DNA from: Candidatus Hydrogenedentota bacterium
Lineage (GTDB): Bacteria; Hydrogenedentota; Hydrogenedentia; Hydrogenedentales; GCA-2746185
NCBI GenBank assembly: GCA_046583315.1
Contig: JAYGCN010000317.1
Location: 1 to 53,935, forward strand
Reading direction: 5' to 3'
Length of the DNA: 53,935 nt
How positions within the stretch are numbered: the stretch's first letter is position 1; every line of letters starts with the position of its first letter. A program made the position numbers and the translations under genes. The notes under the pieces are model-generated. The model had not been told where the DNA came from, made no database searches, and worked only from the letters and a program-made list of their open reading frames with translations. Shown piece by piece: positions 1 to 53,935 of the stretch.

Positions 1-1
1 T

Positions 2-57
2 TCAGGTGAGAGTCAGTTCGTAGCGCCTCTTAACACCGCCATTTTTTCCTTCTCACC
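2..57. repeat. tRNA-3'-end-like putative att site, copy A
   Basis: TCAGGTGAGAGTCAGTTCGTAGCGCCTCTTAACACCGCCA (2-41) has a GTTCG T-loop-like motif and ends CCGCCA. It is 30/40 identical, ungapped, to 17488-17527. GGTGAG (5-10) and CTCACC (52-57) form an inverted pair. It lies about 250 bp downstream of the recombinase remnant. Confidence 0.7.
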
Positions 58-304
58 TTGAGTTCCGCTTCACGAACCCACGAATCGCCCCATCCGCCCG
101 GACTGTCGGCACATTCCCAATCGAAGTTTTCTCCGAATCTGCGTCGAGAACAACTGATCTGCAACGATCTTGCCGAGATTCTCTGAAGGGGTAGCGCGAG
201 GTCCGGTTTGGCGGTATCTATGCTCTAGCCTGAATGGAATTAGAGAAGTGCAATGCTGTGTGAGTTTATGGGACGGCAGTGAAAGGCTACGCGGTGCTGC
301 CAGA

Positions 305-677
305 TTAACCTACGAATCCTAGCGCGTTACGCTGAGCGCTCCATGATAATGGGATTCGGGTTTGAATCAGTTTCTTGAGAGCGAGGCTTGCGGGTTGATT
401 TCCATCGAGAATTGACTCAACGATATCTGGTGCAAGATATGCGAGTGGAAGAAGCTTTCGGATGTATCGATCCGTGCATTTTTCTTGTTCGGCGATTTCT
501 TGGACTGACGCGATATCCCCTGAATCCAAACTCTCTCGCCAGCTGTGGGCGCGTGCGATATTTCGAAGGAGAATAGTATCTGGTTCTTTGGATTCAATTA
601 TAGGAGTTCCATCGGATGAAATGAGGGCCAGTTGTCGGGACCATTTGCACAGGGTCGTTTGAATTCGTACAAGTTCG
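305..677 (-). pseudogene. C-terminal remnant of a site-specific (serine) recombinase-associated protein
   Basis: LRNIARAHSWRESLDSGDIASVQEIAEQEKCTDRYIRKLLPLAYLAPDIVESILDGNQP...IPLSWSAQRNALGF matches the C-terminal pattern of genomic-island serine recombinases (ARAHxW...LAPDIVEAILDGxQP...W..QR..LGF). There is no catalytic N-terminus or credible start. Confidence 0.75.
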
Positions 678-884
678 AACCAGATAACCGAGTAACTCCT
701 CGGCGCTACTGGGCATGGATCGGTAACTATAGGTAATTGCCCCGATCTGTACACCGTTAAAACTTGAGTCGGGTTTGGCACTGCCCGCGGCGTAGAGCGA
801 GCGTGGAACCAATACGGATGCCGCGACGCCCACAGCACCGCCTATAAACGAACGTCTTGAAATTGGTACCCCGGGTCCTCGCAT
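678..884 (-). pseudogene. 5' fragment of a Tat-exported sugar phosphate isomerase/epimerase (TIM barrel) family gene
   Basis: RBS AGGAGA, ATG at 884, twin-arginine signal SRRSFIGG, then KPDSSFNGVQIGAITYSYRSMP, typical of this family's N-terminus. Homology stops after GYLV (about 678), where recombinase sequence begins. Confidence 0.65.
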
Positions 885-1160
885 TCGATATCTCCTTTTC
901 TGCAATTCGATCTGGTGGAGTGACGTGTTCGAAACTCAGGTTATGGATTGAGGATGATCTCGCCGACTTGATAATTGCTCTGCATGTGGTCTTTTGGCAG
1001 TCTATCAGATGGCGGATTCCAATTCGAGGCAAGTCCGGGAAAAAGCGTTGTATGGTATGCGCAGGGACATGCTTTTGACGTCACATTGTCTCGGCACGAT
1101 GATGGTGTGCTATTGTAATTGCTTACAATACGGTGGTGAGCTTTATCAAGGAAATCAACT

Positions 1161-2600
1161 ATGTCAATCAGTGAACAGACGGCTTTTTTAGATGCTACAG
1201 GTCAGGCGGAATTGGTACGCAAGGGCGAAGTCAGCGCGGAGGAATTGTTGGACGCTTCGATCGAGGGTGCGGAAAAACTCAATCCGGACCTCAATTTTAT
1301 CGTTACGCGCATGTATGACGAGGCGAAAGCTGCCATCCAGGCGGGGCTGCCAGATGGACCTTTTACGGGTGTGCCTTTCGTCTTGAAAGATCTTGGGCCT
1401 CAGTACGCTGGAGTGCCAACTTCTGCAGGGTCCAAGCTACTCGCGAATGTCGTTCCAGAGGTCGACAGTGCGCTGTGTAAAAAATATAAACAAGCGGGCC
1501 TGGTGATTTTTGCGAAGACGTTGACCCCGGAATTTGGATTCCAACCGACTACCGAACCGGACCTGCATGGACGCTGTAAAAATCCGTGGGATACGACCCG
1601 TATGGCAGGGGGATCGAGTGGCGGATCGGGATGTGCCGTGGCAGCCGGAGTGGTCTCGATGGGACACGGCAACGATGGTGGCGGATCGATACGGATCCCC
1701 GCTTCGTGTTGTGGACTATTCGGGTTGAAACCGACGCGCGCCCGTATTTCACAAGCCCCGATGCAAGGCGACAGTCGTAGTGGTCTTTCCAATGATCACG
1801 CGCTCACACGCAGTGTCCGGGATAGCGCAGCTCTCCTGGATGCGACCGAGGGTGCTGTGCTTGGTGATCCGTATGCCGCACCGCCAAAGGAACGCCCCTT
1901 TTTGGACGAGGTCACGACGGATCCCGGCCGTCTGCGGATTGCATATAACATAACCGCGCCTAACGGCAAACCGATTCATGACGACTGCATTCAGGCAACA
2001 CTCGATACGGTTAAGTTGTGCGAGGAATTGGGCCACGAAGTCGTGGAAGCCACCGCTGATTACGAAGGAATTGAAATGAGCCTTGCCTTTGTGACGATGT
2101 GGGAATGTGGTGCGCGATATGGAATTACTGCGGCCGCTGCACTTCTCGGGCGTGAACCGCGCGAGGATGACGTCGAGCCTTTATCCTGGGCACTGTACGA
2201 ACGCGGCGGGAATATCACGGGTGCACAATACCTGGCAGCGGTGAATCATATTCAAAAGGTCTCGCGCATCATCGCAGGATTTATGCAGGACTACGATGTT
2301 TTGTTGACGCCGACACTGGGCGAGCCGCCGGTACCCTTGGGTACCTTCGATGCAAAACCGGATAATCCAATTTATGGCTATTATCGTGCTGGAAAATTTG
2401 GGCCCTTCACCGCGGTGTACAACATGACGGGACAACCCGCGATGAGTGTTCCACTAAATTGGAACAGCGACGGCCTGCCGATCGGCAGCCACTTTGTCGG
2501 ACGCTTTGGCGATGAAGCCACTTTGTTTCGTTTAGCGGGGCAATTGGAATCAGCTCGACCCTGGGCGAATCGACGACCTCCGATCAATGTTTTGACGTAA
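1161..2600 (+). CDS. Amidase (amidase signature family)
   Basis: GVPFVLKDL, GGSSGGSG and GNDGGGSIRIPASCCG (Lys/cis-Ser/Ser triad motifs); 479 aa. Confidence 0.95.
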   Translation: MSISEQTAFLDATGQAELVRKGEVSAEELLDASIEGAEKLNPDLNFIVTRMYDEAKAAIQAGLPDGPFTGVPFVLKDLGPQYAGVPTSAGSKLLANVVPEVDSALCKKYKQAGLVIFAKTLTPEFGFQPTTEPDLHGRCKNPWDTTRMAGGSSGGSGCAVAAGVVSMGHGNDGGGSIRIPASCCGLFGLKPTRARISQAPMQGDSRSGLSNDHALTRSVRDSAALLDATEGAVLGDPYAAPPKERPFLDEVTTDPGRLRIAYNITAPNGKPIHDDCIQATLDTVKLCEELGHEVVEATADYEGIEMSLAFVTMWECGARYGITAAAALLGREPREDDVEPLSWALYERGGNITGAQYLAAVNHIQKVSRIIAGFMQDYDVLLTPTLGEPPVPLGTFDAKPDNPIYGYYRAGKFGPFTAVYNMTGQPAMSVPLNWNSDGLPIGSHFVGRFGDEATLFRLAGQLESARPWANRRPPINVLT

Positions 2601-2622
2601 AAGCCCGTACCCAGGGTCTTGT

Positions 2623-3432
2623 TTACGGTTTATTGAAAACGGGTTTTCGCTTTTCTTTGAATGCAGCGACACCTTCGTGGAAATTCGGAGTGTCGGTCAA
2701 TGACGGTTGCTTCTTGCGTTCATAGTCGAGCTGTTCGGACAGCGTAGAATGTTCGGCATGAGCAAAGGCTTTGCGGACTTCTCTGTACGTGTCTGTCGGG
2801 CCGTCCCGAAGTTGACTGGCAAGTGCAATCGCTTCCTCCATGAACGTCTCGTCGTCCACGCATTTCCAGATCAATCCCCATTCTTCAGCCTTTTCTGCGG
2901 TCAAGCGATCACCGAGCATCGCGAGACCCATGGCGCGTGCTCGCCCGACCAGATGGGGCAGGTGCCACGTGCTGCCCATGTCCGGTATAATCCCGAGATT
3001 CGGCACGAAGACTTGGATGAATTTAGCCGAGCGCGCCGCGATGACTATGTCTCCGGCCAAGGCAAATCCCATGCCGCCGCCGGCAGCCACGCCGTTCACC
3101 GCGACAACCACCGGCACACGGCAATCGTAAACGTCCTGGACCATCGGATTGAAACCAGTACGCATGCGCTCACCCGTTCGTTCACCTGTAGTCATGCCGT
3201 CGTTGTCAGTATCGGCTGCCGAGCTGCTTGTGAGGTCAGCACCGGAGCAGAATCCACGCCCCGCTCCAGTAATCAGCAGGACTCGTGCCGACGTGTCTTC
3301 GTTCACACATTTCATTGCTGCACGAACGTCTCTGATGAGATCCATGTTGATTGCATTGAGCGCATCAGGGCGATTCAGCGTGAGGGTGGCAATGCCGTCC
3401 GAGTTATCGAGCAGTACCGTTTCGAATTCCAT
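2623..3432 (-). CDS. Enoyl-CoA hydratase/isomerase (crotonase family, PaaG-like)
   Basis: LNRPDALNAI, GRGFCSGADL, AVNGVAAGGG, GIIPDMGSTWHLPHLVGRARAMGLAMLG and the C-terminal EGVAAFKEKRKPVF. Confidence 0.93.
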   Translation of the reverse strand: MEFETVLLDNSDGIATLTLNRPDALNAINMDLIRDVRAAMKCVNEDTSARVLLITGAGRGFCSGADLTSSSAADTDNDGMTTGERTGERMRTGFNPMVQDVYDCRVPVVVAVNGVAAGGGMGFALAGDIVIAARSAKFIQVFVPNLGIIPDMGSTWHLPHLVGRARAMGLAMLGDRLTAEKAEEWGLIWKCVDDETFMEEAIALASQLRDGPTDTYREVRKAFAHAEHSTLSEQLDYERKKQPSLTDTPNFHEGVAAFKEKRKPVFNKP

Positions 3433-3461
3433 TGAGGAGACTCCTGTTGTTGGCTGGTTCG

Positions 3462-4649
3462 CTATTGTAAGACGATCTTGCCGTCTGTAAGTTGTTGCAC
3501 TTCCGAATCACTATACCCGAGTTCGCCAAGAATCTCTGCACTGTGCTCGCCCAGCACCGGTGCGGGAAATTGGATACCGCCGGGTGTGGACTCGAAGTCG
3601 ACGGCTACGCCGATGGTACGTACCCGTCCGATTTTGTCATGGTGGATGACAGGATTCATGTTCATGGCGGTGACTTGCGGGTCATCGAAAAATTCATCGT
3701 AGCTGAGGATGGGGCTGCACGGCACGTTTTCGGCCACGAGTAACTCGATCCATTCGGCCAAGGGACGCTTCGCGAGGCACTTTTCGATTTCGAGTGTGAG
3801 TTCGTCGGCGTTGGCTGAACGTCCGGCGGTGGTTTGATACCGCGGGTCGTCGGCGAGTTCGGGTGCTCCAAGTACGGCACACAGAATCTTCCAGAACTTG
3901 AGCGTTGGGGCGCTGAGATGGATAAGACCGTCTTGTCCCTGAAAAATTTTGTTGGGGAACAAGCCCGTAACGCCTTCGGGTTCGGTATCCGGTATGTCGA
4001 GAAAAGAATGGCTTTGCACGGTCATGACGCCTTGCATAAGCGAGGTCTTGACGTGCTGTCCCTTACCGGTTTGTGTACGACTGAATAACGCAGCATTGAC
4101 GCCCGCCACCACGAGCAGCGCGGTGGAATAGTCGGCGACGGCTACCGAGCAGATACCCACGTTACCGACGTAGGTCTCGTTTCCTTTAGCCGCACCGCTC
4201 ATGGCTTGCAGAATCGGATCATACGCCGGGCGCTGTTGATACGGGCCTTTGTCGCCGTAAGCAGTGACCGAACAGTAGATAATATCCGGTTTCGTTTTGC
4301 GCACCGTCTCGTAGTCAATACGCAATCGTTGCGTAATGCCCACGCGAAAATTTTCGATGATGACATCTGCAGTGGCTACCAGTTTCTCAAAAATTCCTAA
4401 CCCGTCATCGGTTTTTAGGTCGACTGATATGCTGCGTTTGTTCCGGTTCCAAGCCTGAAACATTCTGCCTTCACCGTTGTAAAACGGCCCCCATTGCCGG
4501 GACTGGTCACCGGTATGCGGTTCGACCTTGATCACCTCTGCACCCATATCACCGAGTAAGGTGGCTGCGAAGGCACCCGAAACCGCTGTGGAGCAGTCGA
4601 GTATGCGGATGCCGGAGAGTGGCCCTTGAGCTGATTGATTCTCATTCAT
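3462..4649 (-). CDS. Family III CoA transferase (CaiB/BaiF)
   Basis: GPLSGIRILD, LGDMGAEVIKVE, NRNKRSI, ENFRVG, catalytic Asp in VADYSTA, APVLGEHS. Start moved to ATG 4649, since the longer ORF overlaps the upstream gene. Confidence 0.93.
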   Translation of the reverse strand: MNENQSAQGPLSGIRILDCSTAVSGAFAATLLGDMGAEVIKVEPHTGDQSRQWGPFYNGEGRMFQAWNRNKRSISVDLKTDDGLGIFEKLVATADVIIENFRVGITQRLRIDYETVRKTKPDIIYCSVTAYGDKGPYQQRPAYDPILQAMSGAAKGNETYVGNVGICSVAVADYSTALLVVAGVNAALFSRTQTGKGQHVKTSLMQGVMTVQSHSFLDIPDTEPEGVTGLFPNKIFQGQDGLIHLSAPTLKFWKILCAVLGAPELADDPRYQTTAGRSANADELTLEIEKCLAKRPLAEWIELLVAENVPCSPILSYDEFFDDPQVTAMNMNPVIHHDKIGRVRTIGVAVDFESTPGGIQFPAPVLGEHSAEILGELGYSDSEVQQLTDGKIVLQ

Positions 4650-4668
4650 AGTGTGATTTTCCGAACGG

Positions 4669-5517
4669 TTAATCCTGTGGGATGACAATGCGGTAGAGGA
4701 CTTGCCCTCGAGCAACGGTCCGATTGGTGGACGCTGTTGCGACTTCGACTTGGGTCCAGAAAATTTCGCGGTCCCGTTGTTCTATGCGCCCGTATGCGAC
4801 GAGTTCTTCACCTTCTACCCAGTCGACCATTTGCGCGTGTACGCCGACGGTAGAGGCTTTGAACTTTCCCGGGCCTGTTTCTGCCCAGGCCGCCATGGCA
4901 CCTGTGGTATCGAGATGGGCGAGAATGGCGCCCTCATGGACACCGCCAGCGGCATCGGCATTGATGTCGATAAAGGGCATGTTGATACGCGATGTACCGC
5001 CAGCCATGTGCTGCACATCCAGACCGAGTCTACCGATGAAGGGGACGCGTCCTGGAAGAGCTGGGCCCATTGCGCCAGGGTCGGACTCACCGTGGTCACC
5101 CGCGAAAATTACGGGCTCCGATCCAGTGTCGCCGAATCGCCCACGGACGGTACAGAGACCGCGGGATACTGGCTTGCCGGATTCGGTATGCACGTTTACT
5201 TCGAGAAAACAGATTTCCTTGCCTCGGCGAAGTAATTTGGTGTCGGCTATGATGGGCTCTCCAATGGCGGCGGCCAGATAGGTTATTTGAATGGATGCGG
5301 TGTGGATACGTTTTGCCTCTTCGCCGAGTGAAACTTCGGAGACGGCCAGGCTGCCGATATCAATCATTGAAGCTGCGACGCCGCCATGCAGGGCATCACC
5401 CGGGTTAGCATTTTCTGCCTTAAACGGAAGCCGCATGCGTGCACTCTCACCATCCAGAGAATCTATCTCCACGCCCAGACGTTGTGCATAGGGAGAATTG
5501 TCGAGAAATGTTTTCAT
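4669..5517 (-). CDS. Tandem (double) hot-dog fold PaaI-like thioesterase
   Basis: Two PaaI-like repeats: NPGDALHGGVAASMID and DAAGGVHEGAILAHLD. Confidence 0.85.
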   Translation of the reverse strand: MKTFLDNSPYAQRLGVEIDSLDGESARMRLPFKAENANPGDALHGGVAASMIDIGSLAVSEVSLGEEAKRIHTASIQITYLAAAIGEPIIADTKLLRRGKEICFLEVNVHTESGKPVSRGLCTVRGRFGDTGSEPVIFAGDHGESDPGAMGPALPGRVPFIGRLGLDVQHMAGGTSRINMPFIDINADAAGGVHEGAILAHLDTTGAMAAWAETGPGKFKASTVGVHAQMVDWVEGEELVAYGRIEQRDREIFWTQVEVATASTNRTVARGQVLYRIVIPQD

Positions 5518-5564
5518 AAATGTGTAATCCTTTTGATTGAGAATTCCGGATCGATTTGTCGGTC

Positions 5565-6671
5565 TTAACTGAGTTCAGGCAATAGACAGGAATGAACGCT
5601 GGCATCGCCGTCTATCTCGCCAGCCAAAGTCTGTATCGCCAGTTCGGCTTGTTCCAGCGGGAAATCGTGGGTGTGCATCGCCTCCAGCGGAACCTTGCCA
5701 GATTCGATCAGTCGAATCGCGGATTTGTAACCTTTTGAAGTCACACCGATCGCACCGAAGATCGTTATTTCCTTGCCCACGATGATGTCGCTGTTGAAAT
5801 TCGGGACGTCTTTTTGTCCTTTGACACCGGCGAGAACGATACGCCCGCCAAGGGCCACATAGTGCAACGATTCCGCGACGGGTTCAGTGGAATTGGCCGT
5901 TACTTCGACGACCACATCCGCACCGCGACCATTGGTCAGCTCTTTCACACGCCGCCGCGCATTTTCTTCATCGACGACGATCGTATAATTCGCTCCATAC
6001 TTTTTTGCGAGTTCCAGTTTCGGTGCATCGCTCGCCAAGCCGGTCACGATTATCGTGTCCGCACCTGCTGCTTTACACGCGATAACGCTCGCGAGACCAC
6101 GCTGGCCCGGACCCAAAATCAACACCGTATCACCGGGACCGGTCTGTGGGATTTCCACCGCCCAGCGAAATCCCGCTCCCAGTGGGTTGAACATTACAGC
6201 GATATTGGCGGGAAGGTCTTTGCTTATTTTGTGAACAATGGAATGAGGGTCAAGGTGCATGTAATCCGCGTAGGCACCCCAAAGGCCCGAGCCGGTCGTA
6301 ATGGGCACGTAGGAATATCCGAACAGTCGATTGCCTCGGCCGCGACACAGATTGTATCTGCCGCCGACACACGTGGGACAGAATCCGCACGGAATCATGG
6401 TTTCGACCGCCACACGATCACCGACATCGACGCCCCAGCGTTGTGCGGCCTTGTCGCCAATCTTTTCGATGATACCCAAGGGTTCATGGCCGGGAATCAG
6501 CGGCCAGGGAACCTTCAGTACGCCGTTGTATTGTTCGGCATCGCTACCGCAAATTCCGCACGCTTCCACGCGAAGAATGGCTGACTCGTCGTCGATATCG
6601 GGAATGGGCATGTCGCGCATTTCGAGAGCGCGCGGCCCGGTCTGTACGACCGCTCTGGTTTTGTCGGCCAT
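5565..6671 (-). CDS. Zn-dependent alcohol dehydrogenase (MDR family)
   Basis: ACGICGSD, GHE, structural Zn motif CGFCPTC...C and Rossmann GPGQRG. TAATG overlap with the upstream gene. Confidence 0.92.
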   Translation of the reverse strand: MADKTRAVVQTGPRALEMRDMPIPDIDDESAILRVEACGICGSDAEQYNGVLKVPWPLIPGHEPLGIIEKIGDKAAQRWGVDVGDRVAVETMIPCGFCPTCVGGRYNLCRGRGNRLFGYSYVPITTGSGLWGAYADYMHLDPHSIVHKISKDLPANIAVMFNPLGAGFRWAVEIPQTGPGDTVLILGPGQRGLASVIACKAAGADTIIVTGLASDAPKLELAKKYGANYTIVVDEENARRRVKELTNGRGADVVVEVTANSTEPVAESLHYVALGGRIVLAGVKGQKDVPNFNSDIIVGKEITIFGAIGVTSKGYKSAIRLIESGKVPLEAMHTHDFPLEQAELAIQTLAGEIDGDASVHSCLLPELS

Positions 6672-7204
6672 TAGTCTGTCTCCCGTGGTTCTTCAAGGTC
6701 CAGTTGCAACGCAAGAGCAAACTTCGATACACAGTTCCAGTTGCCAATACAGAACGTTATCTCAACCATTTCCCGGTCAGAGAAATGCTCGCGCAACGCA
6801 TTGAACAGGGTATCGTCTACCGGTTGATCGCGCGTGACATGCTCAGTGTAGCGTAACATCAAGCGTTCGCATTCATTGAACGCGTCACTGGTTTCAAATT
6901 CTTCTATATCCGAAATCTGTTGTTCTGGAACATCCAACCGCTTCGAGATTCGGACATGTTCAATGAATCCGTACTCGAATCCCGTTATCTTGAACAATCG
7001 CAACAGTATTAATTCACGAAGATGATGGTTCAATTCAAGTTTGGTGTTGAGCGTCATCATCATCGTCCACCAATCGCGAAGCAATTCAGGGCTGTGTCCG
7101 ATCATCCGAATAGGATTTAGGACCCGCCCCGCCTTTCGGGCGGTATCTTCGTAAGTCGGTTTAGCGATATCGCTGGGCTCGTCTAGGTAGGGTAAGCGTG
7201 CCAT
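6671..7204 (-). CDS. Carboxymuconolactone decarboxylase/AhpD-like family protein
   Basis: MARLPY, HSPELL, LRELILLR, FNECERLML, LREHFSDREMVEIT pattern. No CxxC. Confidence 0.8.
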   Translation of the reverse strand: MARLPYLDEPSDIAKPTYEDTARKAGRVLNPIRMIGHSPELLRDWWTMMMTLNTKLELNHHLRELILLRLFKITGFEYGFIEHVRISKRLDVPEQQISDIEEFETSDAFNECERLMLRYTEHVTRDQPVDDTLFNALREHFSDREMVEITFCIGNWNCVSKFALALQLDLEEPRETD

Positions 7205-7287
7205 GTCATTAATCTCCTGCTGTACGGGCCAAGGTCATTTTCTTTACGCTGCGGCTTCTGAAAATCTCGTGCTAGTTCTTGCGCCGT

Positions 7288-7968
7288 TTATTTCATGAGA
7301 TCGGCCAGATCGGTTTCACTTAGAGCAAGATCGGTGCGCGCCTCGTTTGTACCGAAACCGTTCATCAACACACTCAGAATATCGATCGCCTGCGCCGTGA
7401 GATTGCTCCGATTCTCGTGGAATTTGTTGAGAAAGATGGCCCCGTAAATCAGGTTCGCGAGAGTGTCCAGCATCATGTCGATATCCATGTGTCGGAAATA
7501 GCCTTTCGCGATCAGTTTTTCCATCAGGCTTCGCCAGAGACTGGCATCGGAAGCCCGTTGCGCCAGATAGGTGGGACTTTCGCGATCGCTGAATTTCGCA
7601 CGCTCGTGCATCAATAATTCGATGGCGTGAGGGTTCTCGTGAAAGAACGACATAAAGGCATTTAGCGCACGCGCGAATTGGAGCAATGCGTCATCGCCTT
7701 TAACGTAGGCCGCCATCACCTGTTCGCGCAGCCGATGCACTTCGCGATCCAACGCCGCCAGGAACAGTTTCTCCTTGGATGGGAAATATCGGTAGATTGT
7801 TCCCTTGCTGATATCCAACGTTGACGCAATTCGCTCTACATCCGTATTTGCATAGCCGAAGTTCGCAAATGCTCGTGAGGCGGAGTGCAGGATTTCTTCC
7901 TTGCGACGTGCGATAAGTTGGTCATCGCGCTTTCGACCTCGTGTTTCTATTTTTACCTCAGACGCCAT
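7288..7968 (-). CDS. TetR/AcrR family transcriptional regulator
   Basis: HTH ILHSASRAFANFGYANTDVERIASTLDISKGTIYRYFPSKEKLF; likely start at ATG 7968. Confidence 0.93.
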   Translation of the reverse strand: MASEVKIETRGRKRDDQLIARRKEEILHSASRAFANFGYANTDVERIASTLDISKGTIYRYFPSKEKLFLAALDREVHRLREQVMAAYVKGDDALLQFARALNAFMSFFHENPHAIELLMHERAKFSDRESPTYLAQRASDASLWRSLMEKLIAKGYFRHMDIDMMLDTLANLIYGAIFLNKFHENRSNLTAQAIDILSVLMNGFGTNEARTDLALSETDLADLMK

Positions 7969-8042
7969 AGCCCGGCCCTTTATATTTTGGTGTTCGTCAA
8001 TAATACGGCACTTTTCGGACAAACAGAACGTATTTATTTTTT

Positions 8043-8073
8043 ATTGACGTACGCGTCAGTTATGTTATAACAT
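8043..8073 (+). promoter_or_regulatory. Sigma70-like promoter overlapped by palindromic operator(s)
   Basis: TTGACG (8044-8049), 16-nt spacer, TG-n-TATAAC (8066-8071). Imperfect palindrome ATTGACGTACGCGTCAGT (8043-8060) and perfect palindrome ATGTTATAACAT (8062-8073) lie between divergent tetR and monooxygenase genes. Confidence 0.65.
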
Positions 8074-8119
8074 GCCATTATTCGGGATGTCAATACATGC
8101 CGAACGGGAATCAGTGAAA

Positions 8120-9589
8120 ATGGAAGAAGAGACCAATTCGAACCAGCGTCACCTCCGGATCGCAATATTCGGTGCCGGTGCCTCAGGCCTGCTCGCGGCC
8201 ATCAAGTTACGCGAAATGGGTCTGGAAGACCTAACCATTTTCGAAAAGGCAGGCGACCTTGGCGGCACGTGGCGCGAAAATCGTTATCCCGGATTGTCTT
8301 GCGATGTGCCGTCCCATGCGTATCGCTATTCATTTGCGCCGAACCCTGAATGGAGCCACATGTGTTCGCCGGGTCATGAGATTCAGGCTTACTTGAAAGA
8401 CATCGCTGAACGCTACGAGCTTGAAAACATTATCAAGTACAACAACGAAGTGATTCGTGCGAATTTCGCAGATGGAAAGTGGCATCTCGAAAGTGTCGAA
8501 GGCTCACAGGGAAGTTTCGACGCAGTGATCACGGCAACCGGATTACTCCATCATCCGGTATATCCTGACATTCCGGGCCTAGATGACTTCGACGGGCCCA
8601 TGTTTCACACGGCGCGCTGGGACGATGCCGCGACGCTCGAGGGCAAACGCGTGGGCATTATTGGAGCGGGGTCGACATCTGTCCAGATCACAAGTGCTAT
8701 CGTTGACCAGGTAAGCAAGCTCTCCATTTTTCAGCGCACGGCGCAATGGATTTTTCCGCTACCGAATACGCCGATATCCGAAGAGCAAAAACAATCTTAC
8801 CGCGATGATCCCTTGTTGATGCAAGAAGAATATGATCGTATTTCGCATGAGAACAACACCAAATTTGCTGCGGCGGTTGTTGGTGAAAACCCGCGGGCCT
8901 ATCAAAAACTTTTCGCGTTGTGCCAAGAGAATCTGGAATGTGTCAGGGACCCCGAGTTACGCGCTAAACTGACCCCCGATTATGAAATGGGTTGTAAACG
9001 CCTCGTCATGTCCGACACCTTCTATGAAGCGATCCAGCATACGAACGCCGAGCTAGTCACCGATGATATCGAGCTAATCGAAGCAGGCGGCATACGCACG
9101 AAAGATGGTCGATTGCACGAACTTGATGTGTTGGTTTTGGCCACCGGTTTTGATACACACAAGCCCCTGGGTTCAATGACAGTCACCGGACCCGATAATT
9201 ACACGCTTGAGGAAGCCTGGTCTCAAGGCAATCAGGGATATATGACCACTAGCGTACCGGGTTTTCCCAATTGGTTCATGATTGGGGGACCAAACAGCCC
9301 TATCGGCAACTTTTCGTGGTTGTTGACCGCGGAAACCCAATTTGCCTATATCGCCCAACTGATCGAGAAGCTTCACATAGACGGTGTGGCAACGATTGTG
9401 CCGACGGCCAAAGCCGCTACTGATTTCAACAATGCCGTACAAGCGAAAATTCCGGACACTATATGGGCCACAGGTTGTTCGAGTTGGTATCTGGATAAGC
9501 ATGGGCGTGTCGGCTCGTGGCCATGGACTTTTGATGAATTCCAATCCAAGCTGTCCAAGCCAAAATGGGGCGATTTCGAACTCGTTTGA
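8120..9589 (+). CDS. Flavin-containing monooxygenase (Baeyer-Villiger type)
   Basis: GAGASG, GGTWRENRYPGLSCDVP, BVMO fingerprint FDGPMFHTARWD, second GAGSTS, LATGF. Start placed at ATG 8120 because ATG 8072 sits directly after the -10 box. Confidence 0.92.
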   Translation: MEEETNSNQRHLRIAIFGAGASGLLAAIKLREMGLEDLTIFEKAGDLGGTWRENRYPGLSCDVPSHAYRYSFAPNPEWSHMCSPGHEIQAYLKDIAERYELENIIKYNNEVIRANFADGKWHLESVEGSQGSFDAVITATGLLHHPVYPDIPGLDDFDGPMFHTARWDDAATLEGKRVGIIGAGSTSVQITSAIVDQVSKLSIFQRTAQWIFPLPNTPISEEQKQSYRDDPLLMQEEYDRISHENNTKFAAAVVGENPRAYQKLFALCQENLECVRDPELRAKLTPDYEMGCKRLVMSDTFYEAIQHTNAELVTDDIELIEAGGIRTKDGRLHELDVLVLATGFDTHKPLGSMTVTGPDNYTLEEAWSQGNQGYMTTSVPGFPNWFMIGGPNSPIGNFSWLLTAETQFAYIAQLIEKLHIDGVATIVPTAKAATDFNNAVQAKIPDTIWATGCSSWYLDKHGRVGSWPWTFDEFQSKLSKPKWGDFELV

Positions 9590-9624
9590 ATCATAAGAAC
9601 TTCGAATCTGTTACTGATGTTTCG

Positions 9625-9653
9625 GCCCTGGAATCAGGCTTCGATTCCAGGGC
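9625..9653. terminator. Hairpin between convergent genes (probable bidirectional terminator)
   Basis: GCCCTGGAATC-aggcttc-GATTCCAGGGC, a perfect 11-bp stem. Confidence 0.6.
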
Positions 9654-10578
9654 TCATGTTACGCCCAGCGATTCTTCCCATTCCGTAAACGTGGCGTCAA
9701 GCCTCTCTACCAAATCGTCCACTTGTTCGTGGGTGATGCATAGGGGCGGGAACATGAAGAGCGGCAGCCCGCGTTTTAGTGACGGAAGTCGGCGGTTGCC
9801 ATAGAGGGTTGAATAGAAGGACAGGCCATTGGCGAGTGCAATGGCCTGAAGTTTTGTTTCGGCTTGGGTTTTGGAACCGAAGAATTCATCGGTGTCTTTG
9901 TTCTGGACCAATTTCGCGACGCGCATCAGGCCTTTGCCACGCACGTTGGTCAGGGTTGGGTGACCGAGCAATTCGTCGCATTTTTCCTGTAAGTTCGGGC
10001 CTACCGTGGCGCAGTTTTCGAGCAGTCCATCTTCTTTGATAATTTCGATGACTTTCAGAGAAATAGCGGCGCCGACGGGGTGGCCCGCGTTGGTGAATCC
10101 GTGGACGAATGCGGTGCCTTTTTCGAAGGGTTCGTTTACTTTGTCGCTGACGGCCATGGCTCCCATGGGGGCGTATAGGCTGGACATGCCTTTGCCCATA
10201 GTCATGATGTCGGGTTCAATGCCGTGGTGTTCGATGCAAAACCATTTTCCAGTGCGCCCGAATCCGGTGACGACCTCGTCGTCGATGAACAACACGTTGT
10301 TCTCGTCACAAATATTGCGAATGGCTTGCCAGTACGCGGGTGGCGGAACAACCCCATAGTCAGACCCGGAACCGACCGGCGTGGCGATGTAGGCGGCGAC
10401 GGTATCGACACCGGCATAGTGGAATGGTCTTCGCGAGATCCTCGGCGCACCTGACGGCCCATTCTGTTTCGCTCATGCCATCGGGGATGTTGTGTGTCGT
10501 GTACTGCTGCACCTTCGGCCATTGAGGCAGCATTGGATCGAACTGGCGCTGCGAGGAGGGATTGCCGGACAGCGCCAT
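9654..10578 (-). pseudogene. Class III aminotransferase, 5'-truncated and frameshifted
   Basis: LFIDDEVVTGFGRTG and the PLP lysine motif IMTMGKGMS. The frame extends upstream through HYAGVDTVAAYIATPVGSG; an extra C near 10421 shifts to MALSGNPSSQRQFDPMLPQWP...EDLAKTI. The N-terminal third is absent. Confidence 0.85.
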
Positions 10579-10671
10579 ACGATCTATTAAATGCAAGGCA
10601 CAGTGATGGATTTGCGCTTGGAATTGGAAGATTGTTCGATTATCTGTATTTCGCCGGAATTTGATCATTCA

Positions 10672-12057
10672 TCAGGAAAAGAGGGGTATTATGAGAAGTA
10701 CGAAGAAGGTCGCGAGTACGAGTTGAACCATGGCCAAGGGGAAGGAGAGTTTGACGAAGCGCACGAAAGTCATGCCGAGCTTATTTTTCTGCATCACGGT
10801 GACGGCGACGACGGTTGAGGCTGAACCGATGGGGGTGAGGTTGCCGCCGAGGTTTGCGCCGAATATGACGCTCCACCAGAGCGTGGAATCGGCAGGTGTC
10901 GCTCTGAGGTCGAGGACTTTGGTGAGCACCGCGGCTAGCGGGATGTTATCGGTGACGGAGCTGGCGATGGCGGAACACCAGAGGAGCCCGGCAGCTCCAA
11001 CGGTATCGCCAAGGCCGATGACGCTTTCGATTCCGGTGCCGATGAGCGCGAGTACCCGGGCGTGTTCCATGGTGTTGATGACGACGAAGAGGGTCATGAA
11101 AAACCAGATAAGGTCCCAGTCGAGACCTGAGTAGAATTCGTCGACTTCGTGTTTGTACGTCCAGAGCATCATGAGCGCGAAGCTGATCGCGATAAAGCCG
11201 AGGCCGAGATCTCTGAGGTAGGGTATATTGGCGCAGGTCGCGAAAAGTCCTATGAGGCACACGAATGACACGGCGCTGAAATAGAAGAATCTTTGACTTT
11301 TTATGCCGTCGTTTTCGTCGAAGCTTTCGACGCGTTTGGCGGCTTCGGCGCGTTCTTCCTCGGTCGCGAAACTGGTGACTTTGAAGAGGCGTTTGCCGAG
11401 CCAGATGGTCGCGATGGTGGCTACGACGACATAGGGCGCGCTCTTCATAAAGAATTCAATGAAGGATATTCCGGCTGTGCTGCCGATGATGATGTTGGGG
11501 ACGGAGGAGATGAGAGTGAGGAGTCCGCCGACGTTGGTGAGGGATCCCTCGATGATGAGAAAGCCCAGAAGTAGGGATGTACGATCTAATTTTTTCAGGG
11601 ACACGGTGGTGAGGGAGCCCACGATAATCATGGCGGTGACGTTGTTGAGAAATGCTGAGAAGACGACGGTGAGAATCCCGTAGCTGATGAGGAGTTTGAC
11701 GGGGTCGCCTTTTGAGGCTTTGGTGAGTTTGAGCGCAATCCATGTGAAGAGGCCGGAGCGGGAGGTGACATCGACGAAGAGGCTTGCACCGACGATGATG
11801 GCGATGACTTCCCATTCGATACCGATGATGTAGACGGGGATATGGATTTCTTCGCCGAATGCGTTGATGATGTGGCCTATCGGGAGCAGACCGAAGATGT
11901 CAGCGAGCAGCACGCACACGATAGCAAAGGTGCCTGTAATGAGGGATTTTTTAGCATGAATTTTTTCTTCGAGAGCCAGGGCCAATACCATTGCCGCGAG
12001 CAGACCCAGGAAGATCAGTGTTTTCCAGGTCTCGATATCGTGTGCGTGTTCTTCCAA
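10672..12057 (-). CDS. ArsB/NhaD (ion transporter superfamily) permease
   Basis: Multi-TM protein with SAFLNNVTAMII, SSVPNIII, SSVTDNIPLA and GANLGGNLTPIGSASTVV. TTG start with GGAGGA RBS. Confidence 0.9.
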   Translation of the reverse strand: MEEHAHDIETWKTLIFLGLLAAMVLALALEEKIHAKKSLITGTFAIVCVLLADIFGLLPIGHIINAFGEEIHIPVYIIGIEWEVIAIIVGASLFVDVTSRSGLFTWIALKLTKASKGDPVKLLISYGILTVVFSAFLNNVTAMIIVGSLTTVSLKKLDRTSLLLGFLIIEGSLTNVGGLLTLISSVPNIIIGSTAGISFIEFFMKSAPYVVVATIATIWLGKRLFKVTSFATEEERAEAAKRVESFDENDGIKSQRFFYFSAVSFVCLIGLFATCANIPYLRDLGLGFIAISFALMMLWTYKHEVDEFYSGLDWDLIWFFMTLFVVINTMEHARVLALIGTGIESVIGLGDTVGAAGLLWCSAIASSVTDNIPLAAVLTKVLDLRATPADSTLWWSVIFGANLGGNLTPIGSASTVVAVTVMQKNKLGMTFVRFVKLSFPLAMVQLVLATFFVLLIIPLFS

Positions 12058-12065
12058 AATTCCTC

Positions 12066-12923
12066 CTATAACAGCAGCAGCGGGCGGTCTTTGAATTCGA
12101 CGGCCATTGCGTAGGTTATGCCATTCATGGCAAGTTGGCCGGCTTCCCTGGTGTTCAGGATGAGCAGATCGACTTCATTTTCTTCTATTATGGATTCGTA
12201 GTCGGAGAGGGCTGTTCCGAATCGCACGGTTTCTTCGACCCGTAAATCGGGGTATTTGATATGCAGTTCAGCGCGGGCGCTTCCCACAAAGTCGTGCGGG
12301 AGTTTAAGGAGCGTGTCGCGGATGGTTTTCTCGGCAACTTCGGTATCGATTTCAGGAATGCGGCCGATAGCGTCGATGTAGTTGGCGAAGGCGTTGCCGT
12401 CTTCGATATGGGTCAGGTAGAGCGATCCGTCTGGTTCAGCAAAGCGAACGCCCCAGTTGATGAGGCGATCGTCCCCCGTGAGATGGTTGGTTTCGACCAT
12501 GACTTTTTTGGGAGTGTCAAAAGCCGCTTCGGGATGATCGTGTGCGCGGTTCGGCAGGAGCAGGACAGGCGCTTCAAGGACCTGAGTGAGCGCGTCAATG
12601 TAATTGGTCAACCCGTAAATCAGGTTGTCCTCGTGGTCGAGTTTCAGGTTCCGCTCGGCAATGACCAGGTCTGCGCCGACGTCTTTCAATTTGGAGAGTA
12701 AATCCGATACCGAGGAGAAATCGTCGCGCCCGAAAACCTCCCATCGCGGTTGGGGGTGGCCCGCGAGGGTCGGTGTGAGGTGTTGCACGCTGTTCAACAA
12801 CTCGGCCGAGGCGCCTTTATCGTGATCGCATACCAGCGCAATCAGGGCTAGGGAGATTTCCTGGTAGGCATAGGGCGTCTTAACGGCGCTATTGAATTGC
12901 GATTCAAACTCGTCTATGTGCAT
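12066..12923 (-). CDS. Universal stress protein-like (tandem USP-fold) protein, co-transcribed with the transporter
   Basis: Two USP-like ends (ADLVIA...APVLLLP and VDLLILNT...RPLLLL). Start ATG 12923 with AGGA RBS; 8 nt upstream of the transporter start. Confidence 0.6.
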   Translation of the reverse strand: MHIDEFESQFNSAVKTPYAYQEISLALIALVCDHDKGASAELLNSVQHLTPTLAGHPQPRWEVFGRDDFSSVSDLLSKLKDVGADLVIAERNLKLDHEDNLIYGLTNYIDALTQVLEAPVLLLPNRAHDHPEAAFDTPKKVMVETNHLTGDDRLINWGVRFAEPDGSLYLTHIEDGNAFANYIDAIGRIPEIDTEVAEKTIRDTLLKLPHDFVGSARAELHIKYPDLRVEETVRFGTALSDYESIIEENEVDLLILNTREAGQLAMNGITYAMAVEFKDRPLLLL

Positions 12924-13052
12924 TTCGATTCCTAAGGCGATAGGGGCGCGTATGCAGCCCATTACTCTTTGGGGTACCCGCCCTGAGCATCCGGCGAGAA
13001 TATCATGGAAGACAGTCTGGATCAACGCCGAATTCAACTTTGAATCCGGGCT

Positions 13053-14109
13053 TGAGGGTGTTATTTTTATAGCCGGGCGGGATTCAGTATGATACTAATT
13101 GTAGCTTGTGGCGGAAAGAGCATGAGCGAAGAAAAATAGCAATATAAAATTTTGGAACGATGTAGATTTGGAGGTCGATTCGTGATCTTAATCTCGAATT
13201 TGGCTCGGAGGGCACAACCCTCTTGTCGGTGGTTCTTTGAAAATTGAATGATAATGTAAACGGAACGAAGAACTACGCGGCATCTTGCTCTCGGTAATAA
13301 TCCTTGATGATGCCACCGAGCTGCTCTCGGCATTTGACCTTGCCTTTGAGCGTTGGCGTGAAGTCGATGTCGAGGATATTGTTGCCGATGTCCTTGCCCC
13401 GGTGTGGCCTTCGTGTGTTGTAATATTTTATCCAGACCGAATTGATGTGATGTAGATGATCCATGCTGAAGCAGAAGAAGTTGTTCAAGCATTCGCGTTT
13501 TAGCGTTCCAATGAAAGACTCACAGAAGGCATTTGCCTTGGGTGCTCGCACGAGTGTCTTCACGGTGCTCACGTCTTGGGCTATCCAGAACTGTTTCATC
13601 TCGCCGGGATATTTCCCGTCGCGATCACGGAGCAGGTATTTAATCTCTAAACCTTCGTCCTCCAGCCACATGGAAGCATTTCGGCATTGCTGAACGACCC
13701 AATCCCCGTTTGGATGAAGTGTGGGATACAAATGATAGACTCTTCGGCTACCAAGGTGAATGAACACAAGAACGTAGGCGGTGTAGGTTCCGTGCCAACA
13801 AACAATTTTCTTGGAGAAAAAGTCGCACGCGACAAGCGTGTCCATGTGCGCCTTGATAAAGTTTTTCCATGCGATGGTCGGCCGCCCATTATTGGAGACA
13901 GTGGGTAGACCCAGTTCATCTTGAATCATGATATTACGAACGGTCGTCTCGCCGATGAAGATACCGAGTTTCTTGAGTTCCCCGCAAATGCGGCGGTAGC
14001 TCCAGGTGTCGTTCTCTCCACAAATCCGATGAACGAGCCGTCGGATGGCCTCGGCGATGCGGCTACGCCCGGAGCGCTTGAAGGTTGCCTGTGCCTCGCA
14101 AATAATCAA
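13053..14109 (-). mobile_element. Decayed rve/integrase-core IS element, copy 1 (terminal motif plus 5'-truncated transposase)
   Basis: Terminal motif TGAGGGTGTTATTTTTATAGCCGGGCG at 13053, 220 bp beyond the transposase stop. The same motif and a similar 3' non-coding stretch recur with the remnant at 16965-17422. Confidence 0.75.
13273..14109 (-). pseudogene. rve-type DDE transposase (integrase core domain), probably N-terminally truncated
   Basis: GENDTWSYRRICGELKKLG, DDE motifs ACDFF / RDRDGKY / ESFIGTLKREC, and C-terminal REQLGGIIKDYYRE. It begins abruptly with a TTG and lacks the usual N-terminal region. Confidence 0.85.
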
Positions 14110-14289
14110 TTGAAGTTTTCGCTTTCGTCATGTAGGCTCTTCTGATGTCCAAATTTATCGAAACCTACCTCCGTTGGGTCTCTCAAAGGCTCGATTTAGT
14201 CGCTAATCTTACTGCAGAGAACCTTGCTCTTCACCACCAGCTTGTTGTGGCCAAGCGAAATCAAAAACGACCAAAATTGAGAGCGTAGG

Positions 14290-14384
14290 CGTGGGGTCAA
14301 AATGCTCGGCCTAACATCATTGCCTTCGGAGACGGACCTTATTCATAGGGTTTTTAGACGTAGGCCGAGTTTTTTGACCCTACG
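14290..14384. mobile_element. 95-bp MITE-like element with 24-bp terminal inverted repeats
   Basis: CGTGGGGTCAAAATGCTCGGCCTA (14290-14313) matches the reverse complement of 14361-14384 (CGTAGGGTCAAAAAACTCGGCCTA) at 21/24. No target duplication seen. Confidence 0.7.
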
Positions 14385-14427
14385 CGCACAACACGCCACA
14401 CCCACTCTGCAACCATCCAATCCCTGC

Positions 14428-14456
14428 TTGACAAACCCGACACGATGATCTACGAT
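14428..14456 (+). promoter_or_regulatory. Sigma70 promoter for the VOC gene
   Basis: TTGACA-17 nt-TACGAT, 82 bp upstream of ATG 14539. Confidence 0.6.
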
Positions 14457-14538
14457 TCGGCATGTGTCCCCCATAGCGCTGATCCACATACATCCTCTCA
14501 TAATATCGAAGCGCCGCCACCATAAAGGAACCTTCCAA

Positions 14539-15303
14539 ATGAAAAAACCGACCGCCCGCCTGCTCACACTCCTCACATGCCTCTACGCATCCAACATCAC
14601 CGCCCAAACCTGGGACCACACCCACCTCACCGTTACAGACACAAAAGCCGCATCCGTATGGTACGCAAAACACTTCGGAGGCGAAATCACCAAAAGCGGC
14701 CCCTTCGACGCGGTATGGTTCGGCACGAACCTCGTAAAATTCAAAAGCGGCGAAAACATCCTGCAAAGCACCGGCTCAATCGTCGATCACATCGCCTTCT
14801 CGCTCGAAGATGTAGATGCCAAAGCCACTGCCCTGGCGGAAGACGGTGCAAACGTGCCCGCCGCAAACCGCCGTAAACCGGGCTTCCGATACGCCATAGA
14901 CCCCTGGGGCACGAAAATCGAACTTTTTACCGATGAAGACCTCCTCGGCTTCCACCACGTACTGATCAAATCCACACGGCCCCGGGACACCATCGAATGG
15001 TACGGCGCAACATTCGGCGGTACCCCCGGCAAATACAAAGACACCATCAGCATATACGCGATCCGTTACGGCGACATGTACCTCTTCGTCCAAAAATCAC
15101 TGCGCCCGGTAGCCTCCACCAAAGGCCGATCGATCGATCACCTCGGCTGGCAATTCACAGACTTCGATGCCATCATCAAAAAACTGAAGGAACAAGGCAC
15201 AAAATTCCTCGTAGAACCCACAAAATCCGGAGATCACAGACTCGCTTTTATAGAATCTCCCGGCGGCGCGAAAATCGAAATCGTAGAAACCGTCACCAAA
15301 TAA
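14539..15303 (+). CDS. Secreted tandem VOC (glyoxalase-like) family protein
   Basis: Signal peptide MKKPTARLLTLLTCLYASNITA. Repeated VOC motifs WDHTHL, VDHIAF, DPWGTKIEL, FHHVLI, IDHLGW, SPGGAKIEI. AAGGAA RBS. Confidence 0.85.
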   Translation: MKKPTARLLTLLTCLYASNITAQTWDHTHLTVTDTKAASVWYAKHFGGEITKSGPFDAVWFGTNLVKFKSGENILQSTGSIVDHIAFSLEDVDAKATALAEDGANVPAANRRKPGFRYAIDPWGTKIELFTDEDLLGFHHVLIKSTRPRDTIEWYGATFGGTPGKYKDTISIYAIRYGDMYLFVQKSLRPVASTKGRSIDHLGWQFTDFDAIIKKLKEQGTKFLVEPTKSGDHRLAFIESPGGAKIEIVETVTK

Positions 15304-15304
15304 C

Positions 15305-15476
15305 TGAGGGTGTTATTTTTATAGCCGATGACTTTTGGTCAATGTTGGCAAGCTATTATCGAATTTTGGCCGAACTATCGAGTTGCCGATAACATAGCCG
15401 AATTCGTCTCAAAAATCAATCTATACGCTTGGATCGGCGCGTTTTCGATGTTTGGTTGAGTTTTTTTGACCCTACG
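15305..15476. mobile_element. 172-bp non-coding relic carrying two different IS ends
   Basis: Starts with an exact 23-bp copy of the 13053 end (TGAGGGTGTTATTTTTATAGCCG). Ends with GAGTTTTTTTGACCCTACG, equal to 14367-14384 apart from one extra T. Confidence 0.75.
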
Positions 15477-15669
15477 GGTTCTTGCGCAGAAAAACGGAGC
15501 ACAGGCTCGATTTTCCACTGGACGTGCAGGATAGCGTGTGTTATTCTGATTCACGTCTTGAAGAAGGAAATACGCTAGATCCACGTTCCATCGAGTGGAT
15601 GAAGCTATTGAGAGGTTCCTGGAATATCGTGGGAAGATCCGTGCACTAATCATTCAAGGAGATTGAGAC

Positions 15670-16929
15670 ATGAAACTGAAAACATCGTTCGGCCTGATAA
15701 TCGTGGCGGCGCTTGCTGGCGCTTTTGCCCTGCCTGCCGCGACCGAAGTCACGTTCACGAAGGACGTTCTTCCAATCCTTCAGGAAAACTGCCAAGATTG
15801 CCACCGTCCGAGCGGGCGCAACATGTCTGGCATGATTGCGCCGATGTCGTTCATGACATACCAAGAGGCGCGACCGTGGGCGAAGGCGATCGCGAGGGCG
15901 GTGTCGGAGAAAATCATGCCGCCTTGGAGGGCTTCCGATGCGACGCATGGTGTGTTCAAAAACGAGCGTACACTGACGCAGGATCAAATCGATACGATCG
16001 TCAGTTGGGTCGCGCAACGAGCACCGCGCGGTAATCCGAAGGACGCGCCGGAACCCGTTACCTTTCCAGAAGGCTGGTACATGGGTGAGCCCGATCTAGT
16101 GATTTCCTTTCCCAAACCTTTCTTCGTTCCGGATGATGCGCAAGACCTGTATCACAACGTAAGTTTCAAAATGACAAAAGAGCAGTTGCCTGAAGACGAA
16201 TGGGTCAGGGGTCTTGAGTTCATGCCTGGCAGCGAAGCGGTGCATCATGTGATTGCCTACACGAGGGCCGAAGGCACGGACGACCACCCTGGACGTCGCA
16301 CGCACCTGGGCGGGTTGGCACCCGGAACCGATGACGCGGATTATCCAGAGGGTTACGGGAAGCCTCTCTATGCGGATTCTACGTTTACGTTTGCGATGCA
16401 CTATCACAAAGAAGCCGGTCCTGGTACGGGTCAGTGGGACAACACCTCGGTTGCAGTAAAATTCCACGACCAGCCAGTAACGCATGAGATAACGACTTCG
16501 CCCGTTGCGCACGGCGCGTTCGAGATTCCGCCTAATCACGGGCATTGGAAGGTCGGCGGAGCGCGTACGTTCGATGAGGATATCGACTTGCTCGGCCTAA
16601 TGCCGCACACACATCTGCGAGGAGTTCATGCGAAGTATACGGCGTATTATCCCGATGGAACCTCCGAGCTTCTGCTGGAAGTGCCCCGCTACGACTTCAA
16701 TTGGCAGACATCCTACACGTTTAAAGACATCAAGAAGATTCCGGCCGGAACGCGGGTAGAGTGGGAAATCATCTACGACAACTCGCCTGAGAACGCTGCG
16801 TCAAACGGTTTCAACTCAGACCGTCCGGTAAGTTTCGGACGGCCAACGACCGACGAAATGGACCTCGGTTGGATGACCTATGCACCGTCGGCAGGCAACG
16901 TCGATATGGCGACCGTCGGCGACGATTAA
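15670..16929 (+). CDS. Secreted c-type cytochrome fused to a PHM/DBH-like copper monooxygenase domain
   Basis: Signal peptide, CQDCH heme motif and KIMPPW. AVHHVIA, AMHYH, MPHTHLRG and TTDEM match the CuH/CuM ligand pattern; YDFNWQ motif present. Confidence 0.8.
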   Translation: MKLKTSFGLIIVAALAGAFALPAATEVTFTKDVLPILQENCQDCHRPSGRNMSGMIAPMSFMTYQEARPWAKAIARAVSEKIMPPWRASDATHGVFKNERTLTQDQIDTIVSWVAQRAPRGNPKDAPEPVTFPEGWYMGEPDLVISFPKPFFVPDDAQDLYHNVSFKMTKEQLPEDEWVRGLEFMPGSEAVHHVIAYTRAEGTDDHPGRRTHLGGLAPGTDDADYPEGYGKPLYADSTFTFAMHYHKEAGPGTGQWDNTSVAVKFHDQPVTHEITTSPVAHGAFEIPPNHGHWKVGGARTFDEDIDLLGLMPHTHLRGVHAKYTAYYPDGTSELLLEVPRYDFNWQTSYTFKDIKKIPAGTRVEWEIIYDNSPENAASNGFNSDRPVSFGRPTTDEMDLGWMTYAPSAGNVDMATVGDD

Positions 16930-16964
16930 GCCACGACTGTAGAATCTGAAACAATAGATGAGGG

Positions 16965-17422
16965 TGACGGTGTTACAATTATTGTCGGGCGCTTTTCAGG
17001 TTGACTTTGAGCATATCGTATGGCGAAGGTAACACGATTGGCTACGATTGACAATGGAAATTTCGTGGTAATGACGTAGTCGAATGAAAAATGGAACGAA
17101 TTTAGACAGGAAGGCAAAGTTCTCCTGTTGCTAGTTCTTTGAATTTCGAATGAAGATGCGCGGCTTCGCGGTAGTAATCCCGAATGATGCCACCTAACTG
17201 CTCACGGCATTTCACTTCGCCTTTGAACGTCGGCGTGAAATTGGTATCGAGAACTTTGTTTCCGATGTCTACGCCCGGATACGGCTTTTGGGAGTTGTAG
17301 TAGCGAATCCATGTCGTGTTGATGTGGTGCAGATGGTCGATACTGAAGCAAAAGAAACTGTTCAGGCACTCACGCTTGAGCGTTCCGATGAATGATTCAC
17401 AAAAGGCATTGGCCTTTGGCGC
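16965..17422 (-). mobile_element. Decayed rve-type IS element, copy 2 (transposase 3' fragment plus terminal motif)
   Basis: 17422-17159 translates APKANAFCESFIGTLKRECLNSFFCFSIDHLHHINTTWIRYYNSQKP...REQLGGIIRDYYREAA, a close paralogue of 13273-14109 with the stop lost. The end motif TGACGGTGTTACAATTATTGTCGGGCG is 21/27 identical to 13053-13079. Confidence 0.85.
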
Positions 17423-17444
17423 AAGTATCCGGAATTACGATAAT

Positions 17445-17542
17445 ATTCCCTGATAATTTCCCTGTTAGCAGGGAATTGGTTTTCTGCTCAGGTGAGAATC
17501 AGTTCGATACGTTTCTATCCACCGCCGTTTTTCACGCTCACC
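17445..17542. repeat. tRNA-3'-end-like putative att site, copy B, with TTCCCTG/CAGGGAA arm
   Basis: ATTCCCTGATAATTTCCCTGTTAGCAGGGAATT (two direct and one inverted TTCCCTG), then TCAGGTGAGAATCAGTTCGATACGTTTCTATCCACCGCCG (17488-17527), a T-tract and CTCACC. Confidence 0.75.
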
Positions 17543-17626
17543 ATGCTCATTGTTGCTGGTTCTCATCTCCGACAGCGTCGGGAATGCGATGTAGATGTGT
17601 GTTCACAAAGATAGCAACATCACAGA

Positions 17627-18859
17627 CTAGAACTGGCTGATATCTCGACCAAAGATGAACGTGCGTATCCAGTCCACAACAACGAGCATCTTGTTCTTCC
17701 AGCTCATCAATTTCGTCAAATAGGCTGAGCGCCAGAATAGCCACGTCCCGAAACCCTTGCCTTGGACGTTTTTCGTATCGACTAATGCCTTGCGCTGTCC
17801 CACGTAGGCCATCATGCCACGGTGCTTGTATTTAAACGGGACGCTTGCAACTCCGTCCAGCGCTTTGTTCAATACTTTCGCAAGGTGAGCACCTTGCTGT
17901 TGTGCGACCTGGGCAGTTGGCGGCAAGGGATTCCCTTCGATTATTGCGCAATCGCCTACGGCGTAGATATTTTCAGAATTCAACACCAGAAATTTTTCAT
18001 CGACGACCAATCGACCGCTGTCTAACGAAAGCCCTGCATTTGCAACCACATTAGTAGGTCCATTGCCCGTGGACCACACCAGAAGACCAAAAGGGATCTC
18101 TTCGTCGTTCTCCAGAATCACAGCGTTTGCTTGAACTTTTTTGACGGCGGCATTCGTCCGAACGCGAATATGCTGGCGCGCGAAGTGACGGGTCGTATAC
18201 GAACTCAGACTGATATCGAAGGCCGAGAGAATATCCTCTTGGGCTTCCAGTAGCGTAATCTTCACATATGGCATCAACTCGGGAAACCATTTGCTCAAAT
18301 CTTGCCGGAGAAAGTCGTTCATTTCTGCGGCGAACTCAACGCCTGTTGGCCCTCCGCCCACTACGACAAAGTGCAGAAGCCAATCAAAGTCCTGCACCGG
18401 GCGACCAGGTTTACTAGCTCGTTCAAAGCATTGGATGATTTGATGCCGAATCTGATGGGCATCCGAGATCTCCTTTAAGAAATTGGCATGTTGCTCTACG
18501 CCTGGGATTCCAAAGGTGTTGCTCTTTGCGCCTACCGCAATAATCAGCGTGTCATATTCAACTTCAAAGGGCGTACGCTTGAATTTGCCTTCACAATATG
18601 CGACCGATTGTTCAGCATCAATACGCACACAAAATCCTTGATGGAATCGTATTCCTTTACGCGCTGTACGGATTGGTTCCATGATGCTGCGAAATTCGAC
18701 CGTACCTACTGTTGTACTCGGTAACAACGGCGTGAACAAGAAGTGATTGCGTGGACTTACGATCGTTACCTGATAGCGATCGACATCAATCTCCTTTATC
18801 AGACTGAAGGCAGCGAAGCCTGTACCGATAATTAGAAGTTTTGAGCGGGGTTCATTCAC
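17627..18859 (-). CDS. ndh: Type II NADH dehydrogenase (NDH-2)
   Basis: IIGTGFAA, PRNHFLFTPLLPSTTVGTVE, VVVGGGPTGVEFAAE, YAVGDCA, PPTAQVAQQQG, WLFWRSAYL. GTG start with GAGG RBS. Confidence 0.92.
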   Translation of the reverse strand: MNEPRSKLLIIGTGFAAFSLIKEIDVDRYQVTIVSPRNHFLFTPLLPSTTVGTVEFRSIMEPIRTARKGIRFHQGFCVRIDAEQSVAYCEGKFKRTPFEVEYDTLIIAVGAKSNTFGIPGVEQHANFLKEISDAHQIRHQIIQCFERASKPGRPVQDFDWLLHFVVVGGGPTGVEFAAEMNDFLRQDLSKWFPELMPYVKITLLEAQEDILSAFDISLSSYTTRHFARQHIRVRTNAAVKKVQANAVILENDEEIPFGLLVWSTGNGPTNVVANAGLSLDSGRLVVDEKFLVLNSENIYAVGDCAIIEGNPLPPTAQVAQQQGAHLAKVLNKALDGVASVPFKYKHRGMMAYVGQRKALVDTKNVQGKGFGTWLFWRSAYLTKLMSWKNKMLVVVDWIRTFIFGRDISQF

Positions 18860-19238
18860 GTTAATCCTCGAAATAATTCTCTAATCAGTATTTCGTCTTG
18901 GCTTTGGGATATCTAAGAGGGTTGTCGAGCGCTCAAGGGTGACGAAAACGTCGAGCAGACCAGAATGAATAGTATGACAGAAAACATTGAAGGAGTGTTA
19001 GTTCGTTACTCGACCGATGTATTTTCAGAGAATCGTAATGAGGGCCCGTGAAGTCCGTAGATACGCCATTCCATTTGAGACGCGCGATCTTCTCCGAATT
19101 TCTGTGGCACAAATATGGCAGGCTTGACCACGATAAAATAAGATAACCTAGGATAGTCCAAAACAAACGAAATACTCTGATCGCCCTATCCAGATTGTCC
19201 CCACGTATCGTCGGATATCCTCGCTTATCACACACCAG

Positions 19239-19293
19239 GGTCTTGAAAATCGGCGCCTTCGGTCTTGCTGTTTAACTCCCTCATGCACCGCCG
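19239..19293 (+). pseudogene. Decayed 3' portion of a tRNA-Ser(UGA)-like gene
   Basis: GGTCTTGAAAATCGGCG resembles the Ser-UGA anticodon arm (loop CTTGAAA). A variable-arm-like stretch, degenerate T-loop TTTAACT, CCCTC, ATGCACC and G-CCG follow in tRNA register. The 5' half is absent and the T stem does not pair. Confidence 0.5.
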
Positions 19294-19456
19294 TTTTTCT
19301 TGGCTCTTTCACACGAATTCCCGGAAGAAAAGAAGCCTCGTCAGGCTATTTCTTCACCAAGAAAGTCCCTGTGTCTTATCTTTGCCACAAAGTAGTATCA
19401 TCGCAACGAATAATTTGCACTGAAAATACTCTATGAGCCTCAAGGATTCCGATAAA

Positions 19457-20905
19457 ATGAAACAACTCTCTGCTTTGTTCCGCCACTATCTGTCTACCCT
19501 CATACTTTTCATCGGCTTGTTGACGGGACTCGTCGCCTACGCCGCGCCGGCTGATGCGCCATGGATCTTCATTGAAGGTTACGCTGGACAACTGAGCGTT
19601 GCACCGGGTGAAGAAGTAACCCTTCACGTCTCAACGAGCGTTACGAAATATGATGTCGAAATTACGCGATTAGGTGCCAAAACCGAGTCGGTGTGGACTC
19701 TGAACGATGCGCCCGGACACGCATACCCTGTACCCGAGAACGCATCGTCGCATGGAGCTCAATGGCCCGAATCATTTCGAGTTACCATTCCCCATGAGTG
19801 GCGTAGCGGTTATTATCAGGTTACGCTCCGCGCGGAGGTTAAAGGCGGAAAATTTGCCGGGCGTGGTCGGCGTACTGCGGAATCGACTTGCTACTTCATC
19901 GTGCGCTCTGCAACTCCTGGGAAGGACACGAACATTCTTCTGCAACTGGCGACGAACACTTACAATGCCTACAACAATTGGGGTGGCTCCAGCCTCTATG
20001 CCTACAATGGCCGAGGGGGTATCCAAGGCAATCGCGTCTCCTTCGACCGTCCACCGATAAGTCAGTTCGGCACGTGGGAACTTCCTTTTGTGCGATGGGC
20101 CGAGCGCAACGGATACACGATTGATTACGCTGCCAACTCGGACCTCGAATTTCGCCCGGAACTTTTACAGCAATACCGGCTCGTGTTAAGTGTGGGACAC
20201 GATGAATATTGGTCTGCGCCGATGCGGGACCATCTGGAAGCATTCATCGCCAAAGGCGGTAACGTCGCATTCTTCAGTGGTAATACCGCATGCTGGCAGG
20301 TGCGCAGTGAGGACGATGGACGTGCATTAATCTGCTGGAAACAGAACTACCACGCGGATCCCGTCTACGCTACAGGCGACCACAGTCTGCTTACGTCACT
20401 GTGGAGTCACCATCTCGTGAAGCGTCCGGAGAACGAGCTCACTGGCGTCGGATTTTTATGGGGCGGCTATCATTTGAGTCACGGACAAGTTATGGACGGC
20501 ACTGGCGCGTACACGGTACATCGTCCAGACCATTGGATCTTTGAAGGCACTGGACTGAAACGAGACGACACGTTTGGAAGCAAGAACACCATCGTCGGTT
20601 ACGAGTGTGATGGTGCGGAGCTCGAATGGCGTGACGGCCTGCCCTATCCAACCTTCCGGGACGGTACACCCGAATCGTTCACCGTACTCGGCACCGCGCC
20701 TACGCGCTGGGCTCCTGACGACAGCGAGTGGTACGAAAGATGGGAAAAGGGGCGCACTGGCGCGGCCACTCTAGGGCTGTATACGAGGCCGGGTGGAGGC
20801 ACGGTCTTTACAGCAGCCACCACTGACTGGGCGCACGGTTTGCGCGGCGGGGATCCGGAAGCAGAACGTATAACGAAGAATATCCTGGACCGCTTGGCGA
20901 AATAA
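19457..20905 (+). CDS. Secreted N,N-dimethylformamidase beta-subunit family (DUF6605-like) protein
   Basis: Signal peptide; IEGYAGQLSVAPGE, TYNAYNNWGGSSLY, VSFDRP, LSVGHDEYWS, GGNVAFFSGN, VGYECD, VFTAATTDW. Confidence 0.85.
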   Translation: MKQLSALFRHYLSTLILFIGLLTGLVAYAAPADAPWIFIEGYAGQLSVAPGEEVTLHVSTSVTKYDVEITRLGAKTESVWTLNDAPGHAYPVPENASSHGAQWPESFRVTIPHEWRSGYYQVTLRAEVKGGKFAGRGRRTAESTCYFIVRSATPGKDTNILLQLATNTYNAYNNWGGSSLYAYNGRGGIQGNRVSFDRPPISQFGTWELPFVRWAERNGYTIDYAANSDLEFRPELLQQYRLVLSVGHDEYWSAPMRDHLEAFIAKGGNVAFFSGNTACWQVRSEDDGRALICWKQNYHADPVYATGDHSLLTSLWSHHLVKRPENELTGVGFLWGGYHLSHGQVMDGTGAYTVHRPDHWIFEGTGLKRDDTFGSKNTIVGYECDGAELEWRDGLPYPTFRDGTPESFTVLGTAPTRWAPDDSEWYERWEKGRTGAATLGLYTRPGGGTVFTAATTDWAHGLRGGDPEAERITKNILDRLAK

Positions 20906-20908
20906 GCC

Positions 20909-20953
20909 ATGCGAGAGAAACTCGGCGGACTTATCACAGGGTACTATCGGGAC
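20909..20953 (+). pseudogene. Tiny C-terminal remnant of the same rve-type transposase family
   Basis: Translates REKLGGLITGYYRD, versus REQLGGIIKDYYRE in copy 1. Begins 3 nt after the upstream stop. Confidence 0.55.
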
Positions 20954-21010
20954 TGGCAGTCTTTAGATACGCAACAAACTGATTCTCACCCGAATACCCT
21001 GCCAATCAGC
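20954..21010. repeat. tRNA-3'-end-like putative att site, copy C (inverted, degenerate)
   Basis: The reverse complement of 20954-20993 is 30/40 identical to copy B and ends GCCA. It is followed by ATACCCTGCCAATCAG, a decayed form of the ATTCCCTGCTAACAG arm. Confidence 0.65.
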
Positions 21011-21134
21011 AAAACCAACTCCAGATTGAAGATCTACTTCGCATTGGGTACACTGTTTATTCGACGTAACGTTTACGTGCGTAACGTCATTCTGAAGCCT
21101 GAAAACCCCCGAGCCGCCGAACGGAGTCCGATTT

Positions 21135-23141
21135 ATGCACGCATTTTTCAAGACAACATTACTCACCTTGTTCCTCGCGGTCACTGCCCAATCCAGCATG
21201 GCGCAGGACGCTGAGTGGCCTCACTTTGGCGGCAATGGAGCCAATAACAAATACTCCCCACTCGACCAGATTACGCGTGACAATTTCGAAGATCTGAAAA
21301 TCGCCTGGCGCTGGGAATCCATCGACGCTAAAGTCACCAACGAACACTCCAGAGTCCAGGCCGGGCAGTTCAAAGATACTCCGTTGGTTGTGGACGGTAT
21401 CGCGTATGTCGTCACCGCCGTCAATCAGCTCGTAGCGATCAACGCCAAAACAGGCGAAACAATCTGGGAATACGATCCACAAAGTTATCTCGCAGGACGT
21501 CCCGCAAACATCGGGTGGCAACACCGCGGCATCGAATATTGGCGTGACGGCGACGATGCCAGAATCATTTCTGCTACACAAGACCGTAAACTCATCGCCC
21601 TCGATGCAGAGACCGGTAAACCCGTGCCCAGTTTTGGCGACAACGGCGTAGTCGACCTCATGCCTTCACTAGGGCCAGGCGTCCAGGCACGGTACATGAC
21701 ACACACCTCTCCCCCGGCCGTCTGTAACGACACCATCATCGTAGGTTCGATCATTTTCGATCGCCCCACGATCAAAACCGGCGCACCGGGCCACGTGCGC
21801 GGATTTGATGTGCGGACCGGAGAGCTGAAATGGGTTTTCCACACCATCCCTAAGAAAGGCGAATTCGGATACGACACCTGGGAAGACGGATCGGCCGAAT
21901 ACACGGGCGCTGCGAACGTCTGGTCGATGTTCGCCGTCGACGAAAAACTCGATTACGTCTACCTGCCCACAAGCACACCCACCAATGACTTCTACGGCGG
22001 GCACCGTCCCGGCGACAACCTGTTTGCCGAAAGCATCGTGTGCCTCAACGCCGACACCGGCAAGCGCGTCTGGCATTTTCAGGCGGTGCACCACGGCTTA
22101 TGGGATTACGATTTCCCGACGGCAGCCAACCTGCTTGACGTTACAATAGACGGCAAAAAAGTCCCAATTCTCGCGCAAATCAGCAAACAAGCCTTCACCT
22201 ACGTATTCAATCGTGAAACCGGCGAACCGATCTGGCCCATCGAGGAACGCCCCGTCCCACAAAGCACCGTGCCCGGCGAGAAGGCCTCTCCAACGCAACC
22301 CTTTCCCACCAAACCCGCTCCATTCGACCAACAAGGCTTCACCGAAGATGACGTGATGGACTTCACGCCGGAACTAAAAAAGAGAGCCTTGAAACTTTTA
22401 GAGAACTATCAACTGGGCCCTTTGTTTTTGCCACCCCCACTTGCGACTGAAAGCTCCGGAGCCATTCAAATGCCTGGCGATGGTGGTGGTGCCAACTGGA
22501 AGGGCGCTGCAGTCGATCCCGAAACAGGAATCATCTACATTCCCTCTTCCACGTCACCCTCAGCCCTGACCTTGGCCCCACCCGATCCCAATCGCTCCGA
22601 TTTTCGTTACCTCCAGACCGGGCTGTTCGGCAACATGCCGAGAATGGGTGGACTTCCTTTGAACAAACCCCCATACGCACGCGTCACCGCCATCGATCTG
22701 AATACCGGCGATCACGTTTGGATGACACCCAACGGCTGGGGACCTGTCGACCATCGCGCGTTGAAGGATTTGAATGTCGGTCCTCTGGGACAAAGCCGAG
22801 GCGGCCCGCTGGTCACGAAGACGCTCCTTTTTGTTACACAGAATCGCGGATTCGGCGATAAGAACTCGCCACGCATCAACGTGTTCGACAAAGCCGACGG
22901 CGAATTGCTCGGCCATATTCCGCTCCCCGAAAACCCATACGGAAACCCGGTCACTTACTCGATTGACGGCGTGCAATACCTCGCCATCGCGGTCGGTGGC
23001 GGCCCATACATGACCGGAATGGATCTCATCGCCTTTGAAGACACCACCATATCAAAAGAGATGTTCGCAGCAATCAAAGCGTCCCGAAACAGTGGTGGTG
23101 GAACCAAAGCCGAATTGATCGTGTTTCGATTACCAAAATAA
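21135..23141 (+). CDS. PQQ-dependent dehydrogenase (soluble quinoprotein glucose dehydrogenase-like)
   Basis: Signal peptide; EWPHFGG...KYSPLDQIT, TPLVVDG, GAANVWS, WHFQAVHHGLWDYD, GGANW, YSIDGVQYLAIAVGG. Confidence 0.92.
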   Translation: MHAFFKTTLLTLFLAVTAQSSMAQDAEWPHFGGNGANNKYSPLDQITRDNFEDLKIAWRWESIDAKVTNEHSRVQAGQFKDTPLVVDGIAYVVTAVNQLVAINAKTGETIWEYDPQSYLAGRPANIGWQHRGIEYWRDGDDARIISATQDRKLIALDAETGKPVPSFGDNGVVDLMPSLGPGVQARYMTHTSPPAVCNDTIIVGSIIFDRPTIKTGAPGHVRGFDVRTGELKWVFHTIPKKGEFGYDTWEDGSAEYTGAANVWSMFAVDEKLDYVYLPTSTPTNDFYGGHRPGDNLFAESIVCLNADTGKRVWHFQAVHHGLWDYDFPTAANLLDVTIDGKKVPILAQISKQAFTYVFNRETGEPIWPIEERPVPQSTVPGEKASPTQPFPTKPAPFDQQGFTEDDVMDFTPELKKRALKLLENYQLGPLFLPPPLATESSGAIQMPGDGGGANWKGAAVDPETGIIYIPSSTSPSALTLAPPDPNRSDFRYLQTGLFGNMPRMGGLPLNKPPYARVTAIDLNTGDHVWMTPNGWGPVDHRALKDLNVGPLGQSRGGPLVTKTLLFVTQNRGFGDKNSPRINVFDKADGELLGHIPLPENPYGNPVTYSIDGVQYLAIAVGGGPYMTGMDLIAFEDTTISKEMFAAIKASRNSGGGTKAELIVFRLPK

Positions 23142-23163
23142 GTGAACGAGGAAAGGTGACCCA

Positions 23164-24369
23164 ATGAGCGAGAAGGCGGGACTATTTTCAGAGTTGCGGG
23201 TAGTTGAAGTCGCCTCTTTTTTTATGGCACCGTCGGCAGGAACGATTCTCGCCGATTTCGGTGCCGAAGTCATTAAAGTCGAGTCGCCAGATGGTGACGT
23301 GCTGCGTCGACTCCACACGAACAAGGGCATGCCGGAATCGGATGTCGAATATTGCCACGAAATGATCAACCGCAACAAAAAAAGCATCGCCTTGGATCTG
23401 AAACAACCGAAGGCGGCTGATGCGCTGCGCAAACTCATCGCAACGGCCGACATATTCATCACCAATTATCGACCCCAGGCGCGCGCGCGACTCAAGATTG
23501 CCTACGAGGACGTACGCCAAATGAATCCGGGCATCATTTATGCCTCTGGATCGGGTTATGGAGAAACGGGACCCGATGTCAATCAGCCCGGCTTCGATCA
23601 CATCTGCTACTGGACGCGATCGGGACTGGAGACATCAATTTTCCCCGTCGACGGATGGCTGGGAACCTGGCCGCCGGCAATGGGCGACAATCCAACCGGC
23701 ATGGCGCTGCTCTCCGGAATCCTGGGTGCCCTTTATCGGCGCGAAAAAACAGGTGAAGGCGGCGAAGTCTCCACCAATCTTCTCGCCAACGGCGTATGGG
23801 CAAATTCCTGCATGATTCAAGCGCAACTAAGCGGCGCGACATTTCTCGACAGACAACCCCGCGCCCGTGCCTACAACTTCACGGCCTTGCACTATCGCAC
23901 ACGAGACGACATGCTCATCAAGTTGTGCGTAGCCGAAGCGGAACGGGATTGGCCAAAGGTTTGCGCGGCGATGGAGTTTCCCGAGCTGATGAAGGACGCG
24001 CGCTTTGAAACCATGGAAGCGCGCGTCGACAACATGGCCAGACTCATCCAGATTATCGACGAGCGATTCATGCAAAACAACCGTGAGTATTGGCTGCGTC
24101 GACTGGATGAACACGATGTCCCCCACTCAGCCGTCTCAAAATATGAAGACGTCACCAAAGACCCACAAATGGAAGCCATTGGCGTATTCACCACCTTCGA
24201 ACACCCCCGGCACGGCACCATGCGCACCGTCACCAACCCCATCACCATCGAAGGCGAAAACAAACCTATCCGAACTGCAGCACCCACACTAGGCCAACAC
24301 AGTGTCGAGGTACTAAAAGATCTTGGACTGGATGAATCCGAAATTGAGAGTGTTCTGAACCTCGATTAA
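23164..24369 (+). CDS. Family III CoA transferase (CaiB/BaiF)
   Basis: LADFGAEVIKVESPDGD, NRNKKSIALDLK, catalytic Asp in MGDNPTG, APTLGQHS. Confidence 0.93.
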   Translation: MSEKAGLFSELRVVEVASFFMAPSAGTILADFGAEVIKVESPDGDVLRRLHTNKGMPESDVEYCHEMINRNKKSIALDLKQPKAADALRKLIATADIFITNYRPQARARLKIAYEDVRQMNPGIIYASGSGYGETGPDVNQPGFDHICYWTRSGLETSIFPVDGWLGTWPPAMGDNPTGMALLSGILGALYRREKTGEGGEVSTNLLANGVWANSCMIQAQLSGATFLDRQPRARAYNFTALHYRTRDDMLIKLCVAEAERDWPKVCAAMEFPELMKDARFETMEARVDNMARLIQIIDERFMQNNREYWLRRLDEHDVPHSAVSKYEDVTKDPQMEAIGVFTTFEHPRHGTMRTVTNPITIEGENKPIRTAAPTLGQHSVEVLKDLGLDESEIESVLNLD

Positions 24370-24376
24370 GAGTACG

Positions 24377-27300
24377 CTAAATCTGATAGCCCTCAAAAAT
24401 GTCGCGCCCGCGATGGGCTGCCGGCTCAAGCAATTCTCGGCTGACCCACTCGCCGTGTCGCAAAAAATACGCGAGAAGACGGAAGTCGCTGAGTATCGCG
24501 AAGGTCACCGGAATGAAACACAGCGTCAGAATCGTCGCGAAGCCTACCCCGCATGCCAACGAAAGGGCCATCGGATTCAGCGGCTGTGCAGACAAGTCGG
24601 TCTCGATGATCATCGGCACCAACGCGCCAATGGTACTAATGGACGTGACCAAAATCGCACGAAAACGACGTATCCCGCCCATCGCGATCGCTTCCATCAC
24701 AGACACACCTTTGGAGAGCGACCGATTGATCGCTTCGATCATGACGATGGCGTCATTAACGACGACACCCGTCAACGCCATCATGCCGAATATCGAGAAC
24801 ATGACGACCTGCCAATCCAGTATCACGTGACCGAGTATGGCTCCAATCAAGCCGAAGGGAACGGTAATCATCACCAGCACGGGCTGCATATACGATCGGA
24901 AGATCGCCGCGATGATCACGAAAATAGCAACCATCGCAATAGGGAACAATTGCACAAGCGAACCGATCGACTCTTGAGAATCCTGCGAGCCGCCCTCGAG
25001 TGAGATTGAAACACCCGGGTTGTCCCGTTTCAAATCGCGAAAAAGTCCCGCCTGCAACTCACCCAAAATCACCGGACCATTGGCGAGTGAATCATCGACC
25101 TGCGCGGTAACGGTGATACGCCGACGTCCATCAGCCCGCTCAATTACGGCAGGACCCGCCCCGTAATAAGCATCCGCGACCGAGAATAACGGCACTTCGT
25201 ATCCCTGCGGTGTTCGAATGCGCACCGCCTCGAGATCACTCAGAGACGAGCGCTCATCGTCAGAATAACGCACCTTTATACGAATGTCATCGCGCCCGCG
25301 CTGAACCCGATCCGCCTCAAAGCCATAGAACCCGGCGTACACCTGTCGCGCAAGATCGTCAAGCGTCAAACCCAATGTTCTACCAGCAGGTTTCAACTCG
25401 ATTTCAATCTCTCGCTTGCCCGGACGAAAGCTATCTTGCACCTGATACACACCGGTATAGGAATTAAGCCTTTCCCGAATGGCTGCCGACACGTTTCGCA
25501 ATACATCCGTATCCGTTCCTTGTATCCACAACTCAATGGCCGCACCCCCCGGACCACTGTCCTCAGAATTGAAAGTCTGACTCAAGGCGCCGTTAATTTC
25601 GCCGACGTGTTTTTCCCATCCGGTCAAAATTTCCTGAGAGTGAATGGAACGATTGTTGCTGTGCTGAAGCTGAACGCGAATCGTTCCCGTATGCGTGCCC
25701 GCGCCACGTGCGTTGCCCTGTCCAACCACACTGAATACCTGCTCGATAAGGGGTTCGCCGATTTCCTTCGGCAACGACTCGACATACGCGACTAAGCCTG
25801 CTTCCGTTTCCAGAACTGCCTGCGCAGTCACTTCAGTCGACGTCCCCTTGGGGAATTCTATATTGGCGACCACCTGATTATCGTCCCAATCAGGGAACGG
25901 CGTGAAGCGTACATAACCCCCAAAAATTATCGCAACCGTCAAAATAACAATCCCCATCGCCACACACAGTGAAACGTATCGTTCGCGAATCAAGAGACGA
26001 ACGAAAGGGGTATACAGGGAATGCAGCGCGAAATCGAGTACCAACTCAATGCCAGCACGAACCTTCGCGCCTCCACTAAGCAAAGGATTACGACTGTTAC
26101 GTCTATCCTTCGGGGACGGAAGATTGGCCAGATGCGCAGGCAAGATAAACAAGGCCTCCAGCAACGACGTAACCAGCGCCCCGATCACTGCGACTGCCAT
26201 CGTCCCCATAAACTGACCCATAACACCGGAGACAAAAGCCAGCGGCAAGAAAGCGATGATGGTCGTCGTAACACCCGCAATCACCGGAAGGCCGACCTCA
26301 GTAAGTCCATTCACGGCGGCCATCAACGGACCGTCGCCGCCTTTTCGCCGCAGGTAGATAGCCTCGGCAATCACGATGGCATCGTCGACAACAATACCCA
26401 ACACCATAATCAGCCCAAAAAGCGTCACGCTGTTCAACGTCGCCCCTAGGAGCCACAAGAACGTCAACGATCCGCAGGTGGCGATAGGAATGCCCATGGC
26501 CACCCAAAAACTAAGGCGGCTGTTCAAGAAAAACCATATCGTCAGCACAACGAGCACCAACCCGATCATCCCGTTTTGCGCGGTGATACGCAAACGATCA
26601 TCAATGACAAGAGACCCATCCGCCCACGAAGTTAGATGAACCCCTTCAGGCAGCATCTGACTCTTGGTACGCGCGTACTCGTGACCGGCTTTCGCAATCG
26701 CAATAGCATCTTCTCCGGGCAACTTCGAAAGCGTAATCAGTACCGCCGGTTTACCGTTGAATCGCGCAATCACTTGATCCTCTGTGAAACTGTCACGAAT
26801 GGAAGCGATCTGGTTTAAGGTGATGAGCGTACCGTCCGTTTTGGTGACTACCACGATTCGACCGAGCTCAGCACCCGTATACTTGCGTCCGCTCACGCGA
26901 ATATTGATCTGCTCATTGGTCGTCCGCAACGTTCCGCCTGCGAGATTGACACTACCCTTATTGATAGCCTGCGTAACCTGCTCAAAGCTTATCCCGTACT
27001 TCTGGAGCGTATCCTCGTCGATTTCAATGGCGATCTCGTACTCACGTACACCCTGGATACTCACCTGCGATATGGCCGATGTCGCCTGTAACTCATCCTT
27101 AATGGTCTCCGCCATTTCCTTGCGGCTTCGCTCGTCCAAATCACCCCACAGCGTGATCAGCAGCGTCTGTCGCTGAAAAAGTGCTTCTGACACAATCGGC
27201 CGCTCAGCCAGAGCCGGAAAAGTGGAAATGCTGTCGACCGCGTTCTCGACGAGATCCTTCGCTTTGGCCATATCAAAGCCGTCACGAATTTCGATGTTCG

Positions 27301-27616
27301 CCACCGCCTGATTTTCCATCGATATCGTCGTGTAACGCTTGACCCCTTCGAGTCCGTCGATGGCTTCCTCAAGTTTCTGAGCAATACCATTCTCGACCTC
27401 TTCTACATCTGCGCCCGGATAGATGACCGTCACGCTGATGCTGGTCGGTTTGATTTCAGGAAAGGATTCACGCACCATCGACAATGCAGCAATCCCGCCG
27501 GACAGGAATATGATCACCACCAACAGGTTGGCCAGTACATGGTGATTGATGATCGTTCCGATGATACGTTGCACGCGGGAGAAGCCTTTATTGGGGAATT
27601 CAGGGGTGAGCATCAT
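24377..27616 (-). CDS. RND efflux permease (AcrB/AcrD/AcrF family)
   Basis: 1079 aa; YPGADVEEVE, GIVVDDAIVIAE, GVVVNDAIVMI, RFRAILVTSISTIGALVP. Confidence 0.93.
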   Translation of the reverse strand: MMLTPEFPNKGFSRVQRIIGTIINHHVLANLLVVIIFLSGGIAALSMVRESFPEIKPTSISVTVIYPGADVEEVENGIAQKLEEAIDGLEGVKRYTTISMENQAVANIEIRDGFDMAKAKDLVENAVDSISTFPALAERPIVSEALFQRQTLLITLWGDLDERSRKEMAETIKDELQATSAISQVSIQGVREYEIAIEIDEDTLQKYGISFEQVTQAINKGSVNLAGGTLRTTNEQINIRVSGRKYTGAELGRIVVVTKTDGTLITLNQIASIRDSFTEDQVIARFNGKPAVLITLSKLPGEDAIAIAKAGHEYARTKSQMLPEGVHLTSWADGSLVIDDRLRITAQNGMIGLVLVVLTIWFFLNSRLSFWVAMGIPIATCGSLTFLWLLGATLNSVTLFGLIMVLGIVVDDAIVIAEAIYLRRKGGDGPLMAAVNGLTEVGLPVIAGVTTTIIAFLPLAFVSGVMGQFMGTMAVAVIGALVTSLLEALFILPAHLANLPSPKDRRNSRNPLLSGGAKVRAGIELVLDFALHSLYTPFVRLLIRERYVSLCVAMGIVILTVAIIFGGYVRFTPFPDWDDNQVVANIEFPKGTSTEVTAQAVLETEAGLVAYVESLPKEIGEPLIEQVFSVVGQGNARGAGTHTGTIRVQLQHSNNRSIHSQEILTGWEKHVGEINGALSQTFNSEDSGPGGAAIELWIQGTDTDVLRNVSAAIRERLNSYTGVYQVQDSFRPGKREIEIELKPAGRTLGLTLDDLARQVYAGFYGFEADRVQRGRDDIRIKVRYSDDERSSLSDLEAVRIRTPQGYEVPLFSVADAYYGAGPAVIERADGRRRITVTAQVDDSLANGPVILGELQAGLFRDLKRDNPGVSISLEGGSQDSQESIGSLVQLFPIAMVAIFVIIAAIFRSYMQPVLVMITVPFGLIGAILGHVILDWQVVMFSIFGMMALTGVVVNDAIVMIEAINRSLSKGVSVMEAIAMGGIRRFRAILVTSISTIGALVPMIIETDLSAQPLNPMALSLACGVGFATILTLCFIPVTFAILSDFRLLAYFLRHGEWVSRELLEPAAHRGRDIFEGYQI

Positions 27617-27682
27617 AACAGATTTGCACGATGCTCATGAACTGTAACCCCTATAGACAGGGATTGTTCCTAACCCAAGAAG

Positions 27683-28504
27683 CTACTTCGTCGCGTTGAT
27701 TCGCTGCACGAACCTTACGAGTAAAGGTTGCGCGGGTTTCGACATTCTACCGTGATCGAAACCTTCAAGTTCGTACAATTCCGCATCCGGATGACCCACG
27801 ACCTGCAGCATCCGCCAGAAATACGCAGTTTCCTCATAACGCCCCAACATTTCCAAATCGCGATCACCCGTAATAAACAACACCGGCGGCGCATCCTTTC
27901 GCGTGTGAAACAAGGGCGCAAGATCATCAACAATCGGCTGCGTATCCTTGATGCCGCGTTCGGCCCGTGGCGTGAAATGGGTGACTGTGTGCCCGCTAAA
28001 CGGAATCAAGCCCGCGATGTCATCCGCATCGACGTCATGTGCCGCCAACCACCGCTTGTCGAAGCCGAGCATGCTCGTAAGATAACCGCCGGCCGACATT
28101 CCCGCGACGAAAATGCGATTCCTGGAGCCACCATAGTTCTCAATATTTTGAAACGTCCACGCCACGGCGGCCGCAGCATCCTCAATGTACGCGGGCGATT
28201 TCACGCGAGGACTCAATCGATAATTCACGGCTACGACGGCCATACCCTGGTCTCTCAATCCTTCCGGTACTGACTTACTCCCTGCCCGCAAACCGCCCCC
28301 GTGAAACCAAACCACCGTCGGAAACTCGTTCGCGCCTTTCGGGTAATAGACATCCAGTCGACACCGTTTTTCCATGTAATCAGTCGAATTCTTGCCTTGC
28401 CGATATAGAATATTTTTATCGGTTTCATAATCTTGCGCCATGGCCGGAAACGCCGACACGCACATGATCACGGCCACCATAAAACCTGAAACTCGCAGTG
28501 TCAT
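27683..28504 (-). CDS. Secreted alpha/beta hydrolase (HSL-type esterase/lipase)
   Basis: Signal peptide, WFHGGGL, VNYRLSP, GMSAGG nucleophile elbow, GDRD, GFDH. Confidence 0.9.
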   Translation of the reverse strand: MTLRVSGFMVAVIMCVSAFPAMAQDYETDKNILYRQGKNSTDYMEKRCRLDVYYPKGANEFPTVVWFHGGGLRAGSKSVPEGLRDQGMAVVAVNYRLSPRVKSPAYIEDAAAAVAWTFQNIENYGGSRNRIFVAGMSAGGYLTSMLGFDKRWLAAHDVDADDIAGLIPFSGHTVTHFTPRAERGIKDTQPIVDDLAPLFHTRKDAPPVLFITGDRDLEMLGRYEETAYFWRMLQVVGHPDAELYELEGFDHGRMSKPAQPLLVRFVQRINATK

Positions 28505-28517
28505 TTAGTTCTCTCCA

Positions 28518-30071
28518 CTAAACCATCGGTTTAAGCGTAAAGCGGGTCGGGCCATCCAGCGTCGTGGTGATTTCGATGGACCCCGGTTCAAGATTGCGCG
28601 TATTCTCGCCGGCGACCTGCGCATGTTCGTCAATGGCCGCGCGAAATTCACCGTTTTGATGAAGCAACGAAAGATAATTCGTGTAAATATTCTCGATTCG
28701 AAACGTCGTAAACACCGGCTCATCACCTGAGGGCTCAAGCGTGAACAAGAGGGTCTCCGTTTCATCATCCCACACCGCCTGCCTTACCAGGACATTCGGG
28801 AAATCCACCCCAGCCAGTAAAGGATGAGCGAAGGCCTTTCGATCCCACGGTTCGTTATGAAGTTTCCACAAGCCATTGGGCCGATTCGATTCCGCCATCG
28901 CAAACAACTTGTCCGTCGTGTTGTTGGCGGGATACCTCTCATCGCCGGGATTGTACTCGAAGCGATACCCTCGCGCATCATCCTTCGTTTTGTAGGACGA
29001 ATGGGCGTAATCAAGAATCGCCTCCGCCGTATCCAAATCGCCGACTTCCTTGGCCAGTGTCGCGAAAAATCCGGGACCCTGTGCGCGTGACGGCTCCGGT
29101 GCAAGCGAAAACGACTCGCCCGTTCCCAGCACATACGCCGCACGCTGTTGCGTATAGAGCGACTCGATGTGTTTCGGATCCCACACATGCATAAACGACC
29201 CCGTCCAACCATCCGCCGAACCACTGTCCACCGTCGGGAACCGCGCCGTCTTATCCTGCTTAATCATGTAGAACGCCGCCGTGCGTTTGGTTTCCACGCT
29301 GTGCATTTCCGTGTTATCCATGAAGCCCTTGAACGCGCTCGTCGTACGCAAACCGTAATCCGTACCATGAAGGTGATCGAAAAGCATGAACGCCAACGTG
29401 GGGTGCTGATTGCATTCCGGAAAAACGAGATTCGGCTCGCATTCCATCGCACCCACATCCTTGGTGTGATCCATGCGCGGTGCCATCATTTCCTGATGAA
29501 TAATATCCACCAACTTCGCATAGTCATAGATATACGCTTCGTTTTCGTCCCACCGAAATGTCAGTGCGCCCGGCGCAGACCAACCCATATCCCGATACAA
29601 CATTTCATACAACGCGATCATGTGAATCACGTGACCGCTGTACATGATGTTTTTGGCGCCGACCGGGTCACGACTCGCCTCTTCATCTCCTAGGAAGTCC
29701 GGATCGAATTTCTTGGACGACTTGCTTACTTCTTCCCAGAATTCCCACACCGGTTTCTGCAGCATGCGCTCAACGAGGCGATCAATCGTATCCTGATAGA
29801 GATCGCGATAGGCTGGCACAGAATGATACTGCTGCAACGCGAGCGCATAGGTCATAAACGCCAGCTGATACCGATACGCCTCGAGACTCTTCTGATTACT
29901 CGCCTCAAAACCCGTCCAATCATCCAGATCCTGATTCGCAAGCGTGACAAAGTGCCGTAAATGTCCCAGCTCAGCATCCGAAAGCTGCGGGGCTGACTCA
30001 TGGGTGAAATCTTCGGCCGATCCCGATAACGTTGCAGCTGCAACAATAATGACCATCACCAATGAACGCAT
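28518..30071 (-). CDS. Linalool dehydratase/isomerase (Ldi/Lis) family protein, secreted
   Basis: YRYQLAFMTYALA, VWEFWEE, DPVGAKNIMYSGH, CEPNLVFPECN, DHLHGTDY and MHVWDP align by eye with LinD motifs (NIMYKGH, CEPDNYFVQCN, DRLHGTDY). Signal peptide present. Confidence 0.85.
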   Translation of the reverse strand: MRSLVMVIIVAAATLSGSAEDFTHESAPQLSDAELGHLRHFVTLANQDLDDWTGFEASNQKSLEAYRYQLAFMTYALALQQYHSVPAYRDLYQDTIDRLVERMLQKPVWEFWEEVSKSSKKFDPDFLGDEEASRDPVGAKNIMYSGHVIHMIALYEMLYRDMGWSAPGALTFRWDENEAYIYDYAKLVDIIHQEMMAPRMDHTKDVGAMECEPNLVFPECNQHPTLAFMLFDHLHGTDYGLRTTSAFKGFMDNTEMHSVETKRTAAFYMIKQDKTARFPTVDSGSADGWTGSFMHVWDPKHIESLYTQQRAAYVLGTGESFSLAPEPSRAQGPGFFATLAKEVGDLDTAEAILDYAHSSYKTKDDARGYRFEYNPGDERYPANNTTDKLFAMAESNRPNGLWKLHNEPWDRKAFAHPLLAGVDFPNVLVRQAVWDDETETLLFTLEPSGDEPVFTTFRIENIYTNYLSLLHQNGEFRAAIDEHAQVAGENTRNLEPGSIEITTTLDGPTRFTLKPMV

Positions 30072-30118
30072 AATAGTGCTCCATGTTAATTCAGTCGATT
30101 CGTGTTAACCCAATAAGT

Positions 30119-30586
30119 CTACGCCTGGCTCGTAGCGGGTTCAACACCGACTCGCTCATCAATGAACGGCTGTTTCCCGAGAGTCCACCGTAGTACGAAA
30201 TAGAGAAGCAAACCCACCGGCCCCGCCATCAGCGTAAATAAAAGACACGGGATGACAAGCCAGTGATTGATACGCAGGCGTTGCGCATCACGCACCTCCC
30301 AAGCTCCCACAAACAGGTCGAACACCAGATAATGAATCCAACCCGCAAGAAGCGCCTTGTCCGATTCAAACAACGTCCGAATCCCCTCAATTGATCCAAA
30401 TCCGCCCCCATTCGTCTCACCGAATCCCGAGATCATAAGGATGCCGTACACCACTGCAAGCCCCATCGGAATGATCATCGAATGCACAATCAGCTGGGTG
30501 CCTTTCCAGCGCGGGACAAAAACAAGCAACAACCACAGCGGAATCGGCAGCATATTGCAGATTGAAAACAACGTATCGATAGACAT
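30119..30586 (-). CDS. ABA4-like (DUF4281) membrane protein
   Basis: Four TM segments; PRWKGT, GGFGSIEGIRTLF, LAGWIHYLVFDLFVG, PCLLFTLMAGPVGLLLY. Confidence 0.88.
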   Translation of the reverse strand: MSIDTLFSICNMLPIPLWLLLVFVPRWKGTQLIVHSMIIPMGLAVVYGILMISGFGETNGGGFGSIEGIRTLFESDKALLAGWIHYLVFDLFVGAWEVRDAQRLRINHWLVIPCLLFTLMAGPVGLLLYFVLRWTLGKQPFIDERVGVEPATSQA

Positions 30587-30810
30587 CTTTCAAGCCTCCA
30601 GTTGGTATTTTGACAATAGAATCGACTCTACCGGAATCGCCCCGTCGCGTCAATAACAGGATTGCTCGGCATCGGTGACGGTGAAGTTCTTGAATACACC
30701 TGTTTATTCTGATTAAATGCCATTGGAGTTTTTTCGAAGTAGTGGCTGAACCGTCGGAGAGATGAATTTTGCCCTATCCGATTTGATGACACCTGGAGGA
30801 AAGACGAACG

Positions 30811-32199
30811 ATGCCGGAAACCGACGACACCAGGAACAATTCCACACCAACCGATCCACCCTTTCCCTCCCCCGGCCGTGCATGGTTCATGGTCACCGTC
30901 CTGATGATCATCTATGTGTTCTCCTTCATCGACCGCACCATTCTCAATTTGCTGGTAACCCCCATCAAAGCAGACATGGGCATCAGCGATACTCAGATGA
31001 GTCTCCTGATGGGCTTCAGTTTTGCCCTCTTCTATACGCTATTCGGCCTGCCCATCGGTCGGCTCGCGGACAGCGTAAACCGCAAAGGGATTATCGCTGT
31101 CGGGTTGTTCCTGTGGACGCTGACAACAGGTCTATGCGGAATCGTAAAATCCTATTGGCAGTTTCTCGCAATGCGTGTAGGAGTCGGTATCGGCGAAGCA
31201 GCACTCAGCCCCTCCGCCTACTCACTCATCACCGACTCCTTCCCGAAAGAAAAACTCGGGCGTGCGCTGAGCGTCTACAGTATGGGCATCTACATCGGCG
31301 CCGGGCTCGCCGTCGGTGTCGGCGGTGGAGTTGCTATGTGGGCCGCGAAACAAGGCCCTGTCGATTTGGGGCCCCTAGGCACGGTCTTTCCCTGGCAACT
31401 CGCCTTTATCGTCATCGGTGCTGTCGGTCTCGCTCCATTGTTTCTGCTTCTCCTTATCAAGGAACCCGTCCGACGCGGCGCGCGAATCATTAAAACTGCC
31501 GATGGAAAAGAAAAAGTCGTCACTGTACCCATCAAGGACGTAGGCAAATACATTTTCGCCAACTGGAAAACGTTTCTGTGCCACCATCTGGGTTTCGCCA
31601 TTCTCGCCTTCTCCAGCTACGGCGTCGGCGCGTGGGGCGCGGCCTACATGGAACGCTCGCACGGCTGGGAACCCGGACAGATCGGCTTCTACTTCATGCT
31701 ACACGTCATCGGCGCGGGGTGCCTCGGCATTATGACCGGCGGTGTCATCTGCGATTGGCTCGCCAAGAAAGGGTACAAAGACGCGCCCATGATCATCGGG
31801 CTGATGTCCGCCGCGCTCTGGATTCCCACCGGCATCCTCTACCCCATCGCGCCCAATGGCTGGATGGCCTGGGGGTTTATGGTGCCCACCTACTTCTTCA
31901 CAGCCTTTGCAACCGGAGTCGCTGCCGCTGCCATTCAACAAATCGTACCCAACGTCATGCGCGCCCAGGCATCGTCGGTTTATTTGCTGGTCAGCAACCT
32001 CATCGGGTTAGGTCTGGGACCCACGGGCGTTGCCCTCGTCACCGATTACGTATTCAAAGACGAGAGCATGCTCAACTATTCCATCCTGATCGTGGGTGTC
32101 AGCTGCCACGCCGTCGCGATTCCGCTGTTCTGGTACGGACGAAAACACTATCGCGACAGCATAGAATATCTGAAGGATTGGGAAGCCGAAAACCTGTAA
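30811..32199 (+). CDS. MFS transporter (spinster-like)
   Basis: FSFIDRTILNLL, GRLADSVNRK, RVGVGIGEAALSPSAYSLITDSFP; about 12 TM segments; GGAGG RBS. Confidence 0.93.
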   Translation: MPETDDTRNNSTPTDPPFPSPGRAWFMVTVLMIIYVFSFIDRTILNLLVTPIKADMGISDTQMSLLMGFSFALFYTLFGLPIGRLADSVNRKGIIAVGLFLWTLTTGLCGIVKSYWQFLAMRVGVGIGEAALSPSAYSLITDSFPKEKLGRALSVYSMGIYIGAGLAVGVGGGVAMWAAKQGPVDLGPLGTVFPWQLAFIVIGAVGLAPLFLLLLIKEPVRRGARIIKTADGKEKVVTVPIKDVGKYIFANWKTFLCHHLGFAILAFSSYGVGAWGAAYMERSHGWEPGQIGFYFMLHVIGAGCLGIMTGGVICDWLAKKGYKDAPMIIGLMSAALWIPTGILYPIAPNGWMAWGFMVPTYFFTAFATGVAAAAIQQIVPNVMRAQASSVYLLVSNLIGLGLGPTGVALVTDYVFKDESMLNYSILIVGVSCHAVAIPLFWYGRKHYRDSIEYLKDWEAENL

Positions 32200-32276
32200 C
32201 CACCAATACTTGTGCCACTCCGTTTTCTCTTGATAAGGTTATCCCTTCAATTTCACTATGCATTGAGAGGAACACC

Positions 32277-33479
32277 ATGAGCACGACTAAAGTATTGGAA
32301 GGTGTCCGCGTACTCGACTTCGGACGCTTCATCGCGGCCCCCTACTGCGGTATGATTCTCGCCGACATGGGCGCAGAAGTCATTCGCATTGATCGTCCGG
32401 GTGGTGAGGAGGACCGCACGGTGGGCCTTAAATCCCCGAACGGCGAGAACCTCAGCTATCCCAGTTATGCGCGCAACAAAAAGGGAGTCTCGCTGAATGT
32501 GCTGTCCAAAGATGCGGATCGAGGCGTACTCGAGGATCTCGTGAAGAAGTGTGATGTCTTCCTGCACAACTTCAGCCCGGGCGCGATCAAAGCCTTTGGT
32601 CTCACCTATGAAGACATCAAAGCAATCAAGCCGGACATCATCTATACAGGGATCTCGTGTTATGGCGCGACCGGTCCTTACGCTGATCGTTCGGGCTTCG
32701 ACCAAATCGCGCAGACCTTCTCGGGTGCCGCGGCATTGACCGGTTACGAAGGCGATCCGCCCTTGCGCTCCGGACTTCCCTGGGTGGATTACAGCACCGG
32801 CCTCTGCGCAACCGTCGGCACCTTACTCGCCCTGCGTCATCGTGATGCTACCGGTGAAGGCCAAATGGTCGACTGCGCTCTGCTTCAAACCGCCATGAGC
32901 TTCATCGCGCCGATGGTCGCCGAAGCAAACGTGCTGGGCCGGGAAAAACCCCGCATCGGAAATCGCTCCGCTTATTTCGGCCCCACGGACCTCTACAAAT
33001 GCAGCGACGGTTATGTCTACATCGCCACGACCATGGAAGGCATGTGGCGGCGACTGATGAAAATAATCGGTCGAGAAGATTTTGTAGGAAAAGAAGGATT
33101 TGTGACCGACATCGAGCGTTTCGAAAATCGGGAACAGGTTGATCCACTTGTTACCGACTGGATGAAAGGCCACACGGTCGACGAGGTCACGACCATCATG
33201 GATGACAATCGAATTCCCTGCGGGATTTATCATTCCACGGCAGAAGTGGCCGCCGACCCTCACGTACAGGCGCGAAAAATGCTCGAGTACATGGACCTCG
33301 GCGTACCTGGATTAGAAAATGTGCCTTTGTGCGGCATTCCCATACAACTCAGCGAAACACCGGGTTCCGTGCGTGAACAGGCACCAGCAGTCGGGCAACA
33401 TAACGATGAATTCTATCGTGATTTGCTGGGATATAACGATGAGAGGCTCGCGGAACTTCGCGAATCTGGAACCATCTAA
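32277..33479 (+). CDS. Family III CoA transferase (CaiB/BaiF)
   Basis: VLEGVRVLDFGRFIAAPYCGMILADMGAEVI, ARNKKG, WVDYSTG, APAVGQHN. Start ATG 32277 with GAGG RBS. Confidence 0.93.
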   Translation: MSTTKVLEGVRVLDFGRFIAAPYCGMILADMGAEVIRIDRPGGEEDRTVGLKSPNGENLSYPSYARNKKGVSLNVLSKDADRGVLEDLVKKCDVFLHNFSPGAIKAFGLTYEDIKAIKPDIIYTGISCYGATGPYADRSGFDQIAQTFSGAAALTGYEGDPPLRSGLPWVDYSTGLCATVGTLLALRHRDATGEGQMVDCALLQTAMSFIAPMVAEANVLGREKPRIGNRSAYFGPTDLYKCSDGYVYIATTMEGMWRRLMKIIGREDFVGKEGFVTDIERFENREQVDPLVTDWMKGHTVDEVTTIMDDNRIPCGIYHSTAEVAADPHVQARKMLEYMDLGVPGLENVPLCGIPIQLSETPGSVREQAPAVGQHNDEFYRDLLGYNDERLAELRESGTI

Positions 33480-33494
33480 AAAAGGAGCGTTATC

Positions 33495-33884
33495 ATGGCC
33501 ATCACTGGACTTCACCACGTAGTCATTCGCGTGAATGATTTGGACGAAGCAATCGAAAGTTACACGAAACTGGGTTTGGAGTTGACTAAGACGCTGGAAA
33601 CGCCTGGCATTGGAAAACAGGCCGTCTTTCGTTTCCCAAACGGCACCTTCCTCGAGCTTGTCGCGCCGACCGATCCCGATTCACCTGTAGGCAAAGCCAT
33701 TGCCAGTCGAGGAGAAGGTGTACATACCATCTCCATCGAAATGAAGGATTTCGAAGACTCCGTGAGTACGCTCGCGGATAACGGCACCAGGCTGATTCGA
33801 TCAGAGGACTTGCCCAACGTCGCGTTTGTACATCCCAAGGAAACGCACGGCGTATTGCTACAACTCAATCGCGAAAATTCGTAG
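33495..33884 (+). CDS. VOC family protein (methylmalonyl-CoA epimerase-like)
   Basis: LHHVVIRVNDLDEAI, LELVAP, RGEGVHTI, FVHPKETHGVLLQL. Confidence 0.85.
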   Translation: MAITGLHHVVIRVNDLDEAIESYTKLGLELTKTLETPGIGKQAVFRFPNGTFLELVAPTDPDSPVGKAIASRGEGVHTISIEMKDFEDSVSTLADNGTRLIRSEDLPNVAFVHPKETHGVLLQLNRENS

Positions 33885-33892
33885 TCGATCGG

Positions 33893-35065
33893 TTAAACAA
33901 TCTTGTCGGCCTTGAGTTGCTCGATTGCATTCAACGACAAACCGAGTTCTGTTAACACCGCGTCGGTATGTTGACCCAATGTGGGCGCGGCGGACTGCAC
34001 CGCACCGGGCGACCCGGACAGGTGAATGGGCACGCCACCCAAATCCATGGGGCCGATGGTGTCGTGTTGCACCGTTGAACGCATGTCCATCGCAGCCACC
34101 TGCGGCAAGTCAAAAAACTCATCGGAGGTCATCACCGGGCCGCAAGGGAAACCCTTTTCCACAAGCAACAATTCCCAATCGTCAGTTGTTTTTTCCAGAA
34201 AGTATGGTGTCAATATCTCCATCAGCTCATCCGCGTGATCCACACGATCCGAATTGCTCAGATACTTCGGGTCTGTGCCCAACTCCGGTCGACCAAGCGC
34301 CTCACACAAAATGCACCAGAACTTATCCGTCCCCCCGCATATAAATATCAAACTGTCTATCGTCTCAAACATGCGATACGGAAAAATCCCGAAGGGCGGC
34401 TCCTCTTCGATGTCATGCGCCTTTACGAAGTTATGCGTCTGCAACGCCATCGAAGCTTGTAGCAACGAGGTCTCGACCAATTGTCCTTCGCCCGTGCGTT
34501 CGCGATGAAATAATGCGGCAAGAATTCCATTGGACCCAAGCAGTCCAGAACCAAAATCCGCCATCGCGGTACTCGAAACACACTTCTTTCCGGCCTGGCG
34601 TTCATTCAATACCGCTGCGCCGCTCATTGACTGCAAAATCGGATCGTATGCTGGCCGATCACTATACGGCCCCTTGGTGCCGAAACCAGTGATCGAACAA
34701 TAGACAATTTTCGGATTGGATTCCTTGGCGGATTCGTAATCAATGCCCAACTTCTTGGTCACACCCGGTCGAAAATTTTCCACCAACACGTCACATTCGG
34801 CAATGAGTTGATGCACAATCTCATGACCTCGCTCCGAGCTCATATCCAACGCGATAGAACGCTTATTCCGGTTCCAGGCCTGAAAAAAGCGGCTCTCTCC
34901 ATTCAGGAAAGGCCCCCAATGCCGCGCGCCATCCCCGTATTTAGGCTCAACCTTGATGACATCCGCACCCAAATCACCCAGCATCACCGAGGCGTAACAG
35001 CCTGCGATAAACGACGAAAAATCCAATACTTTGATACCGACCAAAGGGCCTGAAGCATCGCCCAT
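33893..35065 (-). CDS. Family III CoA transferase (CaiB/BaiF)
   Basis: GPLVGIKVLD, WNRNKRSI, ENFRPG, MADFGSG, APTLGQHT. Start ATG 35065 with GGAGG RBS. Confidence 0.93.
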   Translation of the reverse strand: MGDASGPLVGIKVLDFSSFIAGCYASVMLGDLGADVIKVEPKYGDGARHWGPFLNGESRFFQAWNRNKRSIALDMSSERGHEIVHQLIAECDVLVENFRPGVTKKLGIDYESAKESNPKIVYCSITGFGTKGPYSDRPAYDPILQSMSGAAVLNERQAGKKCVSSTAMADFGSGLLGSNGILAALFHRERTGEGQLVETSLLQASMALQTHNFVKAHDIEEEPPFGIFPYRMFETIDSLIFICGGTDKFWCILCEALGRPELGTDPKYLSNSDRVDHADELMEILTPYFLEKTTDDWELLLVEKGFPCGPVMTSDEFFDLPQVAAMDMRSTVQHDTIGPMDLGGVPIHLSGSPGAVQSAAPTLGQHTDAVLTELGLSLNAIEQLKADKIV

Positions 35066-35105
35066 CGTTGAACCTCCATCGTGACGTTGAGTTTTTCCGA
35101 ACGCG

Positions 35106-36188
35106 CTATACGAGCTGTTGGATCCTGGCCGCTTCTTCACGTACCACGGTAGGTCCACCCAGCATTTGACGGTCAAACCCGATACGCTTGAACCAATAAT
35201 GTAATCCGAGTTCATCCGTAAACCCGACACCGCCGTGTACTTCGGTGGCTGTTTTACCAACGGATGTCGCCACCTCAGCGAGGTGCGCCTTGGTGTGACA
35301 GGCCAATAGACTGGATTCTTCCGGTGCTGTATCAAAGGCATGCGCGGCATACCACATCATCGCGCGACACGGCTCCAAATCGGACGCCATCTCTGCGCAC
35401 ATGTGTTTCACCGCCTGAAACGATCCGATCACGCGACCAAACTGCTCACGAATTTTTGAATAGGCCACCGCTTGATCCAACATATTCTGCGCAGCGCCAA
35501 GATTGTCAGCCGCAAGAATGATTCGACCGGCGTCAATAATGCGCGCACACACGTCCTCACCGGATGCATTGGGAAACGCCTCCGCGGCAACGTTATTGAA
35601 GACGAGTTCGCCGACAGGACGCGTCTTGTCCACGGTCGTGAGCAGATTCCGCTCGAGGCCCTTCGCCTTCGCATCGACCAGATACAAATTTCGATCCGCA
35701 TCCGCTACCAGATACACGTCCGCCTCGAAATCCAGCACGAACAAAGCCTTTCCGTTCAGCGTAGAGCCATCCGACGTCACGCCTGCATCCGAACGCGCAC
35801 CGATCACCTCGGTCAATGCCGCACCTGCAATCACGCTGCCGTCAGCGAGTTTTGGCAACCACTGCGTCTTCTGCTCATCCGAGCCCGCCAACGCGATGGC
35901 CATTGGTGCCATAATTACGGTTGACACAAACGGTACTGGTGTCACGTTGTAGCCCAACGTTTCCGCGACAAGGGCCGCATCCAGTAACGAGAGACCCAAG
36001 CCATCGTATTCTTCGTCAATGATCAATCCTGGGACGCCCAATTCGCAAAGCCCCGCCCAGACATCATCGGCCCGCGATTCACCGTCATCGGCGAATTTTC
36101 GGGCGCGATCCAAACCGCCGTTGTCTTGTAAATAGCCGCCCACACTTTGCTGCAGCATTTCCTGTTCTTGTGAAAGTCCGAATTCCAT
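35106..36188 (-). CDS. Acyl-CoA dehydrogenase, short (beta-type) subunit
   Basis: REQFGRVIGSFQAVKHMCA, EVHGGVGFTDE..LHYWFKR; 360 aa. Confidence 0.9.
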   Translation of the reverse strand: MEFGLSQEQEMLQQSVGGYLQDNGGLDRARKFADDGESRADDVWAGLCELGVPGLIIDEEYDGLGLSLLDAALVAETLGYNVTPVPFVSTVIMAPMAIALAGSDEQKTQWLPKLADGSVIAGAALTEVIGARSDAGVTSDGSTLNGKALFVLDFEADVYLVADADRNLYLVDAKAKGLERNLLTTVDKTRPVGELVFNNVAAEAFPNASGEDVCARIIDAGRIILAADNLGAAQNMLDQAVAYSKIREQFGRVIGSFQAVKHMCAEMASDLEPCRAMMWYAAHAFDTAPEESSLLACHTKAHLAEVATSVGKTATEVHGGVGFTDELGLHYWFKRIGFDRQMLGGPTVVREEAARIQQLV

Positions 36189-36203
36189 ATTGAATAGTTT
36201 CCT

Positions 36204-37385
36204 TTAGTTCGCTTTGGGTTCGCGCGGCATGCCCAGCCCACGTTCGCTGATAATGTTTTTCTGAATCTGATTGGTGCCGCCGCCGATGATGAGGCCGAGG
36301 AACATCATATAGTCGTGCTGCCAGGTGCCTTCGTTACGCAAGTAGGGGCTATCCTCGTACAGCAGCCCGTGCTCGCCCAAGACGTCAATCGCCAGACCTT
36401 CCAGCGCATGCCGCAACTCAGTGCCCTGCAATTTCACGATCATCGTGGCAATCGGGGCTTCTACCTTGTTGATGTTCGCGCTAAGCAATCGCATATCATT
36501 GAAGCGCAACGCCATCACGCGACCTTGTAGGGCCATCAATCGATCCCGGTAATGAGCATTATCCATCAACCGCTGTCCATCAACTGTTTCCTTTTTCATC
36601 ATTTCAACGAGCGCGTTGAAGCGCGACAACGTCACGTTCGGGTCACCGAGTCCATCACGCTCGTGTTTTAGAATGGCGTTGGCAATAGTCCAACCTTCAC
36701 CCCGCTCACCGACGATTTGGTGCGCCGGCACTCGTGCATCGGTAAAGAAGACTTCGTTGAACGTATATTGCCCGGTCATCATCTTCATCGGACGTACATC
36801 CAGGCCTTCGGTCTCCATGGAAAGCAACAGGAAACTGATGCCACGGTGTTTCGGTGCATCCGGTTCAGAGCGCACGAGACAGAACATCCAGTCGGCCGTC
36901 TTCGCGCTGCTGGTCCATATTTTTTGGCCGTTGATGACCCATTCGTCCCCGTCCAAGACCGCACGCGTGCTCAAACTCGCGAGGTCACTACCCGAATTCG
37001 GCTCGGAATACCCCTGACACCAGAGCATATCGCCGCGAATGGTGGGCTCGATAAACTGTTTTTTCTGATCGTCGGTGCCACGCTCAAGCAGAACCGGCAC
37101 GATCATGCCGATGCCTTGACCGCCCATGCCCGCTGAGATCTGCGCGCGCGCAAATTCTTCGGCCAGGACGCGCTTCTCGATGATATCGGGTGCATACCCA
37201 CCGCCGCCGTACTCCTTGGGAATCGTCCGGCACGCGTAGCCATTCTTCACCAGCAGACGCTGCCACGCCTTCACCTTATCCATATCGTCCTCGCCACGTT
37301 GCGGCGCAGCCTCGCGATTATCCTCAATAAATTGTCGTACCGTATCGCGAAATGTGTCGTATTTCACTCCAAATGCCAGATCCAA
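36204..37385 (-). CDS. Acyl-CoA dehydrogenase, catalytic (alpha-type) subunit
   Basis: WCQGYSEPNSGSDLASL, NGQKIWTS, FNEVFFTD, LKHER, IGGGTNQIQKNIISER.LGMPREP. Likely TTG start at 37385 with GAAGGAG RBS. Confidence 0.9.
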   Translation of the reverse strand: MDLAFGVKYDTFRDTVRQFIEDNREAAPQRGEDDMDKVKAWQRLLVKNGYACRTIPKEYGGGGYAPDIIEKRVLAEEFARAQISAGMGGQGIGMIVPVLLERGTDDQKKQFIEPTIRGDMLWCQGYSEPNSGSDLASLSTRAVLDGDEWVINGQKIWTSSAKTADWMFCLVRSEPDAPKHRGISFLLLSMETEGLDVRPMKMMTGQYTFNEVFFTDARVPAHQIVGERGEGWTIANAILKHERDGLGDPNVTLSRFNALVEMMKKETVDGQRLMDNAHYRDRLMALQGRVMALRFNDMRLLSANINKVEAPIATMIVKLQGTELRHALEGLAIDVLGEHGLLYEDSPYLRNEGTWQHDYMMFLGLIIGGGTNQIQKNIISERGLGMPREPKAN

Positions 37386-37714
37386 TGGAAATTCTCCTTC
37401 GCGGGATTCCGGAAATCGCCTCGCCAATCGGGGGCATCCGAATCCGCAACCAGCATCCGATTCTAGTGATGAAATGGTGTGAAATCAACCCTTACACGAA
37501 TTTGACAGCCACAATCGAGACTTCGACCTTGCCATTCCCGCGTGTCATTCGCTATGGTTAATCTTCAATTATTTAACTATTTTGGGCGAATTGGCCATTT
37601 TTGATGAAACAGGATTTTTTTCATCTCCGAATCACCAACAGGTCTGCGTAAAGATACGAATAATTCAATTATCACCTTTGATAACGATCACCGTTCACGA
37701 AAAGGAGTGCCTCC

Positions 37715-38875
37715 ATGGGAAAAGCGATACTACGCACGAAACTGTGTGATGACCTTGGAATTGAGTATCCAATCATCAGCGCGGGCATGGGACCGAGTCT
37801 CATCGGCGAGAGCACAGGCGCGACGGTCGACCTCGTTGTTGCCGTTTCCGAAGCGGGCGGCCTGGGTGTTCTCGGTGCTGCTGGACATACCGTGGACGAG
37901 ATGCAAGAAGCCATTCGTGAAATCAAGAAACAAACCGACAAACCCTTTGGCGTGGATATTTTATTGCCTGCAGCACAAGTACAGAACGGCGATGTTGCCC
38001 CTGAAGACGTGAAAAACATCCCCATTGAGGAAGCGGTCAAGAATAGTATTCCCGAGAAGTATTATGAGTGGTATCGAAATATGAAGAAGGAGCACGACCT
38101 TCCGGAACTCGATATTGAAGTTGGCGGCGGTTCAACAACAAGCCGCCCTCACGCGTCAATAAAGGTCATCCTTGAAGAACGCGTCCCGCTGTTTTGCGCA
38201 GGCCTCGGCAATCCAGGATTCATGGTCGATGAAGCGCACAAAGTCGGTGTGAAAGTGCTCGGCCTTACCGGCAACACAAAAAACGTTCGACGTGTCGCCG
38301 AATCCGGTGCTGACTATGTCGTCGCCCAGGGACACGAAGCGGGCGGACACACTGGTCGCATCGGCACCATGGCGTTTCTGCCTCAGGCACTCGACGCAGC
38401 CGGCAGTGTACCGGTGCTCGCGGCAGGTGGCATCGGTGACGGACGCGCACTTGCGGCCTGCCTCGCGATGGGATGCATTGGCGTATGGGTCGGCACTCGA
38501 TTTCTGGCCACCAAAGAGAGTGGACTCGTTGACGAACAACGGGAATTTATCGTGCGTGCAACGGACGAAGATACACGTCGTTCGAAACTGTACACCGGCA
38601 AGACATCACGTACGATCGTCAGCGGCGTACACGATGTATGGGCCGATTCAGGACTCGAAATGTTACCTTTTGGTCAACAGGGCATCCTGGCCTCCGCAGT
38701 CATCGCCAGTTTCCACAAAGCCGGTAAATACGAATTCGTCGGGCCCTTCTCCGGTCAGGTGTCTGGACTCATCGACGAGATCGTACCCGCCGCTAAGGTG
38801 GTCGAAGAAATGGTCGACCAGGCGGTGGACATTCTGACGCGTAAACTTCCTGAAACCGTTATTGCAGAAGCATAA
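37715..38875 (+). CDS. Nitronate monooxygenase/FabK-like FMN oxidoreductase
   Basis: LGIEYPIISAGMG, AVSEAGGLGVLG, AQGHEAGGHTG, PVLAAGGIGDGR, VGTRFLATKES. Confidence 0.9.
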   Translation: MGKAILRTKLCDDLGIEYPIISAGMGPSLIGESTGATVDLVVAVSEAGGLGVLGAAGHTVDEMQEAIREIKKQTDKPFGVDILLPAAQVQNGDVAPEDVKNIPIEEAVKNSIPEKYYEWYRNMKKEHDLPELDIEVGGGSTTSRPHASIKVILEERVPLFCAGLGNPGFMVDEAHKVGVKVLGLTGNTKNVRRVAESGADYVVAQGHEAGGHTGRIGTMAFLPQALDAAGSVPVLAAGGIGDGRALAACLAMGCIGVWVGTRFLATKESGLVDEQREFIVRATDEDTRRSKLYTGKTSRTIVSGVHDVWADSGLEMLPFGQQGILASAVIASFHKAGKYEFVGPFSGQVSGLIDEIVPAAKVVEEMVDQAVDILTRKLPETVIAEA

Positions 38876-38899
38876 AGTGAACGACACAAGGATTTCTAA

Positions 38900-40666
38900 A
38901 TGAAAACGATCAAAATTGGCTGCGCGTCGGGTTTCTGGGGCGACTCCAACATGTCTACGCCTCAATTACTCGCATCAAAAGAACTGGATTTTCTGGTATT
39001 CGATTACCTCGCCGAAATTACCATGTCCATCATGGCCCGTCAGAAAGACAAGAACCCGGAATTCGGCTATGCCCACGACTTCGTATCCAAAGTCATGCTT
39101 GACGCATTGCCCGAAGTCGCCGCGCAAGGCGTCAAAGTCATCTCAAACGCAGGCGGCGTGAATCCCGAATCCTGCGGACGCGCTCTCGAAAAAGTCATCG
39201 AAGAGCTCGGCCTCGATTTGAAAGTCGCAGTCATTACTGGTGACGACCTGATGGGACGCGTGGAAGAATTGCGGGACCAAGGCATCACCGAAGCGTTCAC
39301 GGATACGCCCATGCCCGAAACCTTCATGAGTATGAACGCCTATCTCGGAGGATTTCCCGTAGCAGAAGCTCTCGCAAAAGGTGCTGACATCGTGATCACC
39401 GGGCGCGGCGTGGACAGCGCAGTCACGCTCGGTGCCTGCATACACGAATTCGGATGGAAAGCCGATGACTACGATGAACTCGCAAGTGGCAGTCTCGCTG
39501 GTCATATCATCGAATGCGGTGCTCAGGCGACCGGCGGACTCTTCACCGACTGGGATCTCGCGGAGGATTGGTCAAACATTGGATACCCCATCGTCGAAGT
39601 CAGCGAAGACGGTAGCTTCATTGTTGGCAAGCCGGAAGGCACAGGCGGTATCGTCTGCCCGGGCGGTGTGGCCGAACAAATGGTTTACGAAATCGGCGAC
39701 CCTCAGGCCTACCACTTGCCCGATGTCGCGTGCGATTTTTCACAGGTCGAAATCACGGAGGTCGGCGATCAGAAAGTGAAGGTCACCGGCACAAAGGGGT
39801 CCAAACCCACTGACACACTGAAAGTCTCTGCGACATATTTCGATGGCTATCGCGTCATCTGCGGCGTGACGATTCGTGGCATCGAAGCAGAAGGGAAAGC
39901 GCGCAAGACACTCGAATCGGTTGTCAAACGTTCGCGCCGCATGCTCAAGGAAAAAGGTGCCCCTGATTTTACCGAAATACACATGGACTTCGTGGGTGCC
40001 GAATCGGAGTATGGTAAACACGCACATATCAAAGGCGTACGCGAAGTCTGGGGACGTCTCGGCGCGAAACATGCAAGTCCCGACGCGTTGACACTGTTGC
40101 TGCGCGAAATGACCTCCACCGGAACCTCCATGTCACCGGGCACCACTGGCGGCGGCGGTCGCGCAAAACCCTCGCCGGTAATCCGCCTGTTCTCGTGTTT
40201 CGTAGACAAGGCCAGCATGAAACCGATGGTGCATTTCCAAGGTGAAAGCTGGGAGGTCCCCTTGGCCGAAGGAGCAGCCTTCGACGCGAGTTCAATCACC
40301 CGACCCACACCGGAAAGCGGCACACCGGACGACGACTGCACCGAAGTCCCGTTAATCACCATCGCCCACGGACGCAGCGGCGACAAGGGCAATAATGCAA
40401 ACATCGGCATCATCGCACGTAAGCCGGAGTTTTACCCGATTATTCGCGACCAGATTACCGAAGAGGTCGTCGCCGACTTTTTCGAACATTTCCTGAACGG
40501 CGGCGTTGACCGCTTCGACCTGCCCGGTATTTGCGGCATCAATTTCTTGTTGCACGAAGTTCTGGGCGGCGGCGGAATGGCGAGCTTACGTCATGACCCC
40601 CAAGGCAAGGCCTACGCGCAGATGCTTCTCGACTATCCCGTGCGCGTGCCAAAAGCACTACTCTAA
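38900..40666 (+). CDS. atuA: Acyclic terpene utilization protein AtuA (DUF1446)
   Basis: IGCASGFWGDS, FDYLAEITMSI, NAGGVNP, NAYLGG, GHIIECGAQATGG, AHGRSGDKGN, DPQGKAYAQMLL. Confidence 0.9.
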   Translation: MKTIKIGCASGFWGDSNMSTPQLLASKELDFLVFDYLAEITMSIMARQKDKNPEFGYAHDFVSKVMLDALPEVAAQGVKVISNAGGVNPESCGRALEKVIEELGLDLKVAVITGDDLMGRVEELRDQGITEAFTDTPMPETFMSMNAYLGGFPVAEALAKGADIVITGRGVDSAVTLGACIHEFGWKADDYDELASGSLAGHIIECGAQATGGLFTDWDLAEDWSNIGYPIVEVSEDGSFIVGKPEGTGGIVCPGGVAEQMVYEIGDPQAYHLPDVACDFSQVEITEVGDQKVKVTGTKGSKPTDTLKVSATYFDGYRVICGVTIRGIEAEGKARKTLESVVKRSRRMLKEKGAPDFTEIHMDFVGAESEYGKHAHIKGVREVWGRLGAKHASPDALTLLLREMTSTGTSMSPGTTGGGGRAKPSPVIRLFSCFVDKASMKPMVHFQGESWEVPLAEGAAFDASSITRPTPESGTPDDDCTEVPLITIAHGRSGDKGNNANIGIIARKPEFYPIIRDQITEEVVADFFEHFLNGGVDRFDLPGICGINFLLHEVLGGGGMASLRHDPQGKAYAQMLLDYPVRVPKALL

Positions 40667-40716
40667 AATTCGAGGGCATGCCCCTCAAGTAAGTTAACGA
40701 AGGAGAACCAAACAGA

Positions 40717-42348
40717 ATGCCCGTATTAGAGTCCAAACTCGATACCCGTTCCGACGCCTTTCAGAAAAATTTGGCCGACATGAACGAAATGCTGGCCATT
40801 ATCGAAGGCCTGCTCAAAGAAGTCGCGGAGGGCGGCGGTGAGGAAGCGATTGCTCGCCTCCGATCGCGCGACAAGATGCCAATTCGTGAACGCATCAGCC
40901 ACGCGCTAGATCGCGATACACCTTTCCTCGAAATCAGTCCCCTCGCGGCCTGGTACTCAAACTACACCGTGGGGTCCGGCTTCATCGTCGGCCTTGGTGT
41001 CATCTCGGATACCGAATGCCTGATTCTCGGGCACGACCCGTCCGTACGCGCGGGCGCTTTCAACCCCTTCAACGCCAAGAAGTTGATGCGCGGACTCGAA
41101 ATCGCGCGTGAAAATCGTATCCCCTACGTTCAATTCGTGGAGTCAGCCGGTGCTGACCTGCGTGGTGACGGCGGCAGCGACCCCGAAGCGGACATGAGAC
41201 GCGAAGTAAACCACTTCGCGGAATCGGGGCGGCTTTTCTACGAAATTACCGAGCTCTCCAAGATGCGCATTCCGACGATATCCCTCGTCTTCGGCGCATC
41301 CACCGCAGGTGGCGCTTACCAACCCGGCATGAGTGACTACAACATATTCATCAAAAATCAATCCAAGGTTTTCCTGGGCGGTCCACCCCTGGTGAAAATG
41401 GCCACGGGTGAAGACGCCGACGATGAAAGCCTCGGCGGCGCGGACATGCATACGCAGATTTCGGGTCTTGGTGATTACCTGGCCCTGGATGAGATGGACG
41501 GTATCCGCATGTGCCGTGAAGTCGTCTCGCATCTGAATTGGCGCAAAAGAGGCCCCGGCCCCACGCAACCTGCCGATGAACCGATTCACGATTCGGAAGA
41601 TCTCCTCGGTATCGTGTCGAAGGATCTAAAGTCGGCGCTCGACATTCGCGAAGTCATCGCACGTATTGTGGACGGTTCACGCTTCGAAGAATTCAAACCA
41701 CTGTACGGTCCTACGCTCGTCACCGGCTGGGCCTCCATAGATGGGTACCCGATCGGCATCATTGGAAACAATGGCGCATTGTTCTCTGAATCGGCGGAAA
41801 AAGCGACGCAGTTCATTCAACTGTGTAATCAGATTGACGTGCCCATTGTGTTCCTGCACAACATTACCGGCTACATCGTCGGCACTGAATTCGAGCAAGG
41901 CGGCATCACCAAAAACGGTTCGAAAATGATCAACGCGGTGTCCAACTCGACGGTACCTCATATCTCCATCGTCGTCGGCGCGTCCTACGGTGCCGGGAAC
42001 TACGGCATGAGCGGGCGTGCCTTCGGTCCACGATTTGCGTTTATCTGGCCCACCGCAAAAATCGCGGTGATGGGACCGAAACAGATGGCAGGCGTCATGA
42101 CCATTGTTCAACGTAAAGCAGCTGAACGCCGCGGACTCGAATTTGACGAAGAAAAAGATGCTCAACGCGCCGCAGTGGTTGAACACTGGGCCGAGGAACG
42201 ATCAAAAGGACTCTACGCGACGTCGCGTGTCTCCGACGACGGCATGATTGATCCGCGTGACACGCGCACAGTCATTTCGATGGTATTGTCGGTGTGTCAC
42301 AACGAGACCGTGGAAGGCGCTAAAGGATACGGAACATGGCGGATGTAG
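40717..42348 (+). CDS. atuC: Acyl-CoA carboxylase carboxyltransferase subunit (geranyl-CoA carboxylase beta-like)
   Basis: VESAGADL, STAGGAYQPGMSDY, GGPPLVKMATGE, SYGAGNYGMSGRAF, DDGMIDPRDTR; directly follows atuA. Confidence 0.8.
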   Translation: MPVLESKLDTRSDAFQKNLADMNEMLAIIEGLLKEVAEGGGEEAIARLRSRDKMPIRERISHALDRDTPFLEISPLAAWYSNYTVGSGFIVGLGVISDTECLILGHDPSVRAGAFNPFNAKKLMRGLEIARENRIPYVQFVESAGADLRGDGGSDPEADMRREVNHFAESGRLFYEITELSKMRIPTISLVFGASTAGGAYQPGMSDYNIFIKNQSKVFLGGPPLVKMATGEDADDESLGGADMHTQISGLGDYLALDEMDGIRMCREVVSHLNWRKRGPGPTQPADEPIHDSEDLLGIVSKDLKSALDIREVIARIVDGSRFEEFKPLYGPTLVTGWASIDGYPIGIIGNNGALFSESAEKATQFIQLCNQIDVPIVFLHNITGYIVGTEFEQGGITKNGSKMINAVSNSTVPHISIVVGASYGAGNYGMSGRAFGPRFAFIWPTAKIAVMGPKQMAGVMTIVQRKAAERRGLEFDEEKDAQRAAVVEHWAEERSKGLYATSRVSDDGMIDPRDTRTVISMVLSVCHNETVEGAKGYGTWRM

Positions 42349-42350
42349 TA

Positions 42351-44327
42351 ATGGAAAAAACGATTACCTCTTTATTAATAGCCAATCGCGGAGAAATCGC
42401 GCGGAGAATTATTCGCACAGCACACGCGATGGGAATTCGCACGGTCGCGATTTATGCCGACGGTGATGCGGATGTGCCTTTCGTTCGGGACGCCGATCAA
42501 GCCATTGCACTCGGCGGAAAAACCTCGGCAGAGACGTATCTTGATGTCGACAAAGTGCTGGCCGCCTGCAAACGTGGCGGTGCCGATGCCGTGCATCCGG
42601 GATATGGTTTTCTCGCGGAAAATGCTTCCTTCGCGCAGGCCGTACTGGATGCTGGACTCATCTGGGTCGGGCCATCTCCTGACGCAATTCGTTCGATGGG
42701 TGATAAGTTATCCGCACGTAAACTAATGGAATCCTCAGGCGTACCCATGTTGCCCGCAGCGGAACTCAATGCAGACGATGACGTGGCAGCAGCGGCAGAA
42801 ACAATTGGCTTTCCGGTGCTCGTCAAAGCTTCCGCTGGCGGCGGCGGTAAAGGCATGCGCGTGGTAGAGTCCGCCGATGAGTTGCAAGATGCGATTGACA
42901 GCTCACGTCGTGAAGCAGCCGCCTCTTTTGGCGACGACACAGTCTATCTCGAACGCTGGCTGGCCTCCACCCGTCACGTGGAAATTCAGATTCTCGGCGA
43001 CAACCACGGCAACGTCGTCCACTGTTTCGAACGTGAATGCTCCGTTCAGCGTCGGCATCAAAAAGTCATCGAAGAAGCCCCCTCCTCGGCAGTAACGCCT
43101 GAACTTCGTGAACGCATGGGCGAAGCGGCCGTGTCCGCAGCCAAAGCAATCGGGTATGCCTCCGCCGGCACGGTAGAATTCTTGTTGTGTGGCGACGAAT
43201 TTTATTTCCTTGAAGTAAACACCCGTTTGCAAGTCGAACATCCAGTCACCGAAGAAATTATCGGGCGCGACCTCGTGCGCGATCAATTGCGCGTCGCTCA
43301 AGGCGAAGAATTGGGCTTCGAACAGAGTGATCTCACGATAACAGGCCACGCCATGGAAGCGCGCGTATACGCCGAAGACCCGAGTAATAATTTCCTGCCT
43401 GCACCCGGTACCGTCACCGTGTGGGAAGAATCCACGTCCGCCAAAGCACGTTTTGATTCGGGCGTAGAATCCGGCAGCGAAATCGGTATCGAATTCGATC
43501 CCATGCTCGCCAAGGTCATCGTGCACGCCCCGACCCGTAAGGAAGCGTCCCTTCGACTGGCGCGCGTATTGGAAACCACACGCATCCAGGGCATCACCAC
43601 GAATCGCGATTTCCTGGTCAACACCTTGCGCAACCCAGCGTTTCTCGCGGGAGACACCACCACCGACTTCATCGAACGCATCAACCCCGGAGCAACGCGC
43701 GAAATTTCCAACGAGGAACTCGTCGAGGCGGGTATTGCCGCAACCATGATGGCGCAAGGACGGCGCAGAGACATTGCCAGAGTCCAGCGAACCATCCCCT
43801 CCGGCTGGCGCAACACAGTTATGCCACCCGAAAGCGTGAGCTACACCCATGGCGAAGAAACAGTTCAGGTCGATTATCGAATCCAACGTAGCGGAAAATT
43901 CGCTGTATCGGTTGGCGATGAAAAATATGAGGTATCGATTCATTCTCGCGAGGGCGATGTGATCGAACTGGTGATCAACGATCGCCGTAGCGGTTTTGCC
44001 GTGACTCAGAGCGACAATCATTGGCTCATCCACAGTTTCAACGGCGACGTCGAGCTTGTTGAGCTGCCACGATTCCCAAGCACAGATTCCGAAGGCATTG
44101 CGGGCGGTCTTTCCGCACCCATGCCGGGTAACGTGCAAGCGACCTATGTCTCTGTCGGCGACGCGGTCGAAAAAGGGCAGGTTCTGTTGATTCTCGAAGC
44201 GATGAAGATGGAACATCAGATCACCGCGCCCGAAGCAGGTACCGTAGCGGCATTACACGTGCAGGAAGGCGACCAAGTAGCCAACGGCGAGCTGTTGATC
44301 GTATTGGAAAGCGCAGACTCAGAATAG
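42351..44327 (+). CDS. atuF: Biotin carboxylase/biotin carrier subunit (geranyl-CoA carboxylase alpha-like)
   Basis: LIANRGEIARRI, HPGYGFLAEN, GGGGKGMRVV, RECSVQRRHQKV, LEVNTRLQVEHPVTE and the biotinylation motif EAMKM. Confidence 0.8.
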   Translation: MEKTITSLLIANRGEIARRIIRTAHAMGIRTVAIYADGDADVPFVRDADQAIALGGKTSAETYLDVDKVLAACKRGGADAVHPGYGFLAENASFAQAVLDAGLIWVGPSPDAIRSMGDKLSARKLMESSGVPMLPAAELNADDDVAAAAETIGFPVLVKASAGGGGKGMRVVESADELQDAIDSSRREAAASFGDDTVYLERWLASTRHVEIQILGDNHGNVVHCFERECSVQRRHQKVIEEAPSSAVTPELRERMGEAAVSAAKAIGYASAGTVEFLLCGDEFYFLEVNTRLQVEHPVTEEIIGRDLVRDQLRVAQGEELGFEQSDLTITGHAMEARVYAEDPSNNFLPAPGTVTVWEESTSAKARFDSGVESGSEIGIEFDPMLAKVIVHAPTRKEASLRLARVLETTRIQGITTNRDFLVNTLRNPAFLAGDTTTDFIERINPGATREISNEELVEAGIAATMMAQGRRRDIARVQRTIPSGWRNTVMPPESVSYTHGEETVQVDYRIQRSGKFAVSVGDEKYEVSIHSREGDVIELVINDRRSGFAVTQSDNHWLIHSFNGDVELVELPRFPSTDSEGIAGGLSAPMPGNVQATYVSVGDAVEKGQVLLILEAMKMEHQITAPEAGTVAALHVQEGDQVANGELLIVLESADSE

Positions 44328-44354
44328 TAACGAGTACCACTCCGGAGAACTCTC

Positions 44355-45569
44355 ATGGATTTTCAGTTCAGTGACCGTGTACAGGATTTGCAAGCGCGTA
44401 TCACCGCGTTCATGGATAAACATGTTTATCCGCTGGAACCCTATTACGGCGACCACATTAAAGAGGCTGGAGGCTGGACCACGCCGCCGATCATGGATGA
44501 ACTGAAAGCCAAAGCACGCGATGAAGGCCTGTGGAACCTCTTCATGTCGGGTGATGAACACGGACCTGGACTCAGCATCATGGAATACGCACCGCTTGCG
44601 GAAATCATGGGACGCGTCGCGTGGGCTTCGGAATGTTTCAACTGCTCCGCGCCGGACACCGGCAACATGGAAGTACTCGCACGCTACGGCACACAGGAAC
44701 AAAAAGACGAATGGTTGACGCCGCTGTTGAATGGCGAAATCCGCTCCTGCTTCTCCATGACCGAACCCCACGTAGCCTCCAGCGATGCCACCAACATCGA
44801 ATGCCGAATCGAACGCGACGGCGACGAATACGTCATCAATGGCCGCAAATGGTTTTCCTCAGGATTCACGAACGAACGCTGCAAAATTGCCATTGTCATG
44901 GGTAAAAGCGACCCGCACAACGAAAATCGTTACGTCCAGCAATCCATGATTCTCATCCCCAAAGATACACCCGGCGTAAACAAGGTCCGCGACATTTCCA
45001 CCTTCGGCTATATGGGCATGCCCGGTGGTCACCCGGAAATCGAATTCGACAACGCGCGCGTCCCGGTGACTAACATGTTATTGGGTGAAGGCCGCGGATT
45101 CGAAATTGCCCAGGGACGCCTTGGACCCGGACGCATACACCACTGCATGCGTTTCATCGGCTCGGCTCAACGCGCACTCGAACTCATGTGTCAGCGCGCC
45201 GAGAGTCGTACCGCATTCGGCAAAAAATTGTCCGAGCAAGGCTCCCTCCGTGAAGACATCGCCAAATCCTTCTGTGAAATCGAACAGGCTCGACTGCTGA
45301 CACTCCGCGCCGCTGATCAAATGGATCGGCTCGGCAACCGGGAAGCGCGTGACCTCATCGCCGCGGCGAAGATTGTCGTACCCAAAATGGCCGCGACCGT
45401 AATAGACCGTGCCATACAAGTTCACGGTGCAGCAGGCTTCACGGACGACACATTCTTGCCCAAAGCCTACGCAAGTGCCCGTTTCATTCAGGTCGGCGAC
45501 GGCCCGGATCAGGTCCACATGTCCTCCCTGGCGCGCCAGTTGCTTCGTCGCTACGCTGAGGAAAGCTAA
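44355..45569 (+). CDS. lvaC: ACAD10/11-type acyl-CoA dehydrogenase (LvaC-like)
   Basis: [49 protein letters not shown] and GDGPDQVH (Asp at the catalytic position); adjacent to lvaA/lvaB-like genes. Confidence 0.7.
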
Positions 45570-45610
45570 AGTCACTGGGATTTCGCGGCATAAGCAGGTA
45601 CAATCGGTGC

Positions 45611-46657
45611 ATGCACGAATCACCGAAAAAAGATCATGCCACGCAGCAACTTCAGGCAGTGCTTGAAGACAAAGTCCGCGAGATTTATGGAAAAGTCGCT
45701 GGAGTCCAACGTCTCGCAAAACTTTCGGCCGGAGCCAGTCGCGAAACCTGGTCATTCGATGTTACCACCAGCGAAGGCACCCTGCTTCCACTCATCCTCA
45801 AACGCGACCCCGTTAATTATTTGGCTGACGGCACGATTTCGAAGGAAACCGCATCGGCCCATTCCGGCATTAGCCGCACGACCGAGGGCCAACTCCTGGA
45901 ACTAAGTCGAAAAGCCGGTGTACCCGGACCCGAAGTCCCCTTCTATCTCGAACAAGACGACCGCACCACGGAAGGCTTTGTCATGCAGCGCCTTGAGGGC
46001 GAAACACTCGGTCGACGTATTCTGCGCGAAAAAGCCTACGCCGATGCGCGCACGAATCTCGCCTACGAATGCGGACAAGCCGCCGCGCGCATACACAACA
46101 TCCCTATTTCCGACGCCCCCGACGAACTCCAGACATTGGGCATCAACGAACAACTCGCCCTTCAACGAGAACAATTACAATCGCACGATCACCCCTACCC
46201 CGGATTCGAGTTTGGATTGCGCTGGCTCAAAGAACGTGTCGAACTCGCGGGTACCCGACACACCCTCGCGCACGGCGATTTCAGAAACGGAAACATCATC
46301 GTCGGCGAAGAGGGTCTACGTGCAGTGCTCGATTGGGAGATCGCCTACCTCGGCAATCCCATGAGCGACCTCGGTTGGATCTGCGTACCCTCCTGGCGTT
46401 ACGGACACATGAAAAAACCCGTCGGCGGCTTCGGCGAAATCGAAGACCTGTTGCGTGGTTACGAAGATGCCAACGGTGGCGAAGCCAGTGCCGAAACGAT
46501 TCACTACTGGATGGTATTCGGCACCCTGCGCTGGGGCGTCATGTGCATCGGCATGGGATTCAGGCATATCAACGGACCACATCCATCATTGGAACACGCT
46601 GCAATAGGCAGGCGCACCGCGGAAACCGAATACGATCTGCTGCACCTGATCGATTAA
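45611..46657 (+). CDS. lvaA: APH-family phosphotransferase (LvaA-like)
   Basis: SAGASRETWSFD, HGDFRNGN, VLDWEIAYLGNPMSDLGWICVPSWRYG, LRWGVMC, EHAAIGRRTAETEYDLL. Confidence 0.7.
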   Translation: MHESPKKDHATQQLQAVLEDKVREIYGKVAGVQRLAKLSAGASRETWSFDVTTSEGTLLPLILKRDPVNYLADGTISKETASAHSGISRTTEGQLLELSRKAGVPGPEVPFYLEQDDRTTEGFVMQRLEGETLGRRILREKAYADARTNLAYECGQAAARIHNIPISDAPDELQTLGINEQLALQREQLQSHDHPYPGFEFGLRWLKERVELAGTRHTLAHGDFRNGNIIVGEEGLRAVLDWEIAYLGNPMSDLGWICVPSWRYGHMKKPVGGFGEIEDLLRGYEDANGGEASAETIHYWMVFGTLRWGVMCIGMGFRHINGPHPSLEHAAIGRRTAETEYDLLHLID

Positions 46658-46672
46658 ACAAGGAGCGACACC

Positions 46673-47035
46673 ATGCCCACCGATAGACCCACCGCAACCG
46701 AGCTCCTGACTGCCGTGCGCGAACATCTCATCAACAACGTCGCCCCCACACTCGAGGGTCAACCCGCATTCCATATGCGCGTCGCCACCAACGCGCTCGC
46801 CATCGTCGAACGCACCATGGAACACGGAGCAACCATGGACAAGGCCGAACACGAAAGACTTCAAGCATTGTTGAGTAAAAAAGGCAATCTGATCGAACTC
46901 AATCAATCATTGGTCGAGAAAATTCGCGCTGGAAAGCTGATCGATAAACACAAAGACGTACTATCTCACCTTCGACAAACCGTCATCGACAAAGTCCAAC
47001 TCGCCAACCCGAAATACCTGACCCCACGCGACTAG
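46673..47035 (+). CDS. lvaB: Small DUF6285-type protein (LvaB-like)
   Basis: DRPTATELLTAVREHL, FHMRVATNALAIVER, NPKY; 120 aa, immediately after the phosphotransferase. Confidence 0.7.
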   Translation: MPTDRPTATELLTAVREHLINNVAPTLEGQPAFHMRVATNALAIVERTMEHGATMDKAEHERLQALLSKKGNLIELNQSLVEKIRAGKLIDKHKDVLSHLRQTVIDKVQLANPKYLTPRD

Positions 47036-48813
47036 TGATGGTCGTACCATATCGGTGACGTGTACGCGCGATCTTGAATCGTGGCATGCAGATCTTCGGG
47101 ATGCGCAATGCCCAGTTCCTTCGCGTCAAACGAGCTCCAACGCGGCGTCGGAATCTCCAGCACACGTACGTAATAAAAAGCGTTCAACGATGCATCGAAA
47201 TTCGGGTCCGTCCACGTTCCCTGCAGTTCCACCGCCCCAATAACATTCGTATACTCCAAGGTATCCAGATTCACGGTATCGCCCACAGCCGGCACTTTGC
47301 CCGTCTTCGAATCAGGTACACGATCATCCGACCACGCAACATCGTAGACATGCTCCTGACTGACACCCTTCTCCGACCAGCCCTTTACAATCTGAATACG
47401 ATCAAGATTCGCACTCTCAGCATCCTTAATCGCCCACACCGCAAAAGTCGGAGCGCCGGCAGTATCGTCCGCCTTCAATTCACCACCCATCGAAACGCCA
47501 TTCGCATACGCCGCCGCCACCCAGCCATCCGAGCCCGGCTTTACATCATCCATATCAAAGCCACCAAAAAACCGAACCTTGATACGCGGCCCACTCGTGC
47601 CCCAGGTTTCCTTACGTCGAAGCGAATCATAAATACTCGTTCGCGTATTCTCTTCCGCCCACACCCCCGCCAGACCAGACGCGCTAAACTTGCGATAATC
47701 CATCGTTATCGGCGGTTTTAACATACGTCGTTCGGCCGAACCATCCAGCTTGCCGACTTTACCCGAATACGTTTCTTCCAAAATAGGCAAAATACCCGTA
47801 TGACTATCCGTTGCAGCCACAATGCCAAAACGAAAAGGATTAAATCCCTCCGTATCCTGAAATTCCAGACCCGTGCGATACGCATCGCGCACATAACTGC
47901 CCTTGAAGCTCGTAATCTGAATGCTCGTCGCCACGCGCTGCTCAACGAGTTCAAAATCCGCGAATTCATCATTCGGACTCAAAATCGGATGCGTCTCCGA
48001 AGTCCCCTTCACCTGCGTGATTTCTACCAGCGGCTCATTGCGATTGCGCTGGTCAGCATAACGACGCGTGAACGGCATATCCTCACTCGTCTCCCGCTCA
48101 AACATACGTCCATCGGAAAGATTCGAGTTGTGCGGAATCGCGAACGCCTCATACCCATCCACCCGAATGTTATCCAGCCAATTCCACAAATCCTCCGGTT
48201 TCTGCGAATCGAGCCGGGTAAAGGGTACGGGGCCGTCGTCCCCCCTGAAAATCACATTGCGATGCAGGTTCTGCCGATCCGGCGTACTCGTCCATTCATA
48301 CGCCACAAAGGTTGTGAATTTTCCAGGATCATTGTGCCGATTCGCCGATTCAACGATGCTTTCCCAGGCTTCCTTCTGCACTTCAGGATTGGTCAGGCCC
48401 GCGAATTGCTTGCCTGCAGCCGAAGCCCTTATGAGATCCATGAACACCGACGAAGCGATATCCGGATCGGGATCATTCACCCGATCAGCCAGTTCGTGTT
48501 TTGAAAGTGGATGCGACTTGTCCCCCATGCGCGCAAACACACCCAAATAGATACCGTGATCCGTGACCGCCATAAAATCCAGTGGACGCGTCAACTGATA
48601 CGTTTTCCCAAGTGGGTGTTGCAGCGGCTCCCCCTTCGCGAATCGATAGGCATCATCCGGCGTCGCGCGCACTCCAAACACATAGGCATCAAAAGACCAG
48701 CCCGTGTGAATGTGCAACTCACCAAACAAAGGTTTTCGATCTGCCTGCGCCATTACCGTGCTGCACATGCCCGCGACCAAAACAACGACAAAAACTCTTC
48801 CAAACATCTTCAT
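47032..48813 (-). CDS. DUF3604 family secreted protein (PHP-like metal-binding motifs)
   Basis: FGELHIHTGWSFDA, LDFMAVTDH, AYEWTS, NLHRNVIFR, IPHNSNLSDG, ETHPILSPNDEFADFE, TDSHT, YYVRVLEIPTPRWS, RAYTSPIWY. Confidence 0.9.
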   Translation of the reverse strand: MKMFGRVFVVVLVAGMCSTVMAQADRKPLFGELHIHTGWSFDAYVFGVRATPDDAYRFAKGEPLQHPLGKTYQLTRPLDFMAVTDHGIYLGVFARMGDKSHPLSKHELADRVNDPDPDIASSVFMDLIRASAAGKQFAGLTNPEVQKEAWESIVESANRHNDPGKFTTFVAYEWTSTPDRQNLHRNVIFRGDDGPVPFTRLDSQKPEDLWNWLDNIRVDGYEAFAIPHNSNLSDGRMFERETSEDMPFTRRYADQRNRNEPLVEITQVKGTSETHPILSPNDEFADFELVEQRVATSIQITSFKGSYVRDAYRTGLEFQDTEGFNPFRFGIVAATDSHTGILPILEETYSGKVGKLDGSAERRMLKPPITMDYRKFSASGLAGVWAEENTRTSIYDSLRRKETWGTSGPRIKVRFFGGFDMDDVKPGSDGWVAAAYANGVSMGGELKADDTAGAPTFAVWAIKDAESANLDRIQIVKGWSEKGVSQEHVYDVAWSDDRVPDSKTGKVPAVGDTVNLDTLEYTNVIGAVELQGTWTDPNFDASLNAFYYVRVLEIPTPRWSSFDAKELGIAHPEDLHATIQDRAYTSPIWYDHH

Positions 48814-48886
48814 GGCGCAACCTCCAGAGTTTGATGAAACTACGATTCTACCCCAAACACTCCCTCACCGTAAAACACACTCAATC

Positions 48887-49879
48887 CTACTGATAAAAGC
48901 CAACAACACGCTCAACCAGCCAATACGAGCCGCAGATACCGATAAACCAGATCGACGCGAATTGCAGAGGAGCCGTATACGGAAATTTAAGTCGCCGCAG
49001 GCCAGCGCCCACCAACAATAACACCAAAATAAACAACACCTGACCCGCTTCGACACCCAGATTAAACGCGAGCAGAGACACCGTCCGCGCATGAGCCGGT
49101 AAACCAAATTCACTAAGCGCGCCCGCAAAACCAAGGCCATGCACCAAGCCAATCACCACCGACACCAACCACGGCGATCGCACCGCAAGCGTCTCAATTC
49201 CCGTCTGCCGATACCGCGCCGATTCAACCGCAAGCAAAACGACACTCAACGCGATGATGGCCTCCACCGGCGGGCCCGGCACCTGAATCACATCCAACGC
49301 CGCCAACCCAAGCGTAATGCTGTGCGCCAACGTAAACCCCGTAATCGCCCAGAGCAAACGCCGCGTTCCGGTTACCAGAAGTATCATACCCGCAACAAAC
49401 AAAAGATGATCCCAGCCGAACAGAATATGCTCCACGCCTAATGCAAGGTAACTTCTGAATACAGACACCCCTCCATCGCGATCGGGAATATGGAATACAG
49501 GCGAACTCGGCCGCACAAGCCCCGTGTAATAACGGCCATCCAAAAACGTCACCTGAACCAGCACATCAATCATCGTTGCCGAAAGATTCGTGAAATGAAT
49601 CTCAGTATTCGCCAGACCCCGCTCGCCCTTGATGGTCCATGAACGAACAGAAGCGCCCGAAGCGAATCCCTCCACCCGCTCCCCATCAAGTCCGAAGGAT
49701 TCCGCAAAAACCAGGTCAATCGCCAATCGTTGATCACCCATCGCCGGCACCTTCCAATGAATCCGATACCGGCCCTGTTCCACCTCAGTCACCTTCAACA
49801 AAGCAGGACGTACTTCATGGGCGACCGAAACCACAGAAACCATCAACGAGGCCACCACAAGAAAAATTCCGCGCGTCAT
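48887..49879 (-). CDS. HupE/UreJ family membrane protein
   Basis: AHEVRPA, LGVEHILFGWDHLLFV, FTLAHSITL, GLVHGLGFAGAL, FNLGVEAGQ. ATGA overlap with the upstream gene. Confidence 0.9.
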   Translation of the reverse strand: MTRGIFLVVASLMVSVVSVAHEVRPALLKVTEVEQGRYRIHWKVPAMGDQRLAIDLVFAESFGLDGERVEGFASGASVRSWTIKGERGLANTEIHFTNLSATMIDVLVQVTFLDGRYYTGLVRPSSPVFHIPDRDGGVSVFRSYLALGVEHILFGWDHLLFVAGMILLVTGTRRLLWAITGFTLAHSITLGLAALDVIQVPGPPVEAIIALSVVLLAVESARYRQTGIETLAVRSPWLVSVVIGLVHGLGFAGALSEFGLPAHARTVSLLAFNLGVEAGQVLFILVLLLVGAGLRRLKFPYTAPLQFASIWFIGICGSYWLVERVVGFYQ

Positions 49880-50751
49880 GGCAGCGCAACCCTATCGTCC
49901 GGCCCGTATTCGAACTGCTGAAGCGACTCTTCATCAACGTCAATTTCGAACTGAGACTCCAGCTCAACAATAAGGTCTTCAAGGATATTCTTACTCTCCG
50001 CTTCACGCCAACGCTGAAGAACAGCATCACGATTCTCCAAAAACGGTGGCAGACTCCCCTCCACCAGCTCATTCACGAACACCAGATGAGTACCAAGTCC
50101 CGACCGGATAGGGCCCGACCACTCAGACAACGGCGCAGCAAAAACGGCCTCGGCGAATTCAGGCCCCAAAACATTTCGCACTTCGGCCCAAGTCGCCCGA
50201 TCGAATTCGACTTCAAACGGAAAAGAATCGCCTCGCGGTTTCGAATCCTCTGAATGAGCGACAAGTGCCGCCTGCGCATCAGACGAAGCCGACTCCCTCT
50301 TATCGGGACTGAAATAGACCTGGCTGAAACTGATCGTCGACGGCGCAAGAAACTCACTCTCATTCGCCACGTACCAAGCCTGCAGCACCTCATTCTCCGG
50401 CACGATATCCACCGCCGCATCACCAAAAAGAAAATCGAACTTCTGCATCAGGCGACGGCGCACGATGGAATCCCGATCATCCAGGCCCATCGCCAGCGCG
50501 TGACGCACCTTCACTTCCGCTTCAATATGGGCATCAACAAGCGCAACCATTTCAAGACGAGACGGCGGACGGCGAAACTGCTTCTTGAAATTGTCGTAGA
50601 TCCACGCTTGTGTAGGGGCATCAACGACAATGCGACTGTCCATACGTGACTGTTCAGCCGTCTGCGAAAATCCGTAGAGCACGAATATCGCAGCACCGAT
50701 CAGCACGAACTGGATCAGCGGATCCTTCAGTATCGACAATGCTTTGAGCAT
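49876..50751 (-). CDS. PpiC/parvulin-type peptidyl-prolyl isomerase domain protein
   Basis: KDPLIQFVLIGA anchor, LGLDDRDSIVRRRLMQK-like motif, FSQVYFS, WSGPIRSGLGTHLV. Confidence 0.85.
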   Translation of the reverse strand: MLKALSILKDPLIQFVLIGAAIFVLYGFSQTAEQSRMDSRIVVDAPTQAWIYDNFKKQFRRPPSRLEMVALVDAHIEAEVKVRHALAMGLDDRDSIVRRRLMQKFDFLFGDAAVDIVPENEVLQAWYVANESEFLAPSTISFSQVYFSPDKRESASSDAQAALVAHSEDSKPRGDSFPFEVEFDRATWAEVRNVLGPEFAEAVFAAPLSEWSGPIRSGLGTHLVFVNELVEGSLPPFLENRDAVLQRWREAESKNILEDLIVELESQFEIDVDEESLQQFEYGPDDRVALP

Positions 50752-50799
50752 GGGTTCAGCCCGCCAGAATCCACACTACCATTTCAAAATCGCGCGCGA

Positions 50800-51870
50800 T
50801 CAAGCGAAATACGTATGGGCATCACGGGCCGCTATGATGTTCTCTTCAAAATGCTTGAAATTCTGCATATCCGAATTCACTACGTCCATTCCATTCTCGA
50901 CGAGATACGCGTAGGTACGTTGGAACGGATTCAATCCAGATTTCATCAATTTCTCGCTGTAATGGGCATCGTACATGGAAGGATCAGCGCCTGTGGCGCC
51001 CAATACACCCGCGGCCATGCCTTCATACGGGTTCAGAGCAATATGGCGCGCAGCCTTCATACCCACGAGACCAATGCCTGCCTTGCGTGCCTTGTCCAGG
51101 AAGGGCCGTAAATCTTTCATCGAGCCCCGGTCCGAAACTGTTTTGGATGTGACCGTGTCGTACCAGCCCGCTGGAGTAATCGCCACCATCGCCAAGTCAT
51201 ACCAATCAGTTTCAATTGCAACTTCAAGACATTCATGCGCGCGCAGGTGCGTGCTGATGCCCCAGTGCCCGACCTTGCCCGCTTCTTTCGCCTTCAGAAA
51301 CGCATTGCGGAGTTCTTCCGAACGTATCGCCTCAGGATTGCCCACCATCATCAGGTAATACGCGTCCACATAGTCGATGCCCATGTGTGACAGACTCTTG
51401 TCGATTTCTTTGGTCCAGAACGTAGCATCGGCCTTCGCCATCGCAACCGTATATTTCAGATCCGTGCCCACACCGATACCGCCGCGTGCAGGCGCTTTCG
51501 AGGTGATCCAGATTTCGTCGCGATGCCGATTCGCAAACTCCTTGATTGCTTTCTCGGAACCCTTATAATAATCATCGTATCCGATGTCATAATGATTGAC
51601 ACCATTGTCAAACGCGCGCTCAAGCAGTCGAACCGCCCGGCCTCCGGCAAGTGCAGCGCCGCAGCCAAAGACTAACTTGCTGCACATGAAGTTCGTCCGT
51701 CCCAGTTTTGTATACGACATCTTATCTGGCTGTTCATTCCGATGAATCAATCCATCATCAGCCGCATTCGCAGTCCCCGCGCTCGAAGCCAACATCGCCG
51801 AACCCGCGACCGCCGATGTCTTCATAAAGTCACGGCGATTTATGTGTAAATTCTTCTTGGTGTCTGACAT
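50800..51870 (-). CDS. Aldo/keto reductase family protein with Tat signal
   Basis: INRRDFMK signal; YTKLGRT, GVNHYD, SLSHMGIDYVDAYYL, KEAGKVGHWGISTH, GIGLVGMK. Confidence 0.85.
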   Translation of the reverse strand: MSDTKKNLHINRRDFMKTSAVAGSAMLASSAGTANAADDGLIHRNEQPDKMSYTKLGRTNFMCSKLVFGCGAALAGGRAVRLLERAFDNGVNHYDIGYDDYYKGSEKAIKEFANRHRDEIWITSKAPARGGIGVGTDLKYTVAMAKADATFWTKEIDKSLSHMGIDYVDAYYLMMVGNPEAIRSEELRNAFLKAKEAGKVGHWGISTHLRAHECLEVAIETDWYDLAMVAITPAGWYDTVTSKTVSDRGSMKDLRPFLDKARKAGIGLVGMKAARHIALNPYEGMAAGVLGATGADPSMYDAHYSEKLMKSGLNPFQRTYAYLVENGMDVVNSDMQNFKHFEENIIAARDAHTYFA

Positions 51871-52011
51871 GTCATTGCCTCCCGGATACGGATATAATTG
51901 ATTTCTGGATATGTTCTTTATTCATAGAAAATAGCACGCAAGGAAGCAAAGATCAAGCATAGGATATTGACGCAATCCACCTGTCAATAATTAACGGGGC
52001 TGATAACCTCG

Positions 52012-52866
52012 CTATCGCTCCCCTCGAGTGACATATCCCGATACGGTCCCCTCTGTGTCCTCGGCCATCGGAGCAGCATCAGGAGCGACATCCGGGGAAA
52101 CCACTCCACCAATGCTCACACCACCCGAAGCCGCAGGATTAACCTCAAGCGTCATTCTCGCGTTGATCTTCGAACCACCTGTAAAAGTCTCATTACTCGA
52201 AGTCGCGGACAAGTGACCGACAAATCGGATAATCCCCCCAACACCCACATTGAGCAACCCAACGCCCAGCGTGTTATTCGGAGACGCCTGTGTGCCATCG
52301 CCCTGCTGAAGGGCATTTAGATCCACATAAACCACCTCAGGTGGGCCATGAACCTGCACCTCCAGGTCGAGTTGATATGAACCGGCCGCACCAAGGTAGC
52401 CATCAACGATAATGTAGTAATTCACCCCTGCAACAGCATCAAACACAATAGTTTCAGTCTCGCCGGCGACTCCACCGTCAGAAACCCATACACAGGAATC
52501 GTCCACGTCATCACAATCGGTAACGATATAAATCGCGAGATCATCCGAATCAGGTTGCAACGTTAGAATAACGTCCTGGCTATCCTCTACATAGGTAAAT
52601 GTAACAACATTATCCGGTCCAAGTCCCGTATCGTCATAATAATCGCCGTTAATTCCTGAGCCAAAACAAAGGTTATCTTCAATCCCAAGAATAAAGACAT
52701 CGTCCGATTCTGCCGTAGTATAGTTAATCGTAAATGAATCTGTATACACGTCGGATGTGGAACATATCCCACTGGATGCATAAGACAACGACGAACTTAT
52801 AGTCGTGGTGACGAATACAAAAACACACCACAATCGATGGAGAAATATACTTGGCAACGATTTCAT
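52012..52866 (-). CDS. Secreted acidic hypothetical protein with PPC-like beta domain
   Basis: Hydrophobic N-terminus; GPDNVVTF, DLAIYIVTDC, CVWVSD, AGVNYYIIVDGY..AAGSYQL; C-terminal VVYVD...GDGTQASPNNTL module. Lower GC than neighbours. Confidence 0.65.
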   Translation of the reverse strand: MKSLPSIFLHRLWCVFVFVTTTISSSLSYASSGICSTSDVYTDSFTINYTTAESDDVFILGIEDNLCFGSGINGDYYDDTGLGPDNVVTFTYVEDSQDVILTLQPDSDDLAIYIVTDCDDVDDSCVWVSDGGVAGETETIVFDAVAGVNYYIIVDGYLGAAGSYQLDLEVQVHGPPEVVYVDLNALQQGDGTQASPNNTLGVGLLNVGVGGIIRFVGHLSATSSNETFTGGSKINARMTLEVNPAASGGVSIGGVVSPDVAPDAAPMAEDTEGTVSGYVTRGER

Positions 52867-53321
52867 TTTGTCACTTCACTAACGGCCAGCCAGAAGAATT
52901 ACTCACTTGACTCAATCATGTCTTTTCACTGTTAGTTAATCGCAGATCCCAAGCTTAGTAATATACGCCTTAATCCACATTTTGTCAACAACTTGTCAAA
53001 CTTACCTTACTCACGGTGATATAGATTGAAATATTGAGCGATTTCAAAAATGTCGGTCATTTCAGAAAACGGCCGTCATAATTATGGGTGTTACATCCAC
53101 AAATAAAATATCCCCAATGTACAATAAAAGCAGTACAATTCCCTTATTGCCCCACACTATTGGAACTCTATCAATGCCGTTCACACGGCTCGAAATGCCG
53201 GGAAAGTGTTCAAGATTCACCTGAATCAGTTTTATTAACTATTCACCAATCTGAGCACTTTTGAGCCAAACTTGTCTTTAGTCGAAAAAACAAAATTACC
53301 TCTACAAGTACATAATTTCTA

Positions 53322-53357
53322 ACATTTGACCTTCTTACTACATTTGACCTTCTTACT
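53322..53357. repeat. Perfect 18-bp tandem duplication
   Basis: ACATTTGACCTTCTTACT occurs twice in tandem in AT-rich non-coding DNA. Confidence 0.9.
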
Positions 53358-53935
53358 AAATATACGTAGTGTATATAAGTTAATGGTATACAGTATATAC
53401 GGTATATTTGGTGTTTATAATTTATAACCTATTTTGAGTACATATTCACCGTTTGGGCAAATATTTATTTCGAAAAATCTTATACTTGTCAGTATTTACC
53501 CAATATAGACCGTTTTTTATTGAATTTTACCTTTTTGCCCTCACACAATCTCGCTGTTTTACAACTTTTAGGGGGATTGTATATTTTTTTAACTTTTTGT
53601 ATATTAGGATCACCTAGATGACACGGCTCTACTGTCTATCAGTACCTGTTTAGACAAGGTTGTGAGTCGTTCTTGCCTGGGGCTGCGCTGGTTTGATTTT
53701 CTACCTGTGATTTCAGGAAGAGAATCGGTGTTTGGCAAACACAGGCTGTACGATGGGTTCAAGTTCGGACCCGCCTTACGTTTTAGTTTAATTCATTGGT
53801 GTCGAGGGCTTTGTATCGCCTGAATGGCATCAGGAAATTGCGGAGATTGAATTTCTGCTATGTGGCAATGAGCTGTTCCATTTTTGACGGTAGCAAAATA
53901 TTGGGAAAGAAGATGTATTGTTTTTCCTTTTATTT

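Follow-up and report, generated by a model that had tools for sequence, protein, structure and literature searches.

The stretch of DNA analysed here (the window, 53,935 bp, a contig in its entirety) opens with a 40-bp motif that is repeated, without gaps, at two further places. The three copies (A, B and C, Table 1) were confirmed at the positions given in the initial annotation and are 30/40 (A/B and B/C) or 31/40 (A/C) identical to each other. Copy A adjoins a recombinase gene remnant, while B and C enclose the ndh and DMFase-like genes. B and C were also found contiguously within one contig of sequencing run X1, with 0 differences.

Table 1. Features of the window related to the 40-bp motif
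Feature	Position	Strand	Remarks
Copy A, mimic half-site of a second, stacked element (most likely)	2..41	+	shared core CCGCCA at 36-41
Recombinase-side element end (P')	42..253	+	elsewhere directly after intact tRNA 3' ends
C-terminal remnant of a DUF2924-partnered large serine recombinase	305..673	-	52% identity, 120 aa
Unrelated gene fragment fused to the remnant	679..899	-	78% to a gene on C181; no Pfam family
IS-type integrase-core gene fragment	17097..17422	-	76% repeat of 13289-13545
Proximal arm of copy B with two TCCCTG boxes at a distance of 12 bp	17446..17487	+	second box in palindrome 17458-17475
Copy B, mimic half-site, likely distal (attR-like) end	17488..17527	+	genome matrix match; co-oriented with A
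Type II NADH dehydrogenase gene (ndh)	17627..18859	-	Pyr_redox_2 and NDH2_C; target side of B
Decayed tRNA-Ser(TGA) 3' fragment	19239..19293	+	82% over 55 nt
N,N-dimethylformamidase (DMFase) beta-like gene	19433..20905	+	DMFA2_C; target side of C
Copy C, mimic half-site facing B	20954..20993	-	genome matrix match; source element lay to the right of C
Degenerate arm-palindrome remnant of copy C	20994..21012	-	

The motif belongs to a dispersed family, as had been proposed. A profile of the three copies, run against the genome and its relatives, led to 18 sites in this genome and to 50 distinct sites overall. The iterated matrix scores the 18 sites at 35-65 bits in 4.65 Mb, with the next match at 15.1 bits; the best background scores were 18.0 and 14.4 in two shuffles and 12.0 in the reversed genome. 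The sites end in CCGCCA (24/50) or CCACCA (20/50), and this is the core that the mimics share with intact tRNAs. Column conservation is 94-100% at the final CCA and at most 52% beyond it. The motif is not palindromic (50 sites), and inspection by eye revealed no dyad with the core at its centre. We considered whether the att dyad might be an inverted GGTGAGA/TCTCACC pair flanking copy A, but rejected this because the pair is off-centre to the core.

A T-loop-like GTTCG and a CCA end could suggest a structured small RNA or a tRNA-like regulatory element. As the initial annotation had recognised, the motif is longer than a tRNA 3' end (the distance from GTTCG to CCA is greater by 2 nt) and lacks the tRNA fold, with 1-3 of the five T-stem pairs in all 50 sites versus all five in 41 of 45 tRNAs. 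The mean folding z of the sites is -0.25, and only one of the 50 falls below -2, so no stable fold is apparent. No Rfam family was matched either, the search of positions 1-25000 returning two weak snoRNA matches and nothing relevant. The sites also obey spacing rules based on helical turns, which are typical of DNA-binding sites. We therefore give an RNA function almost no credence.

These spacing rules concern an arm located next to the mimic. In full element ends it is conserved over about 350 bp and carries TCCCTG boxes phased at 21 bp: of the 28 intervals between distal boxes, 26 measure 20-22 bp and two measure 42 bp. The arm lies 16-18 bp from the core at 13 sites and 27-28 bp from it at 16 sites, a difference of one helical turn. 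The arm is unusually long for the large serine recombinase class, and its role is putative. The TTCCCTG arm ascribed earlier to both B and C is genuine in B, where TTCCCTG is matched by CAGGGAA, while C retains just a degenerate remnant. In copy B the boxes are followed by the spacer of the class longer by 11 bp, and the IS-type integrase-core fragment has taken the place of the distal arm. A search with the arm pattern in 10 further genomes revealed one real end (in G012); four other matches in these genomes were judged to be chance, three of them after inspection. The sole match in a plasmid search covered 33 bp of the arm.

The serine recombinase remnant reported near copy A is real, with its stop codon (305-307) located 263 bp from the copy. 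It corresponds to residues 414-533 of an intact 535-aa enzyme encoded on contig C244 together with DUF2924. The fusion of the remnant to an unrelated gene fragment shows that the catalytic part and DUF2924 have been deleted, and the window itself holds the C-terminus only. The C244 enzyme has a resolvase domain (PF00239, E 7e-39) and a Recombinase domain (PF07508), and the catalytic Ser13 is invariant in 80 recombinase sequences. Its best fold matches are large serine integrases of the Bxb1, phiC31, A118/LI and TP901-1 type. The four-cysteine zinc ribbon gave no Pfam match in the recombinase, and the region has no conserved Cys; DUF4368 was not found. An extra helical domain is present at the C-terminus. 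DUF2924 is predicted to bind this domain: the modelled complex scores 0.65, while the best control scores 0.00 (of 157 solved complexes, 116 attain the mark set for this score, as do 2 of 215 mismatched pairs), with at least 65% contact agreement between runs and a partner pLDDT of at least 68. A Foldseek search of DUF2924 against the PDB gave no match at E 0.001.

The intact recombinase gene on C244 points at tRNA-Val(TAC), which is 270 bp off. The end following this tRNA is 70% identical to positions 89-190 of the window; on contig C72 of the related genome G006, the tRNA-Ser(GGA) flank reaches 76% identity with positions 36-152. Homologous P' ends lie between an intact tRNA-Val, -Ser or -Ala gene and the genes of DUF2924 and a large serine recombinase. 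A profile of six such ends matches those six only; seven distinct ends are counted with locus L134, in addition to a mimic/P' junction in L129/L135. All non-mimic matches of the profile follow a tRNA CCA. The tRNAs concerned are Ser(TGA, GGA, CGA), Val(TAC) and Ala(GGC). The initial annotation had proposed att junctions of a tRNA-Ser-targeting serine recombinase used repeatedly. Att junctions, the link to a large serine recombinase, Ser as a target and repeated use are all supported; the restriction to Ser is not, as the intact recombinase of this genome is found at tRNA-Val(TAC) and that of a relative at tRNA-Ala(GGC).

The general layout is tRNA end, P' end, recombinase gene facing the tRNA, cargo, long arm, mimic and flank. 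On G006:C181, tRNA-Ala and the recombinase are followed at a distance of 24-34 kb by three mimics in one orientation. Eight contigs have both sites and tRNAs, and in each of their 13 site-tRNA pairs the two share the same orientation. At five of six loci the base preceding CCA is that of the upstream tRNA (L131 is the mismatch). From the core onward, the flank of the C347 mimic is 81% identical to that of tRNA-Ser(CGA) in G006. The tRNA/P' and mimic/flank junctions break at CCRCCA, like hybrid attL and attR with few shared bases. Since conservation stops exactly at CCA, homology breaks at the core and P' ends directly follow tRNAs, the motif is most likely a distal att half-site.

The copy A breakpoint (36-41) was defined from contigs of runs X2 and X3 and from the comparison with the G006 tRNA-Ser(GGA) flank. 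In X2, a 53-nt contig (1 difference, depth 10) joins the 3' end of tRNA-Ser(TGA) to positions 36-70 at CCGCCA. This contig is short and comes from a single run. An adjacent X2 piece diverges beyond position 85, so the contig may belong to a sister element and not to the empty allele of the window locus; its tRNA part may be a displaced fragment rather than an intact gene. Copy A is most likely a junction between two stacked elements, and copy B is likely the distal end of a decayed element which would extend over 17.5 kb from position 42. In the five sequencing runs, whose contig data show presence only, we observed no recombination and found no circular junction, no joint at any site and no contig extending left of position 1. 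A joint at 20313-20585 was disregarded, being located inside the DMFase gene with one side of 23 nt.

Could the sites be old displaced tRNA fragments from ordinary tyrosine-integrase islands? They look like the 3' half of a tRNA, and genuine displaced tRNA-Ser(TGA) fragments are located 0.06-2.4 kb from five of them. The assembly has seven such fragments, including the one at 19239. This piece, noted earlier as a decayed tRNA-Ser, is genuine, but the CACCGCC core attributed to it is not shared with tRNA-Ser, as the extra CA is absent from the intact gene. We infer that it more likely derives from tyrosine-integrase islands. True fragments remain 74-98% identical to the parent tRNA. The 50 mimic copies, in contrast, share a fixed sequence without a match among the host tRNAs, exceed the tRNA length by 2 nt and have no T-stem. 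Blastn recovered the 19239 piece as a tRNA fragment, but none of the mimics. A displaced-fragment origin of the mimics is accordingly very improbable.

Another explanation makes the motif the end of a transposon, MITE or REP-like element moved by an IS transposase, with the recombinase remnant a bystander. Nine of the 18 sites are within 2 kb of an IS-end repeat, compared with 1.7% of random positions. Right flanks could be traced for nine of the 50 sites. Five of the nine abut non-tRNA DNA flush and share no core with it, a pattern that simple integration at tRNA genes leaves unexplained. Downstream genes of tRNAs in G008 and G010, used to trace the chromosomal flank, had no match beside any mimic. 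Inverted pairs are known as well (B/C and one on C234). Yet their junction ends face inward, so the enclosed genes would be target rather than cargo, and outward-facing terminal inverted repeats or a palindrome are lacking. Moreover, the motif sits exactly where a tRNA end stands before the recombinase-side end, and it tracks the recombinase clade. Among 61 genomes, a full-length recombinase at 59% identity or more is found in G000, G001 and G006, the same three that have clear motif copies. Against this link, G012 (87% complete) has the arm and a diverged mimic and no recombinase match at E 1e-20, and in G004 and G010 the recombinases are more distant and the pattern searches gave no match. 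Single pattern matches in G009 and G104 lack the arm and look like chance. The absence of the recombinase from all 18 metagenome mimic loci (flanks up to 6 kb) also counts against the link. A scan of viral contigs gave 0 motif matches and one distant recombinase locus without motif or tRNA, and six recombinase loci of named genomes lack the tRNA-plus-motif layout. We regard movement by an IS transposase as unlikely.

An integron-like array, in which the sites border single-gene cassettes moved singly by the recombinase, appears just as unlikely. The initial annotation considered ndh and the DMFase-like gene to be such cassettes. Several contigs do carry two or three co-oriented copies 0.4-6 kb apart, and on G006:C40 one gene lies between two co-oriented mimics separated by 940 bp, directly after tRNA-Ser(CGA). 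However, an 88%-identical copy of this gene on C280 has no sites. The cassette interpretation of the window genes had to be abandoned: B and C lie in opposite orientations with the junction end of each facing inward, and in two relatives no sites flank the ndh and DMFase orthologues, the closest site being 4.3 kb away from ndh and separated from it by another gene. Also, the 41 window ORFs include no tyrosine recombinase such as IntI, the A-to-B span covers 17.5 kb and more than a dozen genes, the sites lack an attC-like fold, and the units end in a P half, mostly without the P' half.

Overall, we consider it probable that the 40-bp repeats mark the distal side of decayed islands, being the P half of an attachment site that remains at attR. 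These islands would have used a DUF2924-partnered large serine recombinase to enter tRNA 3' ends at CCRCCA. The recombinase would bind the mimic in the same way as the T-arm-to-CCA stretch of a tRNA gene, as DNA mimicry without any RNA fold. Strand exchange would take place in the core and leave the tRNA intact. A later element entering the same tRNA end would displace the older one outward and create a mimic/P' junction such as copy A. Ageing elements presumably shed the recombinase and accumulate ISs, which would explain a ratio of 18 ends to one intact enzyme. DUF2924 is predicted to dock on the recombinase C-terminal domain and, in complex with it, to bind the 21-bp-phased TCCCTG boxes and so build the synapse or set direction. 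The least certain step is a rejoining of leftover ends to DNA other than tRNA genes; it would account for the flush junctions as well as for the inward orientation of B and C. We speculate, more tentatively, about a two-protein machine with a lambda-like phased arm that reads T-arm-to-CCA as DNA at any CCRCCA tRNA, and whose leftover, still reactive ends rejoin flush to any DNA close by, deleting, inverting and capturing genes of the accessory genome.

Programs that detect islands by a tRNA, its displaced fragment and a tyrosine integrase overlook these elements, and reference papers describe serine-type integration at tRNA genes as unknown or rare. If true, an arm- and partner-dependent serine integrase would extend the picture of short, cofactor-free sites, DUF2924 would gain a testable function, and an integration tool aimed at conserved tRNA ends could become possible. 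A direct test is possible, since this genome contains an intact enzyme and its partner together with both element ends and natural targets.

The enzyme shares its Resolvase and Recombinase domains with the Bxb1, phiC31, A118/LI and TP901-1 integrases but differs in having no four-cysteine zinc ribbon and an extra helical C-terminal domain. Large serine integrase sites are given as about 40-50 bp (PMC12286644), whereas the ends described here have about 350 bp with phased boxes, the need for which is putative. Serine recombinases at tRNA genes, called rare in PMC3218068, include those of phiRSM1 (tRNA-Ser) and the Mycobacterium AICEs (tRNA-Leu). Like the present family, they are described as integrating at a tRNA gene, but each has one target tRNA, and the phiRSM enzyme is resolvase-like according to a cited title. 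Multi-targeting LSRs (Durrant et al., PMC10083194) form one clade marked by DUF4368, with several targets and possibly relaxed specificity; the word tRNA is absent from the main text of that paper. Several targets are common to that clade, as described, and to our recombinase, which lacks a detectable DUF4368. Tyrosine-integrase islands are described as forming tandem accretions or CIMEs at tRNA 3' ends, with the most decayed outermost (PMC4383910, PMC7563491). Stacking at the tRNA 3' end is thus common to both, but by that description the far end of such islands is a near-exact tRNA fragment, while here it shares only about 6 bp and GTTCG.

A close counterpart is Acidithiobacillus phage AcaML1 (JX507079.1), whose recombinase is 50% identical over residues 4-357 and 36% over 445-531. 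In both systems a DUF2924 homologue (36%) is located upstream and the recombinase gene faces the element end. The AcaML1 record has CCACCA at its start and a GGTTCG...CCACCA look-alike at its end, the same layout as in our elements. For its attB, 'srrA' and a 10-bp direct repeat are given (PMC3826726, Table 2); we read this name as ssrA (tmRNA), placing the module at a tmRNA-like end. As a full phage, AcaML1 differs from our elements: no phage structural genes were found in the 41 window ORFs or in the 17 ORFs scanned from the G006 array with three mimics. The C-terminal domain is a separate gene in AcaML1 and part of one fused gene here; the AcaML1 look-alike has normal tRNA length, while our fixed mimic is 2 nt longer; and the last 3.4 kb of AcaML1 lack a TCCCTG box, while our ends carry the long phased arm. 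A further difference is the number of ends (18 in the genome) and of tRNA targets (at least five) in the present system. The DUF2924/recombinase module is therefore already known from AcaML1, and the present family is a variant of it with a long phased arm and a fixed mimic.

The three 40-bp tRNA-mimic sites of the initial annotation (copies A, B and C) lie where it had placed them, with pairwise identities of 30, 30 and 31 of 40 positions. The mimic family is a real feature. Scanning of the genome that holds the window (G000, 4.65 Mb in 355 contigs) with a profile made from the three copies and iterated has found 18 copies at 35-65 bits, well above the best background match of 18 bits. Addition of relatives and 18 metagenome loci gave 50 distinct sites. 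Conservation is 94-100% in their last three columns and at most 52% in the following twenty; the 3' hexamer is CCGCCA in 24 sites, CCACCA in 20 and a variant in six. As annotated, the mimics do not fold as tRNA: one to three of the five T-stem positions pair in all 50 sites, while 41 of 45 tRNAs pair all five. Sequencing runs containing window DNA are mostly marine. In one of them (X1) a single contig covers 17448-21150 without differences, which shows that the order B-ndh-DMFase-C does not stem from misassembly.

Features of the window and of other contigs, with side observations
Location	Strand	Feature	Observation
2-41	+	Copy A
42-17527		Natural unit of the window, as we infer	Decayed 17.5-kb element with metabolic cargo
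114		Point within the P' end	IS-type end repeat joined here in runs X1 and X3
13053-14385, 15305-15495, 17097-17422		IS-type elements (rve_3 integrase core)	End repeat of ~190 bp has 21 matches on 17 contigs
14380-15305		Glyoxalase-family gene flanked by two IS ends	Strong strand skew (C 34%, A 30%, G 19%, T 17%); neighbours unlike
17488-17527	+	Copy B
19239		Decayed tRNA-Ser(TGA) fragment
20954-20993	-	Copy C
28518-45569		Likely terpene-use cluster	Linalool dehydratase/isomerase, AtuA, acyl-CoA carboxylase, dehydrogenases, several family III CoA transferases
52867-53935		AT-rich, gene-free contig end (~1 kb)	GC 42% from 52001
G000:C234:273-312 and 5797-5836		Second inward-facing mimic pair	Outer 272 bp share 99% identity; a weakly BNR-like frame is interrupted by one end; could be inverted duplication or assembly effect
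G000:C30:172-248 and C244:20-96		Two versions of tRNA-Val(TAC)	Upstream bases alike, T-arm and 3' flank differ; probably variants from strains carrying and lacking another island
L079:8764-9743 (G006:C40)		Single gene flanked by two mimics of the same orientation	Immediately downstream of tRNA-Ser(CGA)

The serine-recombinase-type remnant noted near copy A was confirmed: the frame ending at 305 corresponds, at 52% identity, to the last 120 residues of a large serine recombinase and is joined to a piece of an unrelated gene. An intact relative on contig C244 comprises a DUF2924 gene followed by a 535-aa Resolvase and Recombinase protein, and points toward tRNA-Val(TAC) 270 bp away. Across 80 aligned homologues Ser13 is invariant and the cysteine zinc ribbon is absent. 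The structure model (pLDDT 81.8, pTM 0.41) best matches solved serine integrases, and the family is large, as all 7997 of the 7997 candidates scored pass E 1e-30. DUF2924 is a predicted partner of recombinase residues 446-525, with a complex score of 0.65 against 0.00 for the best of three controls; among solved complexes 116 of 157 attain the mark for this score, and among mismatched pairs 2 of 215, rates that are only rough for alignments made here. At least 65% of contacts recur between runs, with partner pLDDT of at least 68. Since DUF2924 has no fold match in PDB, the prediction is unlikely to reproduce a solved complex. The modelling supports binding of DUF2924 to the C-terminal region of the recombinase rather than demonstrating it.

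Copy A is followed by a recombinase-side element end (P'). Window 89-190 is 70% identical to the tRNA-Val/recombinase spacer on C244. The same end follows tRNA-Ser(GGA) on C303, in the relative G006 and at locus L134, and tRNA-Ser(CGA) in G001 and G010; the G006 recombinase points at tRNA-Ala(GGC), with a partly masked spacer. A flank on G006:C72 matches window 36-152 (76%) from CCGCCA onwards. Since P' ends elsewhere follow tRNA ends, copy A stands in place of one and thus occupies the usual tRNA-end position as a mimic/P' junction, such as would be expected if a second element entered the same tRNA. Another such junction is found at L129/L135 (one sequence). In run X2 a 53-nt contig of depth 10 runs from the 3'-terminal bases of tRNA-Ser(TGA) into window 36-70 with one difference, and no X2 piece covers window 1-35. 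This contig may belong to a sister element rather than to the window locus, because a neighbouring X2 piece diverges after 85. In X3, a mimic covering window 8-41 runs on into other DNA.

Outside the mimic lies a conserved arm with TCCCTG boxes. Five copies in the genome share 150-380 bp of upstream sequence. The TCCCTG palindrome is kept in 30 of 50 sites, at 16-18 bp (13 sites), 27-28 bp (16) or 30 bp (1) from the mimic by hand count. Alignment of 14 chosen ends revealed a further box array about 135-230 bp out in the better preserved ones. Its 28 intervals, from 10 of these ends (four truncated ends and three outlying boxes left out), measure 21 bp (18), 22 bp (7), 20 bp (1) and 42 bp (2). 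Copy B retains the proximal arm only, the remainder being replaced by an IS fragment, and copy C a degenerate trace.

A recombinase homologue is present in 15 of 61 related genomes, but at 59% identity or more over nearly full length only in G000, G001 and G006. Motif copies number 15, 2 and 7, respectively, in these genomes; as kin are not independent, this co-occurrence is a pattern and not a test. A fourth genome has a single chance-like match, reversed controls none, and G012 an arm with a diverged mimic. In the class, 4 of 107 genomes match the motif, two of them by single chance-like matches. More distant recombinases of the order (L034, L035, L038, L041, L048, L050 and G036:C16; 49-65% in the N-terminal part) follow tRNA-Met, -Val, -Asn or -Ala in the same orientation, which reverses the layout; one of the set points at tmRNA.

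Intact tRNA genes occur on 8 of the 39 contigs carrying 52 sites. All 13 site-tRNA pairs are co-oriented, with the tRNA upstream in ten and downstream in three, and the base preceding CCA agrees with the upstream tRNA at five of six loci (exception L131). On G006:C181 tRNA-Ala is followed by the recombinase, then by cargo and finally by mimics at 24, 28 and 34 kb. Six of the 18 sites of G000 lie within 3 kb of a tRNA or fragment (6.0% of random positions), and nine within 2 kb of an IS-end repeat (1.7%). None of the 18 metagenome loci (flank up to 6 kb) has the recombinase, which fits a distal end without supporting it. For 9 of 50 sites, the sequence that originally preceded the right flank was traced, as paralogous copies rather than proven targets. 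It is a tRNA end for copy A, C347, C142 and L143_1077, the latter two as register matches at 70-73%. For C355, L134_4648, L137, L139 and L143_1712 it is the interior of other repeats with no shared core; these five are not explained by simple integration, and we infer that ends were rejoined at relaxed sites or that abortive cuts were processed.

Because copies B and C point inward, the features that they enclose (ndh, the tRNA-Ser fragment and the DMFase-like gene) are on the target side of two distinct ends. In G006 the ndh orthologue (77%) is 4.3 kb from the nearest mimic, with another gene between, and no mimic was found in the stretches fetched around the DMFase orthologues of G006 (77%) and G001 (70%), whose homology stops at stop codons. 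This argues against both genes being cassettes. The G006:C40 gene is the only cassette-like unit seen, and its 88% copy in G000 has no sites. The decayed tRNA-Ser of the initial annotation is one of seven Ser(TGA) fragments (C252, C50, C89, C125, which is the window, C327, C299 and C355); on C252, C355 and C125 a fragment follows a mimic of the same orientation at a distance of 1.7-2.4 kb. The intact tRNA-Ser(TGA) on C128 is followed by the apparent start of what we take to be a tyrosine integrase.

Overall, the reading of the mimics as att sites was largely right; its restriction to tRNA-Ser fails, as P' ends or enzymes are also at tRNA-Val and -Ala, and so does the cassette array. Serine-recombinase integration at tRNA genes is described as rare in the available part of PMC3218068, which names phiRSM1 and Mycobacterium AICEs; 'tRNA' is absent from the main text of a large serine recombinase survey, as far as available (PMC10083194). 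Tandem accretion is described in PMC7563491 (available part), and no such family in the accessible portions of PMC11476347, PMC12884075, PMC12424338 and PMC10654092. DUF2924 appears in three Wolbachia papers only, among the matches listed, and goes without mention in the accessible text of the RDF paper (PMC12286644). We found no account of this recombinase family with phased arms or with several tRNA targets; subscription papers or supplements may hold one.

The same DUF2924/recombinase module is carried by AcaML1, whose attB is given as 'srrA' with a 10-bp repeat in the available part of PMC3826726. The two ends of the AcaML1 record show CCACCA and a GGTTCG look-alike, but its last 3.4 kb have no TCCCTG box. 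The system behaves like islands at tRNA ends, with a serine recombinase as its enzyme. It is a member of the AcaML1-type module and differs from textbook serine integrases in how long its sites are, in its partner and in the range of its targets.
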